The position numbers and the translations under genes were made by a program. A DNA stretch of 60,717 nt from an uncultured Methanosarcinales archaeon. GTDB taxonomy: Archaea; Nanobdellota; Nanobdellia; Woesearchaeales; GW2011-AR9. The notes below the pieces were generated by a model, which was given only the letters and a program-made list of their open reading frames with translations, had not been told where the DNA came from and did no database searches. The stretch is from contig CAZWBB010000007.1 of NCBI GenBank assembly GCA_964632045.1, positions 1-60,717 on the forward strand. The letters run 5' to 3'. Positions 1 to 60,717 of this stretch are shown here, piece after piece (position 1 is the stretch's first letter; every line of letters begins with the position of its first letter).

Positions 1-2487
1 GACCAGTTCACCCCCATAGAAAACCTCAAAAGGGATCTCAAAGTTCCGCACAACACCAAAACCGCACTCTGTCTTCTTGTCAACAGAGGCATACAGTAGA
101 GGTTCGATATGGATGTCACTCTTCTTCATACGACTCAATTTCTTTGTATCATCCTTGCAGACAACCCTCATTGTACTCTTACAGGGGATATTTCTACATA
201 TCTGTGATGGACTGAAGAGAAATGTCTGCTCACCTTCTTCCGCATCATTGGCCGGCTTGGCATAAAGCGGCAAGGCTCTCTGATTAGACCTCATCCGACA
301 TCTCACTATCTGTCCATCGTCTTTCACATCAATATTACAGCTGTTCTTCTTGAACATGTCAGATGAAATATACCTTGGGCATCTGAAATCTAATACTTCC
401 GGCCTTTGAGGGGAGAGTCGAAATTGTTGAGTGTGACGTTCGGTAGTGAGCACGTTCCCTCCAACATCGGTTATCTCAAACTCAAATGAGTGGATACCAG
501 GCGTAACATTGATGGAATCCTTCTTAGTAGCTGTGTTGATCTTGACCTGTGTCCCAAATTGATCCTTTGAAGTGAGGTTCCATTGCTTAACTTCCTCTCC
601 ATCCATCTTTAACAGAACCTTCTCTAACCCTCCACTTTCTCCATCATCCACTATCATAATATCATAAACTGCGCTGAAATCATTTTTTGGAAAAAATCCG
701 TACAACACGAGCCGTGGCAATGGATCGAAAGTTATCTTAACCCGGCCGCTTTGTGCCCTATTACCATTTTTATCATAAGCTACCGCAAAATATGATTGGG
801 TGCCTTCTCCTACCGTAACCTCATGAACATCATCGATACCAAAAGAAAATGAATTTTTGTATTCCTCCTTGCCTTCCAGCTCTCTCTTGATGATTGGTTC
901 GCCTGCTTTGTCAAGAATCATAATCTCCTGCAAACCTGCATTGAACCCTCCATCAGTAGCTTCTACCTCTAGTACAGCTCTGCTCTTGTTGTACTTCCCC
1001 TGCTTGGCGGCAAGTCTGATCTTTGGTGGGTCATCGATGAAAACCGGGTATTGAATTCCTCCATTTTCTGTGTCCGGAGAATAATGCTCCCAGGCAACTG
1101 CTCCTCCAACTAGGAGAGAAACTGCTCCTGCTGCCAATGCAATCTTCTTCCAGTGCCTGGAGTAGAAATCCGAGATGGATCCTCCGGCCGAGGACGCTTT
1201 TTGTGAAATGAACTGCCATATCTTGTTAGGTTGCTGCCTCTTCTTCTCCTTTTTCAGTTCTCTCGCTCCATTCAAAGTTATATTTGGAGGTGTGACCGAC
1301 TCAACTCGCTGCAACCACCCCGGTTGTCCAGTGACCGACCAGAGGCCTTTGAAAACCCCTTCAAAAGGCGGTTTGCTTGAAGGAAAATGGTATTTTGACA
1401 GCGGCTTGTAATCCAAGACCGGAGGAGCGATAGTGATGGGTGAAAAGTCCAATCCTTTCTGCGCTTCTACGACCGCTGCCAACAGCTCCTGTGCTGTCTG
1501 GTACCTGGATCCTTTAGCTGTTGATGTCCCTTTGTCTATGATTTCAGACAGCAACTCGGCTTTTTCACAACTCCATCGGTTCCTTATCTGGTTTGTCATT
1601 ACTTTTTTACTTTCTCCAAAATATTTCCCTCTCCAATACTCCGACAGCTTACCAGTCAACATCAAACATAATACATTAGCGAGATTATAGGTGTCAAGTG
1701 AAGGTTCTGCTTTTTCGTAAGAATCCGATAATAGAACCCCGTCCTCGTCTTTCTCATAGAGGTTAGGGACACAGTAGATTGTATTATGAAGCGGGTCTTC
1801 TGCAGAAGATCCGTAATATGTTCCAGCGACTCCTTCAGGTTTGATCAAGCTGTATAACTTGAATATCTTTCTGCCCTTGGCTCGGGCTAATCCATAATCT
1901 ACCAAATATGCGTTCTTGCCCTTGGCGTTTTCTATGATCATTATGTTTGAAGTATTGATATCCATATGGATTATCCCCTGGTGCTCTTCATCATGAGCAT
2001 ACTCATGCAGATCATCAAGCTGTTCGGCCAGCTGCCGGGAATAATGTACTATCTCCTCCAAGCTAAACATCGCCAGATCGCCTGCTGACACTGATTTTTT
2101 CCTTCGCTCAAATTCCTTCTTTCTTTCTTTTCTATCTTCTGGCAGCCTGTCGCTAAACCTGTCCTCTACCCCTATGATGTCTGAGAGGCTGTTACCATCC
2201 CCAAGGTCCTTAAACATAACACACAGCATGTCCCCGAGTTCGCAGTATCCACGATAAGACATATATTTATCTGTCAGGTCGGGGTCGCTGCTAAGATGTT
2301 CGCTCACCTGGATCTCATTCTTGTTTATATCACGAGAAGCATTACCTGCGCAGAAGTCAGTATTCAGGAAAGATTTCATGAAACGTGGATACCCATCATA
2401 CTTGATCTTATACCTGACGCTCAATGAGCCTTTACCTTTCTCTTCTACTATCTCAACTGTTTTCCCATCGCTTGTTTTTAGAGTCAT
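1..2487 (-). CDS. Receptor-like Ser/Thr protein kinase (N-terminal kinase, single TM, extracellular Ig-like repeats); 3' end runs off the window
   Basis: Absent from the ORF track (no stop in window). Manual translation from ATG 2487: MTLKTSDGKTVEIVEEKGKGSLSVRY...HQGIIHMDINTSNIMII...LVDYGLARAK; TM KKIALAAGAVSLLVGGAVAW near 1090-1150; DEGFNAGL motif near 930-960. Paralogue of 3368..6907. Confidence 0.85.
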   Translation of the reverse strand, partial: MTLKTSDGKTVEIVEEKGKGSLSVRYKIKYDGYPRFMKSFLNTDFCAGNASRDINKNEIQVSEHLSSDPDLTDKYMSYRGYCELGDMLCVMFKDLGDGNSLSDIIGVEDRFSDRLPEDRKERKKEFERRKKSVSAGDLAMFSLEEIVHYSRQLAEQLDDLHEYAHDEEHQGIIHMDINTSNIMIIENAKGKNAYLVDYGLARAKGRKIFKLYSLIKPEGVAGTYYGSSAEDPLHNTIYCVPNLYEKDEDGVLLSDSYEKAEPSLDTYNLANVLCLMLTGKLSEYWRGKYFGESKKVMTNQIRNRWSCEKAELLSEIIDKGTSTAKGSRYQTAQELLAAVVEAQKGLDFSPITIAPPVLDYKPLSKYHFPSSKPPFEGVFKGLWSVTGQPGWLQRVESVTPPNITLNGARELKKEKKRQQPNKIWQFISQKASSAGGSISDFYSRHWKKIALAAGAVSLLVGGAVAWEHYSPDTENGGIQYPVFIDDPPKIRLAAKQGKYNKSRAVLEVEATDGGFNAGLQEIMILDKAGEPIIKRELEGKEEYKNSFSFGIDDVHEVTVGEGTQSYFAVAYDKNGNRAQSGRVKITFDPLPRLVLYGFFPKNDFSAVYDIMIVDDGESGGLEKVLLKMDGEEVKQWNLTSKDQFGTQVKINTATKKDSINVTPGIHSFEFEITDVGGNVLTTERHTQQFRLSPQRPEVLDFRCPRYISSDMFKKNSCNIDVKDDGQIVRCRMRSNQRALPLYAKPANDAEEGEQTFLFSPSQICRNIPCKSTMRVVCKDDTKKLSRMKKSDIHIEPLLYASVDKKTECGFGVVRNFEIPFEVFYGGELV

Positions 2488-2524
2488 TTGCTAAATTCAA
2501 AGGCGCTTTACCAACTTTATCAGG

Positions 2525-2866
2525 TCAGGTCAGCCGATAACATCTTTTGACCTTTCCCATTAATGAAGGAAGATCATCTTTCTCATTGGGGATCTTGAAT
2601 TTAATATCATATTTGGTATTATCACGGAAATATTTCGGAACATCAAACTTTAACCGGCTTTCGATACCTGAATCGGGAGATGATGTTTCATCTTCTTTAG
2701 GCTCAATAATCCCGACCTTCTCTATCATCCAATCGTAGAAGCCATATTTGTTACCCCGGTAGCCAATGTATCCAATCGACCCTGCCAGAAGCAAGGTCCC
2801 GCTAATCAGATATATGAGGTTTCTTTTCCGTTTCTTTTCTTCAGCAGCTATTTGTTGATCTCCCAT
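2525..2866 (-). CDS. Small single-pass membrane protein
   Basis: Basic KKRKR followed by hydrophobic LIYLISGTLLLAGSIGYIGY; GGAGG upstream; inside the operon. Confidence 0.65.
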   Translation of the reverse strand: MGDQQIAAEEKKRKRNLIYLISGTLLLAGSIGYIGYRGNKYGFYDWMIEKVGIIEPKEDETSSPDSGIESRLKFDVPKYFRDNTKYDIKFKIPNEKDDLPSLMGKVKRCYRLT

Positions 2867-2880
2867 TCTAGTTCCTCCTG

Positions 2881-3366
2881 CTACTTAGTGTGGTATCTTC
2901 CACAGATGATAAATGGTGAATTTGGAATCCCTAATGAATAGTTGGCTGGTATGAAAAACAATAGATCGGACATCAGGTCAAAATTATAATCCCCGTTCAC
3001 ATCATCGTAGAGAAAATAGACGCATTGTTTAGGATCGCGAAAGTCTTTGTGTTCAAGGTAACACCTAGCAGTCTTGTACTGGTTATTCTTATCTCGAGGA
3101 TTTGTTACTGAACCAAATACTTTCTCAAAGTTTTTCTTCAGGTCATCAAATGGAGCAACTTTCCTGCCAGAGATCGTAAGAATATCACTCTTTACAAATT
3201 TTGCAGTCTCACCCTGCAGCGTTTCGCAATCATCATAAGAGTATGATTGGATGGTATATGATTTTACAGCCCGCTCCGCGACCGCGGGCATTATGCCTGT
3301 GACCATTGCTGCTCCCGCTGCCAGTACGATTGACAATAATGATGATGATTGTTTTGATGTTTTCAT
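2881..3366 (-). CDS. Secreted hypothetical protein
   Basis: Start moved to ATG 3366, next to the upstream stop at 3368; signal-peptide-like MKTSKQSSSLLSIVLAAGAAMVTGIMPAVA; several Cys. Confidence 0.65.
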   Translation of the reverse strand: MKTSKQSSSLLSIVLAAGAAMVTGIMPAVAERAVKSYTIQSYSYDDCETLQGETAKFVKSDILTISGRKVAPFDDLKKNFEKVFGSVTNPRDKNNQYKTARCYLEHKDFRDPKQCVYFLYDDVNGDYNFDLMSDLLFFIPANYSLGIPNSPFIICGRYHTK

Positions 3367-3367
3367 T

Positions 3368-6300
3368 CTAATAATTAGTCTTTGGAGGATCGTTCTGGGA
3401 ACCTCCATTGACGTTCGGGTCAGCCAGTGGAGAGCCATGTCGATGCCATCCACATAAAGGGGTAGGTCCTAAGGTCGTCACTAGCGCATCTACAAAGGAT
3501 ACCGGATGTATGTGTCCATCTTTCACTTTGTAGTGTTTTCCAGCTTCATATCCCAATTCTGGCAGCCCTCCATCGTTGAACTTGAAGCTAAGGAGTTTTC
3601 TCTCATTATCTTTTAACCTTCTCGAGGATTTTGTGTTCAGTCTGAGCTCCTCGCATCTTCCATGAGATTCTTCGTAGTCGTTAACCCGCAGCGGGGAGCC
3701 AAGAGCCAGACAGGATACAATTTGTGCACTACCTTTTGAGATTTCAGATGCTCGAGGGAGTAGTTCATATCTATAGCGTTCTTCCCAGGAATCTTTCCCG
3801 GGCTGCTTCAACTTCACGACTGAGTAAAGGACGCTTGTCATATAACCTTCATAGTACCTCGAAAACTCCGCAGCGTACTGTCCATCCTTCTCAAAGCATC
3901 GCTCCAAGTGATCCGCATCTTCAAGACGCATCGCCTTGGGTCTTTTCTTCCTGACCTCAAGCATATGGGAATAGGCAAACCGCTCACCTTCAAGTCCCAC
4001 AGTAAATTCTAATGCAGTGATATAATCTCTTTTTGTGAAAGGACATCTGCCTCTTATTGAACTCCCATCTACTTTCCATTTCTTGGGCAACTTAGTTCCC
4101 TTAAGTATCGAGGGATAAGCCCTCACTGCGGAATCCGCGTACAAGTTCCCTTTAGTAAATATCCTGATCAGCAATCTATATGACTGGTTAGAAGTGCAGT
4201 GACTTTCTGAAGGAAATTCGGCGTAAAGGGTTGGTTTAATGCGGATCCTTACTTTCTCCCTTTCACTTTCGGCATTCTCGTTATCATAACATACCACACT
4301 GATCCTCTTGTTGCAGAAAGGCTCTGAACAGAACTTCTTGGGAGAAAAACGGAAGGCAACTTCAGAGTGAACACCGCTGATATCCAAATCCGCATATTTC
4401 CTGCGCCCGGTCCGGGAAGTCACCTTACAACGGCGCACGGCGTAATCGTCTGATGCAACGACCTTGCAGACAGACTTGTGACGATTATCAACTGCTACGT
4501 AAGGCTTGCAAGTAACACTCTCAATTTTTGGCACCACATTGTAAAAATGGATCTTTCTCTCTCTAGTAGAGTTGGTGTTACCTATCTTGTCCCGAACCAT
4601 TACATAATATTTATGGGTTCCTTCCGTGACTTTGGTCGCACCCTTACGGTCATAGATACTTAGAAACACATTTTTCTTAAAACTCTCCTTGCCTTTAGGA
4701 TCAAACTTATGAAGCACTTTTCTATCCTGCATCAAGTTCACTTCGGACAGACCAGCGTTGTAACCTGTGTCTTTAACATTTATAGATAGCCAAGTTTTTG
4801 TACCATTGGTCCTGTAATTCTCTGGTTTGAGTGAAACTGATGGCGCAGGATCATAATCAATAGCAAGCAGGTTGCTCCGGCCAACATTTCCTTCTTTATC
4901 AACGACTTCAGCCAGATACTTATGTGATCCTTGTTTCACTTTATTACATTTCCCTTTCTTACCCAAGCAAAATTCTAAACTTACCTTAAATGTATCTCCC
5001 AGTTGCCCTTCTTTCTCAAAGATACGCTTTTCTCCATCGTAGAGAATGATCTTCTCTAATCCAGAATTATAACCCTCATCTACCGCTTCCAGTTCGATCT
5101 TCCTTCTTGTGAAGTCGGAGTCCTGATGAGTATCGGTAAGCTTGACAATTGGAATCTTATCCACAAAGAAATTCAACACTAAGGGGGGGCTTGTGGTTGA
5201 ATTTCCCGCTTTGTCAATCACCTCTAGTACATAGGTATGTGAATCTTTCTTACCGGTGTATCCTTTTTTCACAGGGAAATCTTTCTTAAATTCACTGCCC
5301 AGTCTTCCCCCTCCTTCAAAGATAGGTTTACCGTCTTCTTTTAAGATAATTCTCTCTATTCCGGGGTTAAGTCCGTCATCCTGTGCCGACATTTTAATTG
5401 TAGTCGAACCAGAGAGACTGGCCCCTTTGCTGCTCTCCAACTTAACTTCACCAGGAGGCTTGTCAAAATAATCATAAATTGCGTTTGGTATAGCATAAGC
5501 AGCACCCAACAGACCTAATCCAAATACTACTTTGCCCAACCAGCTCGAACTTTTTTTCTTTGCTGGCTTCTTGGTCGGAACAGTCTTCCGCTTAGGGGTA
5601 GCTTTTCTTGGAGCTGGGACCTTTTTCTTTGTTTTTCCGGTGACAGGAGCAGCAGCGGTCACTTTCTTCTTTTTGCTAGTGGGGTACAATGCACTTGCAT
5701 CAAACAGCATCCTTTCGTATTCCTTTTCCTCATCTTCCAGACTAAACACAGCATCATCAGTGAGGAATGTACCAAACACGCTTTCATAATTGGGCTGTCC
5801 AAAATCCTGCCCCAGAAAAGTGTCATATGGCTCAAATTCCAACACTGGACCTGTTACCTCGGGGACGAACAGATCCAGCTGCTCTTGTACTGAAGATATC
5901 TCACCCAGAAGCTCGGCCGCTGTCTTGTATCTAGAACCTTTATCTGGTGATGTTCCTTTCGCGACAATATCTGATAACAACTCTGCCCTCTCCATATCCC
6001 ATCCATCAGCAATGTTCTTAGCTATCTCTTCTCGGCAATCTCCCTGAGCTCTCCAATACTCAGACAACTTCCCTGTCAACATCAGACAGAAAATATTGCA
6101 GAGATTGTATGTATCCAACGATGGTTCAGCCTTCTCATAAGAATCGGAATGGAGAGCTCCATGCTCATCCTTCACAAACAGGTTAGGTGCACAGTATATG
6201 GTGTTATGTAGCGGGTCATCTGCTGAAGAGCCGTAGTATGTACCAGCCACACCTTCTGGCTTGACCAAGTTGTACAACTTGAATATGTCCCGGCCTTTCG

Positions 6301-6907
6301 CTCTTGCCAAACCGTAATCGACCAGGACAGCTCTCTTACGACCTCCCCTTTCCAATATCATGATATTTGATGGATTTATATCCATATGGATGATCCCCTG
6401 ATGTTCGTCATCATAATCATAGCTATGCATGTCATCGAGCTGTTCTGCCAGCTGTTTCGCCGAGTCTACTATCTCCTCAAGACTCAATCTCTTGATATCT
6501 TCTACCTTGACATCTTTCTTTCTCTTCTCAAATTCCTTTTCTCTCTCTTCTGGATCCTTTGGAAGTTTCTCACCAAAATCATCTTTGACATTGATGAACT
6601 CTTCCAGGCTGTTCCCATCTCCAAGATCCTCAAACATCACACAAAGCATGTCTTCGATCTCACAGTACCCACGATATGATAGATATTTGTCCCTGAGTTC
6701 ACTGCTTTCACTGAGATGCTCGCACACCTTAATCTCATTCTTATTGATATCGCGGGAAGCATTTCCTGAACAGAAATCGGTATTCAGAAACGATTTCATG
6801 AAACGGTTGTAACTATCCCTGGTTATCCTGTAGCGGACGCTAAGAGAACCTCTTCCTTTCGACTCAACTATCTCTATTGCTTTTCCGTCAGTTGTTCTCA
6901 GTGTCAT
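3368..6907 (-). CDS. Receptor-like Ser/Thr protein kinase with TM and extracellular Ig-like repeats
   Basis: KGRGSLSVRY (Gly loop variant), IIHMDINPSNIM catalytic loop, DYG; Lys/Pro-rich linker, TM WLGKVVFGLGLLGAAYAI, three DxGxNxG(L/I) beta repeats and a Cys-rich C-terminus. Start 6907 gives an ATGA overlap with the upstream stop and matches the paralogue N-terminus. Confidence 0.85.
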   Translation of the reverse strand: MTLRTTDGKAIEIVESKGRGSLSVRYRITRDSYNRFMKSFLNTDFCSGNASRDINKNEIKVCEHLSESSELRDKYLSYRGYCEIEDMLCVMFEDLGDGNSLEEFINVKDDFGEKLPKDPEEREKEFEKRKKDVKVEDIKRLSLEEIVDSAKQLAEQLDDMHSYDYDDEHQGIIHMDINPSNIMILERGGRKRAVLVDYGLARAKGRDIFKLYNLVKPEGVAGTYYGSSADDPLHNTIYCAPNLFVKDEHGALHSDSYEKAEPSLDTYNLCNIFCLMLTGKLSEYWRAQGDCREEIAKNIADGWDMERAELLSDIVAKGTSPDKGSRYKTAAELLGEISSVQEQLDLFVPEVTGPVLEFEPYDTFLGQDFGQPNYESVFGTFLTDDAVFSLEDEEKEYERMLFDASALYPTSKKKKVTAAAPVTGKTKKKVPAPRKATPKRKTVPTKKPAKKKSSSWLGKVVFGLGLLGAAYAIPNAIYDYFDKPPGEVKLESSKGASLSGSTTIKMSAQDDGLNPGIERIILKEDGKPIFEGGGRLGSEFKKDFPVKKGYTGKKDSHTYVLEVIDKAGNSTTSPPLVLNFFVDKIPIVKLTDTHQDSDFTRRKIELEAVDEGYNSGLEKIILYDGEKRIFEKEGQLGDTFKVSLEFCLGKKGKCNKVKQGSHKYLAEVVDKEGNVGRSNLLAIDYDPAPSVSLKPENYRTNGTKTWLSINVKDTGYNAGLSEVNLMQDRKVLHKFDPKGKESFKKNVFLSIYDRKGATKVTEGTHKYYVMVRDKIGNTNSTRERKIHFYNVVPKIESVTCKPYVAVDNRHKSVCKVVASDDYAVRRCKVTSRTGRRKYADLDISGVHSEVAFRFSPKKFCSEPFCNKRISVVCYDNENAESEREKVRIRIKPTLYAEFPSESHCTSNQSYRLLIRIFTKGNLYADSAVRAYPSILKGTKLPKKWKVDGSSIRGRCPFTKRDYITALEFTVGLEGERFAYSHMLEVRKKRPKAMRLEDADHLERCFEKDGQYAAEFSRYYEGYMTSVLYSVVKLKQPGKDSWEERYRYELLPRASEISKGSAQIVSCLALGSPLRVNDYEESHGRCEELRLNTKSSRRLKDNERKLLSFKFNDGGLPELGYEAGKHYKVKDGHIHPVSFVDALVTTLGPTPLCGWHRHGSPLADPNVNGGSQNDPPKTNY

Positions 6908-9900
6908 TTTAATTCCGAGCATACTTTGAAATTTTTGCGACCGGATACTCTCTTGCCTGAGGCCAAAGGCGTTGAAGCTTTTATGGTTAATCTCACCTCA
7001 GACTTATCTTCCGGACAAGTCCCCGTTATCCTCGAACCAGGAATACTTCGATCCAACTCCCAATTCATGTCCGGTATTTTTGGCTTAGTCAGGTAATCAA
7101 ACCTGAAACCTTTCAATTCGTTCTGGATCTTTCTGTTATACTTGGCCTCAAACTCAAAAACGAATTTACCTGATTCCTCCACATGATATTTTGTCTTGGT
7201 GATATGATATTTGTAAGGTTCAAAAGTCAATTTTGTCATATCTGTTTCTTCATTACCGGAGATATCTCCAACAGATACTTCCAGTTTAGAACGACATCGT
7301 ACTTCCCCACAAGCTTGTTTCGGACTAAATGCATAACTCAATATGTATGCTTGACCCTCACGGGAAATGTACTGAGATATCTCTCCTGCATCAAGCTTGA
7401 ACTCTTTATCAAACCCTTTGTTTTCATACTTTCTCTTACCTGGTATCTTAACCTTCTTTTTAAAATGAGAAACTACCTTAAGTTCACTCAGTTGATTCAC
7501 GCTTTTTACAAGAATACCACATTTCCTTTTCTCACTTATCCCACCACGAAACATACTGACGACCTCTTTACCTCCACACCCAAACTCAGCTATCACCAAA
7601 GGATAAATTTTCACTTCCACATTTTCTTTCTTCAAATTTCCGTTTCCGTCGGTAGCTATCGCCTCCAAATCCACTTCACATCTTCCTTCACTTGGGCATA
7701 CCTGACTTGGACTGATCCAATGATTTATAATTGACTCTCCTCCATCCACCATAAAACGCTTTACCTCATCTTCTCCAATCTTTGAAACGATCTCAATCTG
7801 TCTTATTATTCCAGCAGACCCATCATCCGCTTCAAGTACGATCAGTTCCTCTTCACTTCTTGGATCAGCCAGAAGATAATCTTTCTTTCCTGCGATGTAA
7901 CCAAATGAGGTGATCTTGGGCGGCCTATGGTCGTTCTTGTACAGATTATCGGAAATGGGGTACTGTTTCTTGGCGGCTGGTTGTTCTTTCTCCTTTGGTT
8001 GATCCTTGGCAGGTTTGGCAACCGCCTCTTTCTTTCCTTTCGGTTTATCTTTTGCACTTTTCCTTTCCTTGCCTTTCTCGTCACTGCCTTTCTTTCCAAT
8101 GCCCGCAGGTAGATCCACGATACCGCCATCTTTGGGTGAATGGACAGAAGCTGAATATTCTTGTTTCTCTATCCTCTCTTTCTCTGATGAGATGAATTGC
8201 TCGTAATTGTCGACCGCCCAACCTCTTGCAGAATCACTGGCTGCGGTGATTCCAAATACCATCGCTACTGCCAGAGCTGTCCCACGCCTCCACCAACTTC
8301 CCTTTTTTTTTTTTGCATACTTAGACTGCAATTCCTCTGCCATCCGCTGCACTACCTGATTATCATTTTCGGATTCTGCACTTACTCGATATTGTGCAAC
8401 GGAATGAGGTATTTCCATGTCAACTGCGTCCACGTAAGAACCTACGAGCTTTTTCCATGTCTTTTCGCCCGATAATCCTCTAGGGAGGCCGAATAATTCT
8501 TCTTTATAGACCATCTTTCTCCATCCATCATCCTCATCAGAATCACCAAATATCCCAATGTTGGAACCCATATCTGTTATTTGTTGCAGTGCTTCTGAAA
8601 CAGTGAAATTACCCAAATTGTAATCCCTGACAAACTGACGAAATACTGCGCTGCCATTCAGAGCAGCTTCCCAATACTTCTTCTCAAATTCATTCATAAC
8701 GATGACTTCTTTATCAGGAGATCCTTGCGGGTCACCAAGAAGAATATTACACAATTCTTCTGGAGTGCAATCAGGCTTGACATCATCAGTTACAAATCTG
8801 GATAGCGCTCTATAATTACCTTTTTCGTTTGCCTGCATATCCTCCAATCTAGCTTTAAGTGTTTCCGGTTTGGAAAACTGATCATATATTGCTTTTGGAT
8901 AAGATACGTTGTGTCTGACATCCTCCCCAGTCAGCCATTCTAAGGCAAAAGGCTTACTGCCGCTGCAGGATGCCTGAAACTGTACCAGGATTACCTGCTC
9001 CAGCTTGTCACGCGGTGATATGCCCCCCTCAAGCGGTTCTTCCTCTGCGGGTTCCTCTTGGACAGGTTCTTCCTCAACTTCTTCCTGCGGAACATTAAGC
9101 AGGACCTGACCATACTTCTCTTTCTGCTCATTTTCAGTCATCCTGTAAAGTGGATGGCCCATAGTATCATCCTCTGCTGTCCAAAACGGTCTCAGCAGCA
9201 GGCCGCACAAATCCTTTCTGGAAATTAACTCATTTTGGTCAGCTGCCTGCGTAAGCGCTTTGTATTCATCTTTATCAAGTCCATCTAAAAACCCCATGAG
9301 CACCGCAGTACTTGACAGATGGGAGTACGCTTCTTCCACCGATCTTTCTTCATCATCGTCTATCAGAGCTTCAGCAAGGTCATTACCTCCCTGGTCCCCC
9401 TCCATAATGAGCAGGTGCAGCAGATTATTTGGGCGGAAAACTCTCATATAATCTTCCCCCACCGGTCCAACAGAGCTTGGCTTGATCTTGCTCAGACGAT
9501 CCCAATCTAGATATTGTAACGAATAGGGAGTCAGCAACACTTCGCATATTCCCCTCGGTGTGAGGTTTTCATCTCTGCAACCGAACATATCACGTACTTT
9601 TGGCAAATCCTCATCTGACACTCCTTCAAGCACACTGCTCAAAGCATCGTGGGAACTAAGATATTCGAGCATCTCTTTCAAACTTTTTTTTCTTTCCTTC
9701 CGGTTTAGTATATCCAGTGCTGGATGCTTTGGTTCACCCTGTTTTATCAATGCGCTCTGTTCAACAAGAACTTTTCCTAGAAGATTCTGTGGAACAAAAA
9801 CTTTTTTCTCTTTCTTCTCTTCAGGTATCTTGCGCAGTATCTGGCCATACTCTTCTTTCTGCTCTTCTTCAGACATCTGATATAGAGGATGACTTCTAAC

Positions 9901-11133
9901 ATCATCCTGAGGCGTCCAGAATGGCCTCAGCAAACCCTCACATATTTTTGGGATAGTTGGTCTGTTTTCTTTGATACCACATACTTTTGCCAGGGCGGAC
10001 TTTACATCTTTATGTAAACCGTACAAGGCTGAAGATAGATTATCAGGATCTGAGAGATGAGCGTACCTGTCAGAGCCTTCCGTCATTTTCCTGCCTAAGA
10101 CATTCGCCAATAGGATATTTTCTTTACTATTGTCATTCAAAATCAGGTGCAGTTGATTCTGAGGTCTGAATATTTGAACCAGTTCCGAACCCGCCTGAGG
10201 CGTATCACCCCTATCCCCTGTGATTTCCATCATGTGATTCCAATTGAGATTCTGTGGATAATAAGGGGTGAGTAAAATTTCACAGATGCCGTCCCTAGTG
10301 ACATGAACATCAATGCCAAACCATTCTCTTGCACTCTCCACTTCCTCATCGGAAAATTTTTCCAACGTGCTTCGCAGATTATCAGTACTGGAGAGATATT
10401 TAACTGCATCTATCGGTCTCCCAGGGATATTCACCTCCCTGCGAAAAACATCCAGGATCGGATCCCTCTGGGATTCTTCCAATTCGTATTGGGCATGGAA
10501 CAACCTCTCGAGAAGATTTTTCTGGGCAGGCACCTCCGGTTCTTTGACTTTTTTTACTTTTCCTGGCAGCTGCAGGCAAGTGATCCAAGTCCTTCTGGAT
10601 AACTCAAGCTTACCCTCCAGGTCCGCGATTCTCTCTTTGTATTCTTCAAGTTTGGAATCAGCATGTCCGAAGATTGCGCCAATGTTCTGATTATGCAGTT
10701 TGCATTCTTCTTTGAAACTAAGTTCTCTTTCTGTTGTTTCACCATGAAGAAATCTTTCCATCTTCTGATTACTCTGGTAAAGGTACTGTGTGGACGTTTC
10801 ACCCACTTCATTTATTCTCTTTTGTGTGCCTTCAGCATCCCCGATTATATACTGGAAAAGACCTTCTAGACTACCCAAGATTCCGGGTTGCCTCAGGTCC
10901 AGAGGTTTTTCAGCAATCCTAGATATGGATACAAGCGCTTCTTTGATAGGTGGCTTGTCCTCGGCAACCTTTGCCAGATAATCTCTATATCGAGGACTTA
11001 TGTTAAAAGCCGTCAATGAGATATTACTACAGAAGCGACGGAGTTCATCCTCAAATGTATCCTCTCCTGAGAGGTATTCAGTCAAACCTTTGCGCAGCAT
11101 CCAAAGCTTTTGATAGCTGTCACCAAACTGCAT
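6904..11133 (-). CDS. Giant membrane-anchored protein with tandem internal helical repeats and Ig-like ectodomain
   Basis: 1409-aa ORF; two ~240-aa repeats ending RPFWTxxDDxxxHPLYxMxExEQKExYGQ; TM after KKKKGSWWRR; beta-rich C-terminus. May be the 3' part of a longer gene (see findings). Confidence 0.8.
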   Translation of the reverse strand: MQFGDSYQKLWMLRKGLTEYLSGEDTFEDELRRFCSNISLTAFNISPRYRDYLAKVAEDKPPIKEALVSISRIAEKPLDLRQPGILGSLEGLFQYIIGDAEGTQKRINEVGETSTQYLYQSNQKMERFLHGETTERELSFKEECKLHNQNIGAIFGHADSKLEEYKERIADLEGKLELSRRTWITCLQLPGKVKKVKEPEVPAQKNLLERLFHAQYELEESQRDPILDVFRREVNIPGRPIDAVKYLSSTDNLRSTLEKFSDEEVESAREWFGIDVHVTRDGICEILLTPYYPQNLNWNHMMEITGDRGDTPQAGSELVQIFRPQNQLHLILNDNSKENILLANVLGRKMTEGSDRYAHLSDPDNLSSALYGLHKDVKSALAKVCGIKENRPTIPKICEGLLRPFWTPQDDVRSHPLYQMSEEEQKEEYGQILRKIPEEKKEKKVFVPQNLLGKVLVEQSALIKQGEPKHPALDILNRKERKKSLKEMLEYLSSHDALSSVLEGVSDEDLPKVRDMFGCRDENLTPRGICEVLLTPYSLQYLDWDRLSKIKPSSVGPVGEDYMRVFRPNNLLHLLIMEGDQGGNDLAEALIDDDEERSVEEAYSHLSSTAVLMGFLDGLDKDEYKALTQAADQNELISRKDLCGLLLRPFWTAEDDTMGHPLYRMTENEQKEKYGQVLLNVPQEEVEEEPVQEEPAEEEPLEGGISPRDKLEQVILVQFQASCSGSKPFALEWLTGEDVRHNVSYPKAIYDQFSKPETLKARLEDMQANEKGNYRALSRFVTDDVKPDCTPEELCNILLGDPQGSPDKEVIVMNEFEKKYWEAALNGSAVFRQFVRDYNLGNFTVSEALQQITDMGSNIGIFGDSDEDDGWRKMVYKEELFGLPRGLSGEKTWKKLVGSYVDAVDMEIPHSVAQYRVSAESENDNQVVQRMAEELQSKYAKKKKGSWWRRGTALAVAMVFGITAASDSARGWAVDNYEQFISSEKERIEKQEYSASVHSPKDGGIVDLPAGIGKKGSDEKGKERKSAKDKPKGKKEAVAKPAKDQPKEKEQPAAKKQYPISDNLYKNDHRPPKITSFGYIAGKKDYLLADPRSEEELIVLEADDGSAGIIRQIEIVSKIGEDEVKRFMVDGGESIINHWISPSQVCPSEGRCEVDLEAIATDGNGNLKKENVEVKIYPLVIAEFGCGGKEVVSMFRGGISEKRKCGILVKSVNQLSELKVVSHFKKKVKIPGKRKYENKGFDKEFKLDAGEISQYISREGQAYILSYAFSPKQACGEVRCRSKLEVSVGDISGNEETDMTKLTFEPYKYHITKTKYHVEESGKFVFEFEAKYNRKIQNELKGFRFDYLTKPKIPDMNWELDRSIPGSRITGTCPEDKSEVRLTIKASTPLASGKRVSGRKNFKVCSELK

Positions 11134-11178
11134 AGCTTCGGAGAACCTCTCCGGTAGAGGCTGCAGCGCTTCGCCCTC

Positions 11179-12063
11179 TTACTGGAATCTGTTGAAATCC
11201 AACCAAAGATCTTTTACACCCAACTGAAGCCGCCGGTATGACTCACCCTGCTTCTGCGCCAGGTTCTCAAAGAAGGAGCTGGCCATATCCAAGATCTTCC
11301 CACTCTCTTCCTGCAGTCCGACAGCATGATGATTAAGTATTGACTGAAGTGACCGAAGAGCAAGAGTGGTCTGGGGATGACCGGTGTTTATGTTCCCCCT
11401 GTATTCTCGTCCTTCTGCAAAACAATCCCGCATATGTTTCAGTGACTCTTCAGTCCTGCTCAAAGCAGTGAAAAACTTGTTCTTGCTCCTTCGCGACGTC
11501 ACATACAGTTGTCTCCACCTTTTTGCGGCAGCCTGAAATTCCCCCAACCTTTCATCGAGTCGTATGATGCCCGTTTCAGCCACCACAATCTCTCCCTTTC
11601 TACCTTGCAGGAGTTCAGAAGCACCTCTTAGATTCATGTTGAGCGAATTGAATATTTTCTCTTCAAACCCTTCCTTGGTGTTACGAAATTCTTTAATGAT
11701 CTCCAAAACAGTTGTTCTGATATCCTTAGCTCTTTGAAGATACTCATTGTCAATAGGAGCTGGCGTCACCACTGGTTCGATATTCTTTTCTTTATCTTCC
11801 TTGACATCATTCAACTGTGTAGAAAGTCGGTCCAAATCTACCAGAGCGACACGTGCTTTCCCAGCTTCCTTTTCAGCTCGTTCAGCCCGAATCTTGTTGT
11901 CCTCGGACACTCTAAACCAAGAAGCCGCTTGCCCTTTCTGTTGTTCATACGCTCTGAAGATCTGGCTGTTATTCGCTTCCAAATCTTCGATTGCGGCAAT
12001 AATTAGATTTGAAATATCTTCTACAGTAATCTCTTCATCATTGCTGCTTCTTGTTTTACTCAT
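11179..12063 (-). CDS. Coiled-coil hypothetical protein (in frame with 6904..11133)
   Basis: 294-aa helical ORF; ATGA overlap with the PP2C stop. Confidence 0.7.
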   Translation of the reverse strand: MSKTRSSNDEEITVEDISNLIIAAIEDLEANNSQIFRAYEQQKGQAASWFRVSEDNKIRAERAEKEAGKARVALVDLDRLSTQLNDVKEDKEKNIEPVVTPAPIDNEYLQRAKDIRTTVLEIIKEFRNTKEGFEEKIFNSLNMNLRGASELLQGRKGEIVVAETGIIRLDERLGEFQAAAKRWRQLYVTSRRSKNKFFTALSRTEESLKHMRDCFAEGREYRGNINTGHPQTTLALRSLQSILNHHAVGLQEESGKILDMASSFFENLAQKQGESYRRLQLGVKDLWLDFNRFQ

Positions 12064-13325
12064 TCTTGATCATTTTCCTTTCTGTAAAATGGACTTCTCA
12101 CACCTATTTTGTCAACTGTATTACGTAAGCGCTCAAATAGGCCAGCTGCCCTATTGTCAGCCCCTGCTGCTGGTAATTCACGTTCACCAACATTAACAAA
12201 TCCATCCTCACCTTCCTCTGTTTTACGTACTTTTACACTTGCTGCTTTAAGAGCCGCTCTCATCAGCTGGTGTTGAGTATCTTGCTGGTGCGATTCATAA
12301 CCCTCTATTTTTATCTTATTCTCCCTAAGAACACTTTCTGCAGCCTTCATCCATCGCTCATCTTCTGTCACCATCTTCTGATATCTTTCAAGTTCTTCCT
12401 CCAGATTGTCCTCTGTCCATCTGCAATACTTACTTAGGGCTGCTTCCAACTTATCCTCAAAATCGATCAACACGATAGCAGTATCATCTGACTGTAGATC
12501 GCCGCCTTCAAGTCCATTGTCGATCTTCCGGACCAACTCTGGGAGGGTATGGTGTTTGTAAAGACGGATAATCGTGTCCCTATCCGTCTCTTCCGGCAGT
12601 TGTTGTTCTTTCCAAGGAATCTTACTCAGAAGACGTCTTTCCAGCCCTTCAACCTCTCTTATCTTTCTTTTGGGACAGATCACTACTTCCCGCAACTTGG
12701 CTAATATCTGATGGGGCAGCAATTTTGTATGAAGCAGAATCTCATGCATATCTTCTTTAGTAGCTCGACCTCTTAGACCGTCCGTGTGCAGATCGACATA
12801 GCGCAGACCGGTTTCCAACTCTTTTTCCAGATCGTACTGCCGGAAGTAGATCCTCTCATCGATCGTCCGTCCGTCCAATACTTCTTCTCCAAGATAATTA
12901 GAAGGTTTACCTTGTGCGCTCTGGTCCGGTGTCTTAATTTCGTACATGTCATTATACACAAAACAAATTTGTCCATCCCCCAGATGAGCCGTATATATCT
13001 CTTTATCAGATATCAACGCCAGATCCAATGTTGCATGCCAGCCGCTTTTCCTCCAGAGATGTTGATTTACTCCAGCTATAGCTTCTCTGATCACTGTTTC
13101 ATAGCTTCTTTCCTTTCCAACCCTAAGTTCCCTCTCCATGTACCTTCGGATACTGCTTAAGGCCAGATGGCTTGATTCTGCACCGACATACCCACTACAT
13201 CCATCAGATATCATGTACAATCCTAGTTCCTGGTCATTCCAATCAATGACGGAACCAATATAGGCTGCATCTTCATCTTTAGCTTTCTCTGATTTTCCTG
13301 CGATTACATCATAGTAGGCATTCAT
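12060..13325 (-). CDS. PP2C/PPM-family Ser/Thr phosphatase with C-terminal coiled coil
   Basis: Metal-binding motifs DED, ISDGCSG, AHLGDG, HTDGL, DDTAIV. Confidence 0.85.
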   Translation of the reverse strand: MNAYYDVIAGKSEKAKDEDAAYIGSVIDWNDQELGLYMISDGCSGYVGAESSHLALSSIRRYMERELRVGKERSYETVIREAIAGVNQHLWRKSGWHATLDLALISDKEIYTAHLGDGQICFVYNDMYEIKTPDQSAQGKPSNYLGEEVLDGRTIDERIYFRQYDLEKELETGLRYVDLHTDGLRGRATKEDMHEILLHTKLLPHQILAKLREVVICPKRKIREVEGLERRLLSKIPWKEQQLPEETDRDTIIRLYKHHTLPELVRKIDNGLEGGDLQSDDTAIVLIDFEDKLEAALSKYCRWTEDNLEEELERYQKMVTEDERWMKAAESVLRENKIKIEGYESHQQDTQHQLMRAALKAASVKVRKTEEGEDGFVNVGERELPAAGADNRAAGLFERLRNTVDKIGVRSPFYRKENDQE

Positions 13326-14548
13326 TTTGTTTCTACGATATCCAAGTCGGTTATCCTATGGGGCACTTTACATATCTGAGCTATATCATACGTTGCTTTC
13401 AATTGAGCGAGGTAGAGACCTGGGTTATTCATATCCTCAAATTTAGGATCAATCCTGACCTCAGGATCATGGTCCAGCAAAGTTGAAATCCCCATACGAA
13501 TATATAGATCACCCAAAGCAAAATTCAGGAAGTCATTTTCTAATTTCATCCCACGTATGAAGTTATCTTTGCCTTCACTGCTAGCCATCCTCTGCGAAGA
13601 TTGAAAGCGTATCGTTTTATGATATTGGAGGGACCATTTTCCTGAATCATCTCCAGTGAGATCGTAGACTACGATCTTTCCATCATCTACCCCAAAGAAG
13701 CAGTAATAAAGTAGATCATTCTTCTTATGCAGTAGAATAGAACTGGCTTCGGAAGGTAGATAGTGTTTCCCTTTCTGAAGCGCTCGAAGGTAATCAAAAT
13801 CACCTTCGGAGGTGTCTTTCTTCTCATAATCAGCAATCATCAGATGATTATGCACCACGAACCCTCCCCTGCTGTCGGCAGCAACAGTGAATCGGTCCAA
13901 CGCATCCAAAGCAGTGATCTTACCTCTCATCTCAAATAGTTTCTTCTCTCCAGGATAGGAAACAACATCTTTTCCACAGGCAGCCAAGATCTCATCACCT
14001 GGAGAAGCACTTTCAGAACTCTTCCTGGTGACAATCCGTCCCGTGGGACGATATTTTTCACTGATCAACTTCAGGTTATCAATTGTAGCATCATCAGAAT
14101 ACAACAGGTATCCACCGATCACTTTCCACTTGAACCTGTCAGATAAGTAAAGGGCCAGATAGACACCTCCTCCTGATTCTGTTGTTACACAACCATTAGT
14201 CAATTCTTTGTTGATCACCTTTATCTTTTCACTCTTGTCAACATTTGCCAGCAGCTGATCTAAGGTAGCCTCAGCAGTGATTGTCCAGTTCTGACCGAAA
14301 GGTTTACGAATCTGGTCTCCTGCCACTTCTGCCAATGCAGCCCTGCTCATCGCCCAAAGTCTGTCTCCCAAAGATTCAAGCATATGAGGTGTCCTCTCAA
14401 TACTTTCAAGTATCAGGGTCCTGTAATATTTGCTTCCTCCTTCATCAAAAAATACTCCATTCACATCAGGGAACACATACAGACCTTTGGTATATTGCTC
14501 TTTCTCCTCTGAAGGAGCCTCAACTCCGATTACTACCTTTTTTGCCAT
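13322..14548 (-). CDS. Hypothetical protein with WD40/beta-propeller-like C-terminal part
   Basis: ITALDALDRFTVAADSRGGFVV and FFGVDDGKIVVYDL resemble propeller blades; ATGA-coupled to PP2C. Confidence 0.6.
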   Translation of the reverse strand: MAKKVVIGVEAPSEEKEQYTKGLYVFPDVNGVFFDEGGSKYYRTLILESIERTPHMLESLGDRLWAMSRAALAEVAGDQIRKPFGQNWTITAEATLDQLLANVDKSEKIKVINKELTNGCVTTESGGGVYLALYLSDRFKWKVIGGYLLYSDDATIDNLKLISEKYRPTGRIVTRKSSESASPGDEILAACGKDVVSYPGEKKLFEMRGKITALDALDRFTVAADSRGGFVVHNHLMIADYEKKDTSEGDFDYLRALQKGKHYLPSEASSILLHKKNDLLYYCFFGVDDGKIVVYDLTGDDSGKWSLQYHKTIRFQSSQRMASSEGKDNFIRGMKLENDFLNFALGDLYIRMGISTLLDHDPEVRIDPKFEDMNNPGLYLAQLKATYDIAQICKVPHRITDLDIVETK

Positions 14549-14554
14549 TTTAAG

Positions 14555-15913
14555 TTACCTCTTAGTCAGATCTTCAACTGCTGACATTAATCTCATAATC
14601 AGCGAGTTTTTGGTGTCGGTCTTCAGAGGATCATACCCAAAATGGGAGATCCTCTTTTTAGGTGACCTGATATCAATATTTTCATGAGCAGCTTGATTTG
14701 TCTTGAGGATCAACTGGTATACGTCTTTGTCTGCCTGGCTTGGGAGCATCTTTTCAACGATCTTTATTGAAGGGTGTTTTGCCAGGTTGATACTGGTCTG
14801 GTGATAGCAGAAAAGAAGACCAGCCATGTCTCCACCCGCAAACAATGCTTCTTTGTGCTCAGCGTACGCATCATCATCCGATGAGTCCCATAATATGGTG
14901 GCCACTTTTTCGTACTTGTCCAAGGCATCAGCATAATCTCCTGCCACAAATGAGATCCTGCCCAGCCATAGGTTTGCTTCCACATCGCCCTCGACCAGAT
15001 TACAGATCCCTAAGAAATAACTCTTCTTGTCAGATGTCTTCTTAGACTCATGAGCCAGATGACGGTAAAGGGAAGTAAGATTGTCCTGGATCCTTAACTT
15101 GTCTTTTTCAATCTGGGATTTCAACTCATCTGCTTTGACGAGTTTCTTAATGAACCATGCACTGTCAGTATCACTTCTAAGGCTTTTGGTATGATCTCTC
15201 TTGGTCGATTCAACTCTACTTTTGATAACGGCCTCCATCTCAACCACCTGTTCATATGCTTTCTGCAATGGCATGAGAGCATGCCGAGGGGGAACCTTGT
15301 TGTTGAGCAGACAGTTGGCAAGCAGCTCGTTGGCCCTGTAATGCTCCGGCTTGTCCGCCGTCTGTTGATCACCACTATGCCAACTATATATAAGATGCTT
15401 GCTTATCGCAGCAAAATAATAATCTCTTGCTTCATGACCAGACTCTAGGCAGATATCAGATATTTCCCTTGCCTTGGCCAGATGTTCTAATCGTTTATCT
15501 CCAGATGTCTCCTTTGCCCTCAAGGACTCTAAGTAGACTTTCCACATCGCCTTGGCTTCGCCTTCCCTCATCCCTTCGATGATCTGCAACCTTGAATCTG
15601 TATCTTTCATGCTTTTAGCCAACCCTAGACAGACCTGATCATTGTACTCCTGAGCCTGTTGATAGACTTCCTTGGGAACATCTGTGCTTTCCAGTATCTT
15701 CTTTACTTCAGTGTGAGCTTTTTGTAACCCCTCCTCATCCAGTGCGAGATGGTTGTAGGAGTCCCTGATGTAGCAATCCACCAGCAACAATCGCTGCAAG
15801 TGACCATCCTCATACCTTTCAAGAAAATTACCTGCTAACTTCATCCGCTTCTTTTTGCCTGGAGTGATATTCCAGTCTTCAACAAATCTCCGCTCATAAT
15901 TATCTCTGTTCAT
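14555..15913 (-). CDS. TPR-like helical repeat protein
   Basis: EANLWLGRISFVAGDYADALDKYEKV TPR pattern; start moved to ATG 15913 behind a GGAGGT RBS. Confidence 0.7.
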   Translation of the reverse strand: MNRDNYERRFVEDWNITPGKKKRMKLAGNFLERYEDGHLQRLLLVDCYIRDSYNHLALDEEGLQKAHTEVKKILESTDVPKEVYQQAQEYNDQVCLGLAKSMKDTDSRLQIIEGMREGEAKAMWKVYLESLRAKETSGDKRLEHLAKAREISDICLESGHEARDYYFAAISKHLIYSWHSGDQQTADKPEHYRANELLANCLLNNKVPPRHALMPLQKAYEQVVEMEAVIKSRVESTKRDHTKSLRSDTDSAWFIKKLVKADELKSQIEKDKLRIQDNLTSLYRHLAHESKKTSDKKSYFLGICNLVEGDVEANLWLGRISFVAGDYADALDKYEKVATILWDSSDDDAYAEHKEALFAGGDMAGLLFCYHQTSINLAKHPSIKIVEKMLPSQADKDVYQLILKTNQAAHENIDIRSPKKRISHFGYDPLKTDTKNSLIMRLMSAVEDLTKR

Positions 15914-15932
15914 ATTGAAAAACCTCCTAAAT

Positions 15933-15962
15933 AAAAAAACCCCACCGCCACGAGCGACGGGG
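15933..15962 (-). terminator. GC hairpin plus U7 tract (intrinsic-terminator-like)
   Basis: Minus strand CCCCGTCGC-TCGTG-GCGGTGGGG followed by TTTTTTT, 14 nt after the kinase stop. Confidence 0.5.
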
Positions 15963-15976
15963 CATGTCATCATAAA

Positions 15977-17848
15977 TCAGACACTTTCCTCCTCTGGAAT
16001 CTTACTATCAACAGCCGCAGGTTCTTCAGGCAATCCTGCATCCGCAACTGGATCCTCAGCCAGCATATCTTTACCAGCGTTCATCTTCAGCGAACCAGGT
16101 TTGCCTGCTGCAGGTGGAGCTGCTTTTACTTCCGGTTTTGGAGCGATCGTTCTCTTTTTTCCCTCCAGCAGCTTGATGATCCGACCTTTCTTGCTCGTGT
16201 CAGGAAATTCATACTGATTGATGTTATCAGCAACATATTGTAATGCATTTGTATACCCGGTGATGTCATAATTACCCATGGCAGCCTGTAGGTCTCGTAT
16301 CCTTTGACCCAATCTATCGATATCAGCTAATGAATCTTGCACCTGCTGAGATGCCTTGTCACGCAATGTTTGGATGCCCTGTTGCATCTGCTCTGGAGCT
16401 CCTGCTTTTGTTGCCCCCTCTAAAGTCACATCATAACTATCGAGAATATCTTGCAATCCAGTATGCGCAGCCTCTTTGTCACTCTTCTCCACAACCAGAT
16501 TCGCAATGCTCTGCGTTGTATCAGCAAGCAGCTCCCTTTCCCTATCAATCTTCTTGTCCAGAATACCAACTTTCTCTGATAGGATTTCACCAAAAATCTT
16601 CTTTATCTGCTTACTTTCATCCTCTTTGATCAAACTACCCGCTTTATTGACGAATGCTTGATAAGAACAATCAGAAGTTTCAAAGAAGCTCTTGAAAACT
16701 GCTTCTTGGAACATGTCTTTTTTTTCTTTCCAGGTACTTTCAAACCTGTCGACCGGACGGAGTATGACAGTGTAATAGTGGCCATCACCCTTTTTTTCCT
16801 CAACCTTGTAATAACCGTCATCCTCAACATACTCTTTCAACCGGTCTCGGATGTCGCGAAGCGAAGGCAGTATCCAGCCTTCCGAGTCGTTATAAACTTC
16901 ATCCCCAAATCCAAGACCCCGAACATCTACCATCTTACTACCTAACTTCTTCATCTCTGCCTTATCCTGTAGGTAGCCTGTCCTCGAACCTCTTCTCTTC
17001 CTGTCAAGCCAACCGCAGATTGCTACCGCGGAAAGAGTATCCCTGCTCATCGTAAGTTGATCGATACATTTACCGGTTCCCAAGAAATGATTAATATAAT
17101 CGAATTCATCGGCATTGATGGAAAGATCTGCAAGACTTAGCTCTTGATAGGCGTTCTTGTTACTGATCCTCCGATCACAGAGCTTTATCTCACCGTAGAT
17201 CATCGCTCTTTCCAATTGAGCTTTGTTCCCTTTAACACTCTCATAATCAAATCCACAAAGTATATTTCTTGGAATAAGATCCCCATGCACTTTTCCTTTC
17301 CCATGGGAGTCTATGAGTGCACTCACCACCTGTATCATCACTTTATACCTAAAAGCTTTAGCCACCCTTGGGTCAACATCCAGCCTCTCATTGATATCCT
17401 GCCGCCAACCATACTTTTTACCACTTTCATCTTTCTTGATCTCTACTCCGGGGAAATCATTGAAGACAATATCTAAGTCCGTTCCCCAATACTCCATCAG
17501 CATTGCAGCACGTGGTTGCTTATCTTTCCCTTCTTTCCCTTCTCTCACTTCTCCTACACAATGCACAGTAACAAGATGATCAAGCGGATTTGCTTTCTGC
17601 TCGAAAGCAGCGTCTAAAAATTTATCACCATCCCTGTTCTCTTTTATTACTTTCAATGCAATATACTTCTTGATCGGCCAGGAGCCCTCACCTGGTTCTT
17701 TCCAACTGTCACCCATCGCATTCTTAAGTTCGACAGGTGGCTCAAAACGATATACCTCACCCATCAGGCCATCTCCAACAGCTTCATAACCTTCTAAAGC
17801 TATCTCATCCCCTCCTTCGGGAGTGAAATATAATTTGTCTTCAGTCAT
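15977..17848 (-). CDS. Soluble Ser/Thr protein kinase-like protein with C-terminal coiled coil
   Basis: VGDGLMGEVY, IALK, VHGDLIPRNIL, IKLCDRR; start moved to ATG 17848 behind GGAGGAG. Confidence 0.8.
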   Translation of the reverse strand: MTEDKLYFTPEGGDEIALEGYEAVGDGLMGEVYRFEPPVELKNAMGDSWKEPGEGSWPIKKYIALKVIKENRDGDKFLDAAFEQKANPLDHLVTVHCVGEVREGKEGKDKQPRAAMLMEYWGTDLDIVFNDFPGVEIKKDESGKKYGWRQDINERLDVDPRVAKAFRYKVMIQVVSALIDSHGKGKVHGDLIPRNILCGFDYESVKGNKAQLERAMIYGEIKLCDRRISNKNAYQELSLADLSINADEFDYINHFLGTGKCIDQLTMSRDTLSAVAICGWLDRKRRGSRTGYLQDKAEMKKLGSKMVDVRGLGFGDEVYNDSEGWILPSLRDIRDRLKEYVEDDGYYKVEEKKGDGHYYTVILRPVDRFESTWKEKKDMFQEAVFKSFFETSDCSYQAFVNKAGSLIKEDESKQIKKIFGEILSEKVGILDKKIDRERELLADTTQSIANLVVEKSDKEAAHTGLQDILDSYDVTLEGATKAGAPEQMQQGIQTLRDKASQQVQDSLADIDRLGQRIRDLQAAMGNYDITGYTNALQYVADNINQYEFPDTSKKGRIIKLLEGKKRTIAPKPEVKAAPPAAGKPGSLKMNAGKDMLAEDPVADAGLPEEPAAVDSKIPEEESV

Positions 17849-17849
17849 T

Positions 17850-20294
17850 TTATTCTCCTCCATAAACATTTATGATCCTCATTCTTCCTCTTGGCATATC
17901 CAGAGTAGTGATCGAACCATCCCCTCCCTGGAATTTTACTTCTCCTCTGTCCAATACAACCAACCTCTGACCATCATAGTGAAAATCAGAGATCTTTTCC
18001 ATGGCTCCGAAGCGAGAGATCCGAACGGGAGCGGACCTGCTCGGCTCTTCCCCGCCCGTGAAATAGACTCCACCATAAGCTTTGTTAAGGAAGATCGAAA
18101 AAAGGATGCAGTCGATACCTTTGTAATAAACAGGTTGCATACGCTTGATCATAGGATTTCCAGAAGGGAATCTGCAGTACAATTCATCATTTTTATAAAT
18201 CTCTCCGATGGAAGTTCCCGAAAAGATATCGTCATTCCGAGCAACCAATGATTTGATCGTCCCGGGGATAGTATATAGCTTTCTGATTCTGTCGGATCGG
18301 CCATCATATCCATATACCGTGCCACCCCTGCTTATGATGAACCGTTCCCTTGCAGCGGCCACACGCAACGTTTCCTGATTTGCACTCTCAAGAAGGAGGT
18401 AATCGCTGATCTCGTCCAGACTTATCTCAAGACGTTTGGTATGTTGAAATTCCCTCATTCCCACCCTGATCGCCCCTACACCTTTAAATGTCGCCAGCAG
18501 AAAGTTATCATCGCCAATCGATGGGGAGAATGCAATTGAGGAAGCCACCTTCACTTGTCTGCCGGACAACCTGATCTCTCTCCGCACTTCGGGCTGATCA
18601 GGATCGGTCATCTCAACTCCTGCTTCATAGCCTGCGGCAGTCAGACATCTTTCATCAAGAGAGAAGCTTGTGATCGTACTATATCTCTTACCTTGCATGA
18701 TAACCCTTCCTTTTTTACCGGCAACTGATGCTTCGGCAACCTTCGTGCCATCAGTGGCAAAGTACCTTCTCTCCCTATAAGCCTTTCTTCGTTCAGGAAA
18801 TCTTACATCCAACTTGAGGGCGAGCTGCTTAATCTTAGTAAATATTTCGGTGGCAACCTCATAGACCATAGTTTCCTTTTCCCTGAGTTGAGATGGCACA
18901 GAAATTTTCTCTTCCAATGGTTGGCCATTCCTGAACCCGTGAACCCCGCTCAAGTAGACCGGATTCTCATGACCTGGATTTTTAAGTAAGATGTTACACA
19001 ATGGTTCTCCATCCTTTGGAAAAGAAGAAAAAACGTCTCCTTTGCTCCTGCATGAATTTATTATCAACGCAAGGATGCTCTTATCATAGTCCATCCAAAC
19101 GTGATCTTCATCCTGGTATTTGTTCCAATAGATGTTGATCTCATTATTCAACTTATCAAAAGCCTGCTCCATATTGACTCTCTTTTCCAGATTGGCAAAG
19201 GTCTGTCTGCTTTTGGCTGTCAATTGCACTTCTTCACTAAGTATCGGGATCATCAGATTCTCATCATGCAGCCCCAGGACAGGAACCCAAAGTTTTTCCA
19301 GTTCCTCATCGGTAGCAGCATAACCATATTTATCGCGGATAACCTTAAGCAGGCGCATCGAGTCGACCGCCGACCATCCAACGATATTTCCGGCGATCTC
19401 TGGACAAAGAGAAGCAAGGATCATGGATGTGACTCCAGGCTCGTTCACCAGATTTATATAGCTTGGCCTGGCCTTGCATCCCGTCTCCATCAAGTCACGC
19501 AACCTCTGACCTCTTTCCAGTATCATAGGAACATAGAAAGGAAGTTCAGAAAGGATACGCTCACCAAAAGAAGATACAAATCCAAATACGTCTTTACTCT
19601 CCCTCACTGAATGAATATCTTCGATTAGCTGATACATCAAGTTCCACTCGTCCGCAAATTTGGTCTTCCCCTTGTTACACTTTCCACTTTTTTTCACATA
19701 TCCACAGTATACGCGCCAATCCTTTTCCATATCGATTACTGGTTTCTTCACTGCAGCCTTCTTGTGTGCAGGAAGCAGCAGATAGTCAGCATATTCTTTC
19801 AAAGTAGGTGGTCGACCCATGTATTCACCAGATGCATCCACAATAACGTCAGATTCCGTGAAGAACCTCTCAAATTCTCCAGTGTTTTCCTGAAATCCTC
19901 CTGCTCCGTTCATGAAAGGATCTGCTCTCCCTCTTATCTCCAAAACCAATTGATCATCCTCTACTCGTCTTTCAAGATTACCTTCTTGCTCATCTGTATG
20001 GACCCTGAAGTTTAGTCCATGGCTGACTGCCAATTCCCTGATACTACTTTCGATACCTTTAACAGAAGTACCATCGGCATCGACCATATCCGCAAAACCC
20101 CTTGACTCTCTGAACCTTTCCTCTGTCTCATAAGCCCCGTTGTAAAAAACAATCCTCCCAACCTGCTCTAAGAAATCATCTGCATCATAATCGAAGAAGA
20201 GATTTCCATCCTTGTCAGGACCATATTTTCCCAAATTCTTGAAAAGATGTTCAATTACAGCTCCCTTGCCAATAATCCCTAAAGTTTTCTTCAT
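17850..20294 (-). CDS. LDH/MDH-fold domain fused to a C-terminal beta-propeller-like domain
   Basis: LGIIGKGAV, SDVIVDASG, LVNEP, NIVGWSAVDSMRL and VLGLHDE match the LDH/MDH motif order; beta-rich C-terminal ~300 aa; probable ATG at 20294. Confidence 0.65.
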   Translation of the reverse strand: MKKTLGIIGKGAVIEHLFKNLGKYGPDKDGNLFFDYDADDFLEQVGRIVFYNGAYETEERFRESRGFADMVDADGTSVKGIESSIRELAVSHGLNFRVHTDEQEGNLERRVEDDQLVLEIRGRADPFMNGAGGFQENTGEFERFFTESDVIVDASGEYMGRPPTLKEYADYLLLPAHKKAAVKKPVIDMEKDWRVYCGYVKKSGKCNKGKTKFADEWNLMYQLIEDIHSVRESKDVFGFVSSFGERILSELPFYVPMILERGQRLRDLMETGCKARPSYINLVNEPGVTSMILASLCPEIAGNIVGWSAVDSMRLLKVIRDKYGYAATDEELEKLWVPVLGLHDENLMIPILSEEVQLTAKSRQTFANLEKRVNMEQAFDKLNNEINIYWNKYQDEDHVWMDYDKSILALIINSCRSKGDVFSSFPKDGEPLCNILLKNPGHENPVYLSGVHGFRNGQPLEEKISVPSQLREKETMVYEVATEIFTKIKQLALKLDVRFPERRKAYRERRYFATDGTKVAEASVAGKKGRVIMQGKRYSTITSFSLDERCLTAAGYEAGVEMTDPDQPEVRREIRLSGRQVKVASSIAFSPSIGDDNFLLATFKGVGAIRVGMREFQHTKRLEISLDEISDYLLLESANQETLRVAAARERFIISRGGTVYGYDGRSDRIRKLYTIPGTIKSLVARNDDIFSGTSIGEIYKNDELYCRFPSGNPMIKRMQPVYYKGIDCILFSIFLNKAYGGVYFTGGEEPSRSAPVRISRFGAMEKISDFHYDGQRLVVLDRGEVKFQGGDGSITTLDMPRGRMRIINVYGGE

Positions 20295-20571
20295 TTCCAG
20301 TGACGCCACCCCAATAAATTTATTGTTCAAGTTCTTTTTAAAGTTTTTTGTCTTTTTTCAGTGATTCTTCCGGCGAGTACATCATGAAACATTCACCTAA
20401 GTACATCCCCCCACATTTGGTTTTATTTTTTGAGGTTTGGGAGACATATAAATCTTTCTCCTGTCATTTGGAATATTCCCACAAAAATAGGGGTAATATT
20501 TCAATTAGATGAACTATATATTCCATGCATCGACGTGAAATAGGTGACAGCAATCACATCTGGCCAACTGA

Positions 20572-21735
20572 TCACTTCCCCTGTTCATACATATCATACA
20601 CATGCTCTGCTATTGCCAATGATGCAGTCAAAGCAGGGGATTCCATCCCCACCAACTGAAAACAATTGGGATGTTTTTTATCTCGTCGAATAATGAAGTC
20701 GTAAGTGTTCTTTTCTTCTGCGATGATCCCAACATGTCCGGGTTTAAGCATCGGCTTTATTTCCGTCTTGAAACTCTTCCTCTCTTCTTCACCACCGCCG
20801 TTCACGAAAAATTGCTCCATCTTGCCAAGAAACTTTTCTATCAGCTCCTCTTCAGATATTGAGTATCTGTAGTTATCTTTCTCATTCACAGGACTCACTA
20901 TCGGACCTACCCGAACAATGCTTCCGTCAGAAGTAGGTGTCAGATGAGCACCAAAGTCTTTATACGTCCTTCCCTCATGCTCAAACTGCCAGGGCATGGG
21001 GTAAATATTCCTGGAGACAGAAAACTTTCCTTTATTTACATATTCTACATATTCTCCTTTCACAGGGACTATTTCATAGTTATTCTCCGGATTTACCATG
21101 CGGGCAATTTTATCCGAATACAGACCTGCAGAATTTATCAGTGTCTTGGTCATGAATCTACAAGTATCGTCTCCAAACTGGACTTCTACGACAAAATGGT
21201 CCTTTTCTGGAATAATATTTTTTACCTCATGCTGCCTCAGTAGATGAGCTCCATGATCTTTCCCCAACCGGGCAAGAGTATCGATGTAACCAGCAGTATC
21301 CATCGTAGCGGTGGTAGGGGCATAAGCAGCAGAGTAAACCCGTAAGTTTTTTTCAAAGCCACAAATTTCCCCTGGTTCAAGCTTCCGTAGACCAGGGACG
21401 GAGGATGAATATCTGTGTAACAGCTCATCAAGAGTATTATCTTCTTCCTCAGACTGCGTTACGATCAATTTCCCTGTATCCTGCATGGATATCCCATAAG
21501 TCTGACAGAAATCTCTTAACATCCTGTTCCCTTTTTTACAGAGGACTCTTTTCAATCCTTCCTGATAAAAACCGCAATGAAGCACTTCGGAGCTCCTGCT
21601 GCTTTGCTCAGCACCTAGATACTTATTTTTCTCAAGCAGGAATACCTGATCCTCTCCCAGCTTTGAAGCAAACTCACGGGCAATAGCAAGTCCAACAACT
21701 CCCCCTCCAATAATTGTCACGGGAACTTCTTCCAT
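20572..21735 (-). CDS. FAD-dependent oxidoreductase, L-2-hydroxyglutarate oxidase (LhgO)-like family
   Basis: IIGGGVVG, EQSSRSSEVLHCG, INSAGLYSDKIA, PVKGEY, GAHLTPT, GMESPALTASLAIA. Confidence 0.85.
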   Translation of the reverse strand: MEEVPVTIIGGGVVGLAIAREFASKLGEDQVFLLEKNKYLGAEQSSRSSEVLHCGFYQEGLKRVLCKKGNRMLRDFCQTYGISMQDTGKLIVTQSEEEDNTLDELLHRYSSSVPGLRKLEPGEICGFEKNLRVYSAAYAPTTATMDTAGYIDTLARLGKDHGAHLLRQHEVKNIIPEKDHFVVEVQFGDDTCRFMTKTLINSAGLYSDKIARMVNPENNYEIVPVKGEYVEYVNKGKFSVSRNIYPMPWQFEHEGRTYKDFGAHLTPTSDGSIVRVGPIVSPVNEKDNYRYSISEEELIEKFLGKMEQFFVNGGGEEERKSFKTEIKPMLKPGHVGIIAEEKNTYDFIIRRDKKHPNCFQLVGMESPALTASLAIAEHVYDMYEQGK

Positions 21736-21942
21736 CGGAAAGTTTCCGGTAATTCTACCTTATAATTTAATGTAGTAGTAGGCAATACAACGCACAGTGT
21801 AGTGGTGCACCATACAACAACAATTAAAATACAATGGTAATTAAACAAATCCTCATAATGCAACCCGACAGGTGGAGCCAACAAGTACAATTTTTCTATA
21901 CGCAAGTTTTATATATTTCAAATTGTAACAGAGAGGTATACG

Positions 21943-22683
21943 ATGAAAGAAAAAGTTCTGGCTGAACTCGGACTGTCCAAGAACGAGTCAAAGATTTACA
22001 TTTCGCTGCTTGAAACCGGTGCTGCCACCATGACACGAATCGCCGAAGCCAGCGGTATCCACCGAGTGAATGTATATGATTCTATCGCTAAGCTCAAGGA
22101 AAAAGGTTTGGTCGGGCAGATAAGCCATGATGGAAAGAAACACTACCAGGCCGCTCCACCAGACGCTCTGCGCAATATTATCAAAGAGAAAGAAATCAGG
22201 CTGAATCAGATCCTTCCGCAGCTGACACTGAGCAACCAGTTGGCAAAGACAAGTCATCACGTGCAGATCTTCAGCGGTTATGATTTCATCAGGAACATGT
22301 TCTTACATTTTCTGGAGGTAAAAGAGGACATCCTGGACCTTAATGTACCGCAATTTGTAATTGACCAGATGGGAGAATATTTCCCTGAGGTAATCCACAA
22401 AAGAAGAGCCCAGCAGAAACAGACCATGTTTCACATCTATTCCAAAAGTGCTCTTGAAAGGATCAAATTTCTTAATACCCTTCCCTACACCAAAGCAAGA
22501 TTCATCGATGATACGAACAACCACAATGTCACTACGACGATATGTGGGGAAGAAGTAGCGATCCAGATATACTACGAGAACGATGAACAAAAACCTCTCA
22601 CCATCCTCATCAAGAACAAAGAGATCGCTGATACTTACCGCACTCACTTTTTTACCATCTGGGATATCGCCAAAAAACCATGA
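21943..22683 (+). CDS. TrmB-family transcriptional regulator
   Basis: LGLSKNESKIYISLL...IHRVNVYDSIAKLKEKGLV wHTH; TTTTATATAT about 30 nt upstream. Confidence 0.85.
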   Translation: MKEKVLAELGLSKNESKIYISLLETGAATMTRIAEASGIHRVNVYDSIAKLKEKGLVGQISHDGKKHYQAAPPDALRNIIKEKEIRLNQILPQLTLSNQLAKTSHHVQIFSGYDFIRNMFLHFLEVKEDILDLNVPQFVIDQMGEYFPEVIHKRRAQQKQTMFHIYSKSALERIKFLNTLPYTKARFIDDTNNHNVTTTICGEEVAIQIYYENDEQKPLTILIKNKEIADTYRTHFFTIWDIAKKP

Positions 22684-23726
22684 GCCAAACAGATGAATTT
22701 CTGGGGGGATTAGAGAAGTCTCTGGGATACGTAAGAGGATTTGTAGCCAGTAAACTGGTATTTGAGCTGTTGCAGGAAGGACTATTTGAATTGTTAAATA
22801 ATAGCAACGGGGGGATTGGTGTGGAAGAGGTAGCCAGGGAAAAAAAGTACGATCCTGAACTTCTGGAAGCGGTTTTTGAGTACCTGGTCGTTGAAGACAT
22901 TCTAAAAAAGGAAGATAACAATCCAACTGTCAAATATTCCACTACATCTTACGGAAAAAATCTGGAGAAGTACAAAGGCTGGTTTAATTTATTGATAGGG
23001 GGGTATGGACCGGTCTTTTCCGATATGGGAAAGATGCTTAGGGAAGGGAGAGCTTCAGTATCCAGGACAGGGAAGCATGTAGGGATAGGTAGTTGTCAGA
23101 TATCATATTATGATTCTATCCCATTGACCAAAAGATTGATCGAGAAGACGAAACCGGACGCAAAAAGGTTTGTTGACTTTGGTTGTGGAAATGCTCTGTA
23201 CTTATGTACTTTCTGTGAAGAGATGGACGGCATCCAGGCAGTTGGAATTGAACCAGACAGAGAATCTTATGAAGCAGGACTCCAATTAGTAGCTGAGAAA
23301 GGATTAGGTGATAGGGTCTCTTTGGTTAATTGTGATGCTCTCAGTTACGAATTTGAGGATACTCCTGATTTTGTTTTGTTCGGATTTGTGTTACATGAAG
23401 TATATGCCCAAATAGGAGAGAAAGAGTTAATCAGATTCATCGGTGATATGGGGAAAAAATTTAGCGACAGTAATCTGCTGGTCATCGAAGTGGATTATGA
23501 CATCGACAACCACAGTGTCATGAAAACGCCCATGGGGATTGGCTATTACAATCCTTACTATCTACTGCATCCGTTCACCAATCAGAAGCTTCTTCCAAAA
23601 GAGAAGTGGGAGGAGATATTTTCCAGAGCGGGTTTTAGTATCGTAGAAAAAGAGATCGTCGATCCAGCAGTGGACCCCACAGGGTTAGAGATAGGATATG
23701 TTTTGAGGTATACTAAAAATCTTTAG
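22680..23726 (+). CDS. Class I SAM-dependent C-methyltransferase, 2-ketoarginine methyltransferase (MrsA/MppJ)-like
   Basis: VDFGCGN motif I; GWFNLLIGGY, VGIGSCQISYYDSIPLT, GFVLHE, YYNPYYLLHPFTNQ and TGLEIGY match MrsA as I recall it; ATGA-coupled to TrmB. Confidence 0.8.
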   Translation: MSQTDEFLGGLEKSLGYVRGFVASKLVFELLQEGLFELLNNSNGGIGVEEVAREKKYDPELLEAVFEYLVVEDILKKEDNNPTVKYSTTSYGKNLEKYKGWFNLLIGGYGPVFSDMGKMLREGRASVSRTGKHVGIGSCQISYYDSIPLTKRLIEKTKPDAKRFVDFGCGNALYLCTFCEEMDGIQAVGIEPDRESYEAGLQLVAEKGLGDRVSLVNCDALSYEFEDTPDFVLFGFVLHEVYAQIGEKELIRFIGDMGKKFSDSNLLVIEVDYDIDNHSVMKTPMGIGYYNPYYLLHPFTNQKLLPKEKWEEIFSRAGFSIVEKEIVDPAVDPTGLEIGYVLRYTKNL

Positions 23727-23803
23727 ATTTCGAACAGAAATCTAATGATTTTGGTATATACCAAAGTCCATAGAAGTTCGACTTCTATGGACTTTTAGTA
23801 TAC
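23708..23803. repeat. Two tandem imperfect palindromes with shared TATACYAAA ends
   Basis: TATACTAAAAATCTTTAGATTTC..GAAATCTAATGATTTTGGTATA and TATACCAAAGTCCATAGAAGT-TCG-ACTTCTATGGACTTTTAGTATA between convergent genes. Confidence 0.75.
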
Positions 23804-23859
23804 AATGAAGTAAATGAATGAAAAAAAGTAAGAGAGGATTAACTCTTGCGCAGCAAGAT

Positions 23860-26058
23860 TCAAGCACCCAATGAACCTTCTGTCAATCCTTTCCTCTGCA
23901 CGATCTGTTTCCGGATCTTATCCTGCAGTTCGCCAGGCAACCTTTCGAACATCTGATCTACAAGAGATGAGTTTCCTCTGCCAGCGGTTGATGAACGCAG
24001 GTCGTTGCTCCAACCAAAGAGTTCTCCTACCGGAAGCTTGGCGATTATCACAGTGATGTCGCCTTCCTGATTCATCTCAAGCAGTTGCCCTCTCTTGGAA
24101 CTTACGATCTTGGACACTTCTCCCACATAATCATTAGGGGTCTCAATCCGGGTAATCTGCAGCGGTTCATAAAACAGCGGACCCGCCTGCATCATCGCTT
24201 TCCGGATACCTTCTCTGATAGCAGGATACATCTGGGCCGGACCTCTGTGGATGGCATCCTCGTGCAGGGTACAATCCATTAAGCTAACTTGCACGTTGAT
24301 GCATGGTTCTTTTGCTAGAGGACCTGCCTTCATCACGTCTTCAAACATATCCAAGATCATCTCCATGATCTCTCCGATATGAACAATCCCTCGAGTCTTA
24401 TCAAGAAGGATGTTGCCTTTACATTCTCCCTTAACCTTGTTAGCCAGTTTGGCATCCCAGTCACATTCATCCCGTAGGAAAGATATTACCTGCTCATCTT
24501 TCTTCTTATACCTGCCCGTGGGCATTTTCCCTTCCTTAAGTCCCTGCGCCACCTCGGGTTCAACAGGCTGTACTTTGAAATAAAGCTTGTTATGCTTGTT
24601 GGGAGATTTTCCTTCAGCTTCAGGACTTTCTTTTGTGATGGTCTCCCTGTAAACGACGATCGGTGGAGATGTCTTTACTTCAACTCCTTTCTCTTTGATG
24701 ATCCTGTTCTCAACGACCTCTAGATGCAACTCACCCATACCATGCATCAGATGTTCACCCGTTTCCTCATTTATCTCGATGACAATGGTCGGGTCTTCCT
24801 TCTGCACCTGTCTGAGAACTTCAATCAGCTTGGGCAGGTCACTTGGCTTCTTAGCCTCGATCGCTTTTGTGACAACCGGTTCAAATATGTGTTTGATCTC
24901 TTCAAATGGTACGGCTTGTCCATCTGAAGTGACGGTCTCACCAGGTATACCTACTTTCAGACCACCGACCCCTATGATATTCCCAGCAGGGACATTGTCA
25001 ACAATCTCCTTTTTTGCTCCATTATAGACGTATACCTGTTGGATTCTTCCCGGCCACTTAGCCATGTTCAGAAAGATTTCGTCTCCTTTATGTATCGTTC
25101 CAGAGAATAGCCTTCCGGCAGCAATCTCCCCAGCCTGCGGATCTACAACTACTTTGATGATTACAAAGAACAGTCTTCCACTTGCATCACATTGTATCAA
25201 TGACTTTCCATCCGTGCTCTCCAGATCACCATGCCAAATCTTAGGTATCCGATACTCCTGCGCCAGAATGGGATCGGGGTGATGGATCGTGACCATATCC
25301 AATATGACCTCATGAATAGGAGCCTTCTTCGCTAGTATTTTTACCTTCTCCTTGATCTCTTCATCAGTTCCCTGATAAGAGTCGATGATATCTTTGAAAG
25401 ATACCCCTTTCTTCTGCATATAAGGTAGGCTGATTCCCCAGTTATGGAAAGCTGAACCAAAAGCGACTGTTCCCTTTTCGATATTCACCTGCCACTTTTC
25501 TTTGTATTCTGGTGGGGCAACTCCCCGGATAATCTTATTGACGTCAGCAATCTGTTTGATAAACCGCTGTTGCATCTGTTCAGGGGTCAGTTGCAGCTCT
25601 TTGATCAGTCTGTCAACCTTGTTGATAAAAAGGATAGGCTTAACCCTTTCTCTCAGCGCCTGCCTTAGTACAGTCTCTGTCTGCGGCATCGCTCCTTCAG
25701 ATGCGCAGATGAGGACGATCGCCCCATCTACAGCTCTCATCGCCCTTGTTACGTCTCCTCCAAAATCAACGTGTCCTGGAGTATCAATCAGATTTATCAG
25801 AAACTCTTTATCCTCAACATTGTGAACCATGGAAACCGAGGCTGAGTCTATCGTAATTCCTCTTTCTTGCTCATCTTCATGGAAATCTAGCTCGCATTTC
25901 TTACCAGCCAGCTCTTCAGACATCATGCCAGCTCCTGCCAGTAGATTGTCGGAAAAAGTCGTCTTTCCGTGATCTATATGTGCACATACCCCAATATTCC
26001 TTATCTGAGCAGGTATTTTCATCAACCTGGTTACTTTATCAACCATCTTTTCAGCCAT
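23860..26058 (-). CDS. fusA: Archaeal translation elongation factor 2
   Basis: AHIDHGKT, RGITI, DTPGHVDF, NKVD, diphthamide loop DAIHRGPAQ; 732 aa. Confidence 0.98.
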   Translation of the reverse strand: MAEKMVDKVTRLMKIPAQIRNIGVCAHIDHGKTTFSDNLLAGAGMMSEELAGKKCELDFHEDEQERGITIDSASVSMVHNVEDKEFLINLIDTPGHVDFGGDVTRAMRAVDGAIVLICASEGAMPQTETVLRQALRERVKPILFINKVDRLIKELQLTPEQMQQRFIKQIADVNKIIRGVAPPEYKEKWQVNIEKGTVAFGSAFHNWGISLPYMQKKGVSFKDIIDSYQGTDEEIKEKVKILAKKAPIHEVILDMVTIHHPDPILAQEYRIPKIWHGDLESTDGKSLIQCDASGRLFFVIIKVVVDPQAGEIAAGRLFSGTIHKGDEIFLNMAKWPGRIQQVYVYNGAKKEIVDNVPAGNIIGVGGLKVGIPGETVTSDGQAVPFEEIKHIFEPVVTKAIEAKKPSDLPKLIEVLRQVQKEDPTIVIEINEETGEHLMHGMGELHLEVVENRIIKEKGVEVKTSPPIVVYRETITKESPEAEGKSPNKHNKLYFKVQPVEPEVAQGLKEGKMPTGRYKKKDEQVISFLRDECDWDAKLANKVKGECKGNILLDKTRGIVHIGEIMEMILDMFEDVMKAGPLAKEPCINVQVSLMDCTLHEDAIHRGPAQMYPAIREGIRKAMMQAGPLFYEPLQITRIETPNDYVGEVSKIVSSKRGQLLEMNQEGDITVIIAKLPVGELFGWSNDLRSSTAGRGNSSLVDQMFERLPGELQDKIRKQIVQRKGLTEGSLGA

Positions 26059-26116
26059 TTTCGTTACCTCATTGTTTGATAAGAAGTGTTTTTGACGTTT
26101 TCTTTAAAAGTCTTTT

Positions 26117-26326
26117 GGGTAAATGGACGTATTAAGTTTCCTTGAGGAAAACATCACCTTGGCCGCTCACTCGGCATTTTCTAAAATGTTTCCTTTCACG
26201 TATAAGAAGACGTGTTTTGGGAAGGAAAATGCATCTGACCTACCTCTTACGAATGGCCTAGCTCGTTCGCCCTTGGCCCAGGCGGTGTTGTTTTCCCATC
26301 CAACTTAATACGTACGGGTAAATGGA
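26117..26326. mobile_element. MITE-like nested inverted-repeat element A with flanking 11-bp direct repeat
   Basis: IR CGTATTAAGTT (26128) / AACTTAATACG (26312); inner IRs; DR GGGTAAATGGA at 26117-26127 and 26316-26326. Confidence 0.65.
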
Positions 26327-26363
26327 ATAAACTAAAAAAAGAACAGTAGCGGTTGAGAATGAC

Positions 26364-27014
26364 TTAAACACCAACCCCACCAATAACCTTCATTATCTTT
26401 CCCATAATCTCCTTCCCGTGAGTACCAAAGTCTTCATTAACCATAATCTCACGCAGAAGTCCTTTCTCTTTGTAAAACTCAATAAGCGGAGCCGTCTGCT
26501 GTTCATAGACCCGCAGCCTTTCTTTAATAGATTCAGGATTGTCGTCAGCTCGTGTGTATAGTTCTCCTCCGCAAGAGTCACACACCCCTTCAACTTTTGG
26601 AGGAATGTTCTTCTTGTGGAAGATCCTTCCGCATTTCCTGCATGTCAGCCTTCCTCCCAGCCTTTCGATGATCACTTCTTCATCAGCCATGAAGTGGATA
26701 ACCAGATCTATGTCAGTTATCCCTTGCAGTGCCTCTGCCTGGGCGATTGTTCGAGGGAAACCATCGAGAATAAACCCGCTTTGACAATCTTCTTCTGATA
26801 ATCTCTCTTTGACCATGCCGATAGTCACTTCATCAGGTACCAATCTTCCCTGAGAGATGTATTCATCTGCCTTCTTTCCTAGTTCCGTCTGCTCTTTGAT
26901 ATTCTTACGGAATATGTCTCCTGTAGAGATGTGCAACAGGTTATATTCTTTTACCAATTCCTGAGTGTAGGTTCCTTTTCCTACTCCCGGACTTCCTAGA
27001 ACTATTATCTTCAT
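26364..27014 (-). CDS. adk: Adenylate kinase (bacterial type, Zn LID)
   Basis: GSPGVGKGT, STGDIFR, LDGFPRT, CxxC...CxxC LID. Confidence 0.96.
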   Translation of the reverse strand: MKIIVLGSPGVGKGTYTQELVKEYNLLHISTGDIFRKNIKEQTELGKKADEYISQGRLVPDEVTIGMVKERLSEEDCQSGFILDGFPRTIAQAEALQGITDIDLVIHFMADEEVIIERLGGRLTCRKCGRIFHKKNIPPKVEGVCDSCGGELYTRADDNPESIKERLRVYEQQTAPLIEFYKEKGLLREIMVNEDFGTHGKEIMGKIMKVIGGVGV

Positions 27015-27059
27015 TGTATCATCACCTCAAAGCCAAATGTTCCATTCTTTCCATCAAAT

Positions 27060-27650
27060 TTACTCAAACGAATGGAACAGCCTGAAATCTCTCTTTGTAT
27101 AATCAAACAGCTCGTCTTTCTTGAACCAGACTTTGATCTCCCTTTCTGCTTCGTGAACTGCTCCTGCTGCATGGACAAGATTAATCATGGGACGTTTGTT
27201 GAAATCACCAAGGTCATAACTTTCTACAGAGAAATCTCCCCTGATCGTCCCCGGAGCAGCTTGTCTGGGCTCTGTATGTCCGACGATCTTCCTACCTACT
27301 TCTACAGCATGATAGCCTTCAAAGCACATCGCCAGTACAGGATGTCCAGATAACCCACTAACGTTCCACTGACGGATCCTTTTGCCGACGTCCAAAGGTC
27401 CTTCACTGACCTCTTTACCTTTCTTCTGCCAAGTCTCGATAGTCTTCTGTCCACAAAGGGTCCACATCTCATCATCATCTGCATAATGCTGCTCTACCAT
27501 CTCTTTGGTGGCTACCACGAGTTTCATACCGACAATCTTCATCCCTTTCTGTTCAAATCTCTGGATGATCTCTCCCACAAGACCGCGATGGATAGCATCC
27601 TGCTTAGCCAGAATAAGAGTTCTTTCTACTTTCAAAGAATCATCTTTCAT
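27060..27650 (-). CDS. ndk: Nucleoside diphosphate kinase
   Basis: ERTLILAKQDA, RGLVGEII, PGTIRGDF, NLVH catalytic His. Confidence 0.93.
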   Translation of the reverse strand: MKDDSLKVERTLILAKQDAIHRGLVGEIIQRFEQKGMKIVGMKLVVATKEMVEQHYADDDEMWTLCGQKTIETWQKKGKEVSEGPLDVGKRIRQWNVSGLSGHPVLAMCFEGYHAVEVGRKIVGHTEPRQAAPGTIRGDFSVESYDLGDFNKRPMINLVHAAGAVHEAEREIKVWFKKDELFDYTKRDFRLFHSFE

Positions 27651-28036
27651 TTTTTGTCCTCTTTACCAGGTTTCTTCTCTTCAGCTTCTTTTGGTTTCTT
27701 ATCCGACTCAATTTTCTTCTTCTCTGTTTTCTTGTCCTCAGTATTCTTCTTCTGTGGTTGCTCCTTCTTCTCCACCGCTGGCTGCTTCTCTTTCTTCACG
27801 TCATCTTTCTTTTCAACCGTTTTCTTCTCTTCGTCACTTTTCTTCTCGACACTCTCTTTACCATGTTCTTTCCGATAGAATTCTGTCCAGCGGACCTTCA
27901 GTGGTTTTCTCTTCAGTTTCAGTAGATTTTTCTCACACCTGTTGGTGCAGAAGTTATTTACTTTACCGGAAGCAAAAACATACATTTTCCCTGTTCCCCT
28001 TTCGATGGAAACACCACAAAAATTGCATTTTGGCAT
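27647..28036 (-). CDS. rpl24e: 50S ribosomal protein L24e with Lys/Glu-rich tail
   Basis: CNFCG..IERGTG..FCTNRC..RKPLKVRWT. Confidence 0.95.
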   Translation of the reverse strand: MPKCNFCGVSIERGTGKMYVFASGKVNNFCTNRCEKNLLKLKRKPLKVRWTEFYRKEHGKESVEKKSDEEKKTVEKKDDVKKEKQPAVEKKEQPQKKNTEDKKTEKKKIESDKKPKEAEEKKPGKEDKK

Positions 28037-28047
28037 TATGATTCACC

Positions 28048-28341
28048 TCATCGTCTACCGCCGCGTCTTCCTCCACCAAGACGTTGCGCTTCAATCTCTG
28101 TTTCCAACAGCATCAGTATATCGCCTACCTGGACTGGTCCTTTGACATTTCTTCTGATGGCTTTATTTCTATCCCGGCCATCCTGAATCTGACACATCAC
28201 CTGAGTAAGCTCTCCTCTACTGCCTGCTCTGCCAATAAGCTCTTTCACCACGGCAGGTATTCCTAGAGAAAATCTGACCTCTCCTTCCGCTCTGGAATCC
28301 AGCTCTTTCTTGCCTCTCTTAATGAACGTTTTTTTAGCCAT
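28048..28341 (-). CDS. rps28e: 30S ribosomal protein S28e with N-terminal extension
   Basis: GRAGSRGELTQV..IRRNVKGPVQVGDILMLLETEIEA. Confidence 0.95.
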   Translation of the reverse strand: MAKKTFIKRGKKELDSRAEGEVRFSLGIPAVVKELIGRAGSRGELTQVMCQIQDGRDRNKAIRRNVKGPVQVGDILMLLETEIEAQRLGGGRRGGRR

Positions 28342-28351
28342 TGCAGATCAC

Positions 28352-28669
28352 CTACTCCTTTGCCAGAGCTTCAATCGTAGATTTGGCATCTCCTTCCTTG
28401 ACAACAGCTACGGCGGCTGTGGCAACAGGAAGTCCGGCAGCTGCTCCCAGATCATCCTTCTTGGAAAGTTCTACGCAAAACACATTCTTCTCCTTGCAGA
28501 GAAGAGGCAGGTGCATCACGACTTCTTTGGGAGTAACATCAGCAGCAAAAGCAACCAGTTTAGCGTTGCCTTTCTCAATCGCTTTTGTGGCCTCATTAGC
28601 TCCTTTCTTAATTTTCCCACTAGTCCTGGCAATCTCGATTGCCTCCAATACTTTTGCTTCATCAACCAT
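28352..28669 (-). CDS. rpl7ae: 50S ribosomal protein L7Ae
   Basis: GKIKKGANEATKAIE..AADVTP..HLPLLC..LGAAAGL. Confidence 0.96.
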   Translation of the reverse strand: MVDEAKVLEAIEIARTSGKIKKGANEATKAIEKGNAKLVAFAADVTPKEVVMHLPLLCKEKNVFCVELSKKDDLGAAAGLPVATAAVAVVKEGDAKSTIEALAKE

Positions 28670-28796
28670 TTTATTTTGACCTCATCTTTATCACTTGTTT
28701 TTAGGCAACAATAGAAATTGTCTACCTCGTTGAATACCCAAGTCATAGGTAATATGTTGTCAGAAAGTGGGCTGTTTTATAAAAGTTGCGGCGGAT

Positions 28797-29294
28797 TTAC
28801 GACTTCTCGGTTTTTGTGATCTTAATCTCACAAGAAAAATCGGATATTACCGCTGTTTCAACAATTCCTTTTCGCCAGAATCTTAATGTTAACTTGGGCT
28901 TTCTTGACAAAAGAGCCTTTGAGAGTTTAGCATCAGAAAAAGGTTCATGTGTCCAGGGATACTGGGCGGTTTCAAGATGCAACTTGAGTTTTTCTAACAT
29001 CTGGCCGACATTGATTAATTGCTTATAATTTGGCCTCCTAACTTCCCGGATTTTACCTCCACTATATCGACCTTCTCTATCAAAACGCCCGGAATGATAT
29101 TCATAATCCGTTATTTCACCGTTTACCTCAAGTAGTACTTCTCCCCATTCTTCTATTGAAATATTGTTCGCTGCTTATACTTCTTCAATTTTCTTATGGA
29201 TTACGTCTAAGGCTCCGTGAATTGATTGCTCTTCGCTAACTTTCCATTGAGGTGCTTTTTCCAAATTATCCCAATCCAACCGGGGTTTTTTCAT
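28797..29294 (-). pseudogene. Hypothetical gene interrupted by one in-frame TAA
   Basis: ATG 29294 MKKPRLDWDNLEKAPQW...KIEEV*AANNISIEEW... continues in frame into the 28797..29000 ORF; TAA at 29175-29177; TTTATATA about 26 nt upstream. Confidence 0.55.
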
Positions 29295-29451
29295 GACCTA
29301 TTCTAAGAATTATGTCATATATATAAATATTTGTGTCCGACCGGTGGTTTTTGACATTTTGAGAAGGAGCATATAAGCTTTTTGGTGAATTGCTATGTGG
29401 GAGTAGGAACATACGAAAACTTAAATAGAATAGCGATTCTTGAATGGGAAA

Positions 29452-30336
29452 ATGATATCGGTTGATGAAATTGCTAGTGAAATAGAAAGAGATTTTCCTG
29501 GAGTTAATTTGTTTGATGAGGATTTTCTTGATGCTTATTCTGTTGTGAGAGAAGATCTGAGTCGTCAGAGAGATGAAGAAGAACCTGAATGGACAACTCA
29601 TTATGCGGTGCGGGCAAAACTTGCTAAACCTGCTGACTTTTACTTTGCAATTGTTGATGGTGTAGTACTAATCTCTAGTAAATATGGTACGGACAACCAG
29701 TCCGAATGTAATGATCATCGGGCGGCTGTTGGAAACATTCCTGATTGTCTTGTGCCCCAGAAAAGTGTGATCGTCCCTGACTTTATTCAAAATGGGGTCT
29801 ATAAGAGTAATGATTTGAGAGATATGGAAGATATCAGACAGGATCTGCTTGCTTTGGGATTTGAAGAAAATACAAATTTGATAGACCAGGCCCGTAGTAC
29901 CCGTGGACCAAAGGAATTCCTGAAAAAGAATGCTAAGGGCAGAAAAGAATTATCTCCTTTTACACAATATCTAATCAGACAAAATCCAGGGATTGATCCT
30001 GTTGATGACGAGTTCGAACAAACTGTAGAGGATGCTCTTGAAGAATATGATCCAGGATTGGATGTCGATGATGTTCTGGAAGAAGTATATGACGATCTGT
30101 TAAGACCGGCTAATTTTTACTTTGCCAAAAAAGGAGAGGAAATAATCATCACCCCCAGGAGTTTGTGGGATGAAGAGCAGGTGTATGATGACAGAAATCT
30201 GGCCGTGTATGTGGCTCCTACCTTTCTTAGTAACCTGGGTAGTTCTCGTTTTGAAATTGCTGATGATAGCAGTTTTAGGAATGTTAAATCCAAACTTAAA
30301 CGAATGGGTTTTGTTGAGAATAGGGGGATTGTGTAG
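29452..30336 (+). CDS. Acidic hypothetical protein made of two homologous halves
   Basis: LAKPADFYFA..LGFEEN versus LLRPANFYFA..MGFVEN. Confidence 0.7.
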   Translation: MISVDEIASEIERDFPGVNLFDEDFLDAYSVVREDLSRQRDEEEPEWTTHYAVRAKLAKPADFYFAIVDGVVLISSKYGTDNQSECNDHRAAVGNIPDCLVPQKSVIVPDFIQNGVYKSNDLRDMEDIRQDLLALGFEENTNLIDQARSTRGPKEFLKKNAKGRKELSPFTQYLIRQNPGIDPVDDEFEQTVEDALEEYDPGLDVDDVLEEVYDDLLRPANFYFAKKGEEIIITPRSLWDEEQVYDDRNLAVYVAPTFLSNLGSSRFEIADDSSFRNVKSKLKRMGFVENRGIV

Positions 30337-30445
30337 GTGTTTCATTTTGGATGACAATCAACGATTGGTTAGGATGCCATCTCCCTGTTTTACTATATTC
30401 TAGATACTACAAAATATTAAATACCTACACACTCTACCTTAGTGT

Positions 30446-30535
30446 ATGAATCAAAAAGAGAGGAAAATGCTTATCGAAATAGAGAATTTAGTCGATGAAA
30501 CTATAAAAGAACTAGAAGGGGGATTCAGTGATTAG
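30446..30535 (+). CDS. Possible 29-aa small protein
   Basis: MNQKERKMLIEIENLVDETIKELEGGFSD*; AT-rich TATA-like TATTAAATA upstream; below the ORF-track cutoff. Confidence 0.3.
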   Translation: MNQKERKMLIEIENLVDETIKELEGGFSD

Positions 30536-30936
30536 TTTTTTCTGGCTTCACTTAACCGATGCTTTATTCTTTGGAGGTTTCTGAATGCTTTTCTGTTCCT
30601 TTCTTCCAAATCTTTTATTGTTTTTCCAATAGTCTTTTCACTAAAGAAGACCCCCATTATTGTTCCCATGAAACCCACCACTACCGTCAAAAAGATGGTA
30701 ATTGCATCAACCTGACTGTTCTGACCAAATATTAGGTAATAGAAGAATGTTGCTAAGAAAACACCGCAACTAACAAAAACAAACACTAATTGGACAAATA
30801 TCAGATAACCGGACGTCTTCTGACAAACATCACGTATTTGTTTAAACATCCACTTAAAGGCAAAGAAGCAAAAGACAATTAGTAGCACAATGATAACCAA
30901 AACCATTTCACCCATTGAAAAATTTTCTAAAATCAT
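30532..30936 (-). CDS. Small multi-pass membrane protein
   Basis: Three hydrophobic segments and a charged C-terminal helix. Confidence 0.65.
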   Translation of the reverse strand: MILENFSMGEMVLVIIVLLIVFCFFAFKWMFKQIRDVCQKTSGYLIFVQLVFVFVSCGVFLATFFYYLIFGQNSQVDAITIFLTVVVGFMGTIMGVFFSEKTIGKTIKDLEERNRKAFRNLQRIKHRLSEARKN

Positions 30937-31068
30937 TCAAAACATTTCAGAAAACCAAAAATATAAACATTTCTGTCTTAAGAAATATAGTTATGAGTTA
31001 GATGACGTGCTCACTCATGATGCAAGTCCTTCCAAAACAATTATAAAAACAAAAACCCTCAACAATCC

Positions 31069-32043
31069 ATGAACAAGCCAGAGCTCGACGCCCTGATCAG
31101 AAGATTCCCAAAAGAAAGAGTTCTTTTCCACTACTTCAAAGACAAGTATGCCCTTAACCTCCTATCATATTACGTAGATGAAGGAAAGCCCATACATGAA
31201 ATAAAGAATTCCAACTACCGGGGATTACTTCAGAAGCCGCTCGTCAAGGAAGTCACTTCTACGCTGCAGGATAATCTTCTTACAAAGGAAGCTCTACAAT
31301 CTTACTGGCCAGTGCACCCGGAAGTGTATCTGCTAACCTTAGGCAGATGGGGAGACGATTCAAGATGGGGTCTTCTTGATAATAAACAGACTTCCCGGCC
31401 AGGTCATAATCTAGTGCTGCAGCTGAACTTCTCCAACAAGCATAATGCCCCATACGCAAAAGCCATAAGATCTTATAGTTATGACCGGCCTTTTGAATAT
31501 GAAAATCATCCGATAAGCAAAATACGGAATACATTGGCCTGGGCCAGAATCAATGTCGATCAGGAAGAAGCGTTAATTGAAGAGATCCAGAGTGACTGGT
31601 TACGGCTCGCTTCTGAAGAAGAGATATCTATCGAGCAGACAGACGAATCAGGTGGGGTCGTGCAGAAGAAGTTCAGTAAAGGTATCATCCACAGAAACAG
31701 AATAAGATACTACATGGAGGAGGTTCTCAGACCGCACATGAAAATGTGGGATGAAGCGATGCTCTCAGCAACCGTCTGGTATCTGAAAGAGCAACTGAGT
31801 CTGGAAAGGATATTCTATCACACTTACGAAACAGGAAACAAGCTGAAAGGGATAGGCACCATGCCCTGGGACACTCTACCGCCTCGCTCTCTTTACAGCA
31901 AACTTCCTAAGCGGTTCTGCTTCCAGGAGACGGAAGAAGGGCCTGCCTTCCTGCATAATATGAGGATGAAGACAGGAGGAAGGAAGAAAAAACGGATCAC
32001 TGACAAGAGGGGGAAGATGAGGTTTTATTTGTTGGAGGTTTGA
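31069..32043 (+). CDS. Conserved-looking hypothetical protein
   Basis: 324-aa ORF with QTSRPGHNLVLQLNF and TLAWAR..LIEEIQSDW motifs; function unknown. Confidence 0.7.
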   Translation: MNKPELDALIRRFPKERVLFHYFKDKYALNLLSYYVDEGKPIHEIKNSNYRGLLQKPLVKEVTSTLQDNLLTKEALQSYWPVHPEVYLLTLGRWGDDSRWGLLDNKQTSRPGHNLVLQLNFSNKHNAPYAKAIRSYSYDRPFEYENHPISKIRNTLAWARINVDQEEALIEEIQSDWLRLASEEEISIEQTDESGGVVQKKFSKGIIHRNRIRYYMEEVLRPHMKMWDEAMLSATVWYLKEQLSLERIFYHTYETGNKLKGIGTMPWDTLPPRSLYSKLPKRFCFQETEEGPAFLHNMRMKTGGRKKKRITDKRGKMRFYLLEV

Positions 32044-32068
32044 AAGGGGATTCTATATGCTCATTCCC

Positions 32069-32348
32069 CCTGTTCCCTCTGTAGTGTCCTAATATTTTTT
32101 CGTTTGTTTTGTTCACTGCCATCACTACGGCAACAACAATAACACCACAGGCAGGCAGACGGCCAACTTTGCTCCTCGAGAGCACTACCGTGCCGGAAGG
32201 TCGCAAAGCTTGTCCTACTCCGCGTGGTGCTCCTACCGTCGCACGCTAACACGCTCCATCTGCGCATGTGTTATTATTGTTGCCTATACTCGGCTTATCT
32301 TCACTTAATGCGAAATAATTTCCGGACACTACAACCTCCTGTTCCCTC
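32069..32348. mobile_element. MITE-like nested inverted-repeat element B with flanking 11-bp direct repeat
   Basis: IR TGTAGTGTCC (32080) / GGACACTACA (32333); inner IR GGCAACAACAATAACAC / GTGTTATTATTGTTGCC; DR CCTGTTCCCTC at 32069-32079 and 32338-32348. Confidence 0.65.
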
Positions 32349-32385
32349 CACAAATTATTTAAATGGCCCAGTCTCCATGAATAGT

Positions 32386-33309
32386 ATGGGGGGAAATACT
32401 TGGGAATCTATTGTTGAACCAGAGAAACCGATTCATTTCAGCGAACTTGAAGTAAAAGTAGCGGAAGGTGAAGAGCTGATTCTTGCATCGAGACGACCAG
32501 AGTTGTACAATAAGGTCCTTGATTATTGGAATCAGCAACAGGTCAATGCCACTTTAGCCAGAGCAGATGAACTGGCAGATGCCTTGGCGAGGAAGGATGA
32601 GAATAGAATCAGCAGGATGAGTAGACAGATCGGTGGAGTCAATCAGAAGTATCGCTTATCAAGAGCCTTTCTTGAAGGCGGCACTCTGCATCTCGCCCTC
32701 AGTGGTACGAACTATATGGATTTTATAGGAACGAACGTACAGGCGATCAACGACTCCCAGTTCAGAGAAAGATTGATGAACGCAGGTATCGATGATTATG
32801 CTGATCCCAACCATTACTTCGCAAGTCCCCTGGGAGTATGTGCAGTCGTCTATGTATTCAGCGATAGGAAAAGGGAAAAATCCAGTGTCTATGTTCCTAT
32901 CGGTTGGAGAAGTGATAAAGTGATGATCTATCCCAATGTGCCGCATGTCTTTGGCGGATTTCTTGATGTTGATGGGAAAAAACTGAGTATCGATGGACAT
33001 CTGCGCAAGGAGTTAAGGGAAGAGATGGGCCTTTCTGAGGAAGAGATGGGAGGTGGTTCCTTCTACGGGATCATCCGTCACAGACCGTCTCGTCACCCGG
33101 AAGCGATCGGCGGGATTCCAATCTACCTTAGTCAGGAAGAGTTAGAACAAAGTTGGAAAAAAAACGCTCCCGGGAAGTTTGAACACCGCAATATCTCATT
33201 TTACAAAGTGGAAGAACTGGCGGGTTTCCTGGAAGAGTACGGAGAAAAGATGGTCCCTTCAGGAGCAGCCGCTCTGACAAAGTTCTTGGAGTTTTTTAAT
33301 GAGCTATAG
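32386..33309 (+). CDS. NUDIX-fold hydrolase (NUDT22-like)
   Basis: FASPLGVCAVV, PHVFGGFLD..HLRKELREEMGL Nudix-box variant; start moved downstream of TTTAAAT (ATG 32377 also possible). Confidence 0.7.
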   Translation: MGGNTWESIVEPEKPIHFSELEVKVAEGEELILASRRPELYNKVLDYWNQQQVNATLARADELADALARKDENRISRMSRQIGGVNQKYRLSRAFLEGGTLHLALSGTNYMDFIGTNVQAINDSQFRERLMNAGIDDYADPNHYFASPLGVCAVVYVFSDRKREKSSVYVPIGWRSDKVMIYPNVPHVFGGFLDVDGKKLSIDGHLRKELREEMGLSEEEMGGGSFYGIIRHRPSRHPEAIGGIPIYLSQEELEQSWKKNAPGKFEHRNISFYKVEELAGFLEEYGEKMVPSGAAALTKFLEFFNEL

Positions 33310-33378
33310 AGGGATGCCGTGGCCAGTACACGAGTGTCTTTGTCCGGACAAATGAAAGTTATGTTAAAGAACGCTAAA

Positions 33379-35115
33379 CTATTCTACCGTCACACTCTTT
33401 GCCAAATTCCTTGGTTTATCCACATCACATTCTTTCAAATCAGCAACATGATAAGCAAAAAGCTGCAGCGGAATCGCGATAACTAAAGGATACAACACTT
33501 CTTCTACCTCGGGAACATAAATAACATCATCACTTACATGCTTGATTCTCTCATCCCCTTCTGTAGCGATGACGATTACCTTACCGCTTCTTGCCTTGAT
33601 CTCTTCGATGTTGCTGAAGGTCTTCTCATAGACACTGTCTCTTGGACAGATGGCTATCGTAGGCATCTCTTCTGAAACCAAGGCAATCGGTCCGTGCTTC
33701 AGCTCGCCTGCAGGATAAGCTTCCGCATGGATGTAGGAAATCTCCTTAAGTTTGAGAGCCCCTTCCAGGGCTAGGGGAAAGTTTGTATTTCTGCCGATGT
33801 AAAGAAAACTCTGATTGAGGAAGTACTTCTCTGCCATTCTCTTAATATCATTGCTAAGGGCCAACACCTCTTTAATCTTTTGCACGATATCACCCGGATT
33901 GAACTCTATCCCCACCAGTTGATAAGCGAACTGATACATCCCCACCAGTTGAGAAAGGAAAGCTTTTGTGGAAGCAACACCAATCTCAGGTCCTGCTCTT
34001 GTGTAGATGACTTTCTCAACTTCTCTGGCGATTGTTGAATCGACAACATTGATCAACCCTAGTGTCTGAGCGCCTTTCTGTTGAGCTAATCTGATTGCAG
34101 CTAGAGTGTCAGCCGTCTCGCCGCTCTGGGAGATGGCAATTACTAGATCATTTTCATTTAGCAGCGGCTCTTTGTAGCGGAACTCAGAAGCAATTTCATT
34201 GATGACTGGTATTTTAGCAATCTTCTCGACCAGATATTTTCCCACAAAACCGGCATAGCTGGCCGTGCCGCAGGCCACGATGATAATCCTACTCAGATCC
34301 ATCTTTTTTGGGATGTCAAGATTCACCCTCAGGGAATCTTCAACTACCTGCGGCTGTTCAAAGATCTCTTTGAACATGAAATGTTTATAGCCTTGTTTCT
34401 GCGCCTTCTCAATATCCCATTTTATCTCCCTCACATCAAGAGACTGCTCCTGGCCATGGAAGTTGAATATCTCTACTTTCTCTCTGGTGATCTTTGTGAG
34501 TTCGAAATCATTTAGATAGACTACTTTCTTGGTATGTTCTACTATCGCAGAAACATCTGAAGCAAGGAAATTTTCATCCTCTCCAAGACCGATCACCAAA
34601 GGACTGCCGTTTCTTGCCCCCACAATCTCCTCTTTGTCATTTCTGATGACACAGAAAGCAAAGGCCCCCTGCAGCTTTTTGATGGTCTTGCGGACTGCCT
34701 CCTTAAGATCTCCGTTGCAGTTGCGGGCGATCAGATGTACGATAACTTCAGAATCTGTGTCAGAAGTGAATCGCACTCCTTCTTTGCGCAACTCTTCTTT
34801 CAGTTCCAGATAATTCTCGATAATACCGTTGTGCACTATTGAGAATCTATTGTGTCCATCGATGAAAGGATGTGCATTATAATCGGATGGACGGCCATGG
34901 GTAGACCATCTCGTATGAGCTATACCGATCGTTCCTGAAACGCTTTTCTGTTTCAGGTTCTCAACCCTTCCCTGTACCTTGTTAAGGCAAAGAGAATTAT
35001 TGTTGATGGTGCATACTCCTGCAGAATCATATCCTCTGTACTCTAACCGTTCCAGTCCCTGAATAAGGATATCATTCGCCCCTTTTTTTCCGATGTAACC
35101 GATAATGCCACACAT
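33379..35115 (-). CDS. glmS: Glutamine--fructose-6-phosphate aminotransferase (isomerizing)
   Basis: MCGIIG, LEYRGYDSAG, AHTRW, SQSGETADT, GELKHGP, PRNLAKSVTVE. Confidence 0.98.
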   Translation of the reverse strand: MCGIIGYIGKKGANDILIQGLERLEYRGYDSAGVCTINNNSLCLNKVQGRVENLKQKSVSGTIGIAHTRWSTHGRPSDYNAHPFIDGHNRFSIVHNGIIENYLELKEELRKEGVRFTSDTDSEVIVHLIARNCNGDLKEAVRKTIKKLQGAFAFCVIRNDKEEIVGARNGSPLVIGLGEDENFLASDVSAIVEHTKKVVYLNDFELTKITREKVEIFNFHGQEQSLDVREIKWDIEKAQKQGYKHFMFKEIFEQPQVVEDSLRVNLDIPKKMDLSRIIIVACGTASYAGFVGKYLVEKIAKIPVINEIASEFRYKEPLLNENDLVIAISQSGETADTLAAIRLAQQKGAQTLGLINVVDSTIAREVEKVIYTRAGPEIGVASTKAFLSQLVGMYQFAYQLVGIEFNPGDIVQKIKEVLALSNDIKRMAEKYFLNQSFLYIGRNTNFPLALEGALKLKEISYIHAEAYPAGELKHGPIALVSEEMPTIAICPRDSVYEKTFSNIEEIKARSGKVIVIATEGDERIKHVSDDVIYVPEVEEVLYPLVIAIPLQLFAYHVADLKECDVDKPRNLAKSVTVE

Positions 35116-35304
35116 TGTGTTTCACTCTTTCCAGTGATTTACCTGTGGCAAAGACTTGGAAAAACGCTTTAATAAGTTTGTGGTTTTAGAGTAAAGAAAT
35201 TGGATTTCATCTCCTGAAAAGCTGCTTTAATTGGCCGAAGATTGTTTTTCACCGCCACCCACCACCCCAACTCCCTGGCGTTACTACTGCTGGGTTACTA
35301 TTTA

Positions 35305-35320
35305 CCGAAACATTTAAATA
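35305..35320 (+). promoter_or_regulatory. Archaeal BRE-TATA promoter
   Basis: CCGAAACATTTAAATA upstream of the small-ORF cluster. Confidence 0.55.
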
Positions 35321-35388
35321 GTAGAAGCTATATTTAGTAATAATACCGACGATTACAGATACGATGGACAACAAAGGTGATTACAAAA

Positions 35389-35580
35389 ATGGAAGACGAC
35401 AGAAGGGTATTCAGGGAGATTATGGGAGAAAGGCCGAAGAATGTCAAATATGATGACATCGCTTCAAGAAACATGATGACTTTCTACGAGTGGGAGACTG
35501 TAGTGAGAGAGGTCAATGCAATCAGGGATTACCAAAGGATGGAAAGACAGTTGGCAAAAGCAGAATTGGCAATCAACTGA
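35389..35580 (+). CDS. Small hypothetical protein
   Basis: AGGTGA RBS before ATG 35389. Confidence 0.5.
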   Translation: MEDDRRVFREIMGERPKNVKYDDIASRNMMTFYEWETVVREVNAIRDYQRMERQLAKAELAIN

Positions 35581-35591
35581 GGAGGAGAAAA

Positions 35592-35822
35592 ATGATAATT
35601 GACGGAATTGAAGATTTGATGAGAGGAAGTTCAGAAAAAAGACAGCGTTCAGGCCGGTTTTTCGTACCGGAAAGCACCGAATCATGTCCTGATGAGGACC
35701 AAGCGTGGGTGCAAGTCGGAATCGCATGCCCATTGACACGGACTGAAGGCGGCGAGACAGGACTGGGTGAAGAACGACCCGTTTACCTTGAACGACCTAA
35801 ATATGGCGGCCAGAATAGATAG
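35592..35822 (+). CDS. Small hypothetical protein
   Basis: GGAGGAG RBS before ATG 35592, in frame with the 35490 ORF. Confidence 0.45.
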   Translation: MIIDGIEDLMRGSSEKRQRSGRFFVPESTESCPDEDQAWVQVGIACPLTRTEGGETGLGEERPVYLERPKYGGQNR

Positions 35823-35830
35823 TCCGACAC

Positions 35831-36220
35831 ATGATTAGATCTAATCCTCCTAATCTAGGAAAACTTGTACGAAAAGCTGAAGGCTGGTCCAGGACGACTT
35901 ATGCACAGCAAACCTCTGATTCTATAGAATGGGATGAACATCGCAGCTGGGTAACTTATACTGCCGAGAATGGTGGCGGTCTAAAGATTGTTTTGGAAAG
36001 GGAAACCAGAAAGATTAGAGCGATGGGTAAACCACCTGGTAAGGAGATCTATCGGGCCAGAGTCGTTTGCGGTGTGAAAGTTCTGATTGACAAAGAAGAA
36101 GAACGGCCACTTCTTTGGATAGAAGGAGATCAGTTTGAAGTACCTCCTGAATTAAGGCCGTATGGAGAATCTGTAGTAAGAAGGTTGTATGATTCTGTGC
36201 AATCTAAAGTAAGAAGCTAA
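35831..36220 (+). CDS. Hypothetical protein
   Basis: 129-aa ORF 8 nt after the previous stop. Confidence 0.55.
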   Translation: MIRSNPPNLGKLVRKAEGWSRTTYAQQTSDSIEWDEHRSWVTYTAENGGGLKIVLERETRKIRAMGKPPGKEIYRARVVCGVKVLIDKEEERPLLWIEGDQFEVPPELRPYGESVVRRLYDSVQSKVRS

Positions 36221-36230
36221 CTCCGCTACT

Positions 36231-36476
36231 CTACTCCAACCCCAAATCCTCCAATTCTTCAAAAGAGATGTCCTCCTCGAGATCCGCAGACAGTTCGTCA
36301 AGTTCTTTCAGTTCATCAAGTTCTTCAGCGACTTCGACCTCCTCGGAACTGAGTACTTCTTCCACCGCTCCATCTTCCGTTAAGCTTTCAGTATCAGTGA
36401 TCTTAGCAGGACTTTTACAACCGACCATCATGGTGAATACCGCAACCACAATCAAAAATAACATTATTTTCCTCAT
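36231..36476 (-). CDS. Small acidic lipoprotein-like protein
   Basis: MRKIMLFLIVVAVFTMMVGC lipobox-like signal; Glu-rich tail. Confidence 0.65.
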   Translation of the reverse strand: MRKIMLFLIVVAVFTMMVGCKSPAKITDTESLTEDGAVEEVLSSEEVEVAEELDELKELDELSADLEEDISFEELEDLGLE

Positions 36477-36515
36477 TTTAGATGCAAAAAAGAAAAACAA
36501 TAAAAAACTTTACAA

Positions 36516-37679
36516 TCACTCACTGGTAGTTTTCTTGAGCTGCCTGTACTCCCGCATGAACTTCCGGAGCACTTCTTTGGTCCCTTCCATCTCTTCTCTA
36601 AATATACGTTGCGCTTCGCGGAATTCATTTATGGAACCTTCCCCTGCTTGTTGCCAAGCTTCATCCGCCTCCTGCTGCTTTTCCTTGACATCTTCCAATT
36701 CGCTGGCAAACTCTTCTTTCATCTTCTCCAGCTCAGAAGTATCGACTCCCTGCTCCTGCAGCTGATCGATACGCATCTGCATCCCATTCTCAAACTCGAC
36801 ATGCTTCTCAACCACACTCTCCAATTTTGCCCTAACCAAAGAAGCTACTATCCTTCTTTGCTCTTTACGGATGTCCTGCCAGGTTTGCTTTAGTTCTTTG
36901 ATCGCCGCCTTCAAATCCTCATTAGTCGCTTCATCTTTCAGAGCTTCCACTTTTTCCCTAGCAGTAGTAAGCCTTTCCTCCAGCCCTGCAATCTTAGCCA
37001 GCGCTTCTTCTTTATCTTCTTCGCTAAGCGCCTTTGATGCTTCAACGCGATTGGTGAGTTTTTCCAACGACCTATCGATCAAAGCTTCCGTCTTGAGTAA
37101 GTGCTGCTTCACGCCTTTCTTCAAAGCCAGTCTTTTATTAGGACAATCTTCAGAATCCTCTTTGCATCCTTTCGCATCTTTCTTGAGCTGTCTTAGTTCA
37201 ACACGATGCTCATGGTACGACGTTCTCGCCTCTTTATGTCGAACCTTCAGTTCATGATATCTCTCCCGGAATTTGCCTTTCAGTTCATTGATCTTTCCCT
37301 TAGCTTGATTCCGTAGCTTTTCCTTGCCTTCTTCAAGAAATTTCTTTCCTTTTTTCTTTGCTCTTTCTTTCATTTCTTGTCTCAGTTCCTGGGTTTCCGC
37401 ACTAGCTTCTTCTGTGACCTCTCTGATCTGCTCTCCAACTTCCTGTCGAGCTTCCTGACGCAATTCCTTAACCTCCTCTCGGGCTCCCTGTCGCACACTT
37501 CTAATGTCTTCTTTCAACCCTCGCAGACCTTCTCTTAATGGCTCTGCAATCTCATCATCAGATCCTTCTACTACATCAGTCTCGCCTTCAGTCTCTTCAG
37601 CAAGTACCATCGGAATGACGCTCAGCACAAACACCGCCAGCAAGATCCAAGGCAGAATATTTCGCACAATCTTTGCCAT
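36516..37679 (-). CDS. Exported long coiled-coil protein
   Basis: Signal peptide MAKIVRNILPWILLAVFVLSVIPMVLA; GAGGTGA RBS; E/K/R-rich helices. Confidence 0.75.
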   Translation of the reverse strand: MAKIVRNILPWILLAVFVLSVIPMVLAEETEGETDVVEGSDDEIAEPLREGLRGLKEDIRSVRQGAREEVKELRQEARQEVGEQIREVTEEASAETQELRQEMKERAKKKGKKFLEEGKEKLRNQAKGKINELKGKFRERYHELKVRHKEARTSYHEHRVELRQLKKDAKGCKEDSEDCPNKRLALKKGVKQHLLKTEALIDRSLEKLTNRVEASKALSEEDKEEALAKIAGLEERLTTAREKVEALKDEATNEDLKAAIKELKQTWQDIRKEQRRIVASLVRAKLESVVEKHVEFENGMQMRIDQLQEQGVDTSELEKMKEEFASELEDVKEKQQEADEAWQQAGEGSINEFREAQRIFREEMEGTKEVLRKFMREYRQLKKTTSE

Positions 37680-37830
37680 TTTTTCGATCACCTCACGTGT
37701 TTTCATGTCATCCTGGTAGAAGAATTTCTTTTTAAAGATACTTTTCTGAAGCTTTGCTAGAATCTTGAAAAACGGTCTGAAACCTAAAAATTTTTGTAGA
37801 TAAAGCTTTAGGAAGCTTTATGGGATGTAA

Positions 37831-37958
37831 CAAAAATCCGCCGCTCGTCGCTATCCACGGGCTAAAGCCCATGGCTTTGCGCTCCTCGCTTAGACTGGTG
37901 GATTTTTGGAACAGTAATTTAGCGCCCTAAAGGGCGGAGCTTTTTACCCAGCTAAATT
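37831..37958. repeat. REP/IS200-IS605-end-like palindrome cluster
   Basis: CCACGGGCTAAAGCCCATGG inside CAAAAATCCGCC..GGTGGATTTTTG, and CGCCCTAAAGGGCG inside AATTTAGC..GCTAAATT. Confidence 0.6.
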
Positions 37959-38005
37959 CCTGTAAAGAAGAAAAGTTTAAATAGTGTGAAAATATTATTT
38001 TAATC

Positions 38006-38269
38006 ATGTTCGGATTTAGTCAATGGAAAAAATTCAGGAAAGAAGTAATGCATTCTAAGATTGACCTGAATGAAATTGAATTGCATCTGGTGTTAGAAGC
38101 TATCAAAATTTCGAAGGCCAAGAATAAGATCGAATTGGTGACGTACCTACAAGCAATGATCCGGGGAACTTTTGGATCACACGAATCGGCTGAATTTAAG
38201 AAGAACAGACAAGCAATGCGGTTTTGGAATACACTTCAGAAAATAATAAAGAATCTTCCTGATAATTGA
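38006..38269 (+). CDS. Small hypothetical protein
   Basis: 87-aa ORF with AAAGTTTAAATA about 25-30 nt upstream. Confidence 0.5.
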   Translation: MFGFSQWKKFRKEVMHSKIDLNEIELHLVLEAIKISKAKNKIELVTYLQAMIRGTFGSHESAEFKKNRQAMRFWNTLQKIIKNLPDN

Positions 38270-38331
38270 TCCTAACGTTGTCACCGTCTTCTTCCATTAC
38301 ATTTTTAAAATGTAGGAATATATCCACCGGA

Positions 38332-39084
38332 ATGAAAAAGCTGATCCTCCCTCTGCTGATCCTTCTTACCGTATCTTTAGCAGTAGCCACCACATTGCAA
38401 GGAACCATATACAATGAGAATCTGGAAGTGGAGCAGGATGTTCTGGTTGAGATAGATACTCTTCCCCAGCAGAAGTATCTTGCCAAAGAAGGAACGTACA
38501 CTTTTGAGGTGCCTCCGGGTAAATATATACTGACAGCCAGGAAAAGTTTTTCAGAGATAAATGAAGATGTAGAGATAAGAGATGGTAACGACGGAGATAA
38601 ATTCATCTTTGACCTTTTCCTGTTACCTGATTTCGCAGAAGAAGATGATCTCTGGCAGGATAGTGAAGAAGAATTCTTCGTTGAAGAGACCGATGATCAA
38701 AAAGAAGGTGAATCAAATATGAAATATGATTGGTGGAGATATGCTCTTGCAGCAGTGATACTCGGATATGCTCTCTTCAGGATCGGCAAGTATTACAGGA
38801 AGTACGGTTCTGTGCGTAAATTCCGTAAAAAGATGAAAGTGGAAAACAGGAAGACGCTGGAGCAGCACAAAAGGGACCTGAAGAGGGAACCTGGTCATCT
38901 GGAGAAAGCGATTGACATCATCAAAAAACATGATGGCCGCATCACCCAGAAACAGCTGAGAAGAGAGATGCTGCATCTCTCAGAGACGAAGGTCAGTTTG
39001 ATCCTTACGGAACTGGAATATCGGGGAAAGATCGAGAAGGTGAAGAAAGGACGAGGTAATGTTATTTTATGGAAAGGGGAGTAG
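38332..39084 (+). CDS. Membrane-anchored protein with C-terminal winged HTH (COG2512-like)
   Basis: Signal peptide, small beta domain, TM WWRYALAAVILGYALF, then GRITQKQLRR..LSETKVSLILTELEYRGKIEKVKKGRGN. Confidence 0.75.
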   Translation: MKKLILPLLILLTVSLAVATTLQGTIYNENLEVEQDVLVEIDTLPQQKYLAKEGTYTFEVPPGKYILTARKSFSEINEDVEIRDGNDGDKFIFDLFLLPDFAEEDDLWQDSEEEFFVEETDDQKEGESNMKYDWWRYALAAVILGYALFRIGKYYRKYGSVRKFRKKMKVENRKTLEQHKRDLKREPGHLEKAIDIIKKHDGRITQKQLRREMLHLSETKVSLILTELEYRGKIEKVKKGRGNVILWKGE

Positions 39085-39131
39085 GATATTTCGGCGGAAT
39101 ATTTAAATAACACGTTGTTTTAACTGATCGC

Positions 39132-39332
39132 ATGGACAAAGACGAGTACGAAAACCAAAAAGCAGAATTCTTCAAAGTATTTGCCAGAGTCCCCGCCCCT
39201 TTGAGGGATGAGATAATTGCAGTTGTTGATGACGACACATACACATGGCATACCGCCAATGCGGAAATAGACCACGATACTGAACATGCCAAGAGAATCC
39301 TCCGGCAACTTCACAAGATGGAGGTGATTTAG
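39132..39332 (+). CDS. Small conserved-type hypothetical protein (first gene of protease module)
   Basis: 66 aa; GGAATATTTAAATA promoter upstream; operonic spacing. Confidence 0.65.
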   Translation: MDKDEYENQKAEFFKVFARVPAPLRDEIIAVVDDDTYTWHTANAEIDHDTEHAKRILRQLHKMEVI

Positions 39333-39333
39333 C

Positions 39334-39543
39334 ATGGTTGACTATGACGAAGATATCAAGAATTTAGTCAAGAAAAGGCTTGCAGCTATGCCTCCCGACA
39401 TAAGTTTTTCTGTGGGTGATTATGGTGATTTCACCAGGGACCAACTAATTGAAGAGGTTGAAAAAAGTAGCGAAATTGGCAAAGAGATGGTTGAGATGCA
39501 GGTAAATTTCATCAGGAAGATGCCAAAACTTCTAAAACGATGA
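39334..39543 (+). CDS. Small conserved-type hypothetical protein (second gene of protease module)
   Basis: 69 aa; GGAGGTGA RBS; ATGA overlap with the next gene. Confidence 0.7.
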   Translation: MVDYDEDIKNLVKKRLAAMPPDISFSVGDYGDFTRDQLIEEVEKSSEIGKEMVEMQVNFIRKMPKLLKR

Positions 39544-39999
39544 TAATTATCAGAACAAGACACGATCTGGCAACAGAATACACTTATGCTTGGACTGAAT
39601 CCATCATACACGAGGCAGAAAAGCGAGGTTTTAGAATCACCAAAGTGGAAGGCGTGGATGTAAATTTTGAGAATTTTAGTAAGCGGATCCATAATACAAA
39701 GCCCCGTAATACGAAAACGGTGCGCCGCTGTTTGTTCGAGAAATGAAACCAAACCCTGCTTATCGGCTGTGATAGGTGGCGCACTAAGGGATTTGTTACA
39801 CCCGGTGCGTCATGTTCTTTATATAGAGCGTAGGTGCTATATAAAGGTTGCTGAGGTTTTATCATATTGGTGCGTTCTTCACTCCAAATAATTAGGATTT
39901 ACAAGGAGAAAATCTTGGGGTATCTCATGACACTAGTTAACTAACAAAGTATGTTGTAACCAATTAGGGACAGAACATTATTGTCGAGTAGTTAATTGA

Positions 40000-40015
40000 C
40001 CGAAATATTTAAATA
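40000..40015 (+). promoter_or_regulatory. Archaeal BRE-TATA promoter within the insertion
   Basis: CCGAAATATTTAAATA. Confidence 0.5.
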
Positions 40016-40180
40016 ATTGGGTTACAGTCTTATTTTTAGCTTTGTAGGAAAGAAGAAAATGATGGTAACAAGGAAGAATGCAGAAATGCACAGTTACGGA
40101 TATTCATAAAGTGTTCATATTGATCACTGGCAGAAAAGAGCAGATATAAAATAGTTAAGTAGATTTTAGCAAAATATAAA

Positions 40181-41506
40181 ATGTCAAAGATTGACGGCCT
40201 AAAGGATGTACCATACATAAGGATCGAAGATGGTAGAACGATAGTTACTGATCTTGACAATTCCTCCCTAGAAGGAATAACAGGATTGGATGTTAGTGAA
40301 TTACTTGAACTTCTTGCACAGTTTCGGCATAGTAAGGAAGCAGTTATGAAACATGTTTTTGACAACTACCAGAATACAGTCGATGAAGCTAGGACAATTA
40401 CCGAACTGAAATTAGCCAAGGTTAACATTGAAACGTGTATAAACTTTCTAGGCAATCTTTTTTCCATTTTTGCCTGTCCTTACACTTTTCGTAGGAGAGA
40501 GGAGTCTGAAGAAGAAATGAATGAGCATCGAAAAAGAAGAGTGCTGTTTCAAAAGGGAAGATACTTTAGAGAGATACCATTGGATGAGTCCGCTTGGAAT
40601 AGAGTATTAAGTCATCCGGATTATATAAGTGTACTATATGACAAACTACTGAAAACACCATCCACTCAAATGGTGGCTGAAGAATATGTTGATCCTCATG
40701 GTGATTATGGGTATACAGAGTCTCCACTGAAAGTACTTTTTTCATATGAACTAAAACTGGCTGCCCTTGACAAAAGAGTGGCACTCCCTTACAGGATCCG
40801 TAAATACTGCAAACCCCCGTGGGATTGTATATGGAAAGATAATGGAACTCAGCATGAGAGAATCAATTGTAATATAGTCTATAGAACTAATGTTGAAAAA
40901 TATGTGGATTTCTGGCAGCCAATGGTGCAGAAAAGTATAAGCACAATAAAAGAGGGAGATGAGGATGTAGTACCGTACTTAAGTTTCCTTGTTGGAGTTG
41001 GATGCGAATTAGCATCTGCATTTTGTGAAAAATATGATGAGATTTATCAATGCAAAGTAATGAGAAGCGGAGAGTTGAAGCCAAAAGATTATAGCGTATA
41101 TTCAAAATTGATGAACTTAGAAGCGGACATCCTTCGTTTCCTTCACGGTGAATACATGAAAGTGGGAACTCCAGAAGACGATTGTTTCAAGGAAAATAAG
41201 AGACTAATATTATTAGATCAGATATCTAGGATTTATCGAACTAATGGGATGAAATTTATTACAAGCTGTTATTCCGATGGAGGTTTCAAAGAAAATCTTG
41301 AGTTTGTACGAGATTTTTTTAGAGAGATATACCACAGAAAGAAAGGTGACTATGAAAAAAATCGCATGTGGGATTTTCATAGGGTAGGTATTACCGGACC
41401 AGCATATTCTGATTATTATTGTGGACAACCACTGTTCTTTTTTATAGAACGCCATGGGGGATCATACTCGGTTGCTTTAGATATGAAATTACGTCCTCGT
41501 CCCTAA
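40181..41506 (+). CDS. Hypothetical protein (cargo of the insertion)
   Basis: 441-aa ORF; no integrase, DDE, RT or HNH motif recognised. Confidence 0.7.
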   Translation: MSKIDGLKDVPYIRIEDGRTIVTDLDNSSLEGITGLDVSELLELLAQFRHSKEAVMKHVFDNYQNTVDEARTITELKLAKVNIETCINFLGNLFSIFACPYTFRRREESEEEMNEHRKRRVLFQKGRYFREIPLDESAWNRVLSHPDYISVLYDKLLKTPSTQMVAEEYVDPHGDYGYTESPLKVLFSYELKLAALDKRVALPYRIRKYCKPPWDCIWKDNGTQHERINCNIVYRTNVEKYVDFWQPMVQKSISTIKEGDEDVVPYLSFLVGVGCELASAFCEKYDEIYQCKVMRSGELKPKDYSVYSKLMNLEADILRFLHGEYMKVGTPEDDCFKENKRLILLDQISRIYRTNGMKFITSCYSDGGFKENLEFVRDFFREIYHRKKGDYEKNRMWDFHRVGITGPAYSDYYCGQPLFFFIERHGGSYSVALDMKLRPRP

Positions 41507-42206
41507 TCATTTGCTTTAAAGGGGATGTTGTAATTATCTCAAAGCCCTTTTTCTAGGTTTATTAGATTCTTTTTCTTTATCCTGCTTTGTAAAGACATTC
41601 ATGGGTTTCACCTCTTTTTATTTTCACCCACACATTGATAAGCAAAGTTGACAACAGGAAACTCACCAGTAACCTACGAGTGACCGCTGTCAAGAATTCA
41701 GCCTTTCTCGGCGCACTCACGCGATTTTAGCACCGTTTTGTATTTTTCAATGGTCATGGAAGCCGTTCTAGTTTTTACGATAACAACAAAGAAGAATTAG
41801 TTAACATAAGTTCCTGTTCTCTTCTCAAAGAAACTGTTACATTCGCTAGAGCTTGTAATAGTCTGGCTAACCTTGGAATAAAAGCGATCGAGAACGGTTG
41901 CAAAGCTTTCATCGGGTATCGAAAAAAATTCCTCATACCCCGCCGTCACATTACGACATGCAAACCAATAAATGACCTCGCAGCAAAACCAATCATGGAG
42001 TGCTCCAATGAAGTAGCCCTTGAACTACTAAAAGGAAAAACTGTGAATAATGCTATCACAAAATCTCATAATAAGAGTACAAAAGTCATGGCTGATTTGA
42101 TTTATTCAGAAGATCCCTATGCTTATCCAGTATTGGCCGCATTAATTCATAATGACTCAGCATTGGGATTTGAAGGAGATCCCTCAGCAAGGATTGCATA
42201 ATCCAG

Positions 42207-42710
42207 TCACCAGATATTGCCGTTAATCCCTTTCCGCTGCAGCTTCTCTATCTCCTTTTTCTCATGCGCCTGCAACATTCGATTTTTCTCATCATCAAAA
42301 TCAGTCTTTGCTGCAGAGAATCGTAAATCATATCCCTCAAAAACTTTCTGAAAAATATATCTGACCCTTTCCATATGAAAATCGGAACTTACTATCACTA
42401 AATCCTTTACTCCATACTTGTCAATAATCGGTTTTGCCAAAAGTGCATCCTCAACTGTATCGTGGCTCTCAGCAAATTCCAGAATATCCTCTTCCAGAAC
42501 ACCTTCTTTGATTAAAAACTGCTTTGCATAGTAGGCATGCGGTTTATCCGTGGTATTGAAGTGATTCCCAAATCCACCAGTCACTAGAATTTTATATCCC
42601 TCACGATTCCGATATTCCTCCATTCCTTTTTTGTTTCTGCCAACCGCAATATCAGACAAATTTCCTCCGTCATCATTCGGAGATCCCAGTATGGCAATGA
42701 TTCCATTCAT
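42207..42710 (-). CDS. YdcF/ElyC-like DUF218 family protein
   Basis: ILVTGGFG, ESHDTVEDA, IVSSDFHMERVR; start moved to ATG 42710. Confidence 0.85.
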   Translation of the reverse strand: MNGIIAILGSPNDDGGNLSDIAVGRNKKGMEEYRNREGYKILVTGGFGNHFNTTDKPHAYYAKQFLIKEGVLEEDILEFAESHDTVEDALLAKPIIDKYGVKDLVIVSSDFHMERVRYIFQKVFEGYDLRFSAAKTDFDDEKNRMLQAHEKKEIEKLQRKGINGNIW

Positions 42711-42839
42711 GTAGAAGAGTAAATGCTGCGAGTATATATTTGTTGCTATGCTAACACTAGACCGGCCAAAACATTTATAAATAAGCATCATCCTCAAGTA
42801 AATAATTTAACAAGTATTACACTATGGGGGGAAAGTGAA

Positions 42840-44861
42840 ATGGGGGAAATAACCAGAGAAGACATAGAACTACCTAATTACAGAAACAGCAATCCCGTGG
42901 GAAGTTTGGCGGGAGAGGACATGCTGCTGGGAGATGTGGCGGTTGCCAAGATATTGGCTGGATTGAACGGGCACTATCGTGGTAAGAAGAGTACAGGGAA
43001 GACGCAGTTGATGCGGGATATCTATAACGGTTTCTTTCATGGGAATAAATGGGCCTTGTGGGAGGAAGGAAGGAGTGACTTCAAACCAAAAGAGCTGTTT
43101 GAAAGCCTGAACATCTCATTGGCCAAGGGAAGCATTGAAAACATGCCAGAATGCAGGGCTGTCTATTCTGCAGATGATGGCGTGGAATACCTTATCAGAT
43201 CGTACAAAGAAAACGGGGATTCTGATGGAGGGGAACTACAACTTACCTGGAAGAAGATCTCAAAGGAAGAAAAGGAAAGGATCGAAGCAGATTTCTCTAT
43301 CACCACTGCCGATCTGCAGGTTTTGAGGAACGTTGATAAACGGTTCTTCTGCATCGATGAGTACAACCGATGTCCTGAGGTTGTTATGAACCTTTTCTAT
43401 GGATTGATGACAGGCGAGATCAATCACGACGGTACGATCATCAAGCTCGGAAACGGATATTATTCAGGGATCGCTGCATCCAATCCGGATGATTACGAAG
43501 GTACGTTCAAGATGGACCCGGCGATGTGGGCCAGGTACCATATTGTATTGGATTTTGATGCCTATGAGATTACCGTACGCGATAGAGATGAGTTAAAGAC
43601 AAAGAATCTTTCTCCCGGCGTACAGGAAGCCAGACTTAAGGATCTCACTGATGAGGTTGAAGAAATCTTTAAAGGTATCGGCAGTAAAAAACCTACATTG
43701 AAAGAAAGAGTTGTGCTGCAGTATCTGCAATCCGGCCTGAACTACTGCTCAAATCCAGACATCAGCAGCCACAGCAAAGAACAAATCAACTGGCCCCGTG
43801 CCTGTGGTGAGTGTGACAAAAGCACTAGGTTATGTGGCGTGTTGAGGGGGATCGATGAAAGGGCCGTGCGAGCCGTCTACCGATTAGCTAAAGGATTGGA
43901 AGAGGTCGTGAGGATCAAGAAAGGCCATAAGAGAAACCATGATGTTAAGATCAATCCTGTGGACAGCCTGGTTCTTGCTTATCAGTTCGTCGCCCCTTAC
44001 AAAGGGATCGTCAGTCCAAAAGCAGGCAAAGAGAAATTGAACATCGAAGCGCTGGTTTTGAGGGAATTCGTAAAGACGATCAGGGATAATCTTAATGACA
44101 AATTCAAGCAGTTGGAAGATCTCGCTGCCGGTGAAAGAGTGCCTGACAAGACGCAAAGGAACCTGAATCTGTTACGGAGAGAGTTCAATGAACGCAACCG
44201 ACAGAAAGAGTACGCCAATCTGGAGAATGAAGTAAGAAAACAGTTTGAAGTTGTTAAGACACTGGACCAAGACGAGATATTCGAACAGTTCACGGATGAG
44301 CTTGAAGAGAAAGAGAAGGAAGTGTTGGCAGAATTGATGGGAGAAAACATGGAAAAATATCAGGATCAGCTGATGGAAAAGATGAAATCGATTGATGCCA
44401 ATGCCCACGAGCAGTTGCAGAACCTCATAAAAGCAAGCGAATGGACCGAAGAGGAGTATGGTAAAGACGTCTCTTCAACAGGAAAGCCGTATCAGCAGTT
44501 TGTAACTGAGACCAGCACCGCGGTGATGAACGTACTTGCCCAGTTCAACGACAAACATTTTGTAAAGGATCCTGCTTTCAGGGAAAAGGTGTACGCAGCC
44601 GATCCAGAACTTCGTGAGAAAATTAAGCAGCTCAGCCGTCAACGGATTCTGGAGGAGAAGAAGCCTGACGAGGAGATCACTTATCTGCCTGAAGATAGAA
44701 AGCCACACGTGAATAATGAATTGAGGAGGCGGTTGGTAGAGCGTCTGCAGGAACTCAAAAAGCAGGAGTTTGACAAGAAGAAGAAAGGCCTCTTTGCAGA
44801 AGAATGGTTTTTCCTGAGAGAGTTTTATGATGAGTTTGTAGCAGCGAAGAATGGGAAATGA
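42840..44861 (+). CDS. MoxR-like AAA+ ATPase with C-terminal coiled coil
   Basis: Walker A GKKSTGKT, Walker B CIDEYNRCP, AASNP, MDPAMWARY arginine finger; start moved to ATG 42840. Confidence 0.85.
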   Translation: MGEITREDIELPNYRNSNPVGSLAGEDMLLGDVAVAKILAGLNGHYRGKKSTGKTQLMRDIYNGFFHGNKWALWEEGRSDFKPKELFESLNISLAKGSIENMPECRAVYSADDGVEYLIRSYKENGDSDGGELQLTWKKISKEEKERIEADFSITTADLQVLRNVDKRFFCIDEYNRCPEVVMNLFYGLMTGEINHDGTIIKLGNGYYSGIAASNPDDYEGTFKMDPAMWARYHIVLDFDAYEITVRDRDELKTKNLSPGVQEARLKDLTDEVEEIFKGIGSKKPTLKERVVLQYLQSGLNYCSNPDISSHSKEQINWPRACGECDKSTRLCGVLRGIDERAVRAVYRLAKGLEEVVRIKKGHKRNHDVKINPVDSLVLAYQFVAPYKGIVSPKAGKEKLNIEALVLREFVKTIRDNLNDKFKQLEDLAAGERVPDKTQRNLNLLRREFNERNRQKEYANLENEVRKQFEVVKTLDQDEIFEQFTDELEEKEKEVLAELMGENMEKYQDQLMEKMKSIDANAHEQLQNLIKASEWTEEEYGKDVSSTGKPYQQFVTETSTAVMNVLAQFNDKHFVKDPAFREKVYAADPELREKIKQLSRQRILEEKKPDEEITYLPEDRKPHVNNELRRRLVERLQELKKQEFDKKKKGLFAEEWFFLREFYDEFVAAKNGK

Positions 44862-44927
44862 ATGTGCAGTGAGGCGGTGGAGCGGTGTGCAGTGAAGTAG
44901 CTGGCAGGGAGGCTACACATCCGCTAC

Positions 44928-46916
44928 ATGAAAAAAATGAGTGAAGAAAATGAACATGGGGGACGTACTATTGAGCATACGCACCGCACTCAGCAGGCTG
45001 CCCTCCAGCCCATATATATTCCCACAATAGATGAGATCGCTAGAAGCGAGAAGAATTACGGCATCTTGTTTGTAGGTAGTGGACGCTATTCGGTCCGAAA
45101 GACAGAATTAAGATATCTTGACTTTGAATCATGCAGGATCTTTTCTATGCTTTCGCTAGGTGGCAAAAATGTGATAAAAGCATTACTTTCTTATCAGGGA
45201 GAAGCATATTATAGCAAAAAATCATCCGAAGAAGAATTGGGAAAAGTTAACAGTGTCTACTCTTTGTCGCAGGACGATATATTGTGGTGTCCGGATGAAG
45301 AGACAAAAAAGCAACTGGGAAGTCTGTATGAATCCTGCTTAGTAGAGCATAGAGGGAGCATTATTATCGGCTGTTCCTCTCGCATGTATGATATAACAAA
45401 TGAAGAGATTCTGGTTGACATGCCAAGAGGCTCTGATATCCTTGATCTGGCCAGCCATGAGGATGACCTTTTTGTCTTGACAAAGGATAACTTCCGATCC
45501 AGTGTCTGGAAGACAGACAAATCTTCCATGGAAGAAGTGTTGCTTTATGGAGAGCTCAACCATCATACTGCCAATCATGGGATGATCCTTCTTCCCTACG
45601 GAATATTAAGGGGTAAAAACGACCAGGATTATCCTCTATCTATTCTCAGTTGTGTTCATGGCAGATATCTGGATCTTAATGGCGAGTATGTCCGAAAATC
45701 TGAGATGCATTTTAATTATATAACGAACATAGAACTACTATATCATTCTGATGACATTGCAGAGATTATCTGCTCCGGTCATAAAAAGGGAATCTGGAAG
45801 ATGAAGATCGACTTGGAAGACCGCAGGGTTGTGGAGAAAGAACCCCTACTTGAATATGGGAAGTCTCTGACAATCTCTGCCATGCAACCGATAGGAGATA
45901 TCTGTCTGCACCAGAAACTTATTGAGCGAGGCAGAGACAATGAAATCAAGAGCCAACCATTCAGGACGCTGGAAAGTTGCAGCTACTTCAAACAACTCAG
46001 TAGCATACAACCGGCACGTCGGTCTGATTCACCCACCACCCCTGCTCGATCCAACCTTTTAGGTATTATCTACAGCGTCTCTGACCATTTTCTCAAGTAC
46101 CTTGATATGGAAAGCAAGGCTTCATATTATCTTAATCAAAGAAAAAGGGGGGATGGACCGCTCTTCAGTATTTTTCCCCATGGGGAGGAAGTATATTTCT
46201 CCAGGGCACATCACAAATTCTCTATCCATTCGCTGCTTACAAAAATGTCCCCAGTCATCAGAGAGAGTAGACCCGAGACAATGTGTTTTCATAAAGGAAA
46301 GCTCCTTGATGCGGGAGAACATGGTATCATGGACACCCTAAGGAACAAATCGCTTCTCCCATATGAAGCTTTATTCGAGAGAAAAGTTGGTAGAATCTTT
46401 TTCCTCCAGACAGATCAGGACGGTAACCTCTTTGCCTTAGTCCAAAACCATAGTGCAAAGACCGCAATCCATGAAGTTGAAGACATCGATGGGAAATACG
46501 TATTACAAGAGGAAGTGTTCCAGTTTGAAGATAGCGGTATCTTTGATAGGTTTCATTGTATCCCGTATGGAAATTGCATGGGAAAGAATGGGAAAGAATA
46601 TGATTTCACCATCCTCCGATACAAATCCCTGGATTCATTATATCTCAATGGAGATAAGATCAAACATACCGAAGGGCTCAGACGGCTGCAACCCTTCGAT
46701 CTGAAGGGGAAAATTCTAGAGGCAGTGTACCTTACTGAGAACGTAGAAAGCTTCGCAAAGGTAAAGATCGATCTGGACAAAAAAGAGATCGTAGATAGGA
46801 TCTCATTGGAGAAGAGGATCCCTTCTTCCCACGAAATCCAACCAGTGACCGATCAAACGCTGCACGAGAAGCTGCTCAGGAAAGGCCAGGAAGTGATGAG
46901 GTTGATGCGGGGATGA
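44928..46916 (+). CDS. Tandem two-domain beta-propeller-like protein
   Basis: Two ~320-aa homologous units ending MQPIGDICLHQKLIERG and IQPVTDQTLHEKLLRKG. Confidence 0.7.
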   Translation: MKKMSEENEHGGRTIEHTHRTQQAALQPIYIPTIDEIARSEKNYGILFVGSGRYSVRKTELRYLDFESCRIFSMLSLGGKNVIKALLSYQGEAYYSKKSSEEELGKVNSVYSLSQDDILWCPDEETKKQLGSLYESCLVEHRGSIIIGCSSRMYDITNEEILVDMPRGSDILDLASHEDDLFVLTKDNFRSSVWKTDKSSMEEVLLYGELNHHTANHGMILLPYGILRGKNDQDYPLSILSCVHGRYLDLNGEYVRKSEMHFNYITNIELLYHSDDIAEIICSGHKKGIWKMKIDLEDRRVVEKEPLLEYGKSLTISAMQPIGDICLHQKLIERGRDNEIKSQPFRTLESCSYFKQLSSIQPARRSDSPTTPARSNLLGIIYSVSDHFLKYLDMESKASYYLNQRKRGDGPLFSIFPHGEEVYFSRAHHKFSIHSLLTKMSPVIRESRPETMCFHKGKLLDAGEHGIMDTLRNKSLLPYEALFERKVGRIFFLQTDQDGNLFALVQNHSAKTAIHEVEDIDGKYVLQEEVFQFEDSGIFDRFHCIPYGNCMGKNGKEYDFTILRYKSLDSLYLNGDKIKHTEGLRRLQPFDLKGKILEAVYLTENVESFAKVKIDLDKKEIVDRISLEKRIPSSHEIQPVTDQTLHEKLLRKGQEVMRLMRG

Positions 46917-47866
46917 AAACTGCGAGAGACCAAGCGATTTATATCCCGACAATAGAAGATTTGGCCGCACCTGATCCCCATGGTATCCTTTATTGCTCTG
47001 TTGATTATTGCATTAAGTATCTGGACATCCAGAATAAGAAATCATACCGTATCAACAAACGGGACATTGATCCTGGTCCCATCAGGGCCATACTTGTACA
47101 TGAAGGAGAAGTGTATTTTGCACGGGGGAAAAACGTCTCTACAATCTTTTCCCTGTCCGGAGGCATCATTTCTGATGTGAGGGAAGAAGGAACCTGCACC
47201 ATGAGCCAGCAAAGAGGAAAAATACTTGATGCGGGAGAATATGGGATCATGGATTCTTTGAATGACATACAACTCATCTCCAGGAAGGCAATGAAGAAAA
47301 GAAACCTTGACGTCATTCTATCCATGCCGGTTGATGATGAAGGTAACCTGTTCGTTCTGGCAGGTGATGATAAAGGAGATTCCCGCCTGCTGGAAGTTAA
47401 GGAGAAGCATGGAACGTACTATCTAGCTGATGAGATCTTCAGGTATAACAATAAGCATGGGGGAATTTCCCAAGTTCACTTTCTTCCCCAAGGAAGTTTT
47501 CGGGGGGATAATGGCAGATATTATCCTTTCTCGATCCTCGGTTGTGCCGAGGGCAAATTTCTGGATCTCAATGGTAGAAAAATAATTAACACTGATGCTA
47601 ATGGGAGCATTCCACAGATCTATCAGATCGCACTTCTAAAAAAGACAGGTGAAATTTTGCAGGTAGCATATTGCGGAGCGGGCAATATGGGAATTCACGT
47701 AGCAAAGATCCACCTAAATGCAAGGAGAGCGCTCGAAAACACTATTCTTGGAGGACATTCCCCATGTGGTGCCATGCAGCCGATAATGGACCACCCTTTG
47801 CACCAGAAGTTGCTGGACCGGGGGAAAGAGCAGGCTCCCGCGGAACAGCGTGCCGGGCAGCAATAG
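46913..47866 (+). CDS. Beta-propeller-like protein, paralogue of neighbours
   Basis: IYIPTIEDLA start motif, ILDAGEYGIMDSL, YPFSIL, MQPIMDHPLHQKLLDRG. Confidence 0.7.
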   Translation: MKTARDQAIYIPTIEDLAAPDPHGILYCSVDYCIKYLDIQNKKSYRINKRDIDPGPIRAILVHEGEVYFARGKNVSTIFSLSGGIISDVREEGTCTMSQQRGKILDAGEYGIMDSLNDIQLISRKAMKKRNLDVILSMPVDDEGNLFVLAGDDKGDSRLLEVKEKHGTYYLADEIFRYNNKHGGISQVHFLPQGSFRGDNGRYYPFSILGCAEGKFLDLNGRKIINTDANGSIPQIYQIALLKKTGEILQVAYCGAGNMGIHVAKIHLNARRALENTILGGHSPCGAMQPIMDHPLHQKLLDRGKEQAPAEQRAGQQ

Positions 47867-47867
47867 A

Positions 47868-48770
47868 ATGGGAAAAAACAAACCATCCGACATCCATATT
47901 CCAACGGTAGAAGAAATAGCCGCACAGGAAAAGGTTTATGGGATATTGTTTCCTGACAAAAAGAAATTAATGTACATGGCTGGAGAAAAACTGTATGCTG
48001 TGGGAAGCAGTGAAACCCAAATTGAACTGGTTTTCCCTACTGCCAATGAAGTTTATTTTGAAACTGGCAGAGCGATACATGCTCTTTTTTCAGGATCGAG
48101 TTCCGAAAAGAGAATTCCTAGCATCTATGGCATACGGGAATTTCACGGCAGAATTATTGATGTTGGAATGTATGGTATCTATGACACGCTTGATAACCGA
48201 CCTCTGCTTTCCGAAGAAGAATTAAACAAACAGGGAATTCACTGTGTCTACTCGCTGGAACTCGACCAATCAGGCAGACTATTTGGTGAGATCCGCTATG
48301 CGGATGACCGAGACGCCCTGGTAGAGATCAGGGAAGACTATTCGATTGGAGATGAACTCATAGATTTCTATCAGAGCAATGTAAGTCAGATAGAACTCAT
48401 CCCCTGGGGGAATCTGAAAGGAGAAGACGGAAAGAACTATCCTTTCTCCACCCTGAGCTGTATCAATTCCAATTCTATATACCTGAACAGACAAAGTATT
48501 TCCATATCGTTGGCTGATGTTGGAGAATCTATCCAGTTTTTCAGGCATCCGAAGTTGGATGGCGACGAACTGGAGATAGAATATTTTGGACTGCCTTCTG
48601 AGAAAACCTGGACAGCCAGGATTGACCTGAGCAAGAGAATGATGATAGGAAAAGAAGAGTCTAAAGAAGATTGGGGGGATTTGTATTATTCCGTCCAGGT
48701 TACCAGTCTTTTACTGCATCAGAGATTGGTGGAGAAGGGGAAAATAACTAACCCGTTGGAAAATGACTAA
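47868..48770 (+). CDS. Beta-propeller-like protein, paralogue of neighbours
   Basis: IHIPTVEEIA, IIDVGMYGIYDTL, YPFSTL, LHQRLVEKG; start moved to ATG 47868. Confidence 0.7.
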   Translation: MGKNKPSDIHIPTVEEIAAQEKVYGILFPDKKKLMYMAGEKLYAVGSSETQIELVFPTANEVYFETGRAIHALFSGSSSEKRIPSIYGIREFHGRIIDVGMYGIYDTLDNRPLLSEEELNKQGIHCVYSLELDQSGRLFGEIRYADDRDALVEIREDYSIGDELIDFYQSNVSQIELIPWGNLKGEDGKNYPFSTLSCINSNSIYLNRQSISISLADVGESIQFFRHPKLDGDELEIEYFGLPSEKTWTARIDLSKRMMIGKEESKEDWGDLYYSVQVTSLLLHQRLVEKGKITNPLEND

Positions 48771-50715
48771 ATCACAACTAAAACCAAAACTGGACGAACT
48801 TAGAAGAGACCAGGAATTCTTCAGAGATTTCAATCTTGATGAGACCACGGGGATGACCATGGCCAATATCGATCTGCAGAGTTATGAACTGAACATCTCT
48901 TACAACCCGGACTGGCTGGACGTTGTCATGGACAAAAAAACAGAGCAGTATCTCCGGAAGAAGAACATTCCCCAAGATCAAGCCCTGGAAGTCCTCCTAT
49001 CAGATACATTTATCCATGAGATTGGCCACAGGGGGACAAGAAGGTATAAAGGCTGTCCTGCTACAGCACTCAAACTGGCTGAGAAGTTCATCACTCCAAT
49101 CCAGGAGGTTACAGGTTGGCAGGATAAGGGAAAGTTGCATAAATTCACTAACAGCCTAATTGATGACATCAACAATACCATTATTAAGAGAGTGAACAGT
49201 CAAGAGGGAATTACCGACCTGGCTGGACTTTACCTATTTTTCAAGGAGCAGGGCAAGTTGATGGAGAGAGAGGGGGGTGGCCAATTCCATAAGCTGTTTG
49301 AATCGCACGTAAGATTGAACCTCTACCTCAATGGAGACAAGCACGACCATCGATTGGTAAGAGAGTATCTTACTTATGATGAAGAGGTGAATGTCGCTAT
49401 CAAGAACTTCCTACACAAGACAGGCATCTCAGAAATGAAAAGGGGACTTGAACTGGGAGAGCATACAGTGTTTGTGAAAGACAAGGAAAGGATCCGAGAG
49501 TATCTGATGGACGAAGATAACTGGGAGAACATCGCTAAGATCTATGCTGAAGAGTTTGCTAAATTCATGGATGAGCCACCAATAGAAAGGCTGTTTGGAG
49601 CTGGCGGTTGTTTGGGGGAAGATGACGAGTGCCCTGGTGGGGGTAGCAGTGGGGCTGAGGGCAGTGGAGCGGCATCCGGTGAGGAAGAAGGAACTGGCTC
49701 CTCTGAAAAAGGTGATTCTGGAAATGACAACCGACCTGGAGGAAATGGAATGCAAGAGAGTGGGCAAGAAACTGGCCAGGAAGAAGGAGGTAAATTCCCT
49801 TCTGGCGATGGTTTTGGCGATGAACTGAATACTCTCATCATGAAGAAAAAAGTTATCGCCAATGGTATCAAAGCAGGCAAAGAACCGGGATGGATGACCA
49901 ATTTTGAATACCTTGAATGCCTCTATGAGATACTTGCGGAAGACAAGATCTTTGAGCTGATAGCTCCGAAGATGGAAAGCAAGATCTATCCTCTGATTGA
50001 TCTGAACGAAAGAAGTTTTGATTATGAGGAAGATTCTCCCAGGGATATCATCGGCTTCCATTACGACGCAGATAACAAAGGTTTGGAGCTTACTGTAGGC
50101 AAGTACAAATATAACATCGAAGCAAAGGTGCGAAAGGAAGTATGCAACCGTCCGGATCTAGTATTTGCCATGCTGGATACTTCCAGCAGTATGCAATGGG
50201 ACATGCCAAAAGGAGCACCTCTCGGAAAAGTGGTCAATCCTAGAGCTCCCAACGGGCAGCAGTGGCGGTACAACAGCAAATATCATGTCGCTTTAATCAC
50301 TTACTTCATGGCTGTGCAGAGGTTTGATGAACTGAATGTCCATGAAGCTGATGCTTACTTCGCAAATTTCAGCAGTTCCACGATCCTCAGCCAGGGGTTG
50401 AAGCAATCCAAGCTGGAAGCGCTGCACCCACAGTTTGGCGGGACGCAGGTTGAGATGAAAAAAGTAAGTGAGCTTCTTGAAAAAAGAAATTCGCTGATCT
50501 TCACCATCTCCGATGGGGAGATCGGAAACTGGGGAAACCTGTTTGGAAAGATGAAAGAGATCGCTGAATACAATCCCTGTTTCCACGTGCAGATCGGAGA
50601 ACACAGCGCTTACAGCAGAGGGCTGCTGGAGAAAGGACTCTTTGTCAAGCAGGTTATAGAAGAGAAAGAGTTGTATGATTTTGTGATAGATCTAACTGAT
50701 ACGCTTTATGGATGA
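48763..50715 (+). CDS. Zincin (HEXXH) plus vWA/MIDAS domain protein, MoxR partner
   Basis: FIHEIGH; Gly/Ser/Glu-rich linker; MLDTSSSM (DxSxS), GGT, TISDG. Confidence 0.85.
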   Translation: MTKSQLKPKLDELRRDQEFFRDFNLDETTGMTMANIDLQSYELNISYNPDWLDVVMDKKTEQYLRKKNIPQDQALEVLLSDTFIHEIGHRGTRRYKGCPATALKLAEKFITPIQEVTGWQDKGKLHKFTNSLIDDINNTIIKRVNSQEGITDLAGLYLFFKEQGKLMEREGGGQFHKLFESHVRLNLYLNGDKHDHRLVREYLTYDEEVNVAIKNFLHKTGISEMKRGLELGEHTVFVKDKERIREYLMDEDNWENIAKIYAEEFAKFMDEPPIERLFGAGGCLGEDDECPGGGSSGAEGSGAASGEEEGTGSSEKGDSGNDNRPGGNGMQESGQETGQEEGGKFPSGDGFGDELNTLIMKKKVIANGIKAGKEPGWMTNFEYLECLYEILAEDKIFELIAPKMESKIYPLIDLNERSFDYEEDSPRDIIGFHYDADNKGLELTVGKYKYNIEAKVRKEVCNRPDLVFAMLDTSSSMQWDMPKGAPLGKVVNPRAPNGQQWRYNSKYHVALITYFMAVQRFDELNVHEADAYFANFSSSTILSQGLKQSKLEALHPQFGGTQVEMKKVSELLEKRNSLIFTISDGEIGNWGNLFGKMKEIAEYNPCFHVQIGEHSAYSRGLLEKGLFVKQVIEEKELYDFVIDLTDTLYG

Positions 50716-50794
50716 ATGGTCGGCGTTCAGGAGGGCAGTGAATCAGCAAATCTGGCAAGAAATTGTTTGTACGAACTAGCCAAAATAGTGATTT

Positions 50795-50810
50795 GCGAAA
50801 GGTTTATATA
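50795..50810 (+). promoter_or_regulatory. Archaeal BRE-TATA promoter
   Basis: GCGAAAGGTTTATATA ending 28 nt before ATG 50838. Confidence 0.55.
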
Positions 50811-50837
50811 TTACTTATGGTAATAGTATTATTATCG

Positions 50838-51437
50838 ATGGTAATAAATAGATCTAGGGTCGAAATATTGAAACTATTATTAAAGGATCCTCTTATGAGG
50901 TACAGTATTAGAGAAATTTCCATGAAAACAAATGTAAACTACAGACTTACGCATCAGGAAATTATCTCTTTGCACAATCAGGGAATAATTTCTATTGAGA
51001 AAATGGGGCCGAGCAGCATCTGTTCCCTCAATATTGAGAAAGATGTGCCCTTGTACACTTACATCGAGAGTCTTAGGAAAGACAGCTTCCAGTTAAAGCA
51101 CAAAAGTATCAAAGTAATTCTCCACGAACTGAGAAGGATTTCAACACAGTATTACACACTTCTTGTCTTTGGAAGTTATGCGAGTGGTAAGGAGAAAAGA
51201 AAAAGCGATCTCGACCTTCTTTTTGTGATTCCTGATCGGTTAAGTGCCGTTAAGTTCGAACGTGAGGTGAAATCTCTTTTGCACTCCCTCAGCTACAAAC
51301 TCGATATCAATGTAATTACAGAAAACAGCCTCATGGAGATGAAAAATGCCACAGAACTCAATATTGTAAACGAAGTTATTAAAAATCATATAATTCTGCG
51401 AGGAGCGGAACAATACTTCCATCTGCTAGGAAAATGA
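50838..51437 (+). CDS. wHTH plus minimal nucleotidyltransferase (MNT, antitoxin-like)
   Basis: N-terminal HTH (YSIREIS..); VFGSYA..SDLDLLFV. Confidence 0.85.
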   Translation: MVINRSRVEILKLLLKDPLMRYSIREISMKTNVNYRLTHQEIISLHNQGIISIEKMGPSSICSLNIEKDVPLYTYIESLRKDSFQLKHKSIKVILHELRRISTQYYTLLVFGSYASGKEKRKSDLDLLFVIPDRLSAVKFEREVKSLLHSLSYKLDINVITENSLMEMKNATELNIVNEVIKNHIILRGAEQYFHLLGK

Positions 51438-52024
51438 TTACTGACAAAGATATTGAACAGTCAAGAGGGATACTACAGCAGCTTATTCAGGAAGGTACAA
51501 TAATTACAGCAGACCAGCAATTTGTTGACTTCTTCTTGACAAAGGCAGAGAGTTCTCTCGAAACTGCCCAAGCTCTCTTCAACATTTCCGAAAGGTTGGA
51601 GATGAAGAACCAATTACAGCTTTCTCAATCTTACGAAGCATATATGTGGGTAGTTAATACTGCTTATTACGCTATGTTCTATGCTGCAACTGCCCTTTTG
51701 GCAAAATTCAATCATCGTATCAAAGCGGAACAGAGCATCCATTCATTGACGTATCATGCTTTGGTGTACTACTTTCTGGATCATAATAAGAAATTGACCA
51801 AGCATGTCCTTGAACGGTATCGGGAGGCAGAGGAAGAAGCAGAGGAACTGCTGCAGATTGCAGAAAGAAAAGCCAGAGAGCATGTAGAGGTTGTGAAATT
51901 TGAATTGTCTAAAAGGAGAGAGTTCACTTATGAGATGGGAAAGATTGCTGAGAGGAATAAAGCGGAAACTTCAATCAAGAGGACAGAAGAGTTCTTAACT
52001 TTGGTAAAGGAAATCATACTGTAA
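51434..52024 (+). CDS. HEPN domain protein
   Basis: WVVNTAYYAMFYAATALL, H, RREFTY; ATGA-coupled to MNT. Confidence 0.8.
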   Translation: MITDKDIEQSRGILQQLIQEGTIITADQQFVDFFLTKAESSLETAQALFNISERLEMKNQLQLSQSYEAYMWVVNTAYYAMFYAATALLAKFNHRIKAEQSIHSLTYHALVYYFLDHNKKLTKHVLERYREAEEEAEELLQIAERKAREHVEVVKFELSKRREFTYEMGKIAERNKAETSIKRTEEFLTLVKEIIL

Positions 52025-52047
52025 CAATACACAAGTAACCTATTCCA

Positions 52048-53295
52048 TCAACCACCCAGATTATTCTTTCCCAAATCCCCCAAACTCACACAAACCAAGT
52101 CATCCAGTCTGACGTGCTTTCTGCCAACATCTTTAACCTGTTCAATGGTCAGTTGATCAAGGAAGTCAAGATGGGTGTTAATTCTTTGCATATCCCCTAA
52201 CAGCCAAAATTCTAATGCTGTCTTGGCTTTGGCCATGGTCGTTGAATTCTGCAAAACGTAACTTTTCTTTCGCTTCTCTATTGCGTCCAAAATGAAGTCC
52301 TCAGGTATTTTCCCTTCAGAATACTTGCTAAACTCCTCACCGATCAACTCTCTTACCCTGTTGTAGTCTTTTGCATCGCATGTAGCGTAAGCGACAAGAG
52401 AACCAGCGCACCTGTTGCTGTCGTAATAAACCCAACGGTTGTATGATATCGGCTCCTGGTTAAGAATCCTCTCAGACACTGATCTGGACAAAGATGATCC
52501 CAGCACAGTCAAAGGATATGAATCCTCACCACCCCAGGCTGGAACGAGTCTTCCCATCATAAGGTGCACATTGTCCAGCTCTTTTGGAATCACTATCTCT
52601 TTGGCTTCATTAGGCGGAAGAACAACCTTAGACACTTCATGGGATGGGCCATTGCTTTCCATTCCAAAGTATTTCTGAACCATTTCCTCAACTTCTTTGT
52701 AAGGCAGTGAACCAACTACAAATATATTGGTATTGGCAGGAGTGAACATCTCTTTGTAAAATTGCGCCACCTCACACGGATCAAAAGATTCCACAACTTC
52801 CGCAAAGCCGATGATCGGTCGTGCTAGGTCACATCCTGCAAATTGATTTTGGGTATAACTGTCCCACAGGCAGCTATAAGGGTCATCTGCTCTGTCTCTT
52901 ATCTCACTCAGGACAATCTTCTTTTCTTTCTCGATTTCCTGCTCCTCCATCCTGGCATCATACAGAACGTCAGAAAGCAATTCCAATGCAGATTCAAAAT
53001 CTTCCCGGACGACCCGCATACCAAGAGGAATATTTCCCTGCGTGGTGTGGCAGTACCATTGCCCGCCTAAAAGTCCAAATTCATTATAGATGACATCCCT
53101 TGAACCTCTTTTGGACGTACCTTTGAAGATCATATGCTCAACCAAATGTGAGATTCCAGCGTTCTCATCCGTTTCATAGAGTGAGCCCGCATTGATGTTG
53201 GCGATTACTGAAATATCATCAGACGGCGATTCTATGTAAAAAAGAGTGGCTCCGTTTTCAAACGTTTTCTCTTTAATTTGATATTTTATTGTCAT
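52048..53295 (-). CDS. M16 (pitrilysin-like) zinc peptidase
   Basis: GSLYE..GISHLVEHMIFKGT inverted HXXEH; EKEKKIVLSE. Confidence 0.92.
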   Translation of the reverse strand: MTIKYQIKEKTFENGATLFYIESPSDDISVIANINAGSLYETDENAGISHLVEHMIFKGTSKRGSRDVIYNEFGLLGGQWYCHTTQGNIPLGMRVVREDFESALELLSDVLYDARMEEQEIEKEKKIVLSEIRDRADDPYSCLWDSYTQNQFAGCDLARPIIGFAEVVESFDPCEVAQFYKEMFTPANTNIFVVGSLPYKEVEEMVQKYFGMESNGPSHEVSKVVLPPNEAKEIVIPKELDNVHLMMGRLVPAWGGEDSYPLTVLGSSLSRSVSERILNQEPISYNRWVYYDSNRCAGSLVAYATCDAKDYNRVRELIGEEFSKYSEGKIPEDFILDAIEKRKKSYVLQNSTTMAKAKTALEFWLLGDMQRINTHLDFLDQLTIEQVKDVGRKHVRLDDLVCVSLGDLGKNNLGG

Positions 53296-53439
53296 TAGTA
53301 TCCCTCGTTTTATTACAAAGACAGCCAGTATTTAAAACTTTTGCTACTAACAAGTAAAACTGTGGCAAAAGATTTAAATAAGAAAACCACTCCGTGCAAT
53401 AAAAGGGGGATTCTGAATAGTAATTAGGAGGAAAATAAA

Positions 53440-53979
53440 ATGGAATACGAAGAATTAGAAAAAATGGTTGGCGAAACTCCTCTAAAGGATAAAGTAGCCG
53501 CAATAGGTTCGTTGCTGCTGATGCACCGGCAAACTGATACCTTTATGCAAGAGTTTGCTTCAAGTGATGAATTCGAAGCAAAGTATGGAAACATAGAAGA
53601 AGAGACTGCTGACCTCAGTGTAAGGATAGTGAAAGATGGTATTGATTATACAGAGAAAAAACTTAAAGAAGAATTTGATAATAATGAAGTTCTGCAACAG
53701 GCTTTGGGTGAAAGAGCAGACGAAATTCGTGATGCTTACACAGGATTCGTCTCATCCTTCACCAGAGTAACGGCTGTCGGCCAAGGCTTTGCTGATTACA
53801 TACGCCATAGGATCAATGATATGGATGAGGACGATCTCGAAGGTGACCAATTACCAGTTGCCGTGGGCCAGATTGCTGAGGATTACGTAGGACTGTTGGG
53901 TGGTGGTGCAGAAGTAGAAACCGCTGTAGCTGCACTTTCTGTAAAGTTTCTTGAATTGACAAGGCCTTCGTACTGGTAA
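53440..53979 (+). CDS. Acidic helical hypothetical protein
   Basis: AGGAGG RBS; AAAGATTTAAATA upstream; short hairpin and T-tract downstream (53991-54013). Confidence 0.7.
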   Translation: MEYEELEKMVGETPLKDKVAAIGSLLLMHRQTDTFMQEFASSDEFEAKYGNIEEETADLSVRIVKDGIDYTEKKLKEEFDNNEVLQQALGERADEIRDAYTGFVSSFTRVTAVGQGFADYIRHRINDMDEDDLEGDQLPVAVGQIAEDYVGLLGGGAEVETAVAALSVKFLELTRPSYW

Positions 53980-54098
53980 ATTTGTACTTTCCGCCTTTGG
54001 TGGCCTTTTTTTTAATTTTTTACTTTTCTCTCTCATAAGTAGAAGACAAATACACTATATCCCCAAATTATTTATACTTCAGAGATATTCCTTCTGTT

Positions 54099-55412
54099 AT
54101 GGGGGCTCCCAGGGACAATTTCTATGCAAATATAAGCACGTCTAGTGGGATCACTACTGTTCTGGATCCATTTCAGATCTACCTTTCTGCCAGCAAGCAA
54201 TATCCTCTGCTATCACGGCGAGAAGAGCAAGAGCTGGGGAAGGAACTTGAGCAATGCTACCATGGATTCTTTTCGTCACTTTGCATCTACAGTGAAGAGT
54301 CGACCGACCGGCCCAAGTTTGACGGACCTTCCATATTTCCCAAAAGGCTTCTTCTGAAGGAGAGATTTCCTCTTCTTTACGACAATGGCCTTACCACTAG
54401 CCTGGGTTTTCTGTATTGGGAAGTGAAATCTCTCTTTGACGACGGAAGAATTGATGAGAAAACCTATCAACAGTTCTTTGAGTGGGGACAGAATATTGAT
54501 ACTTGTGAATTTTTCACACCAGAACAATGTCGTGAACATCAGAAGTATAATACTTTGTTTGAATTGCTTCACTACAAGATTCCCAGGAGTGCTCTTCGTA
54601 CCGCTGGAACCAACCTGCACAAGCACATGCAAAAAACAAATCAATCTTCAGGAGTAGAAAGGTTGCTGCGTCTCTGCGTCCACCACGAAAAGCAGCTGGT
54701 GAACAGGCTTACCTGCTCAAACGTAAGGATGGTGGCTAAGATCGCCCTGGATTATCATAGGACTCACCAAACATATATCCGCGGACTGGACTTGCTTGAT
54801 CTGGTGCAGCACGGGAACCTGGGACTGATGAGAGCCATCGAGAAATTCGAGTATCGTCGTGGCTATCGCTTTGCATCCTATGCTTACAGGATTATTAGCC
54901 AGGAGATCCAGAGGGGCATAATGAGGGAAGCGAGAACCGTACGGTTGCCAGGCGCTTTCCAGAGGAAGTATAGGACATATATGGAGGCACGCCTCAAGTT
55001 GGAACACGAACTGGTACGGGATCCTACCCTACAGGAATTAGCAGAAGAGATGCAAATGGATGTTCCTGCTTTAATGAAGTTCCTGCAGATGCCCTCCAAG
55101 CAGAATCCCATGGAAAAACCTACAGGAGAATGTGGAAAAGTAGTCGCAGATTATATCCCCGATCCTCAAGGCAGTCCTGAAGAACTGACTGAGCAAGTGA
55201 GATTAGCTGATAGATTTGATACACTTTTCTACGAGCGGTTAACTCCAAAGGAAGAGAAAGTACTGCGCATGCGTTATGGGGTGGGAGAAGAAAGCGACCA
55301 CACACTGCAGGAAGTGGGTGACCATTTCTCAGTGACCAGGCAGGCGATTAACCTTGTGGAGAAAAGTGCAATGAGGAAGTTGAAAGAAATAGTGGTAAGT
55401 GGTAAGTGGTAA
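54099..55412 (+). CDS. Bacterial-type sigma70 (group 1/2-like) factor, degenerate promoter-recognition motifs
   Basis: Region 1.2 DPFQIYL..YPLLSRREE; 2.1 SNVRMVAKIA; 2.2 DLVQHGNLGLMRAIEKF; 2.3 GYRFASYA; ARTVRLP; region 4 LTPKEEKVLRMRYG..TLQEVG. Confidence 0.92.
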   Translation: MGAPRDNFYANISTSSGITTVLDPFQIYLSASKQYPLLSRREEQELGKELEQCYHGFFSSLCIYSEESTDRPKFDGPSIFPKRLLLKERFPLLYDNGLTTSLGFLYWEVKSLFDDGRIDEKTYQQFFEWGQNIDTCEFFTPEQCREHQKYNTLFELLHYKIPRSALRTAGTNLHKHMQKTNQSSGVERLLRLCVHHEKQLVNRLTCSNVRMVAKIALDYHRTHQTYIRGLDLLDLVQHGNLGLMRAIEKFEYRRGYRFASYAYRIISQEIQRGIMREARTVRLPGAFQRKYRTYMEARLKLEHELVRDPTLQELAEEMQMDVPALMKFLQMPSKQNPMEKPTGECGKVVADYIPDPQGSPEELTEQVRLADRFDTLFYERLTPKEEKVLRMRYGVGEESDHTLQEVGDHFSVTRQAINLVEKSAMRKLKEIVVSGKW

Positions 55413-55538
55413 GTTTAAGATGCAGATATCGCAGCCACAACTTACCACTAAGGACGTAGTCCCGCTACCACTTTACAACTTAACACTATATACAACATAT
55501 CCCTCACCTTTTTATACATCAAGAATATACTTTCTGGG

Positions 55539-56879
55539 ATGGGGGAGATACCTAGTTCTGAAGAAGTATTGTATTCGGAGGCATTAGTAGCCGGTAATAA
55601 GAACCGTGTCAAGAGGTTGAACACTCTTGGTGTATACATGAATGAAGCAGGTAAATTTCCTTTGCTCGGTGGGGAGGAAGAGAAAAAGTTGGCTCAGAAG
55701 ATTGAGTTCTGTTACCATGGTCTGCTTTCCATGCTCTGTGAGTATCAAGGTTATGATGATGATGGGGAGACAACCAATGGCTACCATCTTCTGCGTAACC
55801 AATACTACAAGTTGATGCGCAAGAAGTATCATGGAATTCGGGATATGTTTGATGAGTTTGGTGAAGTAGAGAAGGACATATATCTAAAAGGAGGGATATT
55901 TGATAAAGAAGCCAGGTACTGCGAACTTAATGGAGAACTTTATGATAAGCTGTTTGACCTTCTTGTCTATAGATTGCCACGTAAAGCAGTTAAGGACGCT
56001 GCCAGAACGCTCTCCAGCCATGTCAGCGATGAGTTGCGCTGGATGGAAGGTTCTCTGTTCAACAACCCTGAACGTCGCCGTTTTCTGGAGAACCTGAAGA
56101 AGGAGTTGAACCGACATCTGAGATTGGAGAAGAGATTTTCTCACAAGTTTGTACAATCAAATCTCCGTTTAGCGATCAAGATAGCTGGCAACCATTACCG
56201 GACCTATAAAGTTTACATGCACTCTCTTGATTTCAGTGACCTGGTCCAATACGCAAATGAAGGTCTGCTCACAGCGGTAGACCGGTTTGATTACCGCAGG
56301 GGGAACAGGTTTTCTACTTATGGCTCTTACTGGATCAGGCAAGCTGTAGGTAGAGGAGTTGCCGACCACGCCAGGACTGTCCGTTTTCCAGTCCATGTTA
56401 TCCAGGACCTTTCAAAATTCCATGCCAGCATCAGAAGACTAACTCCTCTCCTTGAAGGCAGACCAACCCTGGAACAGATCGCTGAAGAAAGCCGACTTCC
56501 ACTGGAGAAGGTCACTGAACTATCCAAGATGCACAAGTATCACGATTCTCTGAACAGGAAGGTGGGAGAGGATGGCGATGCAGAACTGCTTGATCTCATT
56601 GCTGATGAAAAGATACCTTCCCCGGAGAAAGTTACGTCGGAAGTCAAGAGAAGTGAATCTACCGGGCGATTATTGGCCGGCCTTACACCAAGGGAAGAGA
56701 AGATTCTGCGTATGCGCTTCGGAATAGGAGAACCCAGAGAACATACTTTGGAGGAAGTGGGACAGCATTTTGGTTTTACCAGGGAAAGGGCCCGGCAGAT
56801 AGAAGCAAAAGCATTGAAGAAGCTGCAGAAGAAAGGCTTAGCTCTGCAGGAATTGAAAGGTTGCCGTGAAGCTGTTTGA
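55539..56879 (+). CDS. Bacterial-type sigma70 (RpoD/RpoS-like) factor
   Basis: Region 1.2 YMNEAGKFPLL; SNLRLAIKIA; DLVQYANEGL..AVDRFDYRRGNRFSTYGSYWIRQAV; ARTVRFPVH; LTPREEKILRMRFG..TLEEVGQHFGFTRERARQIE. Confidence 0.95.
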   Translation: MGEIPSSEEVLYSEALVAGNKNRVKRLNTLGVYMNEAGKFPLLGGEEEKKLAQKIEFCYHGLLSMLCEYQGYDDDGETTNGYHLLRNQYYKLMRKKYHGIRDMFDEFGEVEKDIYLKGGIFDKEARYCELNGELYDKLFDLLVYRLPRKAVKDAARTLSSHVSDELRWMEGSLFNNPERRRFLENLKKELNRHLRLEKRFSHKFVQSNLRLAIKIAGNHYRTYKVYMHSLDFSDLVQYANEGLLTAVDRFDYRRGNRFSTYGSYWIRQAVGRGVADHARTVRFPVHVIQDLSKFHASIRRLTPLLEGRPTLEQIAEESRLPLEKVTELSKMHKYHDSLNRKVGEDGDAELLDLIADEKIPSPEKVTSEVKRSESTGRLLAGLTPREEKILRMRFGIGEPREHTLEEVGQHFGFTRERARQIEAKALKKLQKKGLALQELKGCREAV

Positions 56880-56977
56880 ACTACCACCGATAAGCTTAAA
56901 AAGGACGCATGAAATTTACTACTAAAATCGTCTAAATGAGTTCTATGCTTGTTTTTGCGAAACATGGAGTGATATAT

Positions 56978-57406
56978 ATGGCAGTGAAGAAAGGAGATAA
57001 GATAAAAGTTGAATATACCGGAACGCTTGATGATGGAACGGTCTTTGACAGTTCTGAAAAACATGGTCAGCCCCTGGAGTTTGAAGTTGGCAGTGGACAG
57101 ATCATCAAAGGTTTTGATGAAGCAGTCGTAGGGATGAAAGAAGGTGAGGAGAAAGAGATCAAGCTTCCACCCGAGCAAGCATACGGTGATCCCAATCCAC
57201 AGATGGTCCAGAAAGTGCCAAAAGACAAATTACCTAAAGAGATCGAAGCTAAGGAAGGGATGATCCTGATGATGGCCTTGCCAAATGGACAGCAGCTACC
57301 TGCACGTCTTGTTAAAGTAGAAGAGACCGAAGTGACGATCGACCTGAATCATCCTCTTGCCGGCAAGACGCTGAACTTCAAGATCAAGGTAATTGGAATC
57401 AGTTAA
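56978..57406 (+). CDS. FKBP-type peptidyl-prolyl isomerase (SlyD-like, short archaeal form)
   Basis: KGDKIKVEYTGTLDDGTVFDSS..GQIIKGF..PPEQAYG..DLNHPLAGKTLNF; start moved to ATG 56978. Confidence 0.93.
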   Translation: MAVKKGDKIKVEYTGTLDDGTVFDSSEKHGQPLEFEVGSGQIIKGFDEAVVGMKEGEEKEIKLPPEQAYGDPNPQMVQKVPKDKLPKEIEAKEGMILMMALPNGQQLPARLVKVEETEVTIDLNHPLAGKTLNFKIKVIGIS

Positions 57407-58082
57407 CAAAATACCCATAAGTACTTCTATTTCTTTCTTTTTCAATTTCTCCAACCAGAGAAGTCTCTTTGTAGACCCTTCGGTAAGCTTTGACCATATC
57501 CGTGTAAATCGTAAATCCTTTACCGAAGATGGCCTTTTTCACATCTTCATTTATCGTATTTTCCATCTCATGGATGGAGGATCTTGCCGACCCGCAGGAT
57601 CTTTCTCCGTTTTCCTGAAGAACAGCTTCTATACGAGCAAGAAAACCGTATTCCGGTTCAAATTTATGCAGTTTGAAGATATCCCTATGTACTCTCTCGG
57701 CTATGGCTGCATGAGAGCGGTACAGTTTTGCCGGCGAATAGTCACACGCCCCCTCCCCGATGAGCATAGCTCCTGCATCTATTCCAATCTCAAAAGCCTG
57801 TATATAGCCAAGCTCAGTGATTCTCTGCTGCAGTCTTTGTGAAGGTCTCAACTTAGGTATGTTGATCCTTCCGTCATCATACAATGGATGACTCACCTCA
57901 TGCAGTACCAGGAAAGGAAGTGATTTCTTAAGAAGATCCAGGTCGTCGTCAGATTCCAGATTGATGAACTCCATGAATTCCTTGGGAATCATCTGCTTCA
58001 TCTCCAGCTTCAATTCCTGGCGCTGTTCCAGGCGGAGTACCTGCCGCAACTGCATTCCCAGACTCATTCCCATTGACATCAT
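57399..58082 (-). CDS. HEXXH (zincin-like) protein with Gln/Leu-rich sigma54-region-I-like N-terminus
   Basis: MSLGMQLRQVLRLEQRQELKL; LVLHEVSH; downstream FEIGID. Confidence 0.65.
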   Translation of the reverse strand: MMSMGMSLGMQLRQVLRLEQRQELKLEMKQMIPKEFMEFINLESDDDLDLLKKSLPFLVLHEVSHPLYDDGRINIPKLRPSQRLQQRITELGYIQAFEIGIDAGAMLIGEGACDYSPAKLYRSHAAIAERVHRDIFKLHKFEPEYGFLARIEAVLQENGERSCGSARSSIHEMENTINEDVKKAIFGKGFTIYTDMVKAYRRVYKETSLVGEIEKERNRSTYGYFVN

Positions 58083-58726
58083 GCAACCTCCTCTGCTCTC
58101 TTTTCGGAATCCATGAAGAAACCTCTCCTATTATAGCGTATGGATGCATAGTTACCTTTTGCTTCCCCCACATTGATCCTTTCCGGCAGATCTACATCAA
58201 AATATTCAGCGACTTTCTTCACGATATTAGTTGCTGAGCGCCTGAGAGCAGCCTTCCGGTAGTTTATTCTTTTCGTAGCTGCTTTAGTACCTCCATCCGC
58301 ATTATTCAATAACGGCCTGGATCTCCCAGATATATACGGAGCGGGATTCTTATTGAGCATCATTGGGAATTTCGTTCTTAACCGCTCATAAAAAAGGTCA
58401 CCAACCCTGTCTGTCAGAGATTCCAGTGACTTGGAGTGGTCCATCGCCAGGACATCCACTATATGATCCAGCCATCTCAGGTGGATTATGCTTGTATCTG
58501 CTTCCCCAGCATAGAAATCGATCATCTTGATCCTTTGGTCCACACCCATCTTCTCAGGTTCAAGTTCCAACCGGGCGATCTGTGACTTGAACAGGTCATC
58601 CATCTCAATATGGACTGTATCCTCAATTATCTGATATTCAATATCTTCCTTCTGCAGACGCTGCACTACGTCCATCATCTTCAATCCTGTTTCTTTTGCA
58701 GCCTGTCGTAATGTTCTGTATGTCAT
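58079..58726 (-). CDS. Hypothetical protein with probable N-terminal HTH
   Basis: YRTLRQAAKETGL pattern; ATGA-coupled to the downstream gene. Confidence 0.6.
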   Translation of the reverse strand: MTYRTLRQAAKETGLKMMDVVQRLQKEDIEYQIIEDTVHIEMDDLFKSQIARLELEPEKMGVDQRIKMIDFYAGEADTSIIHLRWLDHIVDVLAMDHSKSLESLTDRVGDLFYERLRTKFPMMLNKNPAPYISGRSRPLLNNADGGTKAATKRINYRKAALRRSATNIVKKVAEYFDVDLPERINVGEAKGNYASIRYNRRGFFMDSEKRAEEVA

Positions 58727-58735
58727 TTCAATATA

Positions 58736-59374
58736 CTATGATACCAATAGATGCTCATCCTCATCCCTAAAGTAATACCACTTTGCCTTCTTCATCGATT
58801 CTTTAAGCTGACCCATAAAGTCTTGTGCTGGATCAACCACCATGATAATGCTATCTGATGCAGTGTATCTAACCCAGGCATGTCCACCACGATACATCGT
58901 ATTCCTGTCCACACTGACTTTCCCCCGGATATAACCTTCCTTCCCGAAGCGTTCCAGCAGGAAACCGCCAAATACAGCCTGATGGCGACAGACCCCTACT
59001 CCTTCTGCCAGATAGAGATCCAGGGAAATTTTCCCATCATTCTCAACATCATATCTTCCCATTATCTCTGTGACCGCACCTTTGTCGTACTGTAACTTCT
59101 CCCTGACAAAATCTTTTACTGTCGGAAGGATGATACTCCTGTCAACCAGCCCATCCTTTGGATCGACTGTCCTTTGCAAGGCTTCCTCAAAGCACAGCAG
59201 CAGTTGAGGCGATTTTGTTGAATCTACCACGATCGCTTCCCTTTGATGTGCCCCCAGATAGACACCTCCATCGATAGGAGAATCTCTTGTGATGATAGGC
59301 CTGTCGGCATATTTCCCATCTACTATCTCGTATTCCAGACGTTTTTTCAAATATTGTGTACGGTCCCAAGCCAT
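58736..59374 (-). CDS. Transglutaminase/papain-like Cys-His-Asp protein (EDR1-like)
   Basis: GVGVCRHQA, GGHAWV, VVDP; ATG at 59374. Confidence 0.75.
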   Translation of the reverse strand: MAWDRTQYLKKRLEYEIVDGKYADRPIITRDSPIDGGVYLGAHQREAIVVDSTKSPQLLLCFEEALQRTVDPKDGLVDRSIILPTVKDFVREKLQYDKGAVTEIMGRYDVENDGKISLDLYLAEGVGVCRHQAVFGGFLLERFGKEGYIRGKVSVDRNTMYRGGHAWVRYTASDSIIMVVDPAQDFMGQLKESMKKAKWYYFRDEDEHLLVS

Positions 59375-59556
59375 CAATTATTCTGAGGTAAGCAAGTTTA
59401 TAAAAGTTTTGGTGGTTGTGAGTGGAGAGTGGTTATTAGGTGGGAGTTGAGTCATCCAATGCACTCCCTACGGCACTGTCCAGAATGGAGATAAATCGTA
59501 TACTGGACAGCGCCCTCCTGCAAAAACTATATAAATGAATATTCATTTCCTTTACC

Positions 59557-60450
59557 ATGGCAAAACCAAAATTCGAATTCAAAGATCAGTACGTCAGCCA
59601 TGTTACCGGACTGGTTGCAGTTGAAAACAAAGAGATAGGAGAACTTCTTGCTGCTTTGGAAGATTTGAAGAAGGAAAGGAAGAGCACAAAGAAGGACCTA
59701 AGAAAGATAATACATATCTGGAAATATCTCTCCCGGACAGAAATCTATGTGGACAGAGATATGAGATATATTGTTGGAGAACTGAACGTGCATGGTACGG
59801 GTCCAGACTACAGTTTCTTTGCACATTATTCTCCCAAAGGATTCCTGGAAAAAGTTACTGACCTGGATTCGAAATTAGAAAAGTACAGGAAAATACTGCT
59901 AACTGCCTTAAGTAGAGGACTTGCTGGCCTGGGAATGGGAGAAGTTGGTCAAGAGTTGAGTGAGATCCGGAAGATTGAATTAGATCTGGAGAAGCATGCA
60001 AAAGATGCAGACCGGAAGAAAGTCTTCCGGCTTATTACCAATCTGGAAAGAGTACTGAGCGATCTAAAAAAATGGACCGCAGGAGCAGAAGCAGTTCTGA
60101 AGCAGGTCAGAGATTTGATGGAAGAAGCTTCTGTTAACATTAATGTAGAGCATTTGCTGCTGGAAGGCGAAATGGATAGATGGCACCATACCCTAAAAGA
60201 AGTCGAGGCGATTGTTAAAGCGTTCCACGTAAGAGTATCTCTTGACAAGCACCAAATTGAAGCCATCCTTGATGAGAGATTTTCCCATGAACCAGTTAAA
60301 GAACTAAACAACTTCTTTGCATGGCTGCAATCACATAAGGATGAGATTGATCCGAAAGGAAACTGGCTAGAAGAGCTAATTGCAGATCTTGATGAACATC
60401 ATCTGCAACGCGGTCTCGATTTTGAGTCTACTTTTGGTGACATGGTCTGA
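59557..60450 (+). CDS. Helical/coiled-coil hypothetical protein
   Basis: 297-aa ORF; AAACTATATAAAT about 25-30 nt upstream. Confidence 0.7.
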   Translation: MAKPKFEFKDQYVSHVTGLVAVENKEIGELLAALEDLKKERKSTKKDLRKIIHIWKYLSRTEIYVDRDMRYIVGELNVHGTGPDYSFFAHYSPKGFLEKVTDLDSKLEKYRKILLTALSRGLAGLGMGEVGQELSEIRKIELDLEKHAKDADRKKVFRLITNLERVLSDLKKWTAGAEAVLKQVRDLMEEASVNINVEHLLLEGEMDRWHHTLKEVEAIVKAFHVRVSLDKHQIEAILDERFSHEPVKELNNFFAWLQSHKDEIDPKGNWLEELIADLDEHHLQRGLDFESTFGDMV

Positions 60451-60592
60451 GACTGATACGGTTGTAGTTAAACGGAAGATGATCTGGCAGATAGTGAGAG
60501 TACAGCCCATGCGACGACGGGAGGTTTCTTCCGATAGAATTGCGGCTGTGATTCACAACCATTAAAAACCAGGAGTAAAGGCAACTTTTTGT

Positions 60593-60717
60593 ATGATTAT
60601 CAAACCAAAAACACTTCGCTCAAAAATCATCCATAAAGGTTGGCTGGACCTCTCCATCGATACTATTCAATACGATGGCAGTGAACCATACGACTACCAT
60701 GTCGTCCGTATCAATTA
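60593..60717 (+). CDS. Probable NUDIX (ADP-ribose pyrophosphatase-like) N-terminus, truncated by window end
   Basis: MIIKPKTLRSKIIHKGWLDLSIDTIQYDGSEPYDYHVVRIN resembles NudF N-termini; Nudix box not in window. Confidence 0.4.
   Translation, partial: MIIKPKTLRSKIIHKGWLDLSIDTIQYDGSEPYDYHVVRIN

Follow-up and report, generated by a model that had tools for sequence, protein, structure and literature searches.

A possible lineage-specific Ser/Thr phospho-signaling module in a Woesearchaeal (DPANN) family: a conserved gene cluster of Hanks-type kinases, a PPM phosphatase and largely orphan partner proteins

The window analyzed here, 60,717 nt of contig C7, opens with eleven ORFs on the minus strand, o11 at its beginning and o1 farthest upstream, which are co-oriented and abutting and occupy positions 1–20294. 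EF-2 neighbors place the host in the Woesearchaeota (DPANN). From o1 to o11, the junctions measure −20, +3, +6, −4, −4, +45, −4, +1, +14 and +37 nt when internal ATG starts are taken for o8 and o9; seven of the ten are overlapping or at most 6 nt long. The ORF coordinates and junctions agree with the layout given in a preliminary description of this DNA. Within 1–21735, the sole gap on the minus strand longer than 45 nt is a 277-nt intergenic region upstream of o1 (20295–20571), presumed to hold the promoter, and GC skew is below zero over all of 1–22000. This spacing is operon-like, and the genes are presumably co-transcribed.

None of the Pfam scores obtained for the kinases, the PP2C and the TPR protein from single sequences reaches the gathering cut-off, so the domain assignments draw instead on profiles of orthologous sequences. 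The preliminary description had listed an order of domain types along the cluster, and nearly every one of its calls is matched by profile, AF2/Foldseek or hydropathy results; checked ORF by ORF, the kinase, PP2C, TPR, propeller and LDH/MDH-fold types are real. The phosphatase gene, o5 (12060–13325, minus strand, 421 aa), encodes a PPM/PP2C domain at residues ~1–300 and a coiled-coil-like tail of variable length. PPM phosphatases are marked by metal-binding aspartates in ED, DG, GD, DG and DN/DD motifs. Among 13 sequences, D19, D41-G42, G116-D117, D182-G183 and D280-D281 of o5 are invariant, and with them every metal-site aspartate of the domain. The o5 profile (A4) matches tPphA (8e-23), Stp1 (1e-12) and PstP (5.5e-10) in the PDB. 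Both lines of evidence place o5 among the PPM/PP2C phosphatases, with the single sequence scoring 19.4 bits against the Pfam PP2C_2 cut-off of 24. The tail resembles coiled-coil chains such as SMC and tropomyosin (E 2e-4 to 0.02).

Hanks-type kinases are recognized by a glycine-rich loop, a beta-3 lysine, an H-x-D motif with a downstream Asn, and a metal-binding Asp at the DFG position; further marks are the alpha-C glutamate and residues of subdomains IX and XI. The soluble Ser/Thr kinase o2 (15977–17869, minus strand, 630 aa) shows the first set of marks: its glycine-rich loop has the consensus IGxGSxGxVY, K73, H195, D197 and D232 do not vary among 14 sequences, N202 is nearly invariant, and the DFG position reads C-D with the Asp alone retained. 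StkP is the best PDB match of the o2 profile (A2, 3.5e-16) among 1712 kinase sequences at E ≤ 0.1, in alignments that run from the N-lobe to the catalytic loop and no further; the C-terminal half of o2 is charged and poorly conserved. The membrane kinase o8 (3368–6922, minus strand, likely start 6907, 1184 aa) has a kinase domain at residues ~1–360, a lysine-rich linker, a membrane segment at ~465–483 and a large ectodomain of Ig-like repeats, for which Pfam Big_13 gives 30.8 bits (cut-off 27). Its paralogue o11 (1–2487, minus strand, at least 829 aa, truncated where the contig ends) is 45.5% identical to o8 across ~700 aa and has a membrane segment at 449–467 by hydropathy; both proteins consist of an N-terminal kinase domain, a single hydrophobic segment and a C-terminal ectodomain. 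Among 13 membrane-kinase sequences, K43, D181 (in H-M-D), N186, D202, D270 and R331 are invariant, and E63 and G204, which completes D-F/Y-G, are nearly invariant. The profile (A3) matches 9ymt (3.7e-11) and PknB (8e-11) in the PDB. Residue conservation and PDB profile thus identify o8 and o11 as Hanks-type kinases, at Pfam Pkinase scores of 25.4 and 22.5 bits (cut-off 31.7). Because the glycine-rich loop of the membrane kinases is degenerate (GSLSxRY, with one Gly) and C-D replaces D-F-G in the soluble kinase, weak or atypical kinase activity is conceivable. Across 13–14 orthologues, catalytic residues stay invariant in both kinase families and in the phosphatase. We consider it quite probable that the cluster is a working reversible phospho-switch with transmembrane input.

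The two parts of the membrane kinases have diverged very differently. Pairwise identity averages 31.6% for the kinase parts (77 of 77 pairs) and 16.7% for the post-membrane parts (74 of 77 pairs, those in which 30 or more columns aligned). The post-membrane lengths span 110–710 aa among complete genes, and the ectodomains are unalignable between genera.

Three further genes encode proteins that look like scaffolds. o3 (14555–15973, minus strand, 472 aa) is an alpha-helical, weakly conserved TPR-containing protein, with a Pfam TPR_16 match under the cut-off (2e-5) and profile (A6) matches in the PDB to an engineered TPR (8.2e-27) and BBS8 (7.6e-5); a positional counterpart occurs in 12 of 13 related loci and is missing in G099. 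o4 (13322–14548, minus strand, 408 aa) belongs to an orphan family of WD40-like beta-propellers, whose C-terminus carries a conserved PHRIT motif. It has no sequence match in the PDB, and its relatives number only 48 cluster representatives among 1.84 billion at E ≤ 1e-3. The propeller assignment comes from an AF2 model (pLDDT 80.6, pTM 0.85) for which Foldseek retrieved Trm82, Sec12, beta-TrCP and Lis1 (E 4e-8 to 1e-5, TM ~0.45–0.55). The AF2 models used here were built from shallow alignments of 13 sequences, and their TM-scores are moderate (~0.5–0.66). o6 (11179–12063, minus strand, 294 aa) is charged and, judged from its composition, presumably helical or coiled-coil; it has no Pfam or PDB match. 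Its position is kept and its sequence is not: in all 11 loci that reach that far, the PP2C and membrane-kinase genes are separated by an ORF of 300–930 aa, and o6 is 9–15% identical to these counterparts.

The first gene, o1 (17850–20294, minus strand, 814 aa), joins an LDH/MDH-like Rossmann domain (~1–470) to a Kelch-like beta-propeller (~505–814), with a disordered insert at residues 66–138 particular to this genome. Foldseek on the AF2 model (pLDDT 73) matched the N-terminal domain to LDH/MDH chains (E 1e-8 to 3e-7, TMt 0.56–0.66), which assigns it to that fold, and the C-terminal part to Kelch and designed six-blade propellers (TMt ~0.5). The two parts are encoded by separate genes in nine related loci and are fused in three others (G066, G079 and G004) and also in G502; in the thirteenth related locus, the contig starts at this point and shows the propeller gene alone. 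Canonical LDH/MDH enzymes carry a G-x-G-x-x-G motif, a catalytic His and Asp/Arg substrate residues. In 13 aligned sequences (A1), N284, E285, D311, R314 and H343 of o1 are invariant, and its D-x-x-R (D311/R314) and G-x-H (H343) align on the LD-x-R and GGH of yeast MDH3. The domain differs from the superfamily in its large inserts, in its fusion or adjacency to a Kelch-like propeller, and in its setting in a kinase operon. Directly upstream of o1, on the same strand, lies a gene for an FAD-dependent oxidoreductase (20572–21735; Pfam DAO 1.2e-46) closest to L-2-hydroxyglutarate oxidase (NCBIfam 179.7 bits, under the cut-off of 299), as is also the case in 6 of 13 related loci. These observations raise the alternative that the cluster is mainly a metabolic control unit, in which the kinases and phosphatase would switch the activity or assembly of the LDH/MDH-like protein, taken as an active 2-hydroxyacid dehydrogenase that might act with the upstream flavoenzyme. 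We regard this as quite improbable. The best PDB sequence match of o1, MDH3, is not significant (E 0.26), and the dinucleotide-binding motif is altered relative to canonical LDH/MDH motifs: it reads G-x-x-G-x-G, and after strand 2, where an acidic residue would be expected, there is mostly Asn. For a single enzyme, two kinases, two propellers and a membrane sensor would amount to an unusually elaborate control apparatus. The flavoenzyme gene is moreover a variable neighbor, absent from at least five loci, and in at least four related loci other than the six with this gene upstream, a TrmB gene abuts o1 instead.

That TrmB-family regulator is a conserved flank. Here it lies at 21943–22683 on the plus strand (Pfam TrmB 4.9e-17), and homologues flank the cluster in G004 (74% identity), G005 (55%) and four further loci. 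Together with the occasional flavoenzyme gene, they mark the same chromosomal place in relatives. The order o1, o2, (o3), o4, o5, helical or coiled-coil ORF, membrane kinase is found in 13 of 13 related loci where contigs permit; a further syntenic copy in another family (G502) retains o1, kinase, two other genes and PP2C. The co-occurrence in related DPANN genomes whose loss would have refuted the preliminary description is thus maintained. Among the 114 genomes of the family, o1 occurs in 14, o4 in 14, and both in 13, the two exceptions being assemblies 76% (G079) and 59% complete, and the G079 locus ending at a contig end. It is very improbable that these genes are mere neighbors without joint function: genes overlap at their start and stop codons, the co-occurrence of o1 with o4 is nearly perfect, and gene order is maintained over at least ten genera and one other family. 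The preliminary description had treated all eleven genes as a unit. Seven to eight of them are conserved, and o7, o9, o10 and o11 were seen in this genome only when it was compared with the 13 related loci. The module is dispensable, since it is missing from about 100 of the 114 family genomes, many of them at least 95% complete.

The locus probably continues on another contig of the same genome, C50. Positions 3–680 (plus strand) of C50 match residues 951–1131 of o8, and the C-terminus of o11 is probably encoded there; the join of C7 to C50 is drawn from homology and synteny, the contig ends sharing no exact sequence overlap. A complete sensing cascade had been proposed for positions 1–20294, and here the component types all turn out to be real, but the unit is incomplete within the window. 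On C50, the cluster faces a conserved convergent operon encoding an AAA ATPase, a P-loop NTPase and helical proteins. The P-loop gene has a tblastn match in eight related loci, and Pfam AAA is found in 8 of 8 aligned members of the AAA gene; the conserved ATPases are a classic-clade AAA protein and an orphan P-loop protein. Neighborhood comparison thus pairs the cluster with this operon, a link of adjacency. In this genome the convergent operon also encodes a MoxR-like protein (AAA_5 38.4 bits, cut-off 22) and a weakly matched vWA protein (20 bits, cut-off 27).

The signaling operon had been called "eukaryote-style", a label that is overstated, since the kinases resemble bacterial PknB/StkP by sequence and topology. 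The closest solved relatives of o2, o8 and o5 are bacterial StkP/PknB and bacterial PPM phosphatases of the Stp1/PstP type. The PknB/StkP systems with PstP or PhpP/Stp1 likewise encode a Hanks kinase and a PPM phosphatase together, and their kinase has the same N-terminal cytoplasmic kinase domain, single membrane segment and C-terminal ectodomain. On these grounds, the cluster could be a housekeeping regulator of envelope or cell division like those of Gram-positive bacteria, with the membrane kinase reading envelope status, the coiled-coil and repeat proteins serving as cytoskeleton-like targets, and the single-domain AAA ATPase remodeling them. The SMC- and tropomyosin-like tail of o5 and the weak likeness of the adjoining AAA ATPase to CdvC/PAN-type ATPases (NCBIfam E 2.5e-9, far under the cut-off) would fit. 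Several observations make such a role unlikely. No PASTA or other envelope-binding domain appeared in the Pfam results, and NCBIfam PknB_PASTA_kin gave 30.3 bits against a cut-off of 450, matching the catalytic loop only; membership among the PASTA kinases was rejected. The absence from most family genomes is unexpected for a core division regulator, and ectodomains that cannot be aligned between genera would be surprising if the protein sensed a conserved part of the envelope. The cluster further differs from PknB/StkP systems in its Ig-like (Big_13-like), hypervariable ectodomain, its second, soluble kinase and its archaeal host. To our knowledge, bacterial PknB/StkP operons have no counterparts of the five conserved partners here, namely the LDH/MDH-like protein, two propellers, the TPR protein and the helical protein.

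The mixture of ATPases and repeat proteins also invites comparison with the MoxR-vWA- and GTPase-centered conflict systems of multicellular bacteria (Kaur, Burroughs, Iyer and Aravind 2020, PMC7159879). In that account, the conserved core of the ternary systems is a MoxR AAA+ gene paired with a vWA gene, and one theme joins a vWA protein to a PP2C and a kinase that is active. Under this alternative, the cluster would be an NTP-dependent conflict or immunity-type system against viruses or rival cells, in which ATPase chaperones control the assembly of repeat scaffolds, the kinase and PP2C act as regulators, and the variable membrane-proximal component is sensor or effector. The component types fit, namely AAA/P-loop ATPases adjoining the cluster, TPR and propeller proteins, coiled-coil tails and a membrane component that is hypervariable, and PMC7159879 describes kinase, PP2C and vWA themes as well as ATPases with TPR, propeller and coiled-coil scaffolds and variable membrane-spanning or membrane-proximal regions. 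The patchy distribution (14 of 114 genomes), the MoxR-like and vWA proteins on C50, weak Pfam TCAD9 matches (E 0.002–0.004) and a weak bpMoxR match in two of eight AAA members (E 0.0023) point the same way. We still judge this alternative unlikely, if marginally less so than a division regulator. The defining MoxR-vWA pair has no tblastn match in any of the 13 related loci, and the conserved P-loop and helical proteins share nothing beyond the P-loop with this genome's MoxR and vWA proteins. No recognizable effector (nuclease, protease, TIR or pore-former) was found among the locus proteins, and the cluster keeps one chromosomal place and does not look mobile. The kinases here retain their catalytic residues, whereas most kinase domains are reported to be disrupted in the systems of PMC7159879, whose supplements might list archaeal cases. 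With the pair limited to C50 of this genome and the conserved neighbors unrelated to it, membership in the ternary systems was rejected. Membership in the defense systems of PADLOC-DB was likewise rejected: ten proteins gave only generic kinase and ATPase matches through catalytic cores (MkoA 2.2e-5, PD-T4-6, IetA 8.6e-5).

The type VI secretion threonine-phosphorylation pathway consists of the kinase PpkA, the phosphatase PppA and Fha1. In this pathway, surface or contact cues act through a PP2C and a membrane Hanks kinase whose sensor domain is extracytoplasmic, and the two gate a machine containing an AAA+ ATPase. Its marks, beside the kinase/phosphatase pair, are type VI core genes and an adaptor with an FHA domain. 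The cluster shares the membrane Hanks kinase with an extracytoplasmic domain and the PP2C, and PppA is among the PDB matches of o5 (8.3e-6), but the analogy is functional only. Pfam found no FHA or other recognized phospho-binding domain in 18 locus proteins, no secretion core genes were recognized in the locus, and the neighboring ATPases are of the classic-clade AAA and orphan P-loop kinds instead; with FHA absent, membership in this pathway was rejected. The Sulfolobus archaellum network, comprising the FHA protein ArnA, the vWA protein ArnB, the kinases ArnC and ArnD, and phosphatases, is a precedent among archaea: there, Hanks kinases and a phosphatase control a cell-surface structure via scaffold-like proteins. 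By description, its genes do not form one conserved operon of the composition seen here and, unlike the cluster, it is not known to have an LDH/MDH-like or propeller partner. Literature searches found no described system with the architecture of the cluster, and PADLOC, NCBIfam and Pfam returned nothing specific, in agreement with the preliminary description, which had not recognized it either. Hanks-kinase/PPM signaling is known already; this version, built largely from orphan families, is new.

The explanation we favor, with confidence slightly short of even, is that the cluster is a lineage-specific, vertically kept Ser/Thr phospho-signaling module of a Woesearchaeal family. We infer the kinase and phosphatase activities, who phosphorylates whom, the cue and the link to the ATPase operon. 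The catalytic core would consist of the membrane Hanks kinase, whose kinase domain is cytoplasmic and whose ectodomain, beyond a single membrane segment, diverges fast, the soluble Hanks kinase and the PPM phosphatase, with the TPR protein, the WD40-like propeller, the charged helical protein and the LDH/MDH-like domain joined or adjacent to its Kelch-like propeller as non-catalytic partners. Binding of an outside cue by the ectodomain, be it a surface, the envelope state, or another cell or host, may activate the membrane kinase, after which the kinases would phosphorylate the repeat and scaffold proteins, one another, or both, and the PPM phosphatase would reset the switch. The LDH/MDH-like domain, in which substrate-site residues are retained, may add a metabolite or NAD(H) input or be a regulated enzyme, and the output is likely the adjoining convergent operon. 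That the cue is contact with a cell, host or surface, as had been proposed, is possible but on the doubtful side; the idea is drawn from the unalignable, length-variable ectodomains. More speculative, and about as unlikely as the division regulator, is the reading of the two convergent operons as an apparatus, not described before, with which Woesearchaeal episymbionts would sense contact and gate a machine driven by AAA/P-loop ATPases. The rapidly diversifying ectodomain would then recognize a host or neighbor surface, the kinase/PPM switch would be assembled on the two orphan propellers, the TPR protein and the coiled coils, and the LDH/MDH-like domain would report the cell's own or host-supplied 2-hydroxyacid/NAD(H) state. 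If true, the phosphorylation gate that controls contact-dependent machines in bacteria would have a functional analogue in archaea, built from unrelated parts.

Among the genes particular to this genome, o7, o9 and o10 have no homologues in the 13 related loci, and Pfam has no match for o9 or o10. The candidate genes o9 (2881–3453, minus strand, 190 aa from a GTG and likely ~161 aa from the ATG at 3366) and o10 (2525–2866, minus strand, 113 aa) would encode small proteins with N-terminal hydrophobic segments at residues 40–58 (hydropathy 2.01) and 17–35 (1.70), respectively, the latter a membrane anchor. o7 (6904–11133, minus strand, 1409 aa) has a repeat-rich N-terminal part, in which residues 205–444 match 449–689 (E 3e-21 to 7e-27), and one weak hydrophobic segment at 951–969 (hydropathy maximum 1.31). 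Its C-terminal part is distantly like the o8 and o11 ectodomains, with residues 1265–1379 matching 855–966 of o8 (E 1.8e-4).

Eleven co-oriented minus-strand ORFs, o1 to o11, occupy positions 1-20294, with o1 at the 20294 end and o11 at the contig start, as the preliminary description had stated. The junctions between them, computed with internal ATG starts for o8 (6907) and o9 (3366), measure -20, +3, +6, -4, -4, +45, -4, +1, +14, and +37 nt, and the sole sizeable gap is the 277 nt located 5' of o1. The o1 start at 20294 is supported by the orthologue alignment, in which all N-termini read MxxKTLGIIGKG. The genes adjoining the cluster are archaeal housekeeping genes by Pfam (aEF-2, adenylate kinase, NDK, the TrmB regulator, and GlmS), the EF-2 protein shares 80-86% identity with EF-2 from MAGs whose titles read Nanoarchaeota or Candidatus Woesearchaeota, and the genomes of family members measure 0.6-1.7 Mb. 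Together these observations identify the host as a Woesearchaeal archaeon, confirming the earlier guess of a DPANN host. Scanning the window for tRNAs and Rfam families returned no matches.

Single-sequence Pfam scores were mostly below threshold (Pkinase, 25.4 and 22.5 bits vs. a cut-off of 31.7; PP2C_2, 19.4 vs. 24; TPR_16, 25.4 vs. 32.7), and Big_13 on o8 was the sole match above cut-off. Orthologues were therefore gathered, and profiles were used for the domain calls. The profile of the soluble kinase o2 matches 1712 PDB kinase sequences, the best being StkP (3.5e-16), and displays a canonical glycine loop, invariant K73, H195-x-D197, and D232, and a nearly invariant N202. In the membrane kinases, the family of o8 and o11, residues K43, D181 (in H-M-D), N186, D202, D270, and R331 are invariant, while E63 and G204, the latter completing D-F/Y-G, are nearly invariant; their closest solved relatives by profile comparison with PDB are PknB-type kinases (3.7e-11). 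By the same comparison, o5 is a PPM phosphatase (tPphA, 8e-23; also Stp1, PstP, and PppA) in which every metal-site aspartate is invariant and whose tail, of variable length, matches coiled-coil chains, and o3 is a TPR protein. The o4 model (AF2, shallow alignment) is a WD40-like propeller (pLDDT 80.6, pTM 0.85). Its family is tiny: out of 1.84 billion, 48 cluster representatives match at E<=1e-3, 40 of them still at E<=1e-30. The o4 profile gave a single meaningless match (E 0.23) to PDB sequences. The charged helical ORF o6 had no match among PDB sequences.

Conserved co-occurrence in relatives, the loss of which had been named beforehand as refuting, was found in both gene content and gene order. 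Among 114 family genomes, o1 is present in 14 (10/58 genera; 7/67 high-quality genomes) and the o4 profile also matches 14, with both genes together in 13. The genome with o1 only (G079) has a completeness of 76%, and a contig end truncates its locus; the genome with o4 only (G104) is 59% complete. When 13 related loci were compared, each as far as its contig extends, all 13 kept the order o1a, o1b (the two halves of o1 where encoded by separate genes), o2, o3, o4, o5, charged helical ORF, and membrane kinase. The o2 gene occurs in 13/13 loci, o4 and o5 in 12/13 (the exception is a locus cut by a contig end), a gene at the o3 position in 12/13 (not in G099), and the helical ORF and membrane kinase in 11/11 loci reaching that far. 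Strong o8 relatives were found in 2/40 sampled relatives, with o1, o2, o3, o4, and o5 nearby in the order seen in the window, and with the window's flank of TrmB and DAO. Run against 401 genomes sampled evenly from the order, the profile of o1 matched only this genome (G000), G005, and G502, the last from another family and carrying a row of fused o1, kinase, two ORFs, and PP2C. A single-sequence scan with o1 gave 77 pattern matches and no confirmed relatives, and a protein search with the o1 orthologue alignment, its reach limited by the word index, scored 7999 candidates and, besides the window's o1 itself, recovered a single ENA protein (797 aa, 23% identity). No match to o7, o9, o10, o11, or a MoxR/vWA gene pair on a second contig (C50) was found in the 13 related loci, and these genes are, judging by sequence comparison, additions of G000. 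The module is absent from ~100 of the 114 family genomes, which fits poorly with a role as an envelope or division regulator of the PknB/StkP kind.

The gene set is real and conserved; it is an apparently undescribed variant of Hanks-kinase/PPM signalling from a DPANN lineage, built largely from orphan families. The interpretation in the preliminary description is supported in part. The facts fit a reversible Ser/Thr phospho-switch with transmembrane input. Past the kinase part, the membrane kinases have a lysine-rich linker, one hydrophobic segment by hydropathy, and then an ectodomain. Mean identity is 31.6% in the kinase parts and 16.7% in the post-membrane parts, whose length varies between 110 and 710 aa. 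A topology like that of PknB, together with an ectodomain that diverges fast, suggests an outside ligand differing from lineage to lineage, and this is the main argument, an indirect one, for recognition of a cell, host, or surface. In G000, o8 and o11 share Ig-like modules in their ectodomains, and o7 does so weakly. Repeat proteins such as TPRs, propellers, and coiled coils are usual scaffold material, and the TPR protein, the two propellers, and the coiled coils of the cluster could serve as such. WD40 and Kelch propellers are able to read phosphorylated peptides in other systems. A complex prediction for the o5 phosphatase domain with o4 scored 0.09 and 0.02 vs. a mark of 0.32, which speaks neither for nor against binding.

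The AF2 model of o1 (shallow alignment, mean pLDDT 73.1; residues 66-138, a G000-specific insert, are of low confidence) matches LDH/MDH structures (E 1e-8 to 3e-7, TMt 0.56-0.66) and, separately, six-bladed Kelch-type propellers (TMt ~0.5). At the sequence level the only match was to yeast MDH3, with E 0.26; in that match, the invariant D311-x-x-R314 and G-x-H343 of o1 align on the LD-x-R and GGH of MDH3. In LDH/MDH enzymes, these residues bind the substrate (Asp/Arg) and act in catalysis (His). A search of the ESM Atlas with residues 1-470 was uninformative, returning generic Rossmann clusters only (scores <=0.79). Nine related loci encode the two halves of o1 separately, and G066, G079, and G004, as well as G502, encode them as a single gene; the occurrence of both fused and adjacent forms argues that the halves work together. 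Given the conserved site, the LDH/MDH-like domain could feed a metabolite or redox signal into the switch. Upstream of o1, in G000 and in 6/13 related loci, is an L-2-hydroxyglutarate-oxidase-like gene, a weak hint of a link to 2-hydroxyacids. It is also possible that the cluster is a metabolic switch acting on o1 itself.

Contig C50 of the same assembly begins with the C-terminus of an o8-like protein that is missing from the window's contig, and carries homologues of the genes convergent to the membrane kinase in relatives. No exact overlap was found between the two contig ends, and their joining is probable on the evidence of homology and synteny. Downstream of the o11 C-terminus on C50 (locus L013) lies a 614-aa ORF (677-2521, plus strand) that starts with a hydrophobic, signal-like segment and has no Pfam match; should the contigs join, it would add a twelfth gene to the minus-strand cluster. 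The convergent operon encodes a small membrane protein, a ~360-aa protein, a classic single-domain AAA ATPase (VAT/p97, 1e-57; Pfam AAA in 8/8 members), a P-loop NTPase of ~500 aa with a PDB match over the P-loop region only (best E 0.0026), and a helical protein of ~550 aa of no known family (Pfam match in 1/10 members, E 0.0094). Pfam gave no useful match for ten further accessory proteins. By adjacency alone, this operon is the most plausible output of the module. Inserted in it, in G000 but in none of the 13 related loci, are two Pfam calls on the minus strand of C50 (5830-9047): a MoxR-like AAA_5 ATPase of 522 aa and a 550-aa protein with a weak vWA match. The conserved P-loop and helical proteins were compared with this MoxR and vWA, and homology was rejected (hhalign probability 68%, P-loop only, and 0.1%, respectively). 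The parts list is shared with the conflict systems catalogued by Kaur et al. (2020; PMC7159879), but the defining MoxR-vWA core is absent from the conserved module. Furthermore, no effector is seen in the module, and PADLOC returned no specific match.

The genomes of DPANN archaea are reduced, and these archaea are generally believed to rely on other cells. To our knowledge, little has been established about their sensing of hosts or surroundings, and little has been written on their protein phosphorylation; no paper joining kinases and PP2C with DPANN or Woesearchaeota turned up in the literature collection searched. For genomes of this type, a kinase/phosphatase module of seven to eight genes, its order kept across at least 10 genera, is a costly investment. 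It supplies concrete candidates that can be tested, namely two kinases, an eraser, orphan scaffolds, and a receptor whose ectodomain is diversifying. Of wider interest are the recruitment to a signalling operon of an LDH/MDH-fold protein repeatedly fused to and split from a Kelch-like propeller, and the orphan o4 propeller family with its ~48 representatives. If the module does control the neighbouring ATPase operon, a new archaeal machine would be defined.

The window makes up the entire contig C7 of the G000 assembly. This assembly (2.21 Mb, 79 contigs, 89% completeness, estimated contamination 1.6%) exceeds every sampled family member in size, and carries lineage-specific additions (o7, o11, MoxR/vWA, and several sigma-70 paralogues); its size could reflect genuine genome expansion or a mixed bin. 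Bacterial-type sigma-70 homologues lie in this archaeal genome in at least six paralogous places, including window 54099-55412 and 55617-56831 (plus strand) and contigs C58, C6, and C25. The 437-aa homologue matches Pfam Sigma70 regions 2, 3, 4, and 1.2 (E 2.5e-14, 1e-6, 1.7e-11, and 5.7e-5), and matches occur in 15/31 sampled relatives with G000 counted, including 11/18 same-family genomes. Five co-oriented abutting ORFs (712, 662, 317, 306, and 650 aa) at 42723-50715 on the plus strand have no Pfam match at E<=1e-4 and look like another orphan operon. The 196-aa nucleoside-diphosphate-kinase ORF (27060-27650, minus strand) matches Pfam NDK in two stretches (best, residues 100-180), which points to an insertion, or an extended N-terminus, compared with the 135-position model. 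In related MAGs (loci L027, L036, L046, L051, and others), the EF-2 match spans ~2.8-3.0 kb instead of 2.2 kb, which suggests an insertion, possibly an intein; the window's EF-2 (23860-26058) is without it. Records titled "uncultured Methanosarcinales archaeon" (many) and "Parcubacteria group bacterium" (one) carry EF-2 65-84% identical to the Woesearchaeal EF-2 of the window, and these titles are probably wrong taxonomic labels.

What the first reader, a model, noticed from the sequence alone, without database searches (positions are those of the whole stretch)
54099..56879. Two full-length bacterial sigma70 factors encoded in an archaeal chromosome
Seen: tandem genes with regions 1.2, a non-conserved insert, 2.1-2.4, 3 and 4 (no region 1.1). 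They lie on a contig carrying aEF-2 and archaeal r-proteins, and each is preceded by a TATA box at leaderless spacing. Established: archaeal RNA polymerase initiates with TBP/TFB and does not use sigma factors. Inference: retained and duplicated sigma genes imply a new function. They could be effectors that reprogram or jam the RNA polymerase of a bacterial host, partner or prey of this DPANN-type cell, or sigma domains repurposed as DNA-binding regulators. This is the best candidate for an undescribed system here.
Basis: partly seen in the sequence, partly recalled or inferred. Interest (0 to 1): 0.9.

Follow-up and report, generated by a model that had tools for sequence, protein, structure and literature searches.

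The report
Bacterial-type sigma factors in a DPANN archaeon
Two intact bacterial-style sigma-factor genes really do sit in a Woesearchaeota-type archaeal genome that has only an archaeal RNA polymerase; such genes were already reported for this group in 2021, but what they do is still unknown.

Summary
ORFs 54099-55412 and 55539-56879 carry sigma-70 regions 1.2, 2, 3 and 4 above Pfam cut-offs and lack region 1.1. They lie on a contig with aEF-2 and an L7Ae-S28e-L24e cluster, and each has TTTATA 28 nt before its ATG.

It is not a chimera. The genome holds six paralogues on four contigs, and Sigma70_r2 occurs in 130 of 301 sampled genomes of the phylum, including single-contig ones. No bacterial beta/beta' was found here or in 20 sigma-bearing relatives.

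Sigma-70 genes in DPANN, especially Woesearchaeota, were reported by Castelle et al. 2021 without a mechanism, so this is a new member of a known but unexplained kind.

New here: 46 archaeal homologues keep the residues that in bacteria dock on the clamp, melt DNA and read the -35 box. The window's first gene has lost most DNA-reading residues. The archaeal clamp coiled-coil is the same with or without sigma. No spacer-specific -35/-10 promoters were found.

Best guess (about 0.4): accessory transcription factors acting on the archaeon's own RNA polymerase. Action on a bacterial partner's polymerase is not excluded (about 0.12).

The parts
54071..54076 (+). TTTATA box 28 nt upstream of the ATG of sigma gene 1 (archaeal leaderless-type promoter)
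   Evidence: The genome-wide TTTAWA peak is at -30.
54099..55412 (+). Sigma gene 1 (437 aa), a sigma-70 family protein. It is the degenerate paralogue: it keeps D403, Q406 and N409 of docking helix 2.2 (E407 is His), but has lost W433, W434, R436, H455, E585, R586, R588 and Q589 (E. coli numbering).
54165..54251 (+). Gene 1, region 1.2 (aa 23-51)
   Evidence: PF00140, 23.4 bits against a cut-off of 22
54720..54938 (+). Gene 1, region 2 (aa 208-280)
   Evidence: PF04542, 53.3 and 56.9 bits
54978..55184 (+). Gene 1, region 3 (aa 294-362)
   Evidence: PF04539, 29.2 bits
55236..55388 (+). Gene 1, region 4 (aa 380-430)
   Evidence: PF04545, 43.9 bits
55511..55516 (+). TTTATA box 28 nt upstream of the ATG of sigma gene 2. 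The 60 nt upstream of the two genes match at 37 of 60 positions.
55539..56879 (+). Sigma gene 2 (446 aa), a sigma-70 family protein. It keeps Y430, W434, R436, Q437, R441, H455 and the whole -35 reading head (R584, E585, R586, R588, Q589).
55626..55706 (+). Gene 2, region 1.2 (aa 30-56)
   Evidence: PF00140, 30.3 bits
56151..56375 (+). Gene 2, region 2 (aa 205-279)
56430..56630 (+). Gene 2, region 3 (aa 298-364)
   Evidence: PF04539, 49.6 bits
56670..56831 (+). Gene 2, region 4 (aa 378-431)
   Evidence: PF04545, 61.6 bits
23860..26058 (-). Context marker: archaeal elongation factor aEF-2
   Evidence: TIGR00490, 1012.9 bits; closest named relatives are Nanoarchaeota and Woesearchaeota.
27647..28669 (-). 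Context marker: archaeal ribosomal protein cluster L7Ae, S28e and L24e, next to NDK

Best explanation
What they are. The two genes are diverged paralogues of a sigma-70 family of bacterial origin. That family is resident and has expanded in Woesearchaeota-type DPANN archaea. The genes sit behind archaeal TATA-box, leaderless-type promoters, and as a family they show the constraint profile of working sigma factors.

Most likely mechanism (inferred, not shown). They work inside the archaeon as dispensable accessory transcription factors on its own, purely archaeal machinery.
- Region 2.2 docks on the clamp coiled-coil of Rpo1N (A'). From recall, this is the surface that TFE and Spt5 also use.
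- Region 4.2, and in gene 2 also regions 2.3/2.4, read DNA. This would bias initiation at a small set of promoters.
- Gene 1 keeps three of the four tracked docking-helix residues but has lost the DNA-reading residues. It would then act as a non-reading partner or competitor of gene 2.

Shown: presence, integrity, archaeal context, lineage-wide distribution, residue conservation, and failure to find a bacterial core polymerase.
Inferred: docking on the archaeal polymerase, the target promoters, and the role of gene 1.
For: Genuine and resident:
- Six paralogues lie on four contigs of a genome estimated 89.4% complete and 1.55% contaminated.
- Sigma70_r2 was found in 20 of 24 other genomes of the family and 7 of 16 genomes from other families of the order.
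- It was found in 130 of 301 genomes sampled across the phylum (this tally includes one unpublished genome, G286). These include single-contig G040 and G175.
- Depth is even in two DNA runs over 41000-60717, with no joints.

Only an archaeal polymerase is at hand:
- The bacterial rpoC and rpoB models hit only the split archaeal genes on contig C8, at 280.9 bits (cut-off 963.5) and 160.7 bits (cut-off 801).
- 0 of 20 sigma-bearing relatives have a beta' match over the cut-off.
- TBP, two TFB and TFE-alpha are present.

Archaeal-type promoters:
- TTTATA lies at -28 before both genes. TATA-like boxes also precede C6, C25 and C58a; C58b is unclear.

Constraint like a working sigma factor (46 archaeal homologues):
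- Docking helix: D403 46/46, Q406 39, E407 35, N409 35.
- Melting residues: F427 42, Y430 39, W433 32, W434 41.
- The -35 reading head: R584 42, E585 43, R586 43, R588 44, Q589 44.
- The rank order of regional conservation mostly parallels 12 bacterial RpoD sequences: regions 2.2, 2.3 and 4.2 rank highest in the archaeal set and region 3 lowest in both, but region 2.4, the most conserved in bacteria, is relaxed.

Fold:
- The model of gene 2 (pLDDT 84.4, pTM 0.62) matches primary sigma chains of solved holoenzymes at E = 1.8e-18 and below.

Docking test:
- A' residues 1-420 were folded with gene 2 residues 24-296.
- The verdict was weak support: score 0.52 against a best of 3 controls of 0.01.
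- The tool's mark was reached by 58 of 80 solved complexes and 2 of 110 mismatched pairs. A passing score of 0.60 or under was seen in only 7 of those 80 solved complexes and in both mismatches that passed.
- The runs agree in at least 94% of contacts, and partner pLDDT is at least 73.
- The pass may simply reflect likeness to solved bacterial sigma/beta' complexes.

Parsimony: a gene kept in many reduced genomes most simply acts in the cell that encodes it.
Against: - The A' clamp coiled-coil is virtually identical in 16 sequences from sigma-bearing genomes (own included) and 13 from genomes without a sigma match. The polymerase therefore shows no adaptation to sigma.
- At the three beta' positions that I recall as critical for sigma-70 docking (R275, E295, A302), the archaeal A' has Ile, Leu and His (the residue roles are recalled, not from a call).
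- No canonical promoters were detected. TTGACA-N16-18-TATAAT sites show a slight excess (80 upstream regions against 57.3 +/- 7.8 in 30 shuffles). TTGACA ranks 1 of 180 permuted -35 hexamers at up to 2 mismatches and 8 of 180 at up to 3.
- That excess has no spacer specificity: 0.150 per 1000 positions at 16-18 bp against 0.126 +/- 0.027 at other spacers. There is also no positional peak.
- TTGACA is a common hexamer in coding sequence too, ranking 11 of 180.
- Region 3.2, the finger that enters the active-site channel, is the least conserved region: 0.37 against 0.64 in bacteria.
- The patchy distribution (27 of 36 genomes in the family) shows the genes are dispensable.
- The complex score is in the band that the tool calls more often wrong than right.
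Confidence: 0.4

Rival explanations
1. Cross-domain effector. The sigma proteins act on the bacterial-type RNA polymerase of a bacterial host, partner or prey, re-directing or jamming it. From recall, phage sigma factors do this to their hosts, and nuclear-encoded plastid sigma factors act on a polymerase encoded in another genome.
For: - The residues kept in 32 to 46 of 46 homologues are the ones that in bacteria contact the beta' coiled-coil, the melted -10 strand and the housekeeping -35 box.
- The archaeon's own clamp differs at three recalled key docking positions and does not co-vary with sigma.
- No spacer-specific promoters were detected in its own genome.
- Evolution is fast, copies are multiple and the distribution is patchy: homologues share 26-45% identity (whole-gene matches), against 62-83% for A' in the same genomes.
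- The genome encodes an SLT murein-lytic domain (47.4 bits).
- Papers report peptidoglycan hydrolases as prominent in Nanoarchaeota, and murein transglycosylases in marine DPANN (PMC12352652 and PMC10936187, passages read).
Against: - No delivery route is evident. The N-termini are hydrophilic by eye; no signal-peptide predictor was available.
- None of the eight neighbours tested recurs at other sigma loci, and the neighbours annotated by Pfam show no secretion theme.
- Sigma and SLT do not co-occur across the phylum: odds ratio 1.26, p = 0.35, n = 299. Outside this family the odds ratio is 1.0. Only within the family is it 8.75 (p = 0.017, n = 37, not corrected for relatedness).
- I read of no identified bacterial host for this lineage.
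- The docking test on the archaeal clamp did not fail.
Confidence: 0.12
2. Polymerase-independent regulator. The sigma fold is re-used as an ordinary sequence-specific DNA-binding repressor or activator of archaeal promoters, through the region 4 helix-turn-helix, with no contact to any RNA polymerase.
For: - Region 4.2 is among the best conserved parts: R588 and Q589 are kept in 44 of 46 homologues.
- The autoinhibitory region 1.1 is missing.
- The finger region 3.2 is weakly conserved.
- The archaeal clamp shows no adaptation to sigma.
- From recall, archaea commonly regulate with bacterial-type helix-turn-helix proteins.
Against: - The clamp-docking helix is conserved: D403 in 46 of 46, Q406 in 39, E407 and N409 in 35 each.
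- The single-strand-capturing aromatic residues are also conserved (F427 42, Y430 39, W434 41 of 46). A plain duplex binder would have no reason to keep them.
- All four domains are kept at full length in both genes.
Confidence: 0.2
3. Artefact. The sigma genes come from a bacterial fragment mis-assembled or mis-binned into an archaeal genome.
For: - The assembly is a 79-contig draft.
- Depth in the available runs is low, about 2-6x, and their contigs are fragmented.
- One related genome (G245) has a copy nested inside bacterial RpoD on a short branch (SH-aLRT 98).
Against: - The genes lie 28 kb from aEF-2 on the same contig, with matching GC content.
- They carry archaeal TATA boxes.
- Homologues occur in 130 of 301 genomes of the phylum, including single-contig genomes.
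- They share at most about 50% identity with any listed protein named RpoD or primary sigma factor, and only over regions 2-4.
- Castelle et al. 2021 ruled out mis-binning independently.
Confidence: 0.01
4. Decaying relics. The genes were once transferred, are no longer used and drift neutrally.
For: - Branches are long: the median end branch is 0.74, against 0.01-0.44 for most bacterial RpoD rows.
- Gene 1 has lost most DNA-reading residues.
- Genomes of the family frequently lack any match: 9 of 36.
Against: - All six paralogues are open full-length frames, and the two window genes score above Pfam cut-offs in all four regions.
- Conservation is site-specific across genera that share only 26-45% identity overall.
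- The promoters are kept, and the two window promoters are more alike (37 of 60 positions) than the proteins (31% identity).
Confidence: 0.04

Closest known systems
Sigma-70 genes of DPANN archaea (fam00359 of Castelle et al. 2021, Front Microbiol, PMC8204110; passage read)
   Same: Both are sigma-70 family genes in Woesearchaeota-type genomes that also carry TBP, TFB and TFE. No anti-sigma factor is found, mis-binning is excluded and the mechanism is unknown.
   Different: - I could not see that paper's supplementary table, so whether these exact genes belong to fam00359 is not verified.
- Added here: the paralogue census, residue-level conservation, the clamp comparison, the promoter scans and a docking prediction.
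Bacterial primary (group 1) sigma factor RpoD / SigA
   Same: - Shared domain order: 1.2, insert, 2, 3, 4.
- Gene 2 keeps the -35 reading head and most -10 residues.
- The best structural matches are sigma-70 chains of E. coli and Vibrio holoenzymes.
- The best NCBIfam hits are RpoD models.
   Different: - Scores are far below the RpoD equivalog cut-offs: 193.7 and 266.5 bits against 555.
- Region 1.1 is missing.
- No bacterial core polymerase was found in the genome.
- The promoters look archaeal.
- Identity to listed proteins named RpoD or primary sigma factor is at most about 50%, over regions 2-4 only.
- Gene 1 has lost the DNA-reading residues.
MzaA, the sigma-70-like component of the MZA anti-phage system (NCBIfam NF041931, PADLOC PDLC02203)
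   Same: It is the second-best NCBIfam hit. The NCBIfam match covers regions 1.2 through 4 (residues 24-429 and 23-432).
   Different: - The scores are 181.8 and 240.9 bits against a cut-off of 800.
- The PADLOC match covers only regions 2-4.
- None of the five neighbours flanking the sigma genes hit any PADLOC model.
Sigma factors encoded apart from the core polymerase they serve: phage-encoded sigma factors and nuclear-encoded plastid sigma factors (recalled; PMC9429907 seen only in a search listing)
   Same: In each case the sigma gene sits in a genome that does not encode the bacterial-type core enzyme.
   Different: In those systems a bacterial-type core polymerase is known in the target compartment or host. 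Here no such target is known, and the only polymerase at hand is archaeal.

Membership tests
Sigma-70 family (Pfam clan of Sigma70_r1_2, r2, r3, r4) | Region 2 domain (PF04542) above the gathering score | tested here: met
   53.3 and 42.3 bits against a cut-off of 24. One search agrees.
Sigma-70 family (Pfam clan of Sigma70_r1_2, r2, r3, r4) | Region 4 helix-turn-helix (PF04545) above the gathering score | tested here: met
   43.9 and 61.6 bits against a cut-off of 24.1
Sigma-70 family (Pfam clan of Sigma70_r1_2, r2, r3, r4) | Region 3 (PF04539) and region 1.2 (PF00140) above the gathering scores | tested here: met
   r3 scores 29.2 and 49.6 bits (cut-off 25.3). r1.2 scores 23.4 and 30.3 bits (cut-off 22); gene 1 is only just above.
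Sigma-70 family (Pfam clan of Sigma70_r1_2, r2, r3, r4) | Binds a bacterial core RNA polymerase and directs promoter-specific initiation | not testable with these tools
   This needs biochemistry. The docking-helix residues are conserved, but no bacterial core enzyme was found in the genome.
Primary sigma factor RpoD (NCBIfam equivalogs NF004208, TIGR02393) | Score above the equivalog cut-off | tested here: not met
   NF004208 scores 193.7 and 266.5 bits against 555. TIGR02393 scores 168.8 and 230.5 bits against 354.
Primary sigma factor RpoD (NCBIfam equivalogs NF004208, TIGR02393) | N-terminal region 1.1 (PF03979) | tested here: not met
   One search gave no PF03979 hit in either protein. 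The closest full-length relatives P0001 and P0151 also lack it.
Primary sigma factor RpoD (NCBIfam equivalogs NF004208, TIGR02393) | Housekeeping -10 and -35 reading residues (Y430, W433, W434, Q437, T440; R584, E585, R588, Q589; roles recalled) | tested here: inconclusive
   
- Gene 2 keeps all except W433 (Tyr) and T440 (Gly).
- Gene 1 keeps only Y430, Q437 and R584 of this list.
- The C6 paralogue keeps all of them.
Primary sigma factor RpoD (NCBIfam equivalogs NF004208, TIGR02393) | Co-resident bacterial core enzyme (beta, beta') | tested here: not met
   Searches found only the split archaeal subunits. One search found no beta' match over the cut-off in 0 of 20 sigma-bearing relatives.
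MzaA (MZA anti-phage system) | Score above the NF041931 cut-off, with companion Mza genes nearby | tested here: not met
   181.8 and 240.9 bits against 800; the five neighbours flanking the sigma genes gave no PADLOC hit.
DPANN sigma-70 family (Castelle 2021, fam00359) | Sigma-70 family protein encoded in a DPANN (Woesearchaeota) genome beside archaeal TBP, TFB and TFE, with no anti-sigma factor | tested here: met
   -.
- No STAS match.
- The RsbW-type HATPase_c_2 scored only 23 bits, below its cut-off.
- Direct membership in fam00359 could not be checked, because supplements are closed.

The most novel reading that the evidence does not exclude
The sigma proteins are cross-domain weapons or tools. 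They are made in the archaeon from archaeal promoters, reach a bacterial partner or prey, and load onto its core RNA polymerase, using the conserved docking helix and the housekeeping-type -35 reading head to re-programme or jam its transcription. This would be an archaeal counterpart of phage sigma factors and of nuclear-encoded plastid sigma factors.
Probability: 0.12. Interest if true: 0.95.

Novelty: new member of a known kind. Interest (0 to 1): 0.55.

Why it matters
Sigma factors and the TBP/TFB system are the textbook dividing line between bacterial and archaeal transcription initiation.

A sigma family is kept in roughly four of ten sampled genomes of a whole archaeal phylum. It still carries its polymerase-docking and promoter-reading residues, yet no bacterial polymerase was found with it. 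That leaves two readings:
- A bacterial initiation factor has been fitted onto an archaeal, Pol II-like enzyme. This would bear on how interchangeable these machines are.
- The factor is used against bacteria. This would be a new kind of inter-domain interaction.

Either reading is testable with recombinant proteins, and gene 2 of this window is a good candidate for that. The mere presence of the genes is not new.

Tried and rejected
Expression. The look-up of sequencing runs listed 8 DNA holders from 2 studies, labelled marine or seawater metagenome. No RNA holder was listed, so nothing can be said about expression.

dN/dS. The metagenome scan and the genome-contig scan returned only distant relatives (31-45% identity), mostly matched over regions 2-4 only. 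Where titles were given the records were bacterial, and the matches were probably seeded by a generic region 4 peptide.

Viral origin. The viral-contig scan gave one relative at 27% identity, which gives no support for a viral source.

Conserved partner gene.
- No neighbour is shared among the four sigma loci of this genome.
- None of eight window neighbours recurs in 61 sigma loci of this and related genomes, at tblastn E <= 1e-3 with flanks of about 1.5 kb.
- Neighbours of the other paralogues are unrelated: a kinase, an MFS transporter, FG-GAP, AAA, Fe-S and NAD-binding proteins, and an aminotransferase.

Defence system. PADLOC hits to MzaA cover only the sigma domains.

Anti-sigma partners. 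No STAS match. HATPase_c_2 scored 23 bits, below its cut-off. zf-HC2 and FlgM were not searched.

Canonical promoters. There is a slight excess of TTGACA, but no spacer or positional specificity, and the hexamer is also common in coding sequence. Gene calls for these scans were my own crude longest-ATG ORFs (2055 genes), so start sites are approximate.

Phylogeny.
- The tree has 68 rows and 228 columns and is a quick IQ-TREE run.
- Before building it I dropped rows with under 200 of 233 profile positions or a span over 330 aa, dropped exact duplicates (134 to 115 rows), and thinned 64 bacterial rows to 12 at about 80% similarity.
- The backbone is unresolved: 34 of 64 inner branches are open.
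- The AU test does not reject the 46 archaeal rows as one clade against 17 bacterial rows (delta lnL 3.57, p-AU 0.455).
- I set the G245 row aside after seeing the tree. Non-rejection does not show a clade.

Sigma and SLT co-occurrence. There is no association across the phylum.

Supplements. The supplementary tables of Castelle 2021 could not be seen. They may list which genomes carry fam00359.

Unpublished genomes. The tally includes G286 and that includes G287. Both were left out of the cross-tabulation, and no other claim rests on them.

Full report
OBSERVATION

The window is the whole of contig C7 of a 2.21 Mb, 79-contig assembly, estimated 89.4% complete and 1.55% contaminated.

Both hit Pfam Sigma70_r1_2, r2, r3 and r4 above the curated cut-offs, and neither hits region 1.1. 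NCBIfam ranks RpoD models first, but far below their cut-offs (193.7 and 266.5 bits against 555).

About 150 residues lie between region 1.2 and region 2. An AlphaFold model of gene 2, built on 32 archaeal homologues, has pLDDT 84.4 and pTM 0.62. Its best structural matches are primary sigma-70 chains of solved holoenzymes, at E = 1.8e-18 and below over about 415-500 alignment columns.

The contig is archaeal:
- aEF-2 scores 1012.9 bits on TIGR00490.
- An L7Ae-S28e-L24e cluster lies next to NDK.
- A TrmB-type regulator is present.
- The closest named relatives of the aEF-2 are 'Nanoarchaeota archaeon' (86%) and 'Candidatus Woesearchaeota archaeon' (80-84%).

TTTATA lies 28 nt before each ATG. 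Genome-wide, TTTAWA peaks at -30 from my crude gene calls. GC content of the sigma region matches the rest of the contig.

NOT AN ARTEFACT, AND NOT ALONE

The genome has six Sigma70_r2 matches on four contigs: C6, C7 (two), C58 (two, in tandem) and C25. All are open full-length frames of 379-505 aa and share 29-40% identity.

The domain is widespread in relatives:
- 20 of 24 other genomes of the family and 7 of 16 genomes of other families of the order.
- 130 of 301 genomes sampled across the phylum (the tally includes one unpublished genome, G286). These include single-contig G040 and G175 and two-contig G043 and G209.

Tandem arrays recur in other genera. Two DNA runs cover 41000-60717 at an even 2-6x without joints or variants, though their contigs are fragmented.

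Bacterial core subunits were not found:
- The rpoC and rpoB models hit only the split archaeal A'/A'' and B''/B' genes on C8, far below cut-off.
- 0 of 20 sigma-bearing relatives have a beta' match over the cut-off.
- TBP, two TFB and TFE-alpha are present.

ALREADY IN PRINT

Castelle et al. 2021 (PMC8204110, passage read) report sigma-70 genes (fam00359) in DPANN, 'particularly prevalent in Woesearchaeota'. They excluded mis-binning through co-encoded marker proteins, found no anti-sigma factors, and called the controlling mechanism unclear.

Four full-text searches turned up no functional study. I could not see that paper's supplementary table.

EVOLUTION

The exhaustive HMMER search found 88,443 relatives at E <= 0.001. 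Among the best 150, only P0001 (97%), P0003 (identical to the C58a paralogue in the tree), P0008, P0010, P0072 and P0081 match over the full length including the N-terminal part. Most of the rest are longer proteins, or apparent fragments, that match residues of about 180-431 only.

The word-indexed search adds one 59% full-length orthologue, P0151. Otherwise it lists proteins aligned over only part of gene 2 at about 36-51% identity; those that carry a name are all called RpoD or primary sigma factor.

Homologues in sister genera share 26-45% identity with gene 2 over whole-gene matches. The A' polymerase subunit shares 62-83% in the same genomes.

A quick maximum-likelihood tree has 68 rows and 228 columns (the rows dropped are listed under Tried and rejected):
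- The backbone is unresolved and the archaeal branches are long.
- Both window genes fall in a weakly supported (SH-aLRT 85-86) group that holds only archaeal-genome rows plus two unlabelled representatives, and that includes the C58 and C25 copies.
- Gene 1 pairs with C58b (SH-aLRT 93).
- Gene 2 groups with C58a, C25 and one G056 copy (SH-aLRT 91).
- Gene order is the same in both tandems, so the pair was probably duplicated as a block.

An AU test does not reject one clade for the 46 archaeal rows (p-AU 0.455). One G245 copy that sits inside bacterial RpoD (SH-aLRT 98) was set aside after I had seen the tree. A single old acquisition is therefore compatible with the data but not shown.

WHAT IS CONSERVED

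I aligned 46 archaeal homologues and 12 bacterial RpoD sequences to E. coli RpoD, which was fetched. The residue roles below are recalled from the sigma-70 literature, not from a call.

- Clamp-docking helix 2.2: D403 46/46, Q406 39, E407 35, N409 35.
- Melting residues: F427 42, Y430 39, W433 32, W434 41.
- The -35 reading head: R584 42, E585 43, R586 43, R588 44, Q589 44.

Regional conservation partly parallels the bacterial profile. Regions 2.2, 2.3 and 4.2 rank highest in the archaeal set, and region 3 ranks lowest in both sets. Regions 2.4 and 3.0 are clearly relaxed (0.52 against 0.90, and 0.41 against 0.76), as is 3.2 (0.37 against 0.64).

Gene 2 keeps nearly all key residues; W433 is Tyr, T440 is Gly and E407 is Tyr. 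Gene 1 is the outlier of the whole set. It keeps D403, Q406 and N409, but carries W433R, W434I, R436S, H455A, E585Q, R586A, R588N and Q589L.

WHICH POLYMERASE, WHICH DNA?

(a) The clamp. The A' clamp coiled-coil, located by alignment to E. coli beta' 255-315, is virtually identical in 16 sequences from sigma-bearing genomes (own included) and 13 from genomes without a sigma match. At beta' R275, E295 and A302 it has Ile, Leu and His. The polymerase has not adapted to sigma.

(b) The docking prediction. A' residues 1-420 were folded with gene 2 residues 24-296, both as alignments.
- Verdict: weak support, score 0.52 against a best of 3 controls of 0.01.
- The mark was reached by 58 of 80 solved complexes and 2 of 110 mismatched pairs. 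A passing score of 0.60 or under was seen in only 7 of those 80 and in both mismatches that passed.
- Runs agree in at least 94% of contacts, and partner pLDDT is at least 73.
- The tool warns that such a pass is more often wrong than right unless the guess was likely beforehand. It may come from likeness to solved sigma/beta' complexes.

(c) Own-genome promoters.
- Composite -35/N16-18/-10 sites are slightly over-represented: 80 of 2021 upstream regions against 57.3 +/- 7.8 in shuffles.
- TTGACA ranks 1 of 180 permuted hexamers at up to 2 mismatches and 8 of 180 at up to 3.
- There is no spacer preference and no positional peak.
- TTGACA alone ranks 1 of 180 in upstream regions, 3 of 180 in 738 fully intergenic ones, and 11 of 180 in coding sequence.
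- Taken together, this is inconclusive and leans negative for a canonical regulon.

(d) Partners. No neighbour recurs. There is no defence-system context, no STAS match, and no RsbW-type match above cut-off.

(e) Contact with bacteria.
- The genome has an SLT murein-lytic domain.
- The domain occurs in 158 of 301 genomes of the phylum (the tally includes unpublished G287).
- Papers describe peptidoglycan hydrolases in Nanoarchaeota and marine DPANN (passages read).
- Sigma and SLT do not co-occur across the phylum: odds ratio 1.26, p = 0.35, n = 299. An association appears only within this family: odds ratio 8.75, p = 0.017, n = 37, uncorrected for relatedness.

READING

The genes are real and resident, sit behind archaeal-type promoters, and are under constraint of the kind seen in working sigma factors. 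The simplest reading is that they act where they are made, as dispensable accessory factors on the archaeal initiation machinery. In that reading, gene 2 reads DNA and gene 1 is a non-reading partner or competitor. I give this about 0.4. The invariant, non-bacterial clamp and the lack of detectable promoters weigh against it.

A polymerase-independent DNA-binding role gets about 0.2. It is disfavoured by the conserved docking and melting residues.

Action on a bacterial partner's polymerase gets about 0.12. It would explain why bacterial-type contact residues persist, but it lacks any delivery route or known bacterial host.

A chimera (0.01) and neutral decay (0.04) are unlikely.

VERDICT

This is a new member of a known but unexplained kind. 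Interest is moderate: the puzzle is genuine and directly testable, but it was already published as a puzzle in 2021.

Noticed in passing
window 1-20330 (-): This is a run of nine large same-strand genes of 294 to 1409 aa; the first runs off the contig end. They give only weak, below-cut-off hits to protein kinase, PP2C phosphatase, TPR and a bacterial Ig-like domain. It may be a large signalling or surface operon of unknown function.
   Followed up: no
window 50763-52024 (+): A nucleotidyltransferase gene (PADLOC PDC-M05A, E = 3.4e-17) overlaps by 4 nt with a HEPN-domain gene. This looks like an MNT-HEPN toxin-antitoxin pair, 2 kb upstream of the sigma genes.
   Followed up: partly
window 44928-48770 (+): Three adjacent paralogous genes of 662, 317 and 306 aa share 24-33% identity. 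They have no Pfam match and are flanked by two more large unannotated genes.
   Followed up: no
window 54039-54098 and 55479-55538: The 60 nt upstream of the two sigma genes match at 37 of 60 positions without gaps, against 11-22 of 60 for the other paralogue pairs. The proteins are only 31% identical. This points to shared regulation or promoter conversion.
   Followed up: partly
G000 contig C16:39503-39859 (+): An SLT lytic-transglycosylase domain (47.4 bits) lies inside an 803-aa frame. The family rang in none of the 4 control archaea but in 158 of 301 genomes of this phylum.
   Followed up: partly
G000 contig C6:19304-20821 (-) (L112:8305-9822): This is the most RpoD-like of the six paralogues (505 aa). 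At all the -10 and -35 reading positions compared it is identical to E. coli RpoD. It carries a different, longer N-terminal part and has an SD-like GGGG before the ATG instead of a leaderless layout.
   Followed up: partly
L118 (G245:C3:17754-20145): A related genome has three sigma genes in a row. One of them sits inside the bacterial RpoD clade on a short branch (SH-aLRT 98). This is either a recent second acquisition or a foreign contig.
   Followed up: no
whole genome G000: At 2.21 Mb this genome is larger than any of the relatives listed, which range from 0.5 to 2.1 Mb and are mostly 0.7-1.6 Mb. It has more sigma copies (6) than any of the family's genomes listed.
   Followed up: no
window 26364-27014 (-): The adenylate kinase next to aEF-2 is of the long type with a lid domain. 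It scores above the cut-off of an NCBIfam equivalog (NF001380: 289.4 bits against 251). It may be another bacterial-type gene on the contig.
   Followed up: no
window 53440-53979 (+): A strongly acidic 179-aa ORF lies 120 nt upstream of sigma gene 1 on the same strand. It has no family match, no paralogue in the genome and no homologue beside sigma genes of relatives.
   Followed up: partly
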